Origin: Mizuhopecten yessoensis
Taxonomy: Eukaryota
Reading direction: 5' to 3'
Length of the DNA stretch: 62,313 nucleotides
Assembly: GCF_002113885.1 (NCBI RefSeq)
Contig: NW_018480078.1
Span: 1,365,584-1,427,896, forward strand
A program made the translations under genes and the position numbers. Below, piece by piece: positions 1 through 62,313 of the stretch (positions are counted from its first letter, which is position 1; each line of letters begins with the position of its first letter). A model generated the notes under the pieces. The model saw nothing but the letters and a program-made list of their open reading frames with translations, made no database searches and was not told where the DNA came from.

Positions 1-1626
1 CTGTTACGATGTTACTCTGATAGAACTTTAGGGATGAGTGAACAATTACCACTTAATAAAAATAGATGATTTCAAAAACTCCAAAGCACCATGGGAAAGT
101 TTCATTCTAAATAAAAAATGTATTTTTGCCATATTTGTTTTTTTATAAGGTTTTGTGATGAAATGACATGGTCACGATATTTGCTGTAGATGATGATTTT
201 TTTTCACAAAATCACTTTTCCTAAAGACGGTATTGAATGCTTAAATAATTAATTTGATAACAACAAAATTGCAATGTTTAACATTGATATGAGCCTTACT
301 TGTGTACATTTCAAATGCCACCAGATGACATTACTATGAGGAAAAACTGTACATGTATGATGAAATGGGGCCAACATTTTTTTGGGGGAAACTGAGTTTA
401 TCAAAATGACGCAAAAAGTAGGAATAGTTACCATGGAAACACTAGACACCTCAAACTTTTTTGTGACCAGGTTATTTATTATACACATTTAATCTGAAAA
501 CATTTTTCAGTCATATTCGTACATAAATGATATTTTTCACTCATATTAAGGAATTTCTTAAAACAATAACTGCTTTTGTAAGTTTTTGCTATTCAGATAT
601 GTAACATCCTTCATTCTATCCTGACATTGTAAAAAAATATTCAGCTTAAGAGCTATCTTAATGACACTTTACACAACAGAAGGACCTACTAGTGATTTGT
701 TTTCAGTATTTAAACAACTTTTTTTCCCAGAAAAGTATAATGTACCCATAATGTACATCTGACACTTGTAAAACTAAGAAAAAGTTATGTTTTACATAGT
801 GTTTTCTTTCAATTCCTTAATATTAAAGTTTCACTTACTATTCCTATGTTCTGATAAAAACAAAACCTATAAACTACTATTTAATACAAAAAGCACTGTA
901 GTGCCAATTAAGTCTAGATCTATTCTATGGCAAATAATCTACAGTTATCATATTAAAAGTACTGTATACCTTAATATTGGTAGGTTGCTGTATGGCCATA
1001 GAGAAAAAGAAAAGAGTACCTTTAGCATTAACTCAGTGTAATAGTCACCTACATTTATTGTTTCATAAAATTATTAAGACATTTAATGATATGCAATATC
1101 ATAAATAACCAAGCATTATCCGTATGTCAGGGGTACCATAACCTAACAATTTCATAACATATAGTCAATGATTAAAGCATATTCTTCCTAAGATACCTAG
1201 TTTATATGAAGTGGAATCAAATTTAGGATATTTTGTATGATAACATTTTTTATTTTTTTTTATTCTCTATCATATTATAAAATCTTCAATTACCAGTGTC
1301 CTGTCTTGAATTTGTGTCGATTAATTGTCTAATGAGAAGTCACATTGTTTAGTTATGACGTCACATCTTTTGATAATATACCAGGCACTGATGTCACAGT
1401 GGGTGATATAGTTTGAAATTCACAAAAATACCATTAACCATTGCTATACTCTCGTTGTATAAAACAAAATATGATAAATAACTAAATGCAATATTACAAG
1501 TCTATAGATGTGATGTCAGTGTATAGTGTATACGGTATATGTTCTAGCTGACTCTCTGAAAACACATGCATGACTGTCAACTTTCAACTTTATTTTCAGC
1601 TTTAATTTACACCAATATCTTCTTAC

Positions 1627-1701
1627 CTCAATCCTTTTCTTGCCGGAACTGTTGGAGGCCTCCTCAATAAGCCAGGCCGGTAAAGGCTGTGGTCGATTTG
1701 A
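1627..1701 (-). CDS. NICN1: NICN1 coding exon 5
   Basis: SNRPQPLPAWLIEEASNSSGKKRIE (compare vertebrate FPKWL); GTAAGA donor. Confidence 0.82.
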
Positions 1702-4700
1702 CTATAAGTAAAGTAAACAATTCACAAATCTATAAGTATAACACTATTATAGATAAATTCTCGCATGCAAAAGCATGTGTTGATGAAAATCTCGGTCTAA
1801 GTAGAAGACATAGCGATTCAAAACAATAGCAAATTTTCACCATCGAACCCATACCTGCTAACGTTCCTTATTTAGGAGGGAGTCTCCTTATTTTGGACCC
1901 TTACATTTAGTATTTCCAAACAGTGAATTTGCTAAACTATTCCTATTTTCTAATATTTTTAATGATCTTCTGAAAGAACAACTAAAAGATTACTCCAATT
2001 TTATTTTTGTTTTTAATTTTGAGCATGTGGAATCTCTCCAATGGAAATTTCAAAAGGTTCGCAAGCATGCACACCTTTTAATGAAATTAAGCCAATGTAC
2101 AGTAATCAAATCTTTTTTCTTTTCTTTGTTTAACTATATAACTATTTCTATCACAATATATGCCCTGTGTAGAAATTAGTATTTTTTGCTCTGCTGCTCA
2201 GGGGCAAAACGTTTAAAAATAAAAAAATAAAACAGGTTATGAATAAAAGGGGCCAATCACACAGGTGGCCTAAGCTCTTTACTTCAGTTTACATCCTACT
2301 ACCTTAAATGACCAGTAATGTGAAGTAAAAAAAGTGTTAGTTTTGGTACCAACTTAAGACCATATGGAGACATATATAGGTCTTGATTTATTTACTTTAT
2401 CAGGTCAATTTGTGAGGAGGACATTCGCCTGTCTCATTAGCCTCAGGTAATACAAATTAAAGAACAAAGGCACGATCAGTATCACATGGTCTTAAGGTGG
2501 CACCAAACTAACATGTATAATTTGACTATATAATTAATTACCTGATCAATTAGTTAGTGAGGGGTATGTGTAGGCAGGATGGGGTGTTACCTGTGTACAT
2601 GGCCTCAGGGGAGTATATATAATGTCTCAATATCATATGGATAGCATCCTGCTGACACCTGTTATTTGACTTTACCTGGTCTATTTGTTGGGCGGGGGTG
2701 CATGGGGGTCTACCTGTGTCAATGACTTGACCTCAGGTTTCACTACCATGCACTTTTATATATATATATACCCTCTGAGGTCAGCCCCACAGGTAGATTT
2801 CTGCTGTGCTTTCCCCAAACTGACCAGGTAATGTTAAACATCAGGTGTCAATGATTTAACAGCTAAGCATCTCATCATTTACCAGTAGCCCAATACAGGA
2901 TATATGGTACAATTTAGATGTTAAAATCTGGTAATTCTAAATACTTCTCACAAAATCTGATTGTCAATTATCTTTAAACAGCATTATGTAAGCAGGCTAT
3001 ATAACTGTTGTTATGATAAAAGCAATTGTTTTCTACAGAAGACGAATTATAAATATATTCCTGATGTCTTGTGACAAACTGTACCTCTGATGAGCGGTAG
3101 AGTTTGATCTCCTCCAGTCTGAAGTCTTTCCACACAGGGGAGGGTTGCTGTAGAATCAGACGCATGCCTGTTAGCTGGTTCAGGTCGAAATTAAACTGCA
3201 AAACAGTCATTGTATATAACATTTGTATTAAGATTGAAGCTTAAGTTTTAGAAAATAAAGTCTTGAAGTTGAAATGATTTGGCCTACATCACTATATACA
3301 TGTAAAGTATATAATTCGAAAAACATCTCTAGTATGTCGATCTAGACACATGTGATGTAGATTTCTAGATAAATCTTTAGTATATGTCTAGACCATTTCA
3401 TGTACATAGTTCTAGACAATTTCAAGTATGTGTCTAGACCATTTCATGAACATAGTTCTAGACAATTTCAAGTATGTGTCTAGACATATGTGCATGATGT
3501 TCATACTACTAGACTATATAATCTTTAATACACTTCTATGCAAATTATATCGATATACATACTCTTTAATCATTATGCAAAACAATATCCTTTAAAATAT
3601 ATCCCTTTCATATCATATCTTCCGGCGACACAAAACTTGATAAATCTTACATGTTTCTTTGATACACAGTGAGTGAAATGAATCATTGAAAATGATACAA
3701 CTGCAATCTTACATGTATACCCACCACAGTAAGATAAATGAGAAACAGAACATTGGAAATTTTGGAAAATGACACAATCTTACGTGTTTCTTTGTGACAT
3801 GAAATACTTTCCAATAATGACACAATCTTACGTGTTTTTGCGAGACACAGAAGTAGTCCTGAGACCCTGCCTCACAGTGGGGGTTCGGCATCAGTCGCAT
3901 CCTCCGCACACACGTCCGCCATTTTATCTCCGCTGTAAATAATGCAGTTGATAGATTTATCAGTGCAAAATTCAGCACCAGTTAACTTAGGTACTATGCA
4001 TACATATCAATACCCTCAGAAAACTAGTTAAACAATCCTGGTACAAAAATCGCTTAATGGGATTTCAATATAACCTATGTACTCAAGCGTCAATTATGAA
4101 AAAATAATTTTCACTATTTGCATAACACTATCCTTGCATAAATGATTTAAATTTTAAGTTATTATATATTATATCTATCGGGCCCCTAAATTTTGTCTAT
4201 TTCAACAATTTGCTTTGTGTATTAAATGTTTGGATCACAAAAACTAATTAAATTTTATATTGTTATAATTCTTTGAATGTCAGTGATTTCAAACAGCTCC
4301 TACAGTGATATATGGACAATAAACAGTGTTTTTTCGCAGACAAGGCAAAAACTGAATCGTCATCATCCACAAACATTAATTCTATTTCTTTTAAATCTAG
4401 AACAACAATCAGTCAACCATTGTACAGTTGTATTAAAGAAATAAACAAGACTGAATTATCTATAATATGCTTCTTATTTCATCATAAAGTTTCATGTTAC
4501 AAAAATCCTTACAGGTAGTTCATGTATATGGATCTAACAGGTGGGATGTAACAGAAGAGGTAAGAATTTCAACCCAGGACCTCTGAACTGTAGACGGACG
4601 CTAAACTGAGCCCCCTGGTCAACAGTATAGTAATCTAATCAGGTAAAGTTATAAACAAGAAATAACTTGATAGAGGTAATGATCATATAAGACAAAACGT

Positions 4701-7700
4701 CTTTTAGATAGAGCCATGCATTCCATGGTATACATAGAAAACTTTTAAGAATGGTCTCAGTTTGGTACATATCAAAATCGGATCATTACCGATTATTTAT
4801 CCGAATAATATTCTGCAAAAAATGAATGTACATGCAGTCTCTTGACAATGTATTGTACTCACGAGTACCAGAGGAGTCACTTCCAGGCTCTGGAGGTGCT
4901 GGCTTCTGCTTGATGCGAACGGTCAGGTAGGCTACATAATTGTTCTTAAAATGGATTTCTCCTACCTAATGTGTAAAAATAAAATAAAACTTTATATGAT
5001 AAAAAAAAGGTCCATTAATGCTCCTGGCCCCAGGATCATGAAATTATCTTAAGTCTTAAATTGTCTTAAGTGATGTCATACATGATTGGCTAAGCAAAAC
5101 TTAAGTCTGAGATTGTTTCATGATCCTCCATGGGGCCTGGATATTAAACACTGTCAACAGAATAAAGTTAAAATTTTACAGAATACAAATTTTAACCTTA
5201 TAACTTGATTTACAAATCATAGGTATGAAGTATAAGGTAGCGATACATGTATAACCAAACTGCAACACAAATTACAGGTTTAAAGTGTAAAATAACATAT
5301 ATATTTTTACCTTAACAAGTATAAGTATATCAGGTAGCATATAACCTTAACTCTAACCCTTAATCACAAGTAAAGTATGTCAGGTATAATATATACATGT
5401 TCATCAAAAAACAACTTTTTTTATATGTACAATTAAAACTTCTTAATCTACACAAAGCTTATCAATTTATGATCAGATAACTGAAGAAGAACCTTTCCTT
5501 GTTTTTTTTCCATGATATGAACTCTTAAAGCCAAAAGCATTGCATAATATTACTTAAGGATCCCCATACCACTGTTTCAAACTGTAAGTAAATATTGGAA
5601 ATCATTTTTTCTGGCATGACTAGATCTTTAATAAATAATTTCTGAAAAGAAAAACAAACCTTGCAAAACTTTTGTGAGAAATAATAGATTTAAAATAAAT
5701 AAAATACAGAACAACAGTGTTCTGATTGTCAAAATTCAGCGGGACCAGATAGGGATTCGAACACTGGATTTCAGATTGTTATACTATCAATTGAGCTCTA
5801 ACCAATAGAGCTACCTTAAGGCCTGGTCAATGGAAGTGTCCAGCTAGGTCAAACTGTGCTACAGTTACCATATCAAAACACAAGTTAAGGGGAAGTAACT
5901 GTATATTGAAAACAAACCACAGTGCAGTGGGACAGGGATCCTTAAATCGTTCCTGTAAATTCATGTTATATTAATGATGTATAGTCATCTTTAATTTTAC
6001 ATAGATGTAATTGATATCCTGAATTCTTAACAGAGTATCGGCAGATGTTTTACAAAAGCCACGTTGCACAACAACTGTATATGTGTATAATTATGGGAGA
6101 AGCCTGCAGATCACTGTGCCTGTATAGGTCAATCATTGGCAGATTTAAACAAAGGATACGAAGCAAGCATAGCAGGACGTAAAATGAAAAGATAGTATAC
6201 TTGGCAGTACATAAAATCAAGTTACTTAAAACTCAATAATAATCTTCTGCAGTACAAACATATACATCAGCAGTTGGCTTCTTTCCTATAAGACGGAAGG
6301 TAAAGAGTTGTCAAATATTATTTTTCTGTTAAATTAAAGGAAATATCTCAGAATTAATATAAAAACAATTGAAGTATACCAGTAGTTGGGTTCCAGGTCA
6401 TTTTTTGGGAGTTGAAACATTTTAATAATTATTCAAAATAATGTTGCAGAAGTGCAAAGTATATGACCTTTGTATATTTTCTAATCAAAACTACCAACAA
6501 ATGAAGTGGTTTGAGTGATCTCGTTGAAATGGGTGATAACATTCTATAAATATTAACAAGAGATCTGAAAGGGATCTTGAAGCCCATCATCGTAAGATCT
6601 TCATAAGTTTGATCTTTTCCCTTCATTTCTTTTATGGTTGGATTGATACTCTTGTCAACAGTAAATGTATCTTGTTCTAAACTTTGATTAGAAATTCAAT
6701 ACTACTTGGTTTGAGAGTGTATTTTCAAAGTGAGGTCGTTGTTTAATGTTAACTTCTTGATAAATGGCGATAACAAACTTGAATTCTCAAAATCCAAGAT
6801 GGCAGCTGGCTGGTGACTATCTTGTTTTTCCAATCAGATGAAGAGTGTATTGATCAGTCCATCAATTGATGATGGTGGGTGAATATCAGTGATCTTTACC
6901 CAATGATCGAGTGACACAACAGGTAAATCATAAACAGTCGATTATCATTGACATCAGTAAGAACTTTCCATAACATGTCCTAAAGGAAACTGCAGATTAC
7001 TGAACAAGTACTGATTTTCATTGCATCTCACAAGGTTTCAAATAAAATTAACCCTTTCACCCCTATGTAACTTTAATAACCTCTACCATTAATTGATATG
7101 GATGAGTCCATTATGGTCTACAGTGTTGAAAGGGTTAAGCATTTAGTTTGTGTACAAATTGATTCTTACAAGATAATTAAACCTGCTTGAGTGTACAACA
7201 TTTATGTGACCTTACAGTGACACAGGTGTGATACAAGCATGTGAAATTGATAAAACAATAATCTACATTGTACGTATATTAACTATAAAAAGATTGCAAA
7301 ATGATCACAACATTTTCTATCATTTCCTGTGCACTCTCAAGTATTGGCATTGTCAAGTGAAAGCCACTGAGGTAGGATATGCCAAAGTTCAAACAGTTTG
7401 CTTGTTTCCAAATCTTCATGCATTCATTTTCTAAAAAAATGTCCTTTCGAAAAGTTAGAAGTTTTTTAAACTATTGATATGTTTAATTTGTGAACTGCTT
7501 TGAGACGACCTACGATCTAGGTCATGGTAAAGCGGAATATAAGAACCTCAAACTATTATTGTTTATTATCATTTAAATTGTCGTTTTATCTTTTATTTTG
7601 ATATCTAATCATTTTTGAATATTTAATGCCCTGGAATAACCAAATGAGTAATCTGTGAATCATTTCTCTGATATCAACCATACACCATTCATAAGCATGC

Positions 7701-10700
7701 AAATTGTGCAAATTTTATTATTTTAATCCTGCTGTACCCACTATCACATTTGTTTTAGATCAATGGAAAATGTTTCCCTGCTTCTATATCCAATTATCCA
7801 TATCTGAAATTATCCTAAGTATAACGAGATCACCATCAACAAGAGTCCCAATGGGCCTGCATCACTTGCTTGGTATCAAACCCTAAAACAAAGCTATATA
7901 TGTAACAGGTAGAATATCAGTAACTTAAATATAAAGACTCGAAGTTATTCAAAAGAACTTGTTAAAAGATTTTAACATATTGTATTCCTGCGACCTTAAA
8001 AGTCTAACAAGTTCATTAAGTTGAACAAACTTTATAGCCCTTCTTCCAAGCATACTTTTTACCAAATATCATCACCCTGGACCTTTCATTTATTAATGAA
8101 AGGTTGTTTAAAGGTTTATGCACATCTGGGTGTGTGACTTTGAAAGTGGATCAAGGTCATTCATTTGAACACCCTAATGCTAGCCATTTTACCTAGCATG
8201 TCACTAGCCAAATATCATCACCCTAAAGCCTCTTAGATAACCATATAAAGAAGTTGTTAAACATTTTTAACAAGTTTGAGTATACTCAAATTGACACCTG
8301 AGACCTTGAATATGGATAAAGGTCATTCATTTGAACAAACATATTTGAACCTTGTGACCTTGAATATGAATCAAGTTTACTGATCATCTAACTTGATACC
8401 CATTTCTCCTTGCACACCTTAGGCCTCTTAGTTTTTAAGAAGAAATTGTTTAAAGGTCTTTTAGCCACTTTAACCCTTTGACCTTGAAAATTGGTGAAGG
8501 TCATTCATCTCAGCATGCTACGTATACTGACCAATATTATCACTCTAGGCCTCTAGGTTATTAAGTTGTTTAAAGCGAACAGTTGATGACGTACGAACAG
8601 ACGCTAAACAATAATTTAGTGCAAGGATTTACCAGGCAATAACCACAAATGTACACATCAATTCAAGGATAAAGGGGAGATAATCATGCAAACAATGTTA
8701 ATTGGCTCGATAGGTAAAATATCACTTGTTTCAAAATAAATATGTTTGATATTCATATTATCATCAATAAAATTTATATAATCAAAACAATCGGTAAACA
8801 AGTTTAAACTTTTGAATTGGAAGGAATTCAACTTCTTATACATGAAGTATGAAACAATTTTGTCTATAAACTTTATACAGGTAAACTCATCATGAATATA
8901 ACATACATAGAGATTGTACATACTACGTATACATGTATACAAACAATACAAACATAATCATACTTTTAACAGCTGAATCAATCAACATCCATGATTGACA
9001 AACAACATACAACAGGCCACAGTTAATTACCATAAGAAGATACATATTAAATGAGTAGCAACAAATATTATAAGACCCAAATTGGTTTTAAACAAATTCA
9101 TGACAAGGACATATCATTTGAAATCTGTTAACCTGATCTTCTGCAATCACGCTACATAAATGTCATTATAAGTATGACCCAGTCAGTCCCAATGTCCAAA
9201 TTGAATTGTTATATATTAATAAGGAATATGAAGCCCGTATTATATCTTGATCTTACCACCAAATGTTACAAGGCTGAAATAAACTTATAACACCAAGGTG
9301 TGAGACAAAGAGATACGAAAAAATTACCCTGTCACAGATAGATAGAATGGTTGTGCTCTGTAAAAGAAAGATGGAAACAAAAGGATTTATATTAGGGTGA
9401 TTCAAAAATCATGAAGATATGAGAAAAAGACAAGTTACAGGTATATTCTGCATGATGTTTACAAAAGGTTTTCATTTCATGGCAGCCTTAAAAGTTGAAT
9501 TTCAAATATGCAATACAGTATGATTTTTTTTAAATGGTTTGTGTAAATTGTTCAGCAGAAAACAAATTGTGTAAATCTAAAATACATTCTTAAATTATAC
9601 ATTAATTAAATTTAAGTATTATGATGGAAGATATATTGACGGTTTTGCGAAAATGCTATCTTGGTTATATGTTTTGCTAGCTTTTATTCATTGCATATGA
9701 AAGTGTTGGGATCCAGAGTTGGCAATAATTTGGAGTTTTAGTCAAGAGCTATACACATAAATACCCTCACAAATAGCAGCATATATGGTACAATGCATCC
9801 AAGAATAGTTGTTTCCAATACTTATATATATAACCGAGTAAAAAAGTGTTTGCCCTGTAATTGCAGATAATCTGATTTAAAGTGTAAATACATGTAATAC
9901 AAATACTAGCCAGAAACAATCTTGCTTATATTAGTTCACCTAAGAATTTAAATTTTCAATAATTCATTATTAGTGAAAAATAAAAACAATCTTGCAAATT
10001 TATCTGTGTTACTAGGGAGGAAAAATGTACGACTAGACAAGGGTTTTAACCCGGAACCCTCCGAACTCTAGACGGAAGCTCAACCTGGTCGCCGACGATT
10101 GACCTAGTCCAGTTCCGCTACATCTGTTTATGTCAGTTTCATACTGGTAAATGTATATTTAATGTTTTTATTCAGTGGTATTTTGAATATATGGAACCTA
10201 GGATGTAGTAGAAAAAACTGAAAAACTGAATCTGCATAGTCATAACACACAAATATTTACCAACTGATAATATTTAGTTTCTGTTCAATATTTGATTTAC
10301 TTTAGCCTTAAATATCTCCCTTTTTCCTGATATGTACAACTATAAGTGTGTCACTATTGTTTCTTATGAACGTGCACTTTGTTAGGAAAATAAAGTATGG
10401 TAGAGGTAAAAAGTATCTTTATTAACAAGATAAATATTGGACTAGATGTTTGTCTAATTTAATAGTGCAAGTAAGACTACAGAAATGGCCTTTGAGTTTC
10501 AGATCATGTTTTCATAAAATTTCATCAGTATAAGTCTTTTGAGACAACGAGTAATAAGATAAAATTTAGGGAATATTATTCCCGGAATAATCTCTGTCAG
10601 TCTGGCTCACATTAAAATTCTCTCACTAGTCATGTCAGATACTGTACCTCTGGGTTTGTGACATTTGGAAAGGTAATATCGATGACTCTGCAGCCAGAAT

Positions 10701-10779
10701 GAAATTCATTCTTCGCATCTGCGATGTTAAGAAGTACTGGATTCTTTATGGTACAATGGATCGGTCTATCCGAAGCCAT
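1627..10779 (-). CDS. NICN1: Nicolin-1 (tubulin polyglutamylase complex subunit), partial; C-terminal exons lie left of the window
   Basis: Exons 10648-10779, 4863-4965, 3832-3932, 3085-3195 and 1627-1701 are GT-AG bounded and in phase. Translation: MASDRPIHCTIKNPVLLNIADAKNEFHSGCRVIDITFPNVTNPE/VGEIHFKNNYVAYLTVRIKQ.../..KWRTCVRRMRLMPNPHCEAGSQDYF../FNFDLNQLTGMRLILQQPSPVWKDFRLEEIKLY../SNRPQPLPAWL... This matches remembered vertebrate NICN1 motifs (VIDVTFP, FKNYYTAFL, LMPDPHSEEGAQEY, LRLILRQPSPLW). Confidence 0.93.
1850..2069. mobile_element. Decayed hAT-type MITE
   Basis: Ends CATACCTGCTAAC / GTTCGCAAGCATG; a related end GTTGGCAAGTATG lies at about 12738-12750. Confidence 0.45.
2336..2512. mobile_element. 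Foldback MITE
   Basis: TIR GTTAGTTTTGGTACCAACTTAAGACCAT / ATGGTCTTAAGGTGGCACCAAACTAAC. Confidence 0.65.
3085..3195 (-). CDS. NICN1: NICN1 coding exon 4
   Basis: FNFDLNQLTGMRLILQQPSPVWKDFRLEEIKLYRSSE; TTTTGCAG acceptor, GTACAG donor. Confidence 0.92.
3325..3515 (+). repeat. Short TCTAGA-rich tandem repeat (46-bp unit plus degenerate copies)
   Basis: TCTAGACCATTTCATG.ACATAGTTCTAGACAATTTCAAGTATGTG x2. Confidence 0.75.
3832..3932 (-). CDS. NICN1: NICN1 coding exon 3
   Basis: EIKWRTCVRRMRLMPNPHCEAGSQDYFCVSQKH; TTTACAG acceptor, GTAAGA donor. Confidence 0.9.
4863..4965 (-). CDS. NICN1: NICN1 coding exon 2
   Basis: VGEIHFKNNYVAYLTVRIKQKPAPPEPGSDSSGT; donor GTGAGT, phase 1. Confidence 0.87.
5022..5140. 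mobile_element. Small MITE
   Basis: TIR GGCCCC-AGGATCATGAAA / TTTCATGATCCT..GGGGCC. Confidence 0.6.
5727..5863 (-). mobile_element. tRNA-derived repeat with Pol III A and B boxes
   Basis: Minus strand TGTAGCAC...GACCAGG..GGTAGCTCTATTGGTTAGAGC...GTGTTCGAATCC...TTGACA. Confidence 0.6.
7052..7134 (+). mobile_element. 83-bp TTAA-flanked MITE (piggyBac-like ends), copy 1
   Basis: TTAA|CCCTTTCA...TGAAAGGG|TTAA. Confidence 0.8.
7838..8620 (-). mobile_element. Older HINE-like element in NICN1 intron 1
   Basis: Begins AACAAGAGTCCCAATGGGCCTG (reverse of the family 3' end); internal GACCTTGAA...AAGGTCA repeats; degenerate GACG tract at about 8590. Confidence 0.6.
10007..10122 (-). mobile_element. tRNA-containing TG..CA element with a 4-bp TSD (solo-LTR-like)
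   Basis: TCTG|TGTTAC...CCGCTACA|TCTG; degenerate B box; related to copies at about 4547-4650, 5727-5863 and 11851-11943. Confidence 0.6.
10648..10779 (-). CDS. NICN1: NICN1 coding exon 1 (44 codons)
   Basis: ATG at 10779; MASDRPIHC...VIDITFPNVTNPE; donor GTACAG. Confidence 0.9.
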
Positions 10780-11112
10780 ATATAACAGGTGGCAGGCATA
10801 AATTGTGTTCTAAAATTACAAAATTGTTCAAGCACCTTGCAGTAGTAACTAAAGAAGCCTTCGGTGTTTCTTATATGCTTGACAGATATGATATCGTAAA
10901 ACGTAAACGTGACTTTGATTCAACTGTAAAATAAAAATGCTTTTTATAATTTCACGCTCAAACTTATTCATATCTGATTTGGAATAAGTATTATTTTCAA
11001 GTTTCTAAATCTGAAATTGTTGACTAATTTATAACGAGTAATTAATCTCAGGGAAAATGAGATTCCCATGATCCGCTAGAAGGCGTGACTGACAGCCGAG
11101 CAAGATGGCCGA
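10780..11112. promoter_or_regulatory. Probable bidirectional promoter region between NICN1 and CAPZA
   Basis: Divergent ATGs at 10779 (-) and 11105 (+). CAAGATGGCCG over the CAPZA ATG resembles a YY1 site. An ETS-like CACTTCCG lies near 11308. Confidence 0.6.
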
Positions 11113-11143
11113 TTTCGGTGAACCCATCTCCGATCAAGAGAAG
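11105..11143 (+). CDS. CAPZA: CAPZA exon 1
   Basis: [13 protein letters not shown] then GTAATT. Confidence 0.93.
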
Positions 11144-14100
11144 GTAATTTCTCATAAATTTAATAGATTTAAGGATACAATTTCATAAATGACAGTGATA
11201 ATATGTCCATGTAATTCTTGTCATTTGGTAAAAACACATGTTTAATGCATATAATGTTTAAATGCTGTCAAACTTTGAAAGCGGTTTGTGATGATTATTT
11301 TCCTGATCACTTCCGCTTTCAATAGTTTTGATGTAATCACCACATTTACGAGAGGTCGATCACCATGTAACTCTAGCTAGTGAGTCATCATCAAGTTACA
11401 ATTCGAGCAAGCACCTTATATGGAAATCCAGTTTTATATTTCACCTCTGTTAAATTATTCGACCATACGATTATACTGTGTATTGTACTTTGAATACGAC
11501 AGGAAGTAGACGATTTCTACTAAATCTGTAAATTCTGATCAATGTTTGATCTTTATATAGGTCTATTCAATGTCACGACGTTGCAATAACGTATCGTGCT
11601 CAAAACAATTTATATCATTCAACATATGAAGTTGGCAAAAAACAACGATGTCCTCTGCGTCGAGAACGAGTAAAATATTCATTCAAATTTCAAATAAAAA
11701 ATCTATTTTTTTTTTTTTAATTTGATATCCCGTTGTTCTCATTTTACTTTTGGCTCTGAAAAAAAGTCAAGAAAATAAGGCTGTTAGTCACAAGATCTGC
11801 TGTGTGGTTGCTCAGGATTTAGCTTGATGACAATTAAAGGTACATGCATATGTAGCTCTTTCGGCTACAGTAGTGTCTAACTAGAGGTCCAGGTCAAGAT
11901 TTCAATCCAAGTCTGGCATTTTCAAATTCCTTCTCCTGTTACAGTGCAAGTTTGCATGATTATCCCTTTGCTGTTGAGCGTGCATTTATACTATTTGAAA
12001 CAAGATGTTGTCACAGGCACCGCTGTAACAAGAGCAAAATGCAAAGGGGATCGAAAGACCATCATTTGAATCTTATACATATGTCAGAATAGTACTAATA
12101 TTAATTTCCAGCCTACTCTGCCCCGGCCTGGTATTTAATTGATCCCATACCTTGTAATGGAGCAAGCCCGGTGTGAATCACACAGGGGCGATTTTAGAAT
12201 TAATTGACAGCACATTGGTCCGCATCCATAAATAGGGGTGTAGTATGAACTATTTCTGTTGATATCCTGCACAACTTGAAGTTAAACGCTGCCTATCAAA
12301 AATCTGAATTAACTGCCGTGTTGGAAAGTTTGTCTCTCTTCCGATATAGGTCAGACGTCCAAATGTGGGTGTCATGACCCAATATGGAAATTGTAGTAAA
12401 CATGGCGGCATCAGTAGCAATACTATATTTGGTCATGCAGGCCATATATAGACAGGATAATTTAGATAACATCACACGTGATCTGTCATGGCGGTTGTTT
12501 CTATTTTTTCCCCAATATGGACTTGGTTAATTTCGTAAGAGTTTTTGCATGGGTAAGGATTCATTTTTTCAACAATTATGCAATATTTTGATAACATTAT
12601 ACTCATAAGAGGCTTGAATTATATGCAGAATTTGAAAAAAAATGTTGGGTTATCATAACTATTAAGATATTTAATACAATATAGATCTTTTTAACCGGTC
12701 AAAAATCAGGAATTAATCTCCCTCCAAAAATGGGAGAGTTGGCAAGTATGGGACGTGGTAGCTCCATAACACACTTGCTGTCATGACGTATAAGACTGAA
12801 AGTTGTAGGTAGGTGTTTATATTGGATATTTTGTTAAAATATTTAGGTAAAACAATATTTTATTTGATAAATTGATGTGTAATATATATAAATATAAGTT
12901 CATCAGCTTGATACCTGGGGCGAGCAGATTTTATGTTTGGGCTAGTAAAAACTTAATATATTTAAATTTATTATAAAAAAATTAAAGTCTGTCTGTAGGC
13001 TTTTATTTTAAATATGAAATTTTAATGGGTACTTGGTCAACATGAATCTTCAAATGATATGGCCACTATTATCTAAAGTATTGCATTATAGTGAATTTGT
13101 AAAGGCAATGATGTAAAAATAAAATAAAAATGTGTTATTACAATGTATACAAGAAATGGACACCTAGTTATGTTCAGTATTGCAATCTAGAGCTATCCCT
13201 AGTTTAGCTGGACACTGATATATCCATACAATTCATATGTTGAATGAGCGTCTGGCGTCAATGTTATTAAATATGTGTAAAGGTACCTTACGTAGGTTTA
13301 ACTAGGACTTATCAATGATTATAGGTAGATCAAGAAAGTCACACCTGTTGCGCTCCTATCTGTCATCTCACTCAGTATCTTTATAGTGTTAACACATGTG
13401 GCACATCAACACTTCGTTGGAGCAAGAGATCTAGACAACTGGTATCTTGTGTATTTACATCACTCCTAGAATATCTAGCTAGTGTATATCATAAACGGTT
13501 ACAGTTACCTGTGATTCTTAGTCACCTCAGCCTTTATATGTAACATACGTGTGTTCACACCACAACCTGGACATTTACTGAATCCGATTACATATTGTAT
13601 GAATTTATTTCTATGTTGAAATACATTATGGTAGACTTGGATTATATTTATGCTTTCTGATTTATCAAAATAGTGTTCAAACTTTATTATCATGTTCATA
13701 GAAATGGATATAGATTATAAATATTGCAATTAACTTGTTCCTGTGTGATTTCCATCATTTTATGATTTGAAAAAAAGTGGTCATATGACAGCTATTATTT
13801 GAAGGACTTGTTACTAGTTGTAATAACTTAGGGTTTGAGTACGGATATCAACTTATTGTATAATGAATAACCTCTTGATCTGTTTCCACGACTCCTTTCA
13901 TTGTCCATTGATATGGCCCTGCCAATTAAACTACAGTATATATATGTACACATGTACAGCTTTGAGTATTGTAAATGAACGTATAACCTGATTTAATTTA
14001 CCTCCCAGGTACATTATCAGGTATTATCATACATAAATCTTTTCATTGTCTTAAATGACCCAACCTAAACTAAGCATCATACAATGCTTTTGTATAGCTG

Positions 14101-17100
14101 TATGTCTACCGTTATGAATTTAACTATTGCTATCTGATATATTTACAAAACTTTATTAATAAGAGTTTCATTGGGATTGTATATATACATAATACATATA
14201 CAGGAAACTAGTTTTAATCCCAATCACATGTATGGACATATTGATATATACAAATGAAATATGTCATTGGTAAACCGATAAGGAAACAAGTTGAAAATTG
14301 ATTTATGAGAAATACAAAGACAGACAATGCATGTATTATATATGTTTATGACAATTCTTGACATTTTCTGCTTGTTTTGAAGTGTTTGTTCAACATTCCA
14401 CTGATAGCATATTGTTGAAGGAATAAGTTGATATGTCAGTATCACATTACCAAATGGCTTTATAGTTTAGAAATCTTGTGAAATTTGGCATAAAAATATT
14501 GATTATACCAGAAATATATATTGTTTGATTTCCTTTGTAAGTTGACCTACTATCACCTAGCAAAACATTTGCATATTTCAAGAAATTGCTCAGGGCAAGT
14601 AGGTATCAATATTACATTTCTTGAATTCATATTTTACATTTTCTTGTCCAGATGCTTTCTCTTTGTTAAAACAAACAATCCTGTAATGTATATTTCTAAT
14701 CTACTTTATGTATTATTATACCTCATCTACATGAAAATAACAGCATATCTGATTGGATTATATTTTGGATCTCGATATATATATACCCCCATCCCCCCNT
14801 ACAAGTCTAGAAAAATGGGCAAGAGCTACACCACAACTGAGTTACAAGTAACTGAAACAGACAACAACAATTGTGCAAAAACCTGATCATCTTTACTGAT
14901 TCTGATCATATCCTGATTAATCATGTTTCACTCAGGCTTTGCCCTCATGAAATACAATAAATCTAGGAATTAATCATATTTCCCTACAACGATCAAGGGC
15001 AATAGATGTACGTTAATATGCAATGTACTTATAATTATCTGTACTTGTCTTGATTGGAGAAAATACATTACAGGTGAAGTCTTTTGCTTTCCCCAAAAAA
15101 TATGACTGAAACCTGATTTTTTTAATGATTTTTTTACGTAATTTGATTACAAAATGAAGAATTCAAATATAAAAATATGTTTTGTTTCTTTATTGTAGAT
15201 AAACATAACAACAAACTTCATTCTTCATGCCCCTCCTGGAGAATTTAATGAAGTCTTTAATGGTATGTATAACACAAAATATTCTTTAAATAATACAGGA
15301 CTATTAATAATCACTAACAAACTGTGTAATCAAATTTATATGTAAGTTAATGGTGTATATAAGCCCACCCCAAATCTACTGCAGTTGAATAAAAAATCAT
15401 ACAAATGTTATTTCATATTGTCCTGTTATAAGCCTGAATCTAGAGATTATGTATTTGCCCCCTGGGCTTATTGCAGGATATATATGGTAATTATAACTGT
15501 TTGACTGAAATGTTAATTTTTAACAACTTTAAGGCCATATTATACCGGTATATGATTTTGTCTGCTTCTTGGGAATTCATAATTTTTCAATTTCTTCGCA
15601 TGGATTATAACAGAAGAACAATTTAAATTTCATCTTTTTCTGCTATTAAGATAACATGATCTTATTCTTGAAGTGTTAGCTTTATTTGTTATAGATTCTG
15701 ATCATTTTCATTTTCAGATGTGAGGATTCTGCTGAATGATGATAATTTGCTGAAGGAAGGAGGATCAGGGTATGAATATTAAATAGCGATGGTAGTCAGG
15801 GTTCATGTTGCTATCACCCCTACACTACAAGCTAGCAATATATAAGGCAATAGGCTAGCATCTCATCAAACAATAGTCAGGGTCAATGTTGCTGTCACCC
15901 AAACACTACTAGCTAGCAATATATGAGGCGATAGGCTAGCATCTCATCAAACACTAGTCAGGGTCAATGTTGCTGTCACCCAAACACTACTAGCTAGGGA
16001 CAGCATTGGCTAGTATCTCATCAACCGATAGTCAGGGTCCATGTTGCTATCACCCCTACACTACAAGCTAGCAATATATGAGGCGATAGGCTAGCATCTC
16101 ATCAAACACTAGTCAGGGTCAATGTTGCTGTCACCAAAACACTACTAGCTAGGGACAGCATTGGCTAGTATCTCATCAAACTATAGTCAGGGTCCATGTC
16201 GTATTTCTACACTACAAGCTAGGGACAGGATTAACTAGTATCTCATCAAACGATAGTCAGGGGCCATGTTGTATTTCTACACTACAAGCTAGGGACAGGA
16301 TTAACTAGTATCTCATCAAACGATAGTCAGGGACCATGATGTATTTCTACACTACAAGCTAGGGACGGCGTTAACTAGTATCTCATCAAACGATAGTCAG
16401 GGGCCATGTTGTATTTCCTGTACACTACAAGCTATGGACAGCATTGGCTAGCATCTCATCAAACTATAGTCAGGGTCCATGTTGTATTTCCTGTACACTA
16501 CAAGCTATGGACAGCATTGGCAAGTATCTCATCAAACAATAGTCAGGGTCCATGTTGTATTTCTACACTACAAGCTAGGGACAGCATTAACTAGTATCTC
16601 ATCAAACGATAGACAGCGTCCATGTTGTATTTCTACACTACAAGCTATGGACAGCATTGGCTAGTATCTCATCAAACGATAGTCAGGGTCCATGTTGTAT
16701 TTCTACACTACAAGCTATGGACAGCATTGGCTAGTATCTCATCAAACGATAGTCAGGGTCCATGTTGTATTTCCTGTACACTACAAACTAGGGACAGCAT
16801 TGGCTAGTATCTCATCAAACTATAGTCAGGGTCCATGTTGTATTTCCTGTACACTACAAGCTAGGGACAGCATTGGCTAGTATCTCATCAAACAGTAGTC
16901 AGGGTCCATGTTGTATTTCTACACTACAAGCTATGGACAGCATTAACTAGCATCTCATCAAACAATGGTCAGGGTCCATTTTGTATTTCCTGTACACTAC
17001 AAGCTATGGACAGCATGGGCTAGTATCTCATCAAACAATAGTCAGGGTCCAGGTTGTATTTCCTATTCACTACAATCTAGGGACAGCATTGGCTAGTATC

Positions 17101-20100
17101 TCATCAAACAGTAGTCAGGGTCCATGTTGTATTTCCTATACACTACAATCTAGGGACAGCATTAACTAGTATCTCATTATCAATGGGCGTATTTGATTGA
17201 TACATGTGTATCACTTAATCAGGTATAAGTAGTCGGTTGCATTGTTCTTCACGTGATACATTCTAGTATACATAGCAGTAGGAGAAATTTTGACCTGACA
17301 GTTTCAGAAAACTGGTTGATTCCTTCAGTCTTCAGAGAAAATCACTCCGTTGCATAGCTAATAAGAAGGAGTGAAATTCAGTGTCACTGCTTCTGATAAG
17401 CCATGCGGTGGACTGCCTCTTCTGAGAAAAGAATCAGATGTTTAATCTAGATCTGTCAGGTATCACATACACCTATTGTAGATAAGTACTCGTAAAAGTT
17501 TTTTAAAGTGAAAATATTTTCTCTTATGTATTATTCATGTAATGCACTGATTTATAATTTGCGCAAGCATAGTGTGAGGCAGATTTTGACTGAACTAATT
17601 ATATATAATAATAATATATTTACAGTATTCGAGAAGAAATCTATAAACCAAAAATATTTTTTAGGTCATCAATTTGATCCTTAAATTGTCCTTACATGTT
17701 ACATTATATATTTTCTAAAAAAAAAAAAAGCAAAACAATGACATGTATGGTAGGAGGTCTGCCTCCTGTTAGATATGAAATTATCCTATTTTTCTGGATG
17801 AATAATTTCCTGCTAATTGTAGTACATGAATCATTTCCTGATTATTTGTTGGTTTAATTGAACTTCTGCCTACCATGCTACATTTTGTATGTGTTTGTCT
17901 TCATAGGGGGCAGATTGCCTCGGAAATTTACCAAATTCCTTTGTCTTCACTGTCACTATTACTTACGTAATGATATAATCTGTTTATAATGATATACATA
18001 CAAAGACCATTTGTTTGTTCAGATTCAATGCCCATATTGGACCGTACTGTTGTAATTACTGATCAAGGTACCTATATATTATATCAGGAAGAAATACATT
18101 ATGGTGTTACAACATTTGGTTCATGATTCAAATGAAAGTCCATCCTTTCGTGTACAAACTATTTGTTGACAGTAAACGCTGCTGAAATAGGTCTGTTCAA
18201 GTTTGTGAACTATGGAACCAAATTTATTACAGTAAGATAGAGCAACAGGTGATTGCTGTATATGGGAAGGCTAATTTTGACTAATCTTGTATGGTTGTGA
18301 CTATATATAGGAAGGCTAATCATTCACCTCGGAGATGGTTGTTACTATATATATATATAGTCACATCCATACAATATTAGTCAGAATTAGCCTTCCTATA
18401 TATGTATATATAGTCACAACCATACAATATTAGGCAGAATTAGCCTTCCTATATATGTAGTCACAACCATATCCGAGGTGAATGATTATCCTTCCTATAT
18501 ATATAGACACCACCATACAATATTAGACAGAATTAGCCTTCCTATATATAGTCACAACCCTCTCCGAGGTGAATGATGAGCCTTCCTATATATATATGTA
18601 GTCACAACCATATCCGAGGTGAATGATTAGCCTCCCTATATATATATATAGGCACAACCATCTCCGAGGTGAGTGATTAGCCTTCCTATATGTATAGTCA
18701 CAACCATCTCCGAGGTGATGATTAGCCTTCCTATATATGTATATATAGTCACAACCCTCTCCGAGGTGAATGATTGGCCTTCCTATATATATATGTAGTC
18801 ACAACCATATCCGAGGTGAATGATTATCCTTCCTATATATATAGTCATAACCATCTCCGAGGTGAGTGATTAGCCTTCCTATATGTATAGTCACAACCAT
18901 CTCTGAGGTGAATGATTAGCCTTTCTATATATATATAGTCAAAACCATCTCCGAGGTGAGTGATTAGCCTTCCTATATGTATAGTCACAACCATCTCCGA
19001 GGTGAGTGATTAGCCTTCCTATATGTATAGTCACAACCATCTCCGAAGTGAATGATTTGCCTATCTATATATATAGTCACACCCATCTCTGAGATGAATG
19101 ATTAGCTTTCCTATATATGTATATATAGTCACAACCATCGCCGAGGTGAATGATTAGCCTCCCTATATATATATATATAGTCACAAACATACAATATTAG
19201 TCAGAATTAGCCTTCCTATATATTTATATAGTCACAACCATACAATATTAGTCAGAATTAGCCTTCCTATATATAAATAGTCACAACCATCTCTGAGATG
19301 AATGAATAGTCTTCCTATATATATATAGACACCACCATACAATATTAGACAGAATTAGCCTTCCTATATATATATATAGGAAGGCTAATTCTGACTAATA
19401 TTGTATGGTTGTGACTATATATATATATAGGAAGGCTAATCATTCACCTCAGAGATGGTTGTGACTATATATATATATAGGAAGGCTAATTCTGCCTAAT
19501 ATTGTATGGTTGTGACTATATATATATAGGAAGGCTAATCATTCCTCTCAGAGATGGTTGTGAATATATATATATAGGAAGGCTAATCATTCACCTCGGG
19601 GATGGTTGTGACTATATAAATATATAGGAAGGCTAATTCTGACTAATCTTGTATTGTTGTGACTATATATATATATATAGGAAGGCTAATTCTGACTAAT
19701 CTTGTATTGTTGTGACTATATATATATATATAGGAAGGCTAATCATTCACCTCGGAGATGGTTGTGACTATATAAATATATAGGAAGGCTAATTCTGACT
19801 AATCTTGTATGGTTGTGACTATATATATATATATAGGAAGGCTAATCATTCACCTCGGAGAAGGTTGTGACTATATTTATATAGGAAGGCTAATCATTCA
19901 CCTCGGAGATGGTTGTGATTATATATATATATAGGAAGGCTAATAATTCATCTCAGAGATGGTTGTGATTATATATATATATAGGAAGGCTAATCATTAA
20001 TCTCAGAGATGGGTGTGACTATATATATATAGGAAGGCTAATTCTGTCTAATCTTGTTTGGTTGTGACTATATATATATAGGAAAGCTAATCATTCATCT

Positions 20101-23100
20101 CAGAGATGGTTGTGACTATATATATATTTGTGACTATATTTATATAGGAAGGCTAATCATTCTCCTCGGAGATGGTTGTGACTATATAAATATATAGGAA
20201 GGCTAATTCTGACTAATCTTGTTTGGTTTTGTGTATATATATATATAGGAAGGCTAATCATCCACCTCGGAGAAGGTTGTGACTATATTTATATAGGAAG
20301 GCTAATCATTCACCACGGAGATGGTTGTGACTATATATATATTTGTGACTATATTTATATAGGAAGGCTAATCATTCCCCTCGGAGATGGTTGTGACTAT
20401 TTATATAGGAAGGCTAATCATTCCCCTCGGAGATGGTTGTGACTATATATATATATAGCAAGGCTAATCATTCACCTCGGAGATGGTTGTTACTATATAT
20501 ATATAGCAAGGCTAATCATTCTCCTAGGAGATGGTTGTGACTATATATATAGGAAGGCTAATCATTCACCGCGGAGATGGTTGTTACTATATATATATAT
20601 AGGAAGGCTATATATATATAGGAAGGCTAATCATCCACCTCGGAGAAGGTTGTGACTATATTTATATAGGAAGGCTAATCATTCTCCTCGGAGATGGTTG
20701 TGACTATTTATATAGGAAGGCTAATCATTCACCTCTGAGATGGTTGTGACTACATATATATATAGCAAGGCTAATCATTCTCCTAGGAGATGGTTGTGAC
20801 TATATATATAGATAGGAAGGCTAATCATTCACCTCGGAGAAGGTTGTGACTATATTTATATAGGAAGGCTAATCATTCACCTCGGAGATGGTTGTGACTA
20901 CATATATATATAGCAAGGCTAATCATTCACCTCGGAGATGGTTGTGACTATATATATATATAGGAAGGCTAATTCTGACTAATCTTGTTTGGTTGTGACT
21001 ATATATATATATAGGAAGGCTAATCATTCACCTCGGAGAAGTGCATTTTTCTTTAGATTTCAATCTTGTAGGTAAAATATAGTGCAAAGCACCAAATCTC
21101 ACTCAAGTTCAAGTTCTTTATTACTTTAAGTCGATTGACTTATCAGTTATAACATATATACAAAACAATACAGAGACAACATACAATATGATACACACAC
21201 ACACGCTGTGGAGAGTGAACACTAACCAGCAATCAGCTCAGATCTCCTTTTGTTTGCTTGTATTGAAAATTTGTCTTCATTTTTTTAACAGAATTTGATC
21301 AAACTTTGTGCGATAGGGAAGTATGAAAATACCTGAAACAAGTTGTGATTCAGGGTGCCAATGTCAAGGTCACCATCTACTATAATAAGAAAATCTTTGT
21401 TACTTCAGTGCCTTTCTGACCTTCCTGTATAAAACTTAAATGTTTACATGTGGATTTAGAAATTAATAAACAATGTCATATATATATAATGAAATTCATT
21501 GTCAGAAAATGACATTGACATTGCCAGAGTTACAACTTGGCACTGTTTAGTCATTCACCCCTGAAATTTCATAATGAACTATTCCAACATTAAAATTGGA
21601 AGAGTTCAAATGTGCATTCAGGGGTGAATAACTTAACGAGATGTAGGATACATGCTCCTTTACAGATGTGTGGCAATTTTTATATGTGATGCCATGGTTT
21701 AATTACACTGTAGAAATGAAGTTTGATGTGTGTGTGGAAAGTGAGTTTTGGCTGTATATGGAAAGATTGTTAGGTAACGATTAATTGGATTAAACTTGGT
21801 ACATGAACAGCTGTGTATAAAATAACTACTTTTGTTTCCTTCTTTTTCACAGAGCCTTTGCTCAGTACAACAAGGACCAATTTACACCATGTAAAGTAGA
21901 GGATTCAGAGGAACAGGTAATTAACAGGAAAAATAAATACACACTTAAACCTTGTTGTACTGCCGTTATAAGGGGGTGTCTTGATATACCGAGGGTGAAG
22001 TGTAAAGGGATAGGCAAGAAAACAGGAAAAGACGATCTAGAAATATGTTAGCAGTAATAAACAAAGAGGCAGAATGAATTAGTGGCATAACATCAAGGTT
22101 TTAACTGTGTTCATTTAATGCCAAACCGAAAAAAATGATTTACAAATAATTTCGGAATTTCATTTGACAATTATTTTGTATCTCTATGCACTCTAGTTTA
22201 ATCCTGAATTTCAGTATTTTTGAAAATTTACTAGTGTGACTTAATTGAAATTGAACAGTTAAAAGACTGATATAGGCTAAGCCTGTTGTCTAACCATTTT
22301 TTTATCACATGTATTGTTTTCGTTATCACGTGTATTGGTTTTCTTATCTGTTGTTCTTTTGTATTGACAATAAAATATTTTGAAATTAAAATTGATCAAG
22401 TGGACACGGGTCTAGCTTGAACCACAAATATGCCGATATGAAGCTATCATATTTTAATATGGAGGATAGAAATTTCCCACCCAGGGTACTGATTTCTAAC
22501 AAGTTGGCCCTGATGTAGATGGAACAACAAATATGCCTTTTTGTTTTGCTCTTACGATGTGGTGATTAATAACGTTTCCAACCATTTTTTTTGTTTGAAG
22601 GTTTTAATATCTGATCATGGTGATGTAGGTAATGGTAGATTTGTGGATCCAAGAAACAAGAAATCATTCAGGTTTGTACACTTCATTTTACCCAAATGTC
22701 CCGGTGTTTGTTGGGTTATTGGTAATACAGGCTGATATTTAGGGTACTTCCATACGGGTTTGAAGAATCCTATATATTATCAGACATATTGACTGGAATA
22801 TACTAATTTTTCAGGATCCCTGTACCACTGCCAAAAACTATTATTAGGTGTTGGAAACTAAAAAAAAATCGGCATGACTATAGTTTTGATAGGTCGCTTC
22901 TGAAAATAAAATCCTATCTTATGGTACTTTTATGAGAAATAATAAAGATGTAATAAACGGAAGATAATCAATAATAAAGTTTTGAGTGTAAACATTAACC
23001 CTTTCACCCCTATGTAACTTTAGTAGACTCTACCATACATGGATTTGGATGGGTCTATTATGGTCTACAGTGTTGAAAGGGTTAAGTGAGGCTCGACTGT

Positions 23101-26100
23101 GATTTGAACCCTGGACTTTCGTTTGTTGCTATTTATTTGTTGTCCTTTAGGTCACTGTATGAGCAATATAGCAAACTGTTTGTTAGGATCAAATGATATA
23201 AATAATTTGGAAATAATAAAGAGATGATATGACAGATATGGGTCACTGAATTTGAAGTAAACTAGTGGCAGTATTAGGGAGCCCTAGATGTCTTTTGCCA
23301 CAAATCCCCCTATATTTACGTGACATTGAGCTGCAATATGATCAATACTGATGCAAACCTACATTGCTATATGTAATAGGTATGACCATTTGAAAAAAGA
23401 GGCATCCGACTATCAAGACGTTGAAGTCGACCGAACAGTGGAGCCTTGGAGGTCAGCAATAGAGACTGCACTGTCCGCTTACAGAGATCAACATTACAAA
23501 TATGGTGTGGTCAGTGTCTACGGAAGTGCACAAGGAGGAAGCATAACCATTATAGCCTGTATAGAGAGTCATCAGTTCCAGCCGAAAAATTTCTGGTAAA
23601 CAGTTTTTGTTCAGCAGAGGAAGGAACATTTTCATCTGTCTTCATTGTGTCAAACAATGATAGCTAATCAGTTAGGTCAACGTTTTTTTTTTTTATTTGT
23701 TAAAGTTAACTGTATATCACTTATGTTTTATATGAGTTGTGTATTCACATATGTCACAAACACATGTGTTTTCATATCTCTGATCAGCCTGATGTAATAT
23801 GAAGAAGTGGTATGTTTTTTTACCTAACTGGAGTTGGGACCGAGATCTAGTTTGAAATAATTTATTGGGGAAATTGTTTGATTTATTCAATTCATTCCTT
23901 TTGAATATGTATGATAAAAAGAAATTATGAAATTTGATCATTGTCAGCAGATGTCATATTTGAGTGTTTTATTCCCAAATAAGCACTGTAGGGTGTTAGC
24001 TCTGCATTTCTAGTTAATGAGGGAAATGTGAATCAGAACAAGATTGTGTTTAAATGTTGCAAGAACTTCATTTTTTAAATTTTCATTTTTTTGCCTTATA
24101 GGAATGGTAGATGGCGGTCCCAGTGGTCCTTGACCTTTCCTAGCTCTGGGGGTAAAGTTGACCTCACAGGGGTATTTAAAGTTCAGGTGGGTGAATTCAT
24201 AGAGCATGCAGTGAAAGGGTAACGCAGCCAGTCATAACTTGAAAAGTTCTGACTTTAAACTTCAGGGTCAAGGGACTTGTTGTTCAAGGGACAACTGGAA
24301 GCCCTTCCAGTTTTCCCTTGGCATTTTGTAATTTCAGAAGTCAAATACCATTTTCCCTGAAATTTTAAGTCAGAACTTTTCAAGTAGACCTGTCCTTTAA
24401 AACCTTAATAGTCAAAGCTCATTTTGGGGAGTCAAAAACATACTGTTGAGAGTATTTTGAAGGCCCTGATATTGACAGAAACAGAATCACAAGATCTTGT
24501 TATAAATATGTTGTATGTAGTAAAGTAAAAAGTTTGTCATGAGGATGTATATGTAACGAAACAAACTCGAATATACTGAAAGAACTAAAAATACATTTAA
24601 CAGTATTGGGTTGTTTCCCTTACTTTGCTAAATTGCTATGAAGTAACTGTTAGGTTAACTTCATATTTAGACATTATGTCATGATCCAGTCGTGTGAATG
24701 GGAAAAGTACAATAGTCAAAATCATGATTTGATATTTGCTTTTTTGCCTTAAAGTCTGAAACAATCCACATCTTGTCTTTTGTTCTATTCCTGAATTCTG
24801 TTGATGTTTACAAACAGGTACACTATTACGAAGATGGTAATGTACAACTAGTGAGCTCAAAGGAGGTTAAGAAGACGTTAAACGTGACGGTAGGTAGTGA
24901 TGAGTCCATCACTTCGTGTATTTACACTTAACACATCCTGAGGCTTTTTCCTATAGGCAGAAAAAATGCCACGTCTAAAATTTATTCAGTAATATATATT
25001 TGAAATGTATACATATTTGCCATAAAGTTGAGTATACCATTCCAAAACATAACCGATCCTCTGATTTCTTCTAATTCGATATAAAAAACCTGGAGATCTA
25101 GTGTCATAATATTATGTCTATAGTTTGTGGGATGAGAGACAATCAAGGCCCTTCCTTTAAACTATTGTTACCCACAAAAGACCCACAAAAGACATTCATG
25201 ATCACATGGGTACAATGTTTCAAAAAATTTAAGTAAGATACATTTTCTTAATAATAAAACAGTATGGGATCGTAATATTTGGCCTTTACATTGCTAGGCT
25301 ATAAAAATTGTTCCAGTTAGCAGAAGTCAAATGTGTTAAAATCTGCAAACACAATTTTTCTGATGAACCAAGAGGTATAGGATCATGGTATTCTGCCAGT
25401 ACATTGCCAGATAAATGGCTTTCACAAATGTATTCGAAAATATATAGTAAAGTAATTTTGAAACATTTCTTCTTACATGCTAGGAGACTTTAGATTATGA
25501 TATCCAGCCTGTGGCTTAATAGGGTAAAGGCTATAAGCTTTGAATAAAATCGTTTTAATTTGATTTTAAGTTTCACATGGGGTCAAGTATTATTGAATAG
25601 GTAATAGTTATAACAAGCCAGATGGACAACATGCAGGCCCCATGGTACTCTTGTTTACTTCCGATATTCTTGGCTCAAGCTTACTGTTTACTGATATTTT
25701 ACCATTAGATCCTGTATGACCATACAGTGTTGTTGGACCATTAAGATGTGTACTCTATGACAATCAAACAGTGATTTGTGTCTAGCAATTATTACTAGTA
25801 TGTAGCTCTGTCTCAAACATGTTTAATATTCCTTATAGTTTAATTGGAATTTTTCTGTTTAATGATCAAATACATGCATTGAAACTTCAATCTGCTGATG
25901 AATATAGTACTAGCGTTCATAAAAATGTTGTACTTAACAAGATAATTGCAGATTAATATATAACAGTTTCATTCTTTGTATTTTTTTCTCAGAATGAACA
26001 ACAAACAGCCAAGGATTTTATAAATTTGGTCCGAGACTCAGAACAGGAATATCAGGTTTGTTGCAGTTAACATCTGTGATGTTTTCCAAATCTACTTCAT

Positions 26101-26802
26101 TTAAAGAGGAATCATTTTTCATCTTATAGCATTTTATGTTTCTGTTTTAATAATTTTTTAGAAAAACTTTTTTTGTTAATATTCTTATCATTATATAATT
26201 CTTTTCCAAGTTGCTGACTATAGTTAATGAGATTATGTTCTTTAATTATTCAGTTGTTGACCTAAAGCTTGAAACGTATTTTGGGTCGACCCTATGGCTG
26301 AAACCAGTTAATTGATCTGTTTCACACTTATGAAGTTTGCCCAAGACAGTCAGATATTTGCTTTAGCAAGAAACATTGAAATCTGAAGTAATTTTTGACG
26401 GTAATATAACAATTATAACAGATTAATTGCTATGGAGTAGTTGGGTCCTGTTTAATTGGTAGAATTAATAAGAAAACTCTTGTTTCTGATTTTTTAATAC
26501 ACAAGATGACTTAACCTTTCACCACTGTAGACCATAATGGACTCATCCAGATCAATGCATGGTAGAGTCTACTCAAGTTACATAGCGGTGAAAGGGTTAA
26601 TATAATTTATGTAGTTTATTGTTTAATCAAACTTTCATTTTCTCACGTTTGACAGAACGCCATAGGTGAAAACTACCAGACGATGTCGGATACAACATTC
26701 AAAGCTCTTCGGAGACAGCTACCTGTAACAAGGGCAAAAATAGACTGGAACAAAATAGTTGGATATCAAATAGGAAGCCAAATATCCAAGAACAAGGCAT
26801 GA
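11105..26802 (+). CDS. CAPZA: F-actin capping protein subunit alpha, complete, 10 exons, 290 aa
   Basis: Exons 11105-11143, 15199-15262, 15718-15769, 21853-21916, 22601-22671, 23380-23595, 24102-24186, 24818-24889, 25993-26055 and 26656-26802 total 873 nt in one open frame. Hallmark motifs: [82 protein letters not shown]. Confidence 0.98.
15199..15262 (+). CDS. CAPZA: CAPZA exon 2
   Basis: [21 protein letters not shown]. Confidence 0.96.
15718..15769 (+). CDS. CAPZA: CAPZA exon 3
   Basis: [18 protein letters not shown]. Confidence 0.96.
15790..17178 (+). repeat. Tandem repeat, about 19 copies of a 70-81 bp unit
   Basis: Unit CATGTTGTATTT(CCTG)TACACTACAAGCTAGGGACAGCATTGGCTAGTATCTCATCAAACGATAGTCAGGGTC; starts about 20 nt after CAPZA exon 3. 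Confidence 0.95.
18259..21040. repeat. About 45-bp minisatellite array with (TA)n spacers and an inverted central block (18352-19371)
   Basis: Units (TA)n-GGAAGGCTAAT-[CATTCACCTCGGAGAT or TCTGACTAATCTTGTAT]-GGTTGTGAC; orientation flips twice. Confidence 0.95.
21547..21636 (+). mobile_element. Second tiny MITE family (further copies at 51036-51126 and 59518-59610)
   Basis: TIR CATTCACCCCTGAA...TTCAGGGGTGAAT, shared core CATAATGAACTATTC...AATTGGAAGAGTTCAAAT, TTAA-like flanks. Confidence 0.7.
21853..21916 (+). CDS. CAPZA: CAPZA exon 4
   Basis: [21 protein letters not shown]. Confidence 0.96.
22601..22671 (+). CDS. CAPZA: CAPZA exon 5
   Basis: [24 protein letters not shown]. Confidence 0.95.
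22999..23081 (+). mobile_element. 83-bp TTAA-flanked MITE, copy 2
   Basis: Same ends and internal sequence as 7052-7134. Confidence 0.8.
23380..23595 (+). CDS. CAPZA: CAPZA exon 6
   Basis: [10 protein letters not shown]...[16 protein letters not shown]. Confidence 0.96.
24102..24186 (+). CDS. CAPZA: CAPZA exon 7
   Basis: [28 protein letters not shown]. Confidence 0.96.
24237..24385. mobile_element. Foldback MITE in CAPZA intron 7
   Basis: About 31-bp TIR ACTTGAAAAGTTCTGACTTTAAACTTCAGGG / CCCTGAAATTTTAAGTCAGAACTTTTCAAGT. Confidence 0.7.
24818..24889 (+). CDS. CAPZA: CAPZA exon 8
   Basis: [24 protein letters not shown]. Confidence 0.96.
25140..25655 (+). mobile_element. Decayed HINE-like fragment in CAPZA intron 8
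   Basis: Ends CAGGCCCCATGGTACTCTTGTT, similar to the family 3' terminus. Confidence 0.45.
25993..26055 (+). CDS. CAPZA: CAPZA exon 9
   Basis: [21 protein letters not shown]. Confidence 0.95.
26515..26596 (-). mobile_element. 82-bp TTAA-flanked MITE, copy 3 (inverted)
   Basis: Reverse complement of the same family; TTAA on both sides. Confidence 0.8.
26656..26802 (+). CDS. CAPZA: CAPZA exon 10 (to TGA)
   Basis: [48 protein letters not shown]. Confidence 0.96.
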
Positions 26803-27298
26803 GACCTGTGAGCTTCTGTGGTCTGATATGTGCTTAGTGGAAACAAAAATGGCTGAACAAAAGGGACAGGACTGCGAGGACGTCAGCTGTATATCAAGGC
26901 TTGCCAGACAGAGAAATGGAGGTTACACTGGTATGTCAGGATCCTGGCCGTGGGCGCACGAAAACCTTTCCGAATCGTTTAGATAATTGGCAAGACCAGC
27001 TTACTCGAGAATTCTTCACTACTGTGATATTTAATTTGTACTGATTCTTCATGAATGCATATTTGTATTACATAAGCAATGTCGCCCTAAAAAATATCCT
27101 ATCTAAGAATGACTGGAACAGAATGATGTTAAGATTTATTCACTTTTTGGGAATTTATTTATCGTTTAGGGACAACTATGGATAAAAGTTGAACAAATTT
27201 GCACTGTTGATAATTTTACGATATGATGTCTGGGCATATGATGCAACTCAAGTGCAATTTATAGGATTTAATGTCATTTACACACATATTATACAGAG

Positions 27299-27397
27299 CA
27301 TTAAATCTTGGAGAATTTCAATTAAAAGTCATTTGAAATTAGAATGCCATTAAATCTTGGAGAATTTCTATTAAAAGTCATTTGAAATTAGAATGCC
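27299..27397 (+). repeat. 49-bp direct duplication in the probable CAPZA 3' UTR
   Basis: CATTAAATCTTGGAGAATTTC.ATTAAAAGTCATTTGAAATTAGAATGC x2. Confidence 0.85.
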
Positions 27398-30087
27398 CTC
27401 TCAAACCAGATGAGGGTACGTCTGTTTCAATTAATCTTGCTTACAAATTGATAAAGATACTTTATTTTCTTCTTTTTTGGAGACCTCTCCTTCAGATGAA
27501 CACTATGTAATTTTTGTTTAACGTTTGACCCTTTAACTTTAGCTAACCTTAATACCCTCCGTGACTTGAACTTTAGCTATAACCTTAATACCCACTAGTG
27601 AGCACTTGTTTGATTTTATTCAGCCTTTGCTCTTTAATTTAATAATTAGTATTTACACTATCCAAACTCATTCTTTGAGATTAATTTTCATTTCCTTAAA
27701 AGTGTTTCCACATAAACGTTTCTGTGTTGAGTTCTTTCTAACACAGCGACGTGTTGACTATGTACAGATATAATCTAGATACAATCATTTTTGATAGGCC
27801 AGGCAATGTATAGTGTGAATCTTGCTGTTTCCTGTACAAGGTCAGAGGGCAAAGACGTCAAATTCAAATTTAACTTCAAATTTGACTGTTAAAAATCATA
27901 CAGAAAGTTATGATATGCAAGTTATTTCTGTCAAAACAAAATGGTGCGTTGAGAGAAACAGATTTGTGCTGCTCCAAATTATTGTAATATATATGAATGA
28001 ATTGATAATCACAACTTCATACTTCGAAATCCTGTATTCTATTCTTTTATGTAAAAAAATAAATCTATTTAAAATGACAAAACAATCTGTTCTCACTTGT
28101 GCTGCTTAAATTATCCAAAATATATCAGGAAATTTTGTCAGTATTCAATTATCATATACATTGAAATTTATTTTAAGGTTTAAAATCCATGTTTAAAAAC
28201 TTTTGTAACAGTACTAGTGTGAGTATAGGACACCGGCCAGACTATTAATTTGTCTCCAGAATTTTTTATAGTGGAATCTTTTTAGTACAGACAGCTTTTT
28301 CAGATGCTAGTTTTAAATCATATCAATTACAAAATAACGGAGAAGAACCAGCTGAATTTATCTGTCAGAAATCTTCAGATTTTCTGCACTAACAAGATTC
28401 ACCTGTATTAAATTAATATGTTTGTACTAGATTGATTACTCTTACCAGATTACTCTGCATGTTAATCCAAATCTAATTATATAAAAAGAAAAAGATATAT
28501 TGTACAAACTGCTATTTTTGTATGTTTTGTTTTAAAGGAACGAGACCTTAGTAAAGACACTTAATGACTACTCGACTCGTTACCTTAATAGGTGTCATTA
28601 TTGTTTAATTACCAAATATGGAACAGGTTCCTCTCTACCTGTATCCTGTTGAAATTTCCCCTTGCATGCAGTACAAAATATCATTCCAGATCTATTAACA
28701 CAGGTATTTAAGGACTTATATCTCAAGTTAATATGTTGCCAGAATATAGGATATATTTTCTCATCACTAGTACGTAACATGAAAACCAACACGGGGTCCC
28801 CGTCTATATGAAAGTTTGATGTGTATTGAATCATGGCACATTTCTGATCAGGGACGGTTTATTCAAAGCATCCATAGCTAATACCTATAAACAAAGAATG
28901 TTTACTCCATGTAGAGCTAAGTGTTAATCAGGATATAAGAGACAATTTAAAATGTTGAATATATAAAAATATTAAAGTTATCTTTTTTTGTATACATCAA
29001 TATTTTCATTTGGGTCATGAATAATCTCCCTTGCATTGACAAAAACAAAGCGGTAAAATATTAAAAGGTTTTTATGCTGATTTTCAGAGAGACTGATTTC
29101 ACTGTATTAACTGAGGGTATTTTAAACATTTTGTCCCTTCATGTATGTATTGTTGACTAGCAGTTAGACGACTGTTTAGTGGGTATGAGTTTATTTAGAT
29201 GTATATGTCGGTGGTAATCTCGTTCACCATTGTGGAGTGACGAGACGACGGCTGAGAGAGAAACCTATACTTGCCACGCGTGGTTAGATGTTTATGCCTG
29301 GCATGCAGGTTGAACAGGTTAAACAGAATTAGTTAAGTACTACTCATGTTCTTGCTGGGCAATTAGTCTTCGTTTTATGGCAATTAGTAATTGTACTATC
29401 ATAAAATCGGTTTGTGAATGGCGTTCTTTTATGTTTAAATTTTTGCAACATCGAACACATTACGCAAAATTAGTTCTAAAGACAGCACTATCACAATTTG
29501 TAAATTAAAATCCGAATTTGTCTCTGAAATGCCATCATTTGATTTACAATTTAATAATACCTCAGTTATGATGTAGAATGGGAATATGTAATTTTCTTTA
29601 ATATGGATGCAGTTAAATCTTGATTTGTTTTAATGCTATTTCGTTTGACACTTTACTGGCTGTATGTAAGAACATGAAGTCAGCTATTTGGATTTATTTA
29701 ATAACTTTGGCTAAAAACAATTCTGCGATGACATACCTGCTAGTACTAACTACACATTAAACTAGGGGAGAGTAAGAGGCATTCACTCAAGTGGTGGTAA
29801 TTACTGTTATTAGGTCTGTAAAGGATACCTAGTGTATTTAAGACTTCAGCAATGTAAATCTTTTTAATAAATATACAACAAAATATATCTTGTACATTGT
29901 GTTGTTTTTTCTTTCACTGTTAAGGTGAAAAGAAATACAGGATCATATAAAATGATATCCTGTTGACTGCCATATACTTTTTACGAGTTTTGCAGAATAC
30001 TGATATTTTCCACCAGCGCTTTGTTACATTCTGCCATAGGCCTACAAGTAAAATATACTTGACTATTTGGCATTCAACTAGAAGACC

Positions 30088-31169
30088 TTTAAGTTCTGAA
30101 AGACCAAGATGAGCTTATGCCTACCGTTGCATCCGTCGTCCGTCCGTCAACAATTTCTTCAAACAATTTCTTCATAACCACTGATGGGAATTTAAGTAAA
30201 TTTGACTGGTACCATCCCTAGGTTGTGGGGATTCAAAATTGTACATATGGTGGGGCTGAGGGGCGGGGCCAAAGGGGGCGATTTGGCTATATTGCTATAA
30301 ACCACTTCTTCTCTAGTACTTAGCACTGGTTATCAATCATATTTGGTTGGAAGCATCCATGGGAGGTGGGGATTCAAAAGTGTACAAATGGTAGGGCTGC
30401 CACCCCCCAGGGGCTGAAGTGAAGGCCAAAAAGGATAATTTGGCTATATTGCTTTACGTGACTTCTTCTTCTCTGGAAGTAAGCGATGGATTTCAACCAT
30501 ATTTCACTGGTGGAGTCCCTAGGTGGTGGTTTAAAATTGTACAAATGATGGGGCTGACACCCTTTAGTGATGGATATCAACCATATTTGACTGGAAGCAC
30601 CCCTAGGTGGTGGGCATTCAAAATTGTACAAGTGGTTGGGTTGACACCCCAGGGAACTGAATGCTGGGGGCCGAAAAGGGTAATTTAGCTATTTTGCTTT
30701 AAGCGACTTCTATTTAACTTTGTGATGGATATTGACTTTATTTTGTTGGAAGCATCCCTAGGTGGGTGGGGATTAACAATTGTACAAATGGACAGGCTGC
30801 CCTCTCCAAGCTAAAGGGTGGGGCCACAAATAATTTATTACTTCGAAATGGTTGAGAACCCCACCCAATAACCATATATACAATTGCTTAGTATAAGGAG
30901 TTTTAATGCACATTTGCTTCCATAATGGCGCTGGGGTCTCGCCCCACCCTTGGAGACTTAGTCCCAGGGTCATTACTTTGAAACGGTTGAGATCCCCACC
31001 CGATAACCATACATGTATACACTTGCTGGGCATGAAAAATCTAATGCAGATATGCTACAAGGATTGGCCTTGGGGTCTTGCCCTATCCCTGGGATCTTAT
31101 TTGGAGAACATTTTGCCATGATTGCTTAGATATCAAGGTGGGCGATACAGGCCCTCTAGGCCACTTGTT
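30088..31169 (+). mobile_element. HINE-like element, same family as 44616-46538
   Basis: GATGAGCTTATGC..CCGTCGTCCGTCCGTC; internal degenerate repeats; the last ~150 bp nearly match 46390-46538. Confidence 0.75.
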
Positions 31170-31359
31170 ATAATTTAGGCTCTGCCAAAAAGTGTTGTCT
31201 AAACGTTTTTAGTTAGGTTGGTAGAGGGTCAGGGCCTGCAGGGGTATAAGATAATACAGGAAGCAAATCTGGGCTAAAGGAAACAATGGAGAAATAATGG
31301 TTTATTTTAGGGACAATTACATAATCAGACATAATTTACAGGTATAGGTTTATTTAATG

Positions 31360-32700
31360 TCATCTGTCTTCTCTTCTGTTGAATTTCGATTCCTCTTATG
31401 GCTTGACAAGTGAATTCCGTTTAGGCTTCAATGAACACAGCACTAGCGAACGTTGGATCTCATTCTTCCGTGTACCAGTTTATTGTTAGTGTAGACCTCT
31501 CTGCTGAAACATGGTTAAAAGACATTTAAACATAATTAGATGTGAAACATTCCAAGGCTTAGGTAATTCACGGTCTAGTCTTGAATGAAATCTGATAAAA
31601 GTTAACATACCTGGAATGAAACTTTGACAAAATCACTTCAGACATTTTACATGGTTCATTGTAGGTGACAACGTTGTAAGCGTTGCTTCGCTTCTTTGAG
31701 GTGCCCCTTAATGTATTCGGCTTCCGGTTTGCGTTTGGATGCTGATTTGGAACTCATATTGTTGTTACTGTTTAGCGTAGCCTGAATAGTGCGAGTTTAT
31801 GGACATATTGGTCAGCAGTGATCACCAGTTCATGTCCGACAAGTTGGCCGATATCATTTGGAATGTGAATTTCAAGATACTGACGACTTCTGTCAAAGAT
31901 TATGCCAGACAATGAACAAAACGAAAATAAAAGCTAAATTAATTTCACTTTCAGAGTGTGTAAAATCAATCTGGTCAATCATTCAGAAAAAAAGCAGCAG
32001 CTTGGAATTAAAAATGAAAACACAAGTCTTTTCCCGACCCAGATGTCGAAACCATACTCGACTCATCTAGCTTATCAAGCTTCTGTACATGACAGTACTT
32101 CCGAATGCTTTTTAATAAGAAGGGTATGGAGCTTCCGAGTTGATATTGGTTTCAGAAACTTTACAAGAATCCTTATTGTCAACTTTATTTTCGCTGCCTC
32201 TGCCATGCAGTTGCTGGACCAACGATTATCCAAACTTTTTGCTTCTAGTACCATTCTTGTAACCATTTAATCAGGGTTACAGTGGTATTGGGATACTGCA
32301 TATCATAGATAAGGGATTTTATGGAATGTGGATTTTGAAAACTCAAAAAGTCTTTTTGATCAATCTTGGTCTCCTTCTTAAAAGTTTCATCTGTCAGATC
32401 ATCATATCTAACACCAAGTAGAAGGAACGTAATCGGTCTGTTATACAGGAGAATTTCTTTTAAAAGAAAAGTCAACGACGATATTAATGCATGAATTTAA
32501 GCTTTCTGATGAAGCATGTTTTGCATAAAATAAATATCGAAGTCTCAGAAGAGATACGGGTATAGATAGAAGATTTTCGAGCAGACTGTGGCATTCTTAT
32601 GGGGCAAACTGTGCCCCTCTTCTGGTTGAGGTTGAATTTATCGAAGATCCTTTCAGACCTGGTAATAATTTTCTTTGTTAACTCCTCGATGTTCACTTTC
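31360..32700 (-). pseudogene. Decayed coding-like sequence of unknown family
   Basis: Chain of overlapping short ORFs with protein-like composition, broken by stops and frameshifts; an apparent intron at about 31504-31611 (CAG/GTATGT...TTTCAG); abuts the Penelope fragment. Confidence 0.35.
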
Positions 32701-33030
32701 AGATATATCGACTATACCTCCTTAACTTGAAATCAAGAACAATAAAGCCTCGCCATTTCCCTTGATCTTTACCAACATGGCCAACAGGGACGGCTTACTA
32801 ACAAACAGTATGATAAGCGGGGCGATTTTCCGATCGTGAGTTTTCCTTGTCGTTATAGAAACCTCGCCGTTCCACCAGTTAACGTTGGTAACATGTCGCA
32901 ATTGATACGTTATTCAAGAGCTTGCTCTGAATATCATGCAATCTGCGACAGATACCGCCTGCTGACGGACAGTTGTATGACACAGATATTCGAGAGATGC
33001 AGATTGATGAAGACAATAGGCTTATCAACT
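32700..33030 (+). mobile_element. Penelope-like retroelement RT fragment (decayed)
   Basis: LEIK...LDLY..GRLTNKQYDKRGDFPIVSFP...MSQLIRYSRACSEY matches the PLE RT C-terminal pattern LDL..TKLYDKRDDF.F.IVNFP..ISQLIRYARACS. Confidence 0.8.
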
Positions 33031-35299
33031 AGTCAACATTATACTATTTTATTTCTTTGTGTGATATGAAAATCGACGCTTTCAATTATGCATATTGATC
33101 CTTATTAGTTTGCCTTGTTGTTTCGTTTTCACTTCCCCGGTCGTTATTTTGAGATCATGACCTGACTTGTCTTCGATTTATTATTTCTAGAATCACATAT
33201 TTTGTTGACACTAAGTGATATTATCCTGTTGTTTTATTGTCCCAACAAAAACTGTTCTCCTTTTCAATCAATTTCCCACAATTACCCCCCAAGGCCTCTA
33301 CATGTTGATTTTAATCCAACTTGGTGTTGGAGCTCCCGGCCAAAATATCAATAAAAGATCCAGTTCTTATTATCTACTGTCAAATAGATCGTAGAGTTAA
33401 TGTCTGAAATTCGTTAGCATTTGAATATACATAATGTTTTGTATAGGTATAAACTGAGTCCGCCTTGAGTAATGAAGCAGCGCATGTGTTTCAGGTACAA
33501 ACTGAATAAATGCATAATTAAAGAGTTCATGTAAATGGAGTCCGTATCTATTTCAATGTTATTCGCAGTCAGTGCACTAGAATTAAAAATAAAAGACCAG
33601 CTTACAACCTTGCATGTCACCGGCTATCTTTTCTTACCACGGTTTTTAGACCAATATATGTGTATATGTATTAGTACTGTATGTAGAGTATGTGGATATA
33701 CTCCGGCAGTAGTGCGTATCAAACCCGGTGCTATTTAAAAAAACCAGATACTATTTACATCCTCGATTTCCAAGGGTTATACCTACTTACGTTCTTTGCA
33801 TACAGCTAGCTTATTGATTGGTTTCAGGTAAAATAACCCTTCAAGTCCATTGGGAATTTCTGTATGTCGGAGATATTGCTTTTAAAGGGGTCATACCGTT
33901 TATTTTAGAACTGGCAACAACTCCCAATTTCTTCTCATTTGAGAACGAACAGGGGAATTTGACATGATCATGTTTTGTAAAAATGTAAGTTATTTCGCTC
34001 GTTTTGTTCAGTTTTGTTTTTTAATTGCGATATTCCTCGCTACAGAGTCATGTCTTTTTGAACAAAGGCCATACAAAATTGATTTAAATGCAACCTGATA
34101 GGTTTTTTTATGTTGTGCAGCAAAATACGATATCGCAGCACTGTAATAGATACTAAAGTAGGTGGCTTTATAGATTAGAATGGAGCTCATCGTGGTGCTA
34201 TATACACAGTGTTATCTTTGCAAAATTTGTATGCATATTGTGCAGTGTGCACTATCCTATCGTACCAGTAAACATTTCGCAGAAATTGTATACTGGCCTA
34301 CATTTATAACATTCTAAGAATAGAGTGGCATAGGGTATACTCTTCCTACTGGCTGGATTATAACCTCCCAGATATGTGAGTATGTATTGATTTAGATTTA
34401 TGTTTTAATACCGAATGTCATATTATTTCGTTAAGTAAGGTTTTCTTTTACGTCATTAAGTTAATGTGTGACGAACGATACTGACTTAAATCATGTAAAT
34501 AAAGCAATTCACGCACTGAGTTTCTCTCCTTCTTGCTTAGTCTATTCGGTGATGTCTTTAAAAGCGCCTGTGGCTCGCCAGTTGTCAAAATAACTTGGCC
34601 GTTTGATTGTAATACTACAATGTCCAGTCAATGATACTGAAGTGTATTAGTTGTCACTCAGTGTCCCAAACATATTCGGACAACGTTTTTATATGACTTT
34701 AGTCGTTGCCACGGCGCAAAACCCTAAACAAACACATACACGGCTTAGAATATACATGTTACAATTCACCAAAATCAATATATAAACTCCATTAATTTTA
34801 AACAAAAGGAACTATTTAAGAACCATAAATAAGGAAACTGTTTATTTAAAATTCAAACTATAATGTTTACATGCTAATAATAAGAATATACCACGACTAT
34901 AATGTACAATGTTACATTTAGTTAACATACGGTACGTGAACAGACATTCTTTATCTATATTCAAAGGCTCAGTTAGGACCTTTTTAAAATGTAGTCTGAC
35001 CCACGAAAGGGGTCGCCGCCGACAGGTTGATCTGGGCTACACTCGTAGCTCGATATGGCTGCTATGTGTGTACCTGTGCAATCATTCCGTTGCACAGGTA
35101 AAAACGACAAATGTATATACACGTACGCAATGTCACGTGGTGACAATAGTGTTGTGCAGAGCTGAAACGTAAATCTTCAATAACTTCGATTGGATATGAA
35201 AATGAAACCTTTTGTTTGTATATCATTAAGTAATTAGCCAGAGTGAGAGATAACTGTTTCTTTATGATATTATATATACATATTTTTAAAAATTTAAAT

Positions 35300-36290
35300 G
35301 TGATCAACATGAAGCTTCCTTAATGTAATAAGATATCTCAAGATGTGTTATATACATATATGTTCACATAATCCTATGTAAAAGTTTGTTTCAAGATTTC
35401 ATATGAACATAATATCATGTAATAAGTTGACTTCATATTCCAGATATCATATTCATATTATCGTATGTAATAACTTTTATTTCACATATCTTATACACAA
35501 AATTTATGTAGTAGGTTGATTCCAGGTTTTTAAGATTAAATATACCATACTTATGTAATCTAATGTTTACTCAAGATTTAAGTTTGATTTCAGATACCAT
35601 ATGCATCAAACCTTTTATAATAGTTTGACTGCAGATTTAATATTCACATAGTTTTATGTAAAAGAGTTGACTCCACGTATCAAATGTACACATAATCTTC
35701 TGTAACAAGCTTATTGAAGATATTCCAGATGTTAAATACCATATTCACCTACTTAAATTTAATTAGATGACTCCAGATTGCTTATTCACATTCTATTATG
35801 TAGTATGTTGACCATAGATACCATATACTGATAACAAGTCATGGTGTGATGAGATTATTCTAGATATCATAATACCATTATCTTCTGTGATATATTGATT
35901 CCAGATTTCATATCATCAAAATATTTTGCAAGTTTATTTCAGATATCATATGTACAAAATATTATGTGATAACTTGACTAGATTTCATATCATCACAATA
36001 TTATGCAAGGTTATTTCAGATATCATATGTTCAAAATATTATGTGATAACTTGACTCTAGAATTTATATCATCACAATATTATGCAAGTTTATTTCAGAT
36101 ATCATATGTACAAAATATTATGTGATAACTTGACTAGATTTCATATCATCACAATATTATGCAAGTTTATTTCAGATATCATATGTACAAAATATTATGC
36201 AATAACTTAAGTCTAGATTTCATATTCATATCATCTATTGTAAAAGTTTGACCCAAGATGTCATATAACGATGTGTAGTATGTTGATTTC
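35300..36290 (+). repeat. Degenerate ~39-bp tandem repeat with a younger 77-79 bp dimer amplification (35890-36220)
   Basis: TTCAGATATCATATGTACAAAATATTATGTGATAACTTGACTAGATTTCATATCATCACAATATTATGCAAG repeated about 4 times. Confidence 0.85.
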
Positions 36291-38589
36291 ATAAACACAT
36301 GACGTTAAGTAACATTTCAATCTGATTAAAATAAATCTTGTAATATTGATACATCCAACTAAATACATGTGCATATAATATACAAACAATAGGAAAGTAT
36401 GTAGAGGATCTTACATGATTTTCCATTTTATATGAGATTTATTAAACGAGTCTAAGAATTTTTCAATTTAGCGAGCCTCTGGCTCATATGAAATGAAAAC
36501 GAGTATATGATCCTTTTCATCACATAACCGAGATTTTTGGCATTTATTCATGTAAAACGACAATTTTCATGAAACCTTGAAATGTAAAAGCCGCCATTTT
36601 GACTCCAGTGCGTAAGACTGTGACGTCATGTACTTGTCCTTGGCGTGACGTCACAATTGAAACAATTGAAGCTTACACCCAATCACAGGGCTGATAGGTC
36701 ATATTACATGGGTTAATACGCAAAAAATATGACATGGGTATATTCACTGGATTACTCAGACATTATGTGATAAACAATATAATCAAAACAAGATTTCATC
36801 CCATTGTAGACACCCGAATATTGCCACAAAAAAACCTTCCAGATCAGATATCTAGCAAATCAGATATCCAGATATCTGGTCATATTGGAACGTTTTTGGT
36901 TTTAATGTTATTTATTTTAGTAGACATTTCAATCCTTATCAGCTAGATACCCTTTTAATGGTTAGCTATAATGAAATACAGCCAATTAATGTTAAAAGTG
37001 ACGTACATATTTAATTTTAACATTTCCAGTTAATTTACCATTTCTTTTTAAAATACCGTGTTAATAGCCAAAATTTAATGTCAAATTCATTTTTTTTCTT
37101 CATAAAATATTAATTTTACATATGAACTGTCAATAAAATTGTTAAACATTTCTCCCTCAGTATAATAACGCTATATGTCAAAAATCAACAATTATTTTCA
37201 AGATTGATGTTACGACTTTCTTCATTTCTATCGACTAAGTCGCACCATAGGTAACCATATAAAGAATATCAAGCTAACCAGGTTGAGGATATGTCCACTT
37301 TGAACAGCACCGACTCTTACAAGTAGTGCTTTAAGCGAGGAAATGGAAGCTCATGGTCAAGTTGTTCAAAGCTTGATCAGCTTAACAAAAAAGTTTACGC
37401 AAATTGTCCAAAATACCCTTTTCTCAAAGTGTGTGAGAATATGTTTTTTTGTCCTCAGACATGTTTCTATTTAGCATGGTATACTATGCTTTTTAATTTC
37501 ATGTTTAAATTTTCGTTTTCTTTGTTTATTATTTGTTTTCGAAATCATAAATTATGAAAAGAATATCTGGTAATCAAGCCTTGAGAGTAGAATTAGGACT
37601 CCGACAGTTGTCGACCATGAGCTATGGCAATAGACTGAACAATCTGACTTCATGTTATTATATAAATCACTCTCAAATTAAAATAATATTTTTTTTTATT
37701 GGAATGTAATCGAATATGATAAAAGTTATTTTGATACTAAACATTTAAGGATAATATTTTTTAATAGTTGGTACCAATGAAATTCATGATTAGATAAATG
37801 TATTGATAGGATTTCAAAACCTGTTTTAGTAGAGAAACAATAGAGAATCAAGTTCTTTTGTGTTCGTTTTTTGAATAATTTACATTATGAACATTATGAT
37901 CGTGTAAATAGCCGATTGTTCAGTCGATGAACTACGCATAACCTCACTTTTTAGGATAAAAAATATGACATAAATAAAGAATAAAATGTACTTAAGGCAC
38001 AACAGCACAATGATCCCAAGACTCGGATGGAATCAATTAAGCTAAATACAAAAATTTACTTTTTTTGTTAAATGACAATGTTGTTTTCATTGCCTAAATT
38101 TAATCGAAATTGTTTATTCACAATATTGTATTTGAATGGTATTTATTAATAAATCTTCAACAAATAAATTTTCAAGTTTTTCTTATTTTACCTGTTGTGT
38201 ATAATTTCGAACCTTTTGCTATAGAATAATACATTTTGTTTTAGAATATATTCTCATAATAAATAATGCTTATGTGCTTCTAAAATGTACTTCTCATATG
38301 GATGGAGGATAGTGTCTCGAATAAACAATGAAAAAACAATACATTAAAAAAAAGAACTAAAAAAGAACAACATTATATAAAGCATATAAAATAGGTATAT
38401 GATGTATATAACGTCTCACATATGCAGAGATATGTGACATACACACGCTCAATACAGATACGCATACCAAAGCATCATTGTCGATGTAAAGTATCCATAA
38501 CATAGCAGTCAGTGACAAAACTATTATCACTAACTGCCATAGAGGAAATATACAACCTGTTATTCATATAGATATGATCAAATTAAAAC

Positions 38590-39280
38590 TGACCTCTTGA
38601 GACAGAGTGTAGGGTACTTGTCATACAACTATAATCAAATTATAGCTACGTTCTAGGGAGAATATACCGTATCTGTCATACAGCCATAATTAAATTATGA
38701 CTAAGTTCTAGGGAGAGTATAATTAGATTATAAGGAACTTCTAGGGAGGGTGTACGGTCCCTGTCATACATACAGCTATATCCATATTATAGCTAACTTC
38801 TAGGTAGAATATACGGTCCCTGTCATACATACAGCTATATCCATATTATAGCTAACTTCTAGGGAGAGTATACGGTCCCTGTCATACATACAGCTATAAC
38901 CAGATGATAACTTACTTCTAGGGAGTGTTTACGGGACCTGTCATACAGTTATAACCATATGATAACTTATTTATAGGAAGAGTATACGGTCCCTGTCATA
39001 CTAACAGCTATAACCAAATGATAACTAACCTCTAGGGAGAGTATACGGTCCCTGTCATACAAACAGCTATAACCAGATTATAATAACCTCTAGGGAGAGT
39101 ATACGGTCCCTGTCATATTAACAGCTATAACCAGATTATAACTTATCCTCTAGGAAGAGTATACGATCCCTGTCATACTAACAGCTATAACCAGATTATA
39201 ACTTAACCTCTAGGAAGAGTATACGATCCCTGTCATACAAACAGCTATAACCAGATTATAACTTAACCTCTAGGGAGAGT
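38590..39280 (+). repeat. About 59-bp tandem repeat, about 11 copies
   Basis: TCTAGGGAGAGTATACGGTCCCTGTCATAC(AA)ACAGCTATAACCAGATTATAACTTAACC. Confidence 0.92.
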
Positions 39281-40039
39281 CTTAGGCTTTAATCTAACTT
39301 ATCAATCAATATTGAGTTCATTCTCTCTACCTTTAAAAGACCTGTTGTCATTGATATTTTATTCAAAGAATCAAGGAATAGTATAAAAATAACTTAATCG
39401 AATTATTTTTCGAGTTTTTGTGTATTAGATTAAAATAATATCTGCCGACATTTCCATTATTAAGGAACATAAAAATCAATATTGCTATTAAAATACAAAG
39501 ATATCATGTGATGTTTTGGTATGCTTACCTGTACAGATTGTGAGAACATGTGGCGAAATTTACTCGGGTGACTTAACGCAGGGATGAAAGACATAGCAAC
39601 ATTACTATTACTAAAACATACGAAGGAAAAACACACTATACAGGAAAAAGGGCGAAACTAGAAAACAGTAAAATGTGTTTTTAGTCACATTGTCTGCATA
39701 GTAGTTGTGCGAAATCAGACACACGAGTTACAACGTGCACTTAAATATCCAAAAGCAATCTTAATTAGATGTTGGTTCAATAGTCCGCGTTAGCAAAATA
39801 TCTAATTATACTAGTAAAAACTTGTATAAATGATATCCTGCACGATTAAACCAGAATTTACATAAAAATAAAAAAGAACAAGATAAATATGATTGTTTAA
39901 CAGATAGCCAGGTTTTGTAACATCTTCGAAATCAAAGGGATACGCTCTCGATATTCCTACATCTTTTCTGCAGAGTAGATATACGCTATCTCGTACGGAT
40001 CCCTTGGTTTGTTCTCCTAGAGTGAATGCGCATGCCTAT

Positions 40040-40125
40040 CTACATGTTTGAAACCAGCATTTTGACCTTTTCCTTTGGGTTTGTATTTCCCGAGTACTTG
40101 TCTTGTGGTGGCGAAACAGGAAAAG
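40040..40125 (-). CDS. Grindelwald-like copy 1: cytoplasmic tail exon
   Basis: CTTTCAG / AFPVSPPQDKYSGNTNPKEKVKMLVSNM*. Confidence 0.7.
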
Positions 40126-42695
40126 CTGAAAGCATTAAAAATAGCCATATAATGGTTTGTATAAGTTTTTGAAAACGTAGGCCCTTTCAAATGTTAACAT
40201 TGTATAATAGCTTATAGCTATTGTTTCTTGATGGTACTGGAATCGAAATAATTGAATATTTAACTCAGGGTAAATCTTTACAGTTGTTTGTGAATATCCT
40301 ACCTCTTCGGTCTTTGTTGTTAGTGGTAGTCTGTCGGTTCCGATACCACATGAACAGCATCACGGCTACTGCACCGAGACTGAAAGTCCCTAATATAATC
40401 AGCAAAAATTGGTATATCTCCATTCTCATACCTGTTAAAGAGCAATACATCTACTCAATATTTGTACGAAATTATCTAATCGAAATGAGAACATTTATCA
40501 AAAGAAATGTGGTATATTGGAATGTAGATATTTTTAAGACTTTTACATTCTGTTATGCTCACCATCTGACGATAAGGTATTGTCAAATGTTGGTGTTACA
40601 AATGACGTCAACCCTCAGGTAACACTACAGGGGAGGTAACGACTGTCTTATTATTAGTGATGGCATAATGTCGCTCATATAGCGAAAATTAGACAATCGA
40701 AATGTATGATAATTAGATGAATGGGGGCCTAACTATTACAATGTCAATATATGGATTATACGCAACGAGTACAATTAATGCCATTATAACTAAAAGGGAA
40801 TTTGATTTCAACAATTTGATATTCATCAAAGAACAAATAGTGTACCTGTTTTCTCCTTCTTAACCGCGTGGACACATTCTGCTGCAGAAATAAAATATCA
40901 CCAATATCACTTCAAGAATCATTTCATGTATTAAATAAAATGGTAGAAAAAAATTCTCTGAAAACTAAGAATTACATTCCAATAAAATTGTCTTTCTGCA
41001 AAGTTAACGTCAAAATGTTTAATCCAAAATGAAATATTCGCTTGAGATTCTTGTACATATATACAGGCTATGTATAAATTATCATAAAAACGGTTGAAAT
41101 TAGGAGCAAGAAGTATAAGATTTACAGCTCAGAACCAACTAGGTTTATCCAGCCTTAATGATTTTTATGTAGTCGTGTAAACTGATCAAGATTTGTGATA
41201 TTTGTATGTAAATACCTTTATGTAAATTTCCTACTTAACAATCTTGGTTTGTTATGCAATATTGATAATCCTAAACCTGACCAATCCACAGGTTCAGGAG
41301 ATGACATATTGCCAAATTATAGATACAATACAATACAATACAATTATAGATGTGCACTTGGAACGTTTAGTGGTAGCCTAAATGAGCGGTAGTTTAGTGG
41401 TTTGGTTAACCACTTAACATCCATTTAGTGGTTACCTATAAATAAAACCCTTCACTTTCGTAGGATTACGGGGACGCCTCATCAAAACCTCTATGTTTCT
41501 AATACCGTACTAACCACAGTCAATCACGTTGTGATACTGTTAAGTCACATAGTGGCATCTAACAAAGATGGATTTTATAAAAAAAAATATACAGAATTTC
41601 TTCTAAGTTTTGAATCACAATCAGTGGCGTAGCATACATGTATGCTTATATGCTCAAGCATACACTAAAATTTTCATTTTTTTATCTTATCTATTCAATC
41701 ATTTCCCTTTTCTATGATTAATATGGACCGTCCGTATCAATCATAAAAAGGGGGGGGGGGGGGGGAGGAAACAATCTTTAATATTTTAGTCTGATAATTT
41801 AAGAATCTCGAGAGGTTTATGTATATCAAAACCTACTTAGTGAAGTTAAAAATTTAATATAATTCATATTAAAAGTCGGGTTTTACTAGTTAATAATCAG
41901 ACGCATCCGACGCTCGACCCCCTGTAAGCATATACACTCCGAAAAATGATTTGCTACGCCACTGCCAATCGTTGTCAAAAAACAACTTCTGTTGAAAATT
42001 CTACTTACCAGTATTGTTTGCACTATTCGCGGCGAGAGGGGCCTGTAGGGTTAACCTGTCGACTGAAAAGAAAACAGCGAAATATGAACTCCAACGTTTG
42101 CTACAGCATAGTGCCTGAGTGGTTGTTGATGTGATTTGATTTCAATTGAAGATGTACCAATAATATGTATTTCATCTTCTTTAAGGAAAACTTGTAACCA
42201 GCTATGAAATAGTTGACTCATGGTTCTTATGAATTAATTAATCCAAGTGACATTTCAAGTGAAGAAGTTTTGTGTGAACAAATACTTCAATATTAATGCA
42301 AAGTAATCACTCATTGAGTCAAGAGCTATGTCAGCATCCAGTTCAGACATAATATGTATTTTATGGCAAATGCAAGCAATTGCCTTTAATTACCACTAAT
42401 ATTTTTTTGTAAAACTGGAACGTGTTTATAACGATAATAGATAACAAATACAAAACTCACTCGCTTCACAGTAGAAGTAGCACTGGGCAAGCATTCCTCC
42501 GTCAAAGCCGGGTGTGTTGCAGACCGCTTCATTGCATGGGAAGCATTGCTGTTGGTAGCAATACTCTTTCATTATGTTACACGAGGAATCCCCACACTGG
42601 ACCAATACATGCTTTAGTATTGGTCTTCCAGTTGTTGGTAGGGTTGTCGCAGCCATTACCATAATGGCTAACAGGCATGCGATGCTGGGTCCCAT
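40040..42695 (-). CDS. Grindelwald-like single-CRD TNF-receptor-type membrane protein, copy 1, intact, 179 aa
   Basis: Exons 42461-42695, 42009-42062, 40846-40881, 40303-40431 and 40040-40125 have GT-AG phase-1 introns and total 540 nt open. Signal peptide MGPSIACLLAIMVMAA; CRD CGDSSCNIMKEYCYQQQCFPCNEAVCNTPGFDGGMLAQCYFYC; short stalk; TM IYQFLLIILGTFSLGAVAVMLFMWY followed by RNR; short tail ending KMLVSNM*. Confidence 0.8.
40303..40431 (-). CDS. Grindelwald-like copy 1: transmembrane exon
   Basis: GMRMEIYQFLLIILGTFSLGAVAVMLFMWYRNRQTTTNNKDRR / GTAGGA. Confidence 0.8.
40846..40881 (-). CDS. Grindelwald-like copy 1: 36-nt stalk micro-exon
   Basis: TTTCTGCAG / AECVHAVKKEKT / GTACAC; phase 1-1. 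Confidence 0.65.
41622..41964. mobile_element. Non-autonomous DNA transposon in an intron of Grindelwald-like copy 1
   Basis: Perfect TIR CAGTGGCGTAGCA / TGCTACGCCACTG; flanks ACAAT and CCAAT (near 5-bp TSD). Confidence 0.75.
42009..42062 (-). CDS. Grindelwald-like copy 1: stalk exon
   Basis: TTTTCTTTTCAG / IDRLTLQAPLAANSANNT / GTAAGT. Confidence 0.75.
42461..42695 (-). CDS. Grindelwald-like copy 1: signal peptide plus CRD exon
   Basis: TTTTACAG acceptor 7 nt before the ATG; 8-Cys domain; GTGAGT donor. Confidence 0.85.
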
Positions 42696-43673
42696 TCTCA
42701 GTCTGTAAAATAATAAGAGACTTTGTACACTTCATGGCCTTCTCTATAAAATGATATAACCGCATACTAATGCAAACAAAACACAGTTTTAAAAACAAGT
42801 CTCATCGTATTATTTTATATATATATATGACATTAGAACAGGAGGCAGCTTAATACTTTTTTTAATTTCATATTTCTATTTATATTGGCAGTCAATTGAT
42901 AATTATAATTTTCAAAAAAGAAAAGGATTAAAGAATATTACAGCCAACGGCTGGTTGTGGCCAGGAGAGGTTTTTCCTAATATCTTATTTCTAGTGAATA
43001 AGTCTCCAGGATTTGTGTCATGATAGGAGATTTTTTTTTATCAAGGTTCAAGACGACAAATATTGAATATTCATTATTTATCATTCTTCTATAAGGTAAT
43101 ATAGCAATCACTTTTGAAGTATCGTTCACTCCATTTGTTGTGTTCCGGGTAATTTTTGTATGGTTTGTTATGCGTTTCTGGAATCATTAGATATACCGTG
43201 TATTTGTTTTAGTAATATACTGTTAATCTCCTTTGTTTCTTATTTATAGATTTAGTGATGTTATTGTTTCTGTTCATGTGCTAAGATCGAATTTCACCTA
43301 CATTTTTGTACAAATAGTTAACTGTCACGGTTACGATCACGTGCTCAGTTCATAGCTAGTGTACATGATTTATGCATGAACATTTGAGTGTTAAAATGCA
43401 AATGATCGTATGTTTGTTAACCTGTTAGACTACACACTCTAACTGTGAATAGAATAAAGTTTGGCGTCACGATCTGCTTTATGAGACAAAGTTATAGTCT
43501 CATAACTTTCAGCTCATTTTGTTAGGTTTTGATGTTGACAATGCAGAGCAAATACTTTTGTATGTCAATACGTTAAAATATATCTGACTACACAAGCTGT
43601 TATCCTATTCATGAAGTATATTATTCAACATGTAAAAGAAAATATCATTTATGAAATCGCAAAAAACACCTAC

Positions 43674-43800
43674 TTTATATCGTCTCCGACAATCCGTTGT
43701 TTAGATATGGTCCTGCTTCCTCTGGGCCACTTCGAAAGTCCTTCAATTTAATTACAATTTCAATTGCATATACACTAAACACGCTGAAAATTTTCTATGT
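43674..43800 (-). other. Putative non-coding first exon of Grindelwald-like copy 1 (5' boundary uncertain)
   Basis: The ATG exon begins with an acceptor. A good donor (AAA/GTAGGT) lies at 43672-43673 with no in-frame upstream ATG. Confidence 0.35.
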
Positions 43801-44615
43801 ATAAATAGAACACTATAAATAATATAATATGGAAAATCCAATACACAACTGAATCATGGGATATATCATGCTACCATACCTGTACATTCCTGTGACCTAC
43901 AGGTGTATATCAATGTTACATAATCATAGCAAACTGGACAATTGTGTGCGCAATACTTTCCAAATTATCAATTGAATGGAAGGCGAATAGACTGGAAACA
44001 CGTGTTTAATTATATTAACCAACATTGCGCCTTCATTCCCCCTTGACCATGTTAGGGTCTAAAAAGCTTAAATGTACTTTCGTGTGTTATTGCGTTCTCA
44101 CAAGTTTATAAATGTCAATAATATCTATCTGTTATATAGGATAACGTTCCGTGTGTTATGAAACAAATCATCAATATTCGCTAAATACTATGGTTAACTC
44201 TGCAAGGGAAAATAAAAGATGATGATGGTGACAGTTATATCAAATGCATTAGTTATGATATATACAGAACCGTTATGGATTTGTGTAATACTCCCTCATT
44301 TTATCGCTTGCTATTTTGATTGATACAATTTATTATTATCATATTTTATACTAGTGACTAAACTTAATCAGTAGTATATATATAGAGAAAAAGAACCGCA
44401 AAGGAACAGAGGTTTGTAGTTATCAGCAGTGATAAAACACCTCTTCCGAATAAGATAAAAATGACTATTATTCCTGCAGTACTTTCTAAACAATCAAATA
44501 CTTTCGAATATGTTTGACAATATTACAAAACATACTATGAATAATGTGGAACAAATTATTTGATATGTACTACCAACGTACAGGGAATGGAATTGCGAGG
44601 ATTTTTGTCGTTCAG

Positions 44616-46538
44616 TTATTATTCCCGAAGGGCCAAGTGAGCTTATGTCATACTGCAGCGTCCGTCGTCTGTCGTCCGTCAACTTTTTACATTTTAATCT
44701 TCTTCTTCAAACCTACTGGGCCAATTTTGACCAAACTTGACATGAAATACCACTAGGACCCAGGGGTTATTTCATTATTAAATTATGAAATGTATAGGGC
44801 TACGCCCCTAGGGGCCTGAGGGGCGGGGCCAATTGGATAAAAAAATGGAGTCATCTTTAAAATTCTTCTTCTCTTCTCCTACAAGTAGTAGAGAGTAATG
44901 GCCCTAGGGTCAAGGAGTCAAGAGGGAGGGCGGGGTCAATATTGTGTACATTTAAATTTCTTCTTCAAAACTGCTGGGCCAATTTCGACCAAATTTGACT
45001 TGGAACATCACTAGGATATGGGGATCTGACTTTATGAAATTTTTGGGGCTGCACTCCCAGGGGCCTGAGGGGTGGGGCCAAATAGGTAAAGAATGGGGTA
45101 ATCTTTAAAAATCTTCTTCTCTACTCCTTCAAGTAGCAGAAAGTAACTGCACATTTAATTATAATCATCAACTAGCTTTCTTTTGAATTTATGAAATTTA
45201 TGACCCTGGGGTCAAGGGGTCAAGGGGTCAAGGGGTCAAGGGGTCAAGGGGTCAAGTGGTAGGGTGGGGTCAAAATTATATGTTATGGATCGTTGTATCT
45301 TTGAAACAGTTGAGACCCCCACCCCATAACCATATATAGTATTGCAGGGCATCAAGAGATAAATACAATCATGATGTAAAAATAGGCACTGGGTTTTTTC
45401 CCCAACCCTAGGGACTTAGTTTCTGGGTTATATCTTTGAAACCGTTGAGATCCCCACCCGATAACCATATATATCATTGCTGGGCATCAAGAGATAAACA
45501 CAAGCATGATGTAAAAATAGGCCTTGGGGTCTTTCCCCGCCTCTAGGGACTTAGTTTCTGGGTTATATGTTTGAAACCGTTGAGATCCCCACCCGATAAC
45601 CATATATAGCATTGCTTGGCATCAAGAGATAAACACAAGCATGATGTAAAAATAGGCCACTGGGTCTTTCCCCACCCCTAGGGACTTAGTTTCTGGGTTA
45701 TATGTTTGAAACCGTTGAGATCCCCACCCCATAACCACATATAGCATTGCTGGGCATCAAGAGATAAACACAAGCATAATGTAAAAATAGGCCTTGGGGT
45801 CTTTCCCCACCTCTAGGGACTTAGTTTCCGGGTTATATATTTGAAACCGTTGAGATCCCCACCCCATAACCACATATAGCATTGCTGGGCATCAAGAGAT
45901 AAACACAATCATTATGTAAAAATAGGCCACTGGGTCTTTCCTAATCCGGATGGACTTAGTTTCTGGGTTATATCTTTAAAACAGTTGAGATCCCCACCCT
46001 AACCATAACCATATATACAATTACTGAGTATAAAAACGAATGAACATATGTTTCCAGGATGGCCCTGGGGTTTACCCCACCCTTGGAGACTTGACCCCTT
46101 GGTCATAACTTCGAAATGAAAAAAGATCCCCATCCCAAAACTTTATATACAAATGCTGCGCATGAGGAGATGGGGTCTGCCCAACCCTTGTAGACTTAAC
46201 CCCTGGGTCACAACTTTGAAACGGTTGAGATCCCCAACCCAAAAGTATATATACAAATGCTGGGCATAAAGAGACGAATGCAGTCATGATATTACAATTG
46301 ATCCTGGGGTCTTGCCACAACCCTAGAGGCTTAGTTTCTGAGTCACAGATTGGAAACAGTTGAGATCCTGACCCCATAACCATACATAAAATTGCTGGGA
46401 ATGAAAAATCTAATACAGATATGCTACAAGGATTGGCCTAGGGGTCTGACCCATTCCCTTGGACCTTATTTAGAGAATATTTTGCCATGATTGCTTAGAT
46501 ATCAAGGTGAGAGATACAGGTCCTCTGGGCCTCTTGTT
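44616..46538 (+). mobile_element. Non-autonomous Helentron/HINE (DINE-1-like) element with an internal 135-bp tandem array
   Basis: 5' end GTGAGCTTATG..(CGTC)n microsatellite. Six 135-bp units start at 45306, 45441, 45576, 45711, 45846 and 45981. 3' end CAAGGTGAGAGATACAGGTCCTCTGGGCCTCTTGTT. Confidence 0.75.
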
Positions 46539-46954
46539 TAAATGTACAGGCGAAACTTTAATCAACTGGAATTTGGATACTAAACATTAAATGTAAATGG
46601 AGGAATTAATATATTCCATCCAGACTCATGTCTCTGTAAAAAGTTTGTTTTGGGCTCATAGATTTTCCTCAAAATGATAAAGAATCAAAGCACTTTGGGA
46701 ATCATGTTTCAGGAACAATGTAAACCAACATTTATTGAGAATATTGTTTATTTCTGTGATATTTGAAAACAATATGTTTGCACACGCACACCCATTAATA
46801 TTACCAAATCGAAAACAAAATCACCTGAACATGTATTCCTGAAGCATCCATGAAGACACTATTATCAGGAAAACTATGAAAAAATGGTTCACATTTCCAG
46901 AATAATGACAGGCTAAGGGCACGAGTCAAGCCTGATTACCTGAGTGGGAACATG

Positions 46955-47415
46955 TTCTGAACAGTGTAAAGGTATTTTATGCATGCTTTACATGTTTGTT
47001 TTACCTTCAGACAGCCTTGATGACTTTGTGCTTCATTGTGATATATTACATGCATATACATACCATCATTCTGAACAGTGTAAATGTAAATTATGCATGC
47101 TTTACATGTTTGTTTTACCTTCAGACAGCCTTGATGACTTTGTGCTTCATTGTGATATATTACATGCATATACATACCATCATTCTGAACAGTGTAAATG
47201 TAAATTATGCATGCTTTACATGTTTGTTTTACCTTCAGTCAGCCTTGATGACTTTGTGCTTCATTGTGACATATTACATGGATATACATACCATCATTCT
47301 CAACAGTGTAAAGGTAAATTATGCATGCTTTACATGTTTTTTTTACCTTCAGTCAGCCTTGATGACTTTGTGCTTCATTGTGATATATTACATGGATATA
47401 CATACCATCATTCTG
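46955..47415 (+). repeat. 114-bp tandem repeat, 4 copies
   Basis: Units start at 46955, 47069, 47183 and 47297. Confidence 0.95.
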
Positions 47416-50400
47416 GGACATTTAAAACATTTTCTTTTTTGGCGATAATAATGACTACATGAACATATCGTAACTTCTCATGAAGGTAACAGGGCTGAGC
47501 GCATGACTACATGGATACTTCGGGAGCACATGTACAGATAATTTGTCTCATTATTTATGTTATTCAAAGGTATTCAGAAAAAGAAAAAATCTGTGTTCAA
47601 ATGACACATTTCAGACAAAAACAAATCTTTCAACTGTGTCATCAATTGTCATAATTTACATTGTTCTTAGAGGAAAAATGATGCACCCACAACAGTTTTT
47701 CTACACCGATATGAGCACAGGTGAAATGCCTTAAAGGCATGTTGTTACACATTTTAAAGTTATTTTCTGTTCTTTGTAGATTTATTTATCACAGAATAAC
47801 AACGCTCCGTTATATATTTTAAAGTTAACTTTGGAATGTCTGACAAATCTCATAAATCTTTAACAAGTTAACAAATAAATATTTCAATAACTTTATGTTG
47901 AATGAATTCGACAGTCATCATGCAAAAGTTGTTTATGTCAATTTGAATATTGGACAATATATAACAATATTATTGCTATATATAGATTTCAACTTATTTT
48001 AAATAACAGAAGCATTGTATAGGGATAATTCTATTGATGCGGGATATAGAAAACAGAAACCCAGTTCCAAGTTTATGCATATTCAAAATACAATTCACGT
48101 GTCTTGCTGAACATGTCAAAGCTTATTATCAAAAATAGCATATCATTACGTGGATGTTGAAGTCAAACTGTCGTCAATAAATAATATGTTCGTTAGAATG
48201 TGTCCATTATAATAAACCAGTTAGACTATCTTTACTTCGTCCGGCTCTACTGAATTAAAATGCTTATATATGTATATACACATAGATACGTTTTAGACAC
48301 AGTCGACGAGGACGCCGAACCGATATCAATAAATTCAAATGATAAAACTACCGATTACCTTGTAAGTATCTCAGCAGTGCTTTAAACACGTCTTGTCGTG
48401 GCGAAAGATATCTCTCCACTGAACTTAAACGTAGGTAAAGGAAGACCGGAGTGACTGGATAATAGGGAATTTTTGAAAAATCTATTTTTAAATTATCGTT
48501 AATTATTGGAATTCCATAAAAGTCTATCTTTACGTCGCTGTACCTAAAACGGGACATTACCCAGAACAGGACACGTGTGGCAATTCGGCCCAGGAAACTG
48601 TCATGCAATGCAAAGAAATACATTTATTTATGTAGTTTTCTCTTGGTAGTACTTTTATGACAATTTAACAGTATATACACTCTATTGGCTGCTACATGGA
48701 CAATTTAAATGTAAGAATAATTGAAAAAAACAAAAAAAACGTGATTTACGTGATTTATTTGGATATCATTTTCGAAAGTGTATTTGATCAAAATTGATGC
48801 TAGTTAGGAAAAGAAATTTAATCAGAACCCCATTTGAACTATATATACTATTATGCTTAAATTGATTGTTCATCTCCCAATAATGGCCAAAATACTGAAA
48901 TGTCTCGTTAAGGGTATAGTAACACCTGTTCAAAAGCCTACGTGACTCTGATAGTATTTAACGTTCTATTTATAGAACCACGTTAGAAAGTTACATACGC
49001 ATGTGATATCATATAATAGATATTCACAAATGTATTTAATTGTAATAGATATATAGTTAACTGTAATGAAGTTATCTGTAAGATAACAGTGCATTGTAAC
49101 TTGAAAGAAATCTCTATTTCAATACAAATATTTATTATATCTAATGATAAAGATATTTCAACTTGTAAGCAATACACATATGTAACTAGTAATGGGCACT
49201 ATATTTTTTTTTTATCAAAATCAATTATTAATCAATTTTGGAATAATGTGGTACATTGTCATTGGTAAGTATTAAATGTTAATTTAGCTTGCCATGGTTT
49301 CCAGTATTCTGAAATAAGTAATAAACCTGTGGATGATTTTACCAAGTACTACTGCACATGAATGAAAGAAGTAGACTCAAGATAAGTGACAGATTTAAAG
49401 TTTTATTTTTGATATCATATATGGTGCAAAAGCTACAGTCCAAAAAAGTTTCTAACTTGTACTTCACAATGTTTGATCCTATTACTGTCTTTCAACAGAA
49501 ACCAAGTTTTTTTGCCACTACCAACTAGCTGTCAACTTCAATAGAGTCGCAGTAATTTACCGACACAAATTATTTAAAGTATCAAATCTAGATTCACAGG
49601 TACAATGTGTGTATTGTTTTATTAAATACACGTAGACCCGCTACAGGATACAATAAATCATAATTAATTTCACAACACATTACCTTGGTGCTGTAATATT
49701 TCTGTCCTATTCCAAGTCCTTTCCTTACCCCAACACACTCGCTAGGAACCTCAGGAAGATAACGAAATTGCAGCGTATACTAATACAAACATGTAGCTGA
49801 AAATATCAGCTTTATTAAATTATGACCATCACCCTGACCATACCCCATATTTCCTTCGGAACGTGTTTATTTCATCTTATTTTGCATTGAGAACACAGGA
49901 AAGTGTTTATCGTTCCGCAATGTCCATAGCTCAAACAGATCATCACCAATATAGGCAAGGCATGAACCCTCAGGGTTCCATGCAAAAAGTGGATGGTATC
50001 AATGTTTGAAAAATTAACAAACATGTTTTTGAATTGATAGTATGGTATAAAGTAGCATGATGCTTAACAAGGTCCCATTTGGGGTACAGTGATGTTACAT
50101 ACAAGACGCAATAGTTCCTCTGTTAAGCTAAAAGGACAAAGGAATGCGGCACAACATTTAAGTCTAGAACATTATACGAACATAGTCATATGATACTTTT
50201 AACATATCTTTTGCTGCTCCTATAAAAACAAGCATTCCTTAAAAACAATTTTGATTTACAAACAACTTTTACTCCTAAGCGTTTCTTTTTCATGGATGTA
50301 TTGTCAAAAGAGATATGTGTGATCCCCTCTTTATGTTGTTGTTCAACCTGTTAACTGAGATCAGCTGCACGATTGATGTTAATGTAACTTAGAAAATATT

Positions 50401-50503
50401 TAAACCTTGAACTACAGATGATGGCTACGAGAACCTTTAATACACAGTACATCTTCCGTGATTGATACAGGTATGCTTTAAGTGTCATCAAGATAATTTT
50501 TAA

Positions 50504-53500
50504 GGTTTAAAGCAAGGACACCAACAATCAGAAGAACTTTACTAATACATGTAGTATGCATCCCTTTAATTCTAAGGGGATACTAAATAATGCAGAAATG
50601 ATTGGCGGTCCCTTGTTATAATATTTAGAATTCATGGTCGTCCCCATGATTTGTATATGGAAATATGATATTTCTTTGTGTGGTATGAAGGTCGAAGTGT
50701 TTGATTATGCTCATTAATGTACCTTTTGGTGTTGTTATCTCTATCCCAGTTCTCAGTGGGAGGACGTGACATTACTTGGACTTGTCCTAGACTTACATGG
50801 CACCTGGGCCCGTATTAATGAAACCGTTCTCATGATCAAGAATATATTTTGTGCTCAAGCCTAATTTATTGTTAAGGTTTTAAATCAGTAAGTAAATCTT
50901 CATTCGCCAAGGTTTTGGAAATATTATGAAGCCAAATATTGATTTCATTGTTTATTTTTGACTTTTCGATCGTTTGAAATAATTTAGGCGAGCTACCGGG
51001 ATCTGTTCCCCAGCATCGACACGGAAATACCTTATAAACTCATTCACCCCTAAAATTGCATAATGAACTATTCTAGCCTTTGAATTGGAAGAGTTCAAAT
51101 TTGTTTTCAGGGGGGAATGAGTTTAACACAAAAAACTAACACACTTACCGAATATACATTGTTGCAAGTTTCCGTTTAGCTAAACCTTAGAGGCGGTTGC
51201 GGTGGCCTATATGTTGTATAAAACATATCGGACTTGTCCTTATCAGAAAAAATTATGTACGAACAGACAGGTAATTTACTTTGTGTAAGATCGATTATTA
51301 GCTCGTTATCCTGTTGCTATCTCACAGTGACAGCTATCAGCCTCGGTGTTAATGATTTGTCCGTGTGTAACAGGCAATACTTATATGCAAAATAATGACA
51401 CAAAACCATAATGAATTGTTTCAGAAATATTTAATGTTAGAGAAAAACAGAAAATTATATATGGTTTGATGCGTTTTTATATATCATTTTAATGGAAATA
51501 CTGTTTAGAAATAGACATAATGTGAATTTTCTTTCACAGAAAGTTTCCATGTTAGGTAGGATCGAGATATATTTCCCAACACAAAACATTAATTTAGGGT
51601 ATATACAGATGCATCAAGTTCTCGTTTCTCACAAACAAAAATAAGATTTAACGCCCGCCAATTTTCGGTCAATGATTAGTTAGCCAGGACACCTGTGCGC
51701 TTGATCATAGTATTTTCAGTTATGTCGAGTCATACCCGATATTTTATGAACAATGGAACACATGGGACATTGAAACGTATATAGTGAAACATTAAATTCA
51801 TATACTATGAATTTCAAAATAGGTTCAATCCTAAATCGGGAACCTAACAATAACCGCGAACAAGGCAACAAGAAAGATTTTCAGATTAACATGACAGGGT
51901 TGTTCACAGGACATTTTTCAGTTATCTATAAAAATGAGGAATAACGTGATAACTTGAATACGTTAAAAAAATCTGAGACACACGTTGACGGTACAACTAC
52001 ATGTTTTTGTACCACGTTAATAACAATTTACCAAGTATGTACAGTATTTAGAGGTTATTATATGACTATTTTGATATCACACCCTTTATCAGCTGAGACC
52101 TTGATATCAGCATAAGGGCCGCATGCTGATATTAGGTCATTGGCTGATTAAGGGTGTGATATCAAAAAAATAGTTTCATAACCTTTTATCACACATTTTG
52201 AAAAACAAAACATTTTTTTGGAACAATTCAACTTCTAATCAACATAATCAACATCAGAATAAACAAACATGAGCACTTCTGTTTCTATCCGTCAAAGTTC
52301 TGTGTAATAAAAGACCAAAAGTCAGAAACAGCGCGAGCTGACCAGTCCTATCAATGACCAAACTTCAGAATCGTTCATTATCTGAAATGTTACTATCGTC
52401 TGCGCCGGGAACCGAGGCGCCTAAACGTAAAACTGAAATCCGTAGTGAAGAACCCAGATGAAGTGATATCAGCCCGGGTTGATAACTAGTTATCGGCCCA
52501 TGTTGGTGAAAGAACTGTTTATCAGCCCGGACACTGATATGACAAAACAAACAGCACTTGTATCACATGGGCAAAATGTATATTACCAGAGACAAAGTGT
52601 GATAAAATAAAGGCATTAACAGGACAGTTGTGAACTTTAGAAAACACAAATTGTGAACCTTATCCTAACCTCAAATAACAGTCATTTGTTGACAATGGAA
52701 GTGTTATTTGCTGATAGAAGAGATATAGTAATTAAAGCCGTTGTTTCCACTTAAAAATACTCGTCTCTGGGTCACAGCAAAATAATTGTGACAGTACTTT
52801 TCTTGCTTTTACACCGGTATCCATCCATGTTTGAGTAAGGAAACAATGTTTTACCCTCAAATGTTTACAAATCCAACAGCTGGTAAACATTATACTTCAT
52901 AGTGATACGTCACGTTTGATGGGCTTTTGCCTTTTTATAATGGGTTATGAATGATGTTTTGTAAATTTTGAGAATTTCTTACATATATTTTTCTGCTTTT
53001 AAATATTGTTTGTTATTATCCTTAAGCATGGCGCTAATGGTTACTTAATTGCCAAACACTGTAATATTTACCTACAGTATGCCAATGACTATCACTTGAC
53101 TACCAATATGAATTATATTTTTATGACTTTATGACTTTAACGACTTTACTTTGAGAATAACATGTATCAACTTTCCTTTTTCTCAGCAGTAAATATATCA
53201 GTCTCCAAAGGTATTATCATGTCACAATTGGTTTGCTACTTTAAAATATTTTGAAGTATCAGACGTTTCATCTTTGCGAGTTTCCTTTTGAACTAGATAT
53301 ACATAGTCAGTGTTTTATATCGCGGATACATCAATATCCTGACCTTGGTTTCAACTTCGACCTTCCGTGTCTGCGATGACTTAACCTGATATAAGACTGT
53401 TCAGTCTGTCTTCGTTGGAACGTTGATGACATACACAATTTCTTGAATTTGACAGGAGACACCTGGGCAGGTACCACAGGTTGTGCGAGAAACGCTCACT

Positions 53501-53870
53501 CTTCCAGATTTATGGTGCTGCATCCGGGTTTATTGCAGGAAGCAGTATGGGGTGTACTTTCATAAAGATAACATAGACATACTTGTTTCTATCTAACTTC
53601 ACAGCATTGTATATGCTATTATGAACGTGACTGTCACCAAATGCTGTATTGAATCTCATGTGGTTGCTGTCCTTTTTATGGACGTATTTGCCCACTTTAT
53701 CTGAGACCCGCTGTACCAGTCTTGTATGCTTGACAGTAGCATGGCGTGTCTACTATGTCAGAATAAATCACTTCTTAGCTAACATGGCGCTGGTTCCTGC
53801 ATCAGCTTAGCAGAAATAGCCAACTCCGCGGCATCCTGTGGCTCCGTGGTACCAGCATACCTTCCCTGTG
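50504..53870 (+). repeat. Segmental duplication, copy A
   Basis: Near-identical to 58971-62313 (offset 8467 at start, 8443 at window end), with scattered substitutions and small indels. Confidence 0.95.
52045..52606 (+). mobile_element. Non-autonomous DNA element with a long internal palindrome, possibly Crypton-like (duplicate at 60528-61067; relatives at 36398-36774 and 55651-56014)
   Basis: Starts TAGAGG.TATTA.ATG, has a hairpin at 52069-52167, then TTTATCACA, and ends TGTGATAAA. The family name comes from memory of similar mollusc repeats and is unverified. Confidence 0.45.
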
Positions 53871-56800
53871 GTAGATGACTCTTCAGTGTGACTATTAATA
53901 TAAAAACAATCATATAATAGACTATAAGTAGAGACACTCTTCTCTTGAATCCTAACATTGATAATAGCTTACAGGTATTTACTGAAAAAGTGTATTAATC
54001 ATATGTGTGACTGAATCGAATGGATGAAGCAAAAATAGAAAGAATTAACAGGAATGTTAGAAATATTCATATATGGCTATTCTGCATATCAAATAACACA
54101 GTGTGCTGGTAAATGTTTATCCATTTCTTCATTGGAAAGAGACGGAATGCCTTACTTATTTGCATACAAAACGGTTTTGTATACTGAAACATGAAACATG
54201 TTATACTACCTGGTTATTTTTAAATAAGGAGCAGTTCCCAAATCAAATCACCTTTTGAAAAATTACTTTCAAATCAACCAATGTGTCAACAGTTAAGTTA
54301 TTACAGCGATATAGCGTTATAATACATAGTCGGGCATTATATTTTGTCAACAGATGGTTAATTTTTAAATTTAAATAGCACCAGGAGATGTATTTCAAAC
54401 TCGAAATTTTGTGTTATTTGCTAACGATGTAAAAAAAATGACACGTGCGCGACCTATGCGTTCTGTTTCGCATGAAGGAATAAATCTAGATCATAAAAAA
54501 TCTTTGTATTCATACTAATTCCAAAGGTCATCACCACATGTGAAAATGCTAACAAATGTGTTCATTTGAAGTGGATGATAAAGCAAAATTCGAGTCGTGA
54601 TTCGTTTTCGGCACAGACATTTGCAAAATTGATGATGTCCGAGTTTTTTTTTATATCTCACATTGGACACGGGCTTTTTCATTTCATTAGTAAGAACACT
54701 CGTCAATATTCTTCTATGTGATACAACCATATTTGAATATAACTCATTCTTTACAAACCTTTCGGACAATCTCCATTTCGATTCCTGATGCATTTATAGT
54801 AAATCGCTAAAGATGCTATGCCTAAGACGTAACCCAATATTGGCATTACCACCATCAAGACAGTTTCAAGTTGCACATCTGAATGAAAAAAAATATTTAT
54901 ATTTTTTAATAGTCCAATATGTGTTTAACACTAATATTTCATAATGAGTCCAATACTTCCACATGTTTTTGGCCCTGTCAAGTGTATCTTAGCTTTTAAA
55001 CAAATACTACACCAATTTACACATTAAAATTAGACCCGTTTACATTCAATGCGTTTTTCTGTTTAAAACAAAATAAAATAGTACTATAATCAGAGCCTCC
55101 CGTTTACATACCTGAAGAATTGCATGCCTCTTCAGTTATGGTCTGTTGTGCTAGGTAATAAAGTTAACATAATAAGACAATTGAAAAAACCAACAATACA
55201 AACAGAAAAAAACAATATATATTAGTTGAAGCTAAAAAGACATTTTAAAATATACCAAAAACTATAAATATGAAATAATTGGCAAAGGGCTAATTATCGA
55301 ATATACAATTTAACAAAATTCAAGATTATACCATTGGGGGATAATGTGAAAATCTTTCTTTGTATTTTTAATAAATTAACTTTATAAATTGCTTATCTTA
55401 CCGATCTTTTTGGCTTGCTATTTTTAGGAATCGTGGAAAACTTTTAATTTGTATAAATCAGCTACCTTGACATCTTTACAGGTTGACGTATTGCTCTTCG
55501 ATGTATGCTTACCATGTGAGCTCCTCTGAGAGAAGTAACAACTTATTGTACCCTTATATTGCATGTTTCGAGGTTTTCAGTGACCAAAAACGTATCACCT
55601 GGCTAGCGACTAGAAGCATACTTCATTTTATAGGCTATTTCTGGTGTTGATATTTTTTCTCTTACCCTTGAGACAGGTGTATCCACACTTCTCCCGATGT
55701 GAGATATCCTTGTCTCATCCTAGGGTTGAGACGGGGGGATTCCAATATTCATAACAATTATATGACGTCACGTCAACAATTCATCAACGTCACGTCAACC
55801 CTGCATTAAGCCTATACATTTGACGTTACATTAAGTATATGATACATAATGGGAGAACAGGGAAAGAGAAAAGGAATCATTCACCCCCTTGAGGTGAGAT
55901 TGGGAATCCGAACCATTTGGGAAAGATTCTCATGTTTGGCAACTTAAGAATCTCCCCCTCCCCCATCGGGTTGAGAGTCCCCTATCTCACCCCAAGGGGA
56001 TGACAAATTCTATTAGTCTCTATTAAATTGTTCTTGTTAATATCGCTTAAAATGGCGTTCTTGTCTTGTATTGCTGATGGCAACAACTTACCTGGTGCTT
56101 TAGTGAAGGTGTCAGTTGAAGTTTGTAGCGCAGGCGAAGTGGTATCTTCAAGTACTGTATATGTAAAACAAGTAAGCAAATGCTTAAATTCTATTCTTCA
56201 AAGAATGGAATGATGTAACTCTCTGTGTGACACAATCCGAGAAACATGTTAACTTATAACAACTTGGAAAAAAATAAAATTTGTTTTCCAAATCATGGTC
56301 AGAAGTATAAAGGCGAACTTGTTTACCAATATTACCAAATTATCTTTAAGTCAACACTTAAACATGGAAGACTATGTCCATATTGAAGTGATGTATAATG
56401 TTATTATGAGTATAATTATTTATGTCAACTTACCTGTCATCTGCAACATCTTCTTCTTAACTGAAAAATAACGATCACATGAAAAATGGATATGTCTGCA
56501 TTTCTTTTGTAAAGAGTAAAGCGCCAAATGTAAAACCAAAACTATTTTAAAGGTACAGAGAAGTTCTCTATTGTATAATTCTACAGGCAAACATTAATTA
56601 TGTGCAAAAACATTCTGGGCTTTCTTATCAGAGTTTTATTGAAGTGTATGTATGATCAGACCATTTTTGTCACAATATTATTGACAGGTTCACACTGATA
56701 AGCTGGAAGTTTTCAACTTTGGACACACAGGGTGATATCTGCAGCATTACTGATTAAACTTTTTATGGATATCATCATTGATATTAAATTCAAAGACATG

Positions 56801-57369
56801 AGAGCCCGAATGCAGTGATAAAGATAATGCTAAGCTTGATCCTATAATAAAGCTAAGCTGTTCACTAAACTTTCAACAAGCTACGCTGGGTATGAGTATT
56901 TGTTAGATTAACAAAAATGTACAAAATGGTTTTCAAACAACATTATTAATCATTTTTGTTAATCTAATCTAGAAATGTCTGTACATGTGTAAGCTGAGAT
57001 CAAGGATTTTCCTACATATTTTCAAGACAATTTATGAACTATGCTTGTATTCAAGGATAAGAAATGATATTGATAATGATATTACCCCATTATTGTTTTC
57101 TACTTCATTTGGTAAACATTAACTAGAGTCGTAGTTTGAATTTGTATGCCTCACCTTCCATACAATAAAAGTAGCACTGCACTGGTCTGCCTCCCGGACT
57201 CAATGACATGCTGCAAACGTCGGTGTTACATTTCATACACATCTTGAAATGGCAGTATTCTGTCCAATGTGCTTTTCCCACAAGGTATCGGTATGCTATC
57301 TGGAGCGCTCCATTCTCCTTGAACTAGTCCGCACGCTAGGGCAAATAGAAAAGGCATAATTTCTGCCAT
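53222..57369 (-). pseudogene. Grindelwald-like copy 2, frameshifted in the CRD exon
   Basis: Exons 57155-57369, 56434-56460, 56092-56154, 55112-55150, 54759-54878 (TM: VLMVVMPILGYVLGIASLAIYY) and 53222-53292 (VQKETRKDETSDTSKYFKVANQL*), all phase 1. Translation: MAEIMPFLFALACGLVQG...CGKST[frameshift near 57267]WTEYCHFKMCMKCNTDVCSMSLSPGGRPVQCYFYCME. The unshifted frame stops at TAA 57226-57228. Confidence 0.75.
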
Positions 57370-57664
57370 TGTTTTTGCCTAAAATGAAAATAATAAATCA
57401 TTTGATATTAATTTGCATATCATTTGTTGCTAGTAATGAGTTAACAAAATAAATAAACAAAAATCATGAAATGTAGCAAAAATCAAAATAAGTAAATAAT
57501 AAAAAAATAAATATAAAATAATAAAACAATGAAAGCGAAACAATACTACTAATAAATGTAATTCCATCATACTTAAGTATAGGCGACAATGGCTACTCTT
57601 TAAGACAAATATGTTCATTCATTCTTTATTAGCCAAAGGCCCTTAGGTGTATAGGTACATACAT

Positions 57665-58970
57665 CTTTTCAATTTCAATAAATTTTATTGTCAAAGGACA
57701 AATGGATTGGGCACCAGGCAAAGCCTATTTAAGCCCTCTCCAAACACAGTAACAAACAGTGGTACAAGGATAGACATAGACATTAGAACACATACACACC
57801 CATATAAAAAAAGTTGGTATTATCAAATTAATAATCAAATTAGGGGGAAACAACTACTAATACCCATTTTTATTATAATTGAATCTAATGGTTTAAATGA
57901 TACCGAAAAGACATATAAAATATATTATGAAGAGAAAAGAAAAATAATTTGTTGATGGAGCTGCATGTATAAACATTTGATGGGATCAAATTACCGCACC
58001 CAACAGATACAGGCCAAAAAGTCCATTGTATCACACAAGGTCATCCACTGATGAGTTTGGAAATTCAATCCCACCAAATAGTTAAATTTATGCATATTAA
58101 ACACAGTTTAAATATATATTATCAACATGTTGTAAAGCTTTGAATTCTTATTTATGTAGTTGTTTCCCAATATTTATTATTTAGTATAACTGGTCTTCTG
58201 AACCCCAGCCCCCCTCCCCCCTCACTATCAATATTTAAGAATAAACAAAAAGAAGACAAATAGGAAATATTAGTATTAATATTCATGTACCATTTTTGGA
58301 AATCAGAAGAATTACATGGAGTTAATTTTAGTTAATTTTCCTGAATCTTCTAGAACTTGAAATGTAATTGGATATAGATATGAGAATATGTTTGTTTTCA
58401 TTTTCATTATATCTCTCACATCCATTTAGCATGACATCTACTGATAAATGGTTGTGAGATTCATGGAATATATTCTGAAAAAGTACAATACGATCTTCAG
58501 TGTTTTTTTACAATCATGGAAATAATGAGATGATGTTTTAAATCTTGAACCACAAGAACATGCAGAGGATAATCTTTCTGATGGTCGTTATTTAGGTTAC
58601 TGGCCTCATTTCTCAACTGACAAAGAATTATATTAGTTTCCCGATTTCCTAAAATCTTAAAGACATCAGTTGTTCTTGTGTTTGAATTTGGGTTAGGTGT
58701 TATGAACTTTTTGAACTGATAGGCGGAACGAATATTTTGAAGGTCTGAAGCGATATTATATTTTTCATTAAATATGGATGGAAAAAAAGGCATTAGAATA
58801 GTTAACAGTTCGACAAAGAGGAGGATAAAATATTCTAACAGATCTAAGGGTATACAAAGCTAGTGTGGGATCATGAAAATGTGACTCATTGATTTCTTTC
58901 AGGTAATATGGAGTTTCATTATTCATAATCTTGTACATCAGCACCATTTTATGTTGTTGAATAGTTTGAC
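57665..58970 (-). mobile_element. 5'-truncated, decayed CR1-clade LINE
   Basis: Frameshifted ORF2 C-terminus: QHKMVLMYKIMNNETPYYL, YTLR, CRTVNYSNAFF, GNRETNIILCQLRNEASNLNND, CSCG...HYFHDC. The 3' UTR ends GGAGAGGGCTTAAATAGG...CAATAAAATTTATTGAAATTGAAA. Confidence 0.8.
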
Positions 58971-61900
58971 GGTTTAAAGCAAGGATACCAACAATCAGAA
59001 GAACTTTACTTATACATGTAGTATGCATCCCTTTAATTCTAAGGGGATACTAAATAATGCAGAAATGATTGGTGGTCCCTTGTTATAATATTGAGAATTC
59101 ATGGTCGTCCCCATGATTTTTATATGGAAATATGACATTTCTTTGTGTGGTATAAAGGTCGAAGTGTTTGATTATGCTCATTAATGTACCTTTTGGTGTT
59201 GTTATCTCTATCCCAGTTCTCGGTGTGAGGACGTGACATTACTTGGACTTGTCCTAGACTTACATGGCGGGTGTCGTCGATGAAGCAGAAGACACTTACC
59301 ATTGCGGAACACCTGGATCAGTATTAATGAAACCGTTCTCATGATCAAGAATAAATTTTGTGCTCAAGCCTAATTTATTGTTAAGGTTTTAAATCAGTAA
59401 GTAAATCTTCATTCGCCAAGGTTTTGGAAATATTATGAAGCCAAATATTGATTTCATTGTTTATTTTTGACTTTTCGATCGTTTGAAATAATTTAGGCAT
59501 CGACACGGAAATACCTTATAAACTCATTCACCCCTAAAATTGCATAATGAACAATTCTAACCTTTGAATTGGAAGAGTTCAAATTTGTTTTCAGGGGTGA
59601 ATGAGTTTAACACAAAAAACTAACACACTTACCGAATATACATTGTTGCAAGTTTCGGTTTAGCTAAACCTTAGAGGCGGTTGCGGTGGCCTATATGTTG
59701 TATAAAACATATCGGACTTGTCCTTATCAGAAAAAATTATGTACGAACAGACAGGTAATTTACTTTGTGTAAGATCGATTATTAGCTCGTTATCCTGTTG
59801 CTATCTCACAGTGACAGCTGACAGCCTCGGTGTTAATGATTTGTCCGTGTGTAACAGGCAATACTTATATGCAAAATAATTACACAAAACCATAATGAAT
59901 TGTTTCAGAAATATTTAATGTTAGAGAAAAACAGAAAATTATATATGGTTTGATGCGTTTTTATATATCATTTTAATGGAAATACTGTTTAGAAATAGAC
60001 ATAATGTGAATTTTCTTTCACAGAAAGTTGCCATGTTAAGTAGGATCGAGATATATTTCCCAACACAAAACATTAATTTAGGGTATATACAGATGCATCA
60101 AGTTCTAGTTTCTCACAAACAAAAATAAAATTTAACGCCCGCAATTCTCGGTCAATTATTAGTTAGCCAGGACACCTGTGCGCTTGATCATAGTATTTTC
60201 AGTTATGTCGAGTCATACCCTATATTTTATGAACAATGGAACACATGGGACATTGAAACGTATATAGTGAAACATTAAAGTCATACACTATGAATTTCAA
60301 AATAGGTTCAATCCTAAATCGGGAACCTAACAATAACCGCGAACAAGGCAACAAGAAAGATTTTCAGATTAACATGACAGGGTTGTTCACAGGACATTTT
60401 TCAGTTATCTATAAAAATGAGAAATAACGTAATAACTTGAATACGTTCAAAAAATCAGAGACACACATTGACGGTACAACTACATGTTTTTGTACCAAGT
60501 TAATAACAATTTACCAAGTATGTACAGTATTTAGAGGTTATTATATGACTATTTTGATATCACACCCTTTATTGATAAGGGCCGCATGCTGATATTAGGT
60601 CATTGGCTGATTAAGGGTGTGATATCAAAAAAGAAATTTCATAACCTTTTATCACACATTTTGAAAAACAAACATTTTTTTGGAACAATTCAACTTCTAA
60701 TCAACATAATCAACATAAGGATAAACAAACATGAGCACATCTGTTTCTATCCGTCATAGATCTGTGTAATAAAAGACCAAAAGTCAGAAACAGCGCGAGC
60801 TGACCAGTCCTATCAATGACCAAACTTCAGAATCATTCATTATCTGTAATGTTGCTATCGTCTGCGCCGGGAACCGAGGCGCCTAAACGTAAAACTGAAA
60901 TCCGTAGTGAAGAACCCAGATGAAGTGATATCAGGCAGGTTAATAACTAGTTATCGGCCCAAGTTGGTGAAAGAACTGTTTATCAGCCCGGACACTGATA
61001 TGACAAAACAAACAGCACTTGTATCACATGGGCAAAATGTATATTACCAGAGACAAAGTGTGATAAAATAAAGGCATTAACAGGACAGTTGTGAACTTTA
61101 GAAAACACAAATTGTGAACCTTATCCTAACTCAAATAACAGTCATTTGTTCACAATCGAAGTGTTCTTTGCTGATTAGAAGAGATATAGTAATTAAAGCC
61201 GTTGTTTCCACTTAAAAATAACTCGTCTCTGGGTCACAGCAAAATAATTGTGACAGTACTTTTCTTGCTTTTACACCGGTATCCACCCATGTTTGAGTAA
61301 GGAAACAATGTTTTACCCTCAGATGTTTACAAATCGAACAGCTGGTTAACATTATACTTCATAGTGATACGTCACGTTAAATAGGCTTTTGCCTTTTTAT
61401 AAAGGGCTATGAATGATGTTTTGTGAATTTTGAGAATTTCTTACATATATTTTTTTGCTATTAAATATTGTTTGTTATTTTCCTTAAGCATGGCGCTAAT
61501 GGTTACTTACTTACCAAACACTGTAATATTTACCTACAGTATGCCAATGACTATCACTTGACTACCAATATGAATTACATTTTTATGACTTTAACGACTT
61601 TACTTTGAGAATAATTTTCCTTTTCTCAGCAGTACATATATCAGTCTCCAAAGGTATTATCATGTCACAATTGGTTTGCTACTTTAAAATATTTTGAAGT
61701 ATGAGACGTTTCATCTTTGCGTGTTTCCTTTTGAACTAGATATACATAGTCAGTGTTTTATATCGCGGATACATCAATATCCTGACCTTGGTTTCAACTT
61801 CGACCTTCCGTGTCTGCGATGACTTGACCTGATATAAGACTGTTCAGTCTGTCTTCGTTGGAACGTTGATGACATACACAATTTCTTGAATTTGACAGGA

Positions 61901-62313
61901 GACACCTGGGCAGGTACCACAGGTTGTGCGGGAAACGCTCACTCTTCCAGATTTATGGTGCTGCATCCAGGTTTATTGCAGGAAGCAGTATGGGGTGTAC
62001 TTTCATAAAGATAACATAGACATACTTGTTTCTATCTAACTTCACAGCATTGTATATGCTATTATTAACGTGACTGTCACCAAATGCTGTATTGAATCTC
62101 ATGTGGTTCCTGTCCTTTTTATGGACGTATTTGCCCACTTTATCTGAGACCCGCTGTACCAGTCTTGTATGCTTGACAGTCGCATGGCGTGTCTACTATG
62201 TCAGAATAAATCACTTCTTAGCTAACATGGCGCTGGTTCCTGCATTAACTTAGCAGAAATAGCCAACTCCGCGGCATCCTGTGGCTCCGTGGTACCAGCA
62301 TACCTTCCCTGTG
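58971..62313 (+). repeat. Segmental duplication, copy B (continues beyond window)
   Basis: Begins GGTTTAAAGCAAGGA like 50504 and is colinear to the window end. Confidence 0.95.
61665..61735 (-). CDS. Last coding exon of Grindelwald-like copy 3 (rest of gene lies right of the window)
   Basis: Duplicate of 53222-53292; VQKETRKDETSHTSKYFKVANQL*, with one synonymous and one D>H difference. Confidence 0.55.

Follow-up and report, generated by a model that had tools for sequence, protein, structure and literature searches.

A scallop tandem cluster of small type-I membrane proteins with a predicted Grindelwald/BCMA/TACI-like domain

The minus strand of the Mizuhopecten yessoensis window, by which we mean the whole stretch of 62,313 nucleotides that was analysed, carries a cluster of small membrane-protein genes, and the question it raises is what kind of protein these genes encode. 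Copy 1 is intact, copy 2 is broken and copy 3 is cut by the end of the window. A fourth member of the cluster lies outside the window on the opposite strand. A preliminary description had read the genes as an expanded family of receptors related to Grindelwald. Our own reading is that scallops (Pectinidae) possess small type-I membrane proteins, encoded by genes in tandem, with a predicted Grindelwald/BCMA/TACI-like domain, and that a TNF-receptor-type role is probable, at roughly 0.6.

The cluster genes are real. They have matching M. yessoensis proteins in RefSeq and GenBank, and a literature search with their locus names found nothing. Copies 1 and 2 share one exon order, in which an exon for the signal peptide and the eight-cysteine domain is followed by short stalk exons, a transmembrane exon and a short tail exon (Table 1). 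Splice sites are GT-AG throughout, and each internal exon is in phase 1-1 with a length divisible by three. This agrees with the anatomy first described for the genes, a signal peptide, a Cys domain on one exon, a phase-1 stalk, a transmembrane exon and a short tail. The exon joins are predicted, on the basis of RefSeq models and orthologue structure, and the spliced proteins used below are database proteins (for example P0009:114-292). They are of type-I topology, with a signal peptide (called solely by eye and from the N-terminal helix of the model), a single extracellular Cys-rich domain, a short and modular stalk, one transmembrane helix and a cytoplasmic tail of 40-60 residues. Neither a death domain nor any other Pfam domain was found in the full-length proteins. 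Only two Cys-domain exons occur in the whole window, those of copies 1 and 2, and compared within the window they have 48% of residues in common over 33 aa, at an E of about 1e-6. The C-G-x-S...EYC-type motif that had been noticed as common to the copies is present in both of these exons, and scallop orthologues match at E 1e-20, far beyond chance.

The main coding exon of copy 1 has its acceptor at 42702, its ATG at 42695 and a gtgagt donor in phase 1, and its cysteines are spaced C-x4-C-x6-C-x4-C-x2-C-x4-C-x12-C-x3-C. Read from Met114, XP_021343946 gives 179 aa, the product size already proposed for this gene. Two further RefSeq exons upstream add 113 aa before the signal peptide. Because orthologues of types A and B begin at the signal-peptide Met, we read these exons as probable 5' UTR and not as coding sequence. 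RefSeq holds two isoforms of copy 1, and two isoforms for one gene usually need transcript support. By exact look-up, the spliced products of 179 aa and 161 aa were absent from transcript-derived collections. One RNA run contains half of the words sampled from the copy 1 stretch, which unspliced RNA or DNA could explain. Other last exons were considered for both genes, a 'VPSRNN...' exon 66 nt past the transmembrane exon of copy 1 and an 'EEY*' exon for copy 2. Both were rejected in favour of the tail exons in Table 1, which are indicated by the RefSeq models and by a tail motif conserved in orthologues.

Table 1. Positions of cluster features in the window
Feature	Position	Strand	Basis or remark
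Copy 1 gene, LOC110443846, type A	40040-42702	-	intact
Copy 1 main coding exon, signal peptide and 8-Cys domain	42461..42702	-	sequence; splice sites; XP_021343946/7 residues 112-191, 100% match
Copy 1 stalk cassette exon, 54 nt, phase 1-1	42009..42062	-	in RefSeq isoform X1, skipped in X2
Copy 1 second stalk exon, 36 nt, phase 1-1	40846..40881	-	RefSeq model, splice sites
Copy 1 transmembrane exon, 129 nt, phase 1-1	40303..40431	-	AlphaFold helix at residues 111-145 of 179-aa protein
Copy 1 tail exon, motif PPQ-x3-SG-x-T-x-P ... L/M-x-V/I-S-N	40040..40125	-	stop codon 40040-40042
Copy 1, two upstream exons of RefSeq model (48357-48623, 43673-43738), probably 5' UTR	span 43673..48623	-	add 113 aa before signal peptide
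Copy 2 gene, LOC110443849, type B	53779-57369	-	same build as copy 1, broken
Copy 2 signal-peptide and Cys-domain exon, broken	57155..57369	-	DNA alignment with copy 3
Copy 2 stalk exon a, 27 nt, phase 1-1	56434..56460	-	RefSeq model, splice sites
Copy 2 stalk exon b, 63 nt, phase 1-1	56092..56154	-	RefSeq model, splice sites
Copy 2 stalk exon c, 39 nt, phase 1-1	55112..55150	-	RefSeq model, splice sites
Copy 2 transmembrane exon, 120 nt, phase 1-1	54759..54878	-	RefSeq model, splice sites
Copy 2 tail exon, conserved LPQGRYAGTTEP...LAISAK motif	53779..53891	-	stop codon 53779-53781
Copy 3, LOC110443836, type B, last 92 nt of tail exon	62222..62313	-	cut by window end
Tandem duplication unit 1, about 8.46 kb, copy 2 and 3' flank	50498..58964	.	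self-BLAST
Tandem duplication unit 2, start, copy 3 3' flank and tail exon	58965..62313	.	runs off window

Copy 2 has the same build but carries a lesion. In a DNA alignment its Cys exon is 97% identical to that of copy 3 except for 8 nt that are absent between 57269 and 57268, a deletion seen in one assembly only. The deletion takes out the codon for Cys2 and causes a frameshift, with a premature stop at 57226-57228. In RefSeq, copy 2 is modelled from an internal Met (P0015) and has neither signal peptide nor the first four Cys. Of the three same-strand copies first proposed, all three do lie on the minus strand, but copy 2 is not the full-length gene it had been taken for.

The part of the copy 3 tail exon inside the window encodes the same residues as the copy 2 tail. 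The remainder of the gene lies beyond the window, in locus L001, where its Cys exon is intact. Self-BLAST aligns 50498-53870 with 58965-62313 at 95-96% identity, and 55229-58902 of the window matches L001 at 83-92% identity with an insertion of about 5.7 kb on the L001 side. The introns of copy 3 contain this insertion and repeat sequence, and its transmembrane exon is hidden by a run of N (22128-25505 of L001), which we took to be either a gap in the assembly or a masked stretch.

Orthologues set these duplications in order. The family falls into three types, A, B and C, all with orthologues in Pecten maximus, in the same order, and all present also in Argopecten irradians. In P. maximus, 13.5 kb separate type B from type A on one strand, and type C has the other orientation; order and strands agree with those in M. 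yessoensis. The tree places types A and C in clades that span genera, with support of 93/99 and 100/100. Types A, B and C are therefore old paralogues, older than the split of Mizuhopecten, Pecten and Argopecten. Type B of M. yessoensis was recently duplicated as a unit of 8.46 kb, and copy 2 was later disabled by the 8-nt deletion. The old duplication proposed between copies 1 and 2 (A/B) and the recent one between copies 2 and 3 (B/B) are thus confirmed by orthologues, synteny and tree, and the broken copy 2 supports the suggestion of birth and death. Across nine proteins from the three genera, eight Cys, one Gly and an aromatic residue (Tyr or Phe) before Cys3 are invariant, in a spacing of C-x4-C-x6-C-x4/5-C-x2-C-x4-C-x12-C-x3-C. 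In exon 1, dN is well below dS (dN/dS 0.07-0.35, with dS saturated). The tail motif PPQ-x3-SG-x-T-x-P is conserved in types A and B of all three genera, including the Pecten and Argopecten proteins.

Searches for relatives by sequence remained within scallops. A phmmer search over 1.84 billion proteins (representatives) returned eight matches, which were scallop proteins and one unrelated repeat protein of 1,442 aa, and no relative outside scallops. The spread across Lophotrochozoa that had been suggested is not borne out, since members were found in scallops only. At E<=10, neither the exon translations nor the full-length proteins matched Pfam, including the BCMA, TACI and BAFF-R models (PF09257, PF09305 and PF09256) and the canonical TNFR_c6 (PF00020). 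Likewise, single-sequence and profile searches of PDB sequences, Grindelwald included, gave nothing at E<=10. Profile searches, put forward earlier as one check of the reading, thus gave no match to Grindelwald- or BCMA-type CRDs in Pfam or PDB sequences, and no sequence method ties the family to Grindelwald, BCMA or TACI.

We then considered the shape of the Cys domain. A template-free AlphaFold2 model of the domain, built on only nine sequences, has a mean pLDDT of 76, with 81-88 in the hairpins and 62-68 in the helical half. Strands at 19-22 and 25-28 form a predicted hairpin between Cys3 and Cys4, and helices at 31-34 and 45-56 bear the last four Cys. A fold search with the full-length model was discarded, as it returned only coiled coils and transmembrane helices matching the transmembrane helix, and was redone with the domain alone. 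When the domain model was compared with 48,161 PDB chains by VIA-align, only five reached Z>=2: BCMA twice (2.5 and 2.4), TACI (2.5), the complement C6 FIM module (2.2) and Grindelwald (6zsy_A, 2.0, with an rmsd of 2.9 A over 41/48 residues at 34% identity). Foldseek gave the BCMA ectodomain as the best PDB match, with Z 3.4 when re-aligned; values of 2.0-3.4 are low, which is usual when a domain has only about 45 residues, and taken alone could arise by chance between small domains, so that it is the ranking that carries the case. In a shape search of the ESM Atlas, arthropod 'protein grindelwald' clusters came first, both with the AlphaFold2 model (TM 0.58 and 0.55) and with the Atlas's own model (TM 0.63 and 0.62); an EGF-like cluster was also among the matches (TM 0.52-0.54). 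By language-model features, the nearest clusters were those of TACI and BCMA (TACI at 0.88 and 0.90). Taken together, structure prediction supports a Grindelwald/BCMA-type fold for the Cys domain, and at the level of fold the original reading as a Grindelwald-like receptor gains support, four of the five chains being BCMA (two), TACI and Grindelwald.

Could the resemblance be convergent? The proteins might be small scallop-specific Cys-knot membrane proteins, unrelated to TNF receptors, that arrived on their own at a hairpin-plus-helix shape, one frequent among tiny disulfide-rich domains such as EGF-like or FIM/Kazal-like modules, and have some other partner, such as a microbial or matrix component. 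The absence of sequence homology to any TNF receptor, the low Z values, the EGF-like and FIM modules in the same match lists and the restriction of the family to one lineage are all in keeping with such an origin. However, it would leave the single-CRD TNF receptors in four of five places among 48,161 chains by coincidence, and three partly independent methods (an AlphaFold2 model compared by VIA-align or Foldseek, an ESMFold model searched in the Atlas, and features from a language model) agree on Grindelwald, BCMA and TACI. Moreover, the number and spacing of Cys and the aromatic residue before Cys3 match the published Grindelwald pattern, and a single CRD, a transmembrane helix and a short tail make up the build of Grindelwald, BCMA and Fn14. 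We consider convergence unlikely, though it is the strongest of the alternatives.

If the proteins are receptors of the TNF type, the hairpin and helical modules would bind a trimeric TNF-family ligand, and M. yessoensis is reported to have 27 such ligands. Receptor clustering might then recruit an adaptor, probably a TRAF, to the tail motif PPQ-x3-SG-x-T-x-P. We take this motif, and the PSEE of type C tails, to resemble TRAF motifs only loosely, and to our knowledge the tail motif is an exact fit to no published TRAF consensus. Both TNF binding and signalling by the scallop proteins are what we infer from predicted fold and build.

The same fold could serve another end. Since the internal exons are all in phase 1-1, skipping of stalk or transmembrane exons keeps the frame and can yield shorter or soluble, decoy-like forms. 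RefSeq does have such models: isoform X2 of copy 1 is without one stalk exon, and isoform X2 of A. irradians is without the transmembrane exon. The type A models of A. irradians (118-119 aa) end before it. This raises the possibility that the family, although TNF-receptor-like in fold, acts mainly as decoys or modulators, either as soluble or tail-less ligand sinks or as membrane forms that block other receptors; tails that are very short and contain no known signalling domain would suit such a function. Nevertheless, conservation of the tail motif in both type A and type B, through three genera, speaks for a cytoplasmic partner, the transmembrane exon is kept in M. yessoensis and P. maximus, and the A. 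irradians models that lack it are predictions only. A mainly decoy function thus seems improbable to us, somewhat more so than convergence. That the M. yessoensis cluster is largely decaying and non-functional, with copy 2 dead, copy 3 interrupted by insertions as well as a gap, and copy 1 perhaps unexpressed, fits the frameshift in copy 2, the insertion, repeats and hidden transmembrane exon of copy 3 and the lack of a recorded spliced product in transcript-derived collections, but it is very improbable given intact Cys exons in copies 1 and 3, orthologues that three genera have retained and whose dN is much lower than dS, two RefSeq isoforms of copy 1 and the RNA run with half of its sampled words, albeit possibly from unspliced RNA or DNA.

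A TNF-receptor-type role therefore remains our preferred reading, and it bears on how such receptors are counted. TNF ligand families are greatly expanded in bivalves, and their receptors are poorly catalogued. The cluster shows that small single-CRD receptors can escape Pfam and HMM searches and be misannotated; here one model has a probably spurious N-terminal extension of 113 aa, one is truncated (the broken copy) and one is cut by the assembly gap. Profile-based receptor counts are thus probably too low. The genes are candidate receptors to which orphan TNF ligands of molluscs might be matched, and provide a clear small case of gene birth and death. A bolder proposal, which we regard as tentative and rather doubtful, is that they represent an unrecognised, fast-evolving and scallop-only branch of TNF receptors with the Grindelwald/BCMA fold. 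Such a branch would comprise three ancient types, invisible to sequence models and perhaps missing from published counts for M. yessoensis, that are made in membrane and soluble forms and diversify with the exceptionally large set of scallop TNF ligands as a lineage-specific immune system of ligands and receptors.

Among known systems, Drosophila Grindelwald is the closest in architecture to compare. It binds the TNF trimer Eiger and signals via Traf2 to JNK. Like it, the scallop proteins are type-I, with one small eight-Cys extracellular domain, a single transmembrane helix and a short tail that lacks a death domain, and their domain is predicted to consist of a hairpin module and then a helical module. 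The Grindelwald ectodomain (PDB 6ZSY), whose complex with Eiger was solved in the same study, has eight Cys in an X2 hairpin and a C2 helix-loop-helix, with four disulfides, two intercalated in X2 and two nested in C2, and a spacing of C-x3-C-x11-C-x3-C (PMC8024323). The corresponding C-terminal spacing in the scallop family is C-x4-C-x12-C-x3-C, so that the claim of a very similar eight-Cys spacing stands as to number and closeness but not as to identity. Phe46 of Grindelwald stands before Cys47 and packs between both modules (PMC8024323), and the invariant Tyr/Phe before Cys3 is its scallop counterpart in position. However, the scallop hairpin is two residues shorter (x4-5 instead of x6), the ligand contacts Tyr48 to Arg53 are not conserved, the glycosylation site at Asn63 is missing, no similarity is detectable by HMMER, and the tail motifs probably differ. 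The scallop genes are also multi-copy and clustered, in three old types. A preprint counts three 'grnd' homologues in M. yessoensis and reports that they group with an oyster one (bioRxiv 10.1101/2024.07.27.603686), whereas the cluster has no detectable oyster relative. Grindelwald-like receptors beyond arthropods have thus been proposed already, and the cluster leaves that picture unchanged.

With human BCMA (TNFRSF17) and CRD2 of human TACI (TNFRSF13B), the scallop domain shares a single-CRD ligand-binding unit of about 40 residues, and these two give the highest structural Z (BCMA 2.5-3.4, TACI 2.5) and the nearest language-model clusters. Their CRDs have six Cys, against eight in the scallop domain, and the short tails of human BCMA and TACI recruit TRAFs. 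We know of no scallop orthologue of their vertebrate ligands, BAFF and APRIL. In BCMA and TACI, the hairpin that binds the ligand has a DxL motif at its tip (PMC8024323), whereas the scallop domains have no DxL, the residues between Cys3 and Cys4 being YQQQ, HRQE, HFKT, HNMV, SIDNR and TLNGR. In overall build, nonetheless, Fn14, BCMA and Grindelwald are all the same as the scallop proteins, a single CRD joined to a transmembrane helix and a short tail.

The genes of this cluster, annotated merely as 'uncharacterized' until now, are real, conserved, scallop-restricted and receptor-like, with a predicted Grindelwald/BCMA fold, and one member has been freshly duplicated and one freshly disabled. 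Annotated genes were identified by exhaustive phmmer with the first exon of copy 1, and exact exons by mapping database proteins back to the DNA. Six-frame pattern and tblastn searches across the window, an AT-rich stretch of animal DNA (GC 0.29-0.41 in 2-kb windows), located two Cys-domain exons and no more; the cluster genes lie on its minus strand. The copy 1 sequence matches XP_021343946/7 ('uncharacterized protein LOC110443846', Mizuhopecten yessoensis) at 100% identity, copy 2 is LOC110443849, and copy 3, intact and near-identical to copy 2, is LOC110443836/KP79_PYT11457 (proteins P0012 and P0007). In copies 1 and 2 all introns are GT-AG, and all internal exons are phase 1-1 and divisible by three in length. 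The RefSeq model of copy 1 places 113 aa ahead of the signal peptide, from minus-strand exons 48357-48623 and 43673-43738 with an open frame. In type A and type B orthologues the protein begins with the signal-peptide Met, so that both exons probably belong to the 5' UTR. The extension would make the annotated protein appear non-secreted and is therefore probably an annotation artefact.

Exons of the two Cys-domain genes, with satellite-like tandem arrays and low-complexity sequence in the window
Feature	Position	Strand	Basis
Copy 1 exon 1, signal peptide and Cys domain	42702-42461 (ATG at 42695)	-	protein mapping
Copy 1 stalk exon (54 nt)	42062-42009	-	protein mapping
Copy 1 exon 3	40881-40846	-	protein mapping
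Copy 1 TM exon	40431-40303	-	protein mapping
Copy 1 tail exon	40125-40040	-	protein mapping
Copy 2 exon 1, signal peptide and Cys domain	57369-57155	-	protein mapping
Copy 2 exon 2	56460-56434	-	protein mapping
Copy 2 exon 3	56154-56092	-	protein mapping
Copy 2 exon 4	55150-55112	-	protein mapping
Copy 2 TM exon	54878-54759	-	protein mapping
Copy 2 tail exon	53891-53779	-	protein mapping
Array, unit 70-81 nt	15793-17177		
Array, unit 46-50 nt, both orientations	18346-21039		
Array, unit 77 nt	35886-36225		
Array, unit 59 nt	38718-39280		
Array, unit 135 nt, copy 1 large first intron or upstream region	45292-46007		
Array, unit 114 nt, copy 1 large first intron or upstream region	46955-47415		
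Low-complexity AT-rich stretch upstream of copy 2	57483-57530		

The preliminary description had taken copy 2 for a full-length gene, which does not hold. Its Cys exon is 97% identical to that of copy 3 except that 8 nt are missing between 57269 and 57268, a deletion known from one assembly only. The loss takes out the Cys2 codon and causes a frameshift, and the signal-peptide frame meets a premature stop at 57226-57228. The RefSeq product (P0015) therefore begins at an internal Met, past four of the eight Cys. The third copy, described as lying partly in the window, is represented there by just the last 92 nt of its tail exon (62222-62313) together with 3' flank. This sequence is part of a tandem duplication whose unit spans about 8.46 kb, with 95-96% identity between 50498-53870 and 58965-62313; 55229-58902 matches L001, the locus beyond the window with the rest of copy 3, at 83-92%. 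In L001 the Cys exon of copy 3 is intact, and its introns carry an insertion of about 5.7 kb (15081-20834) and repeat sequence (21288-22127); this dispersed repeat recurs at window 44659-45121. The expected place of the TM exon is a run of N (22128-25505), and this gap has probably given rise, as an artefact, to the odd C-terminus of the 136-aa RefSeq product of copy 3. The fourth member, of type C (KP79_PYT11458, P0014), sits head-to-head with copy 3, on its upstream side and on the opposite strand. L001 1-2728 and 3441-4323, both minus strand, hold the type C member and, between it and copy 3, a gene with a DUF3504 domain, a domain often of mobile-element origin.

Against 1.84 billion representative proteins, phmmer (E<=0.001) returned eight matches only, seven from the scallop genera Mizuhopecten, Pecten and Argopecten and one an unrelated 1,442-aa repeat protein. 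A profile search added further scallop proteins only. The family divides into three types, A (copy 1), B (copies 2 and 3) and C. The Cys-domain tree groups types A (support 93/99) and C (100/100) into cross-genus clades and leaves type B between them without resolution. In Pecten maximus, 13.5 kb separates type B from type A; the two share a strand and keep the gene order of M. yessoensis, and type C is on the opposite strand. Tree and gene order thus indicate that the A/B/C duplications predate the three genera and that the B/B duplication of M. yessoensis is recent, bearing out the earlier proposal of an old duplication between copies 1 and 2 and a recent one between copies 2 and 3. At the P. 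maximus locus (L002), about 8.6 kb downstream of the end of the type B gene, the translation of 20823-20924 matches the TM exon of that gene at 76%, and the stretch may be what is left of a further dead copy. Exon 1 has dN/dS of 0.07-0.35 with dS saturated; dN far below dS shows purifying selection despite fast protein divergence. Identity to the copy 1 domain is 35-58% for the family as a whole and 51-58% for the type A orthologues. Invariant features are the eight Cys with the spacing C-x4-C-x6-C-x4/5-C-x2-C-x4-C-x12-C-x3-C, a Gly following Cys1, an Ile two residues past Cys2, an aromatic residue preceding Cys3, and Q-C-x-F-x-C at the domain end. Types A and B also share a tail motif, PPQ-x3-SG-x-T-x-P ... 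L/M-x-V/I-S-N.

Sequence searches did not place the domain: Pfam gave no match to exon translations or full-length proteins at E<=10, and no TNF receptor came up when PDB sequences were searched with single sequences and with profiles. A template-free AlphaFold2 model of 57 residues (mean pLDDT 76; hairpins 81-88, helical end 62-68) contains two hairpins and two helices, one short and one longer. When it was aligned without prefilter to 48,161 PDB representatives, five chains reached Z>=2: BCMA (8qyb_A, 2.5; 9mqo_A, 2.4), TACI (1xu1_R, 2.5), the complement C6 FIM module (7q6c_A, 2.2) and the Grindelwald ectodomain (6zsy_A, 2.0; rmsd 2.9 A, 41/48 aligned, 34% identity). The first PDB match of Foldseek was the BCMA ectodomain at a non-significant E = 3, re-aligned at Z 3.4 over 39/41 residues. 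Among ESM Atlas cluster representatives, the AlphaFold2 model best matched an arthropod 'protein grindelwald' cluster (TM 0.58, 51 residues), with a second such cluster at 0.55 and BCMA at 0.50, and the model that the Atlas itself has for the RefSeq protein put the same two Grindelwald clusters on top (0.63 and 0.62). An EGF-like cluster is likewise among the structure matches (TM 0.52-0.54). By language-model features the nearest clusters are TACI and BCMA (type A 0.88; type B 0.90, 178 shared features). Each score is weak, as is usual with so small a domain (about 45 residues). Methods without a common model nevertheless converge on a very small group of single-CRD TNF receptors, which is not easily put down to chance. 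A fold of the Grindelwald/BCMA type is thus supported by predicted structure, and with it the likeness to Grindelwald first proposed from the sequence.

What we regard as established is the anatomy of the genes, their conservation and the class of fold predicted for the domain. By analogy with Grindelwald and BCMA/TACI, the ectodomain would bind in the inter-protomer groove of a TNF-family trimer, and the short tails, drawn together by clustering, would recruit an adaptor. The conserved PPQ-x3-SG-x-T-x-P is a natural candidate for the docking site; it resembles the TRAF consensus P-x-E/Q-x-x-aromatic only loosely. The type C tails carry PSEE, which fits (P/S/A/T)-x-(Q/E)-E. Hairpin residues differ among types (YQQQ, HFKT, SIDNR), as would fit distinct ligand specificities. 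RefSeq lists two isoforms of copy 1, a weak hint of expression, one without the 54-nt stalk exon. In A. irradians, isoform models (P0004, P0011, P0003, P0010) include type B without the TM exon but with the tail, and type A ending before the TM; these may be soluble forms or model errors. Since all-phase-1 exons allow in-frame skipping and exon-lacking isoforms are listed, soluble decoy forms are plausible. One RNA run contained 51% of sampled words of 40150-42750, a stretch of which exons make up about 18%, so the signal could be unspliced RNA or DNA. The transcript-derived collection had no spliced copy 1 product on record.

A literature search for the locus names found no paper naming them. 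A preprint that mined 148 invertebrate proteomes with custom HMMs reports three 'grnd' homologues in M. yessoensis and says that they group with an oyster one (10.1101/2024.07.27.603686). For the present cluster, by contrast, no oyster relative is detectable. The scallop domain also departs from the known receptors: its hairpin is two residues shorter than that of Grindelwald, neither the ligand-contact residues nor the Asn63 glycosylation site of Grindelwald is conserved, and the DxL motif of BCMA/TACI is absent. Grindelwald itself has eight Cys in four disulfides, arranged in two modules, an X2 hairpin and after it a C2 helix-loop-helix of the pattern C-x3-C-x11-C-x3-C, and its Phe46, preceding Cys47, packs between the modules (PMC8024323). 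In its eight Cys, the order of its predicted modules and the aromatic residue ahead of Cys3, the scallop domain fits this published description, and its Cys spacing is similar.
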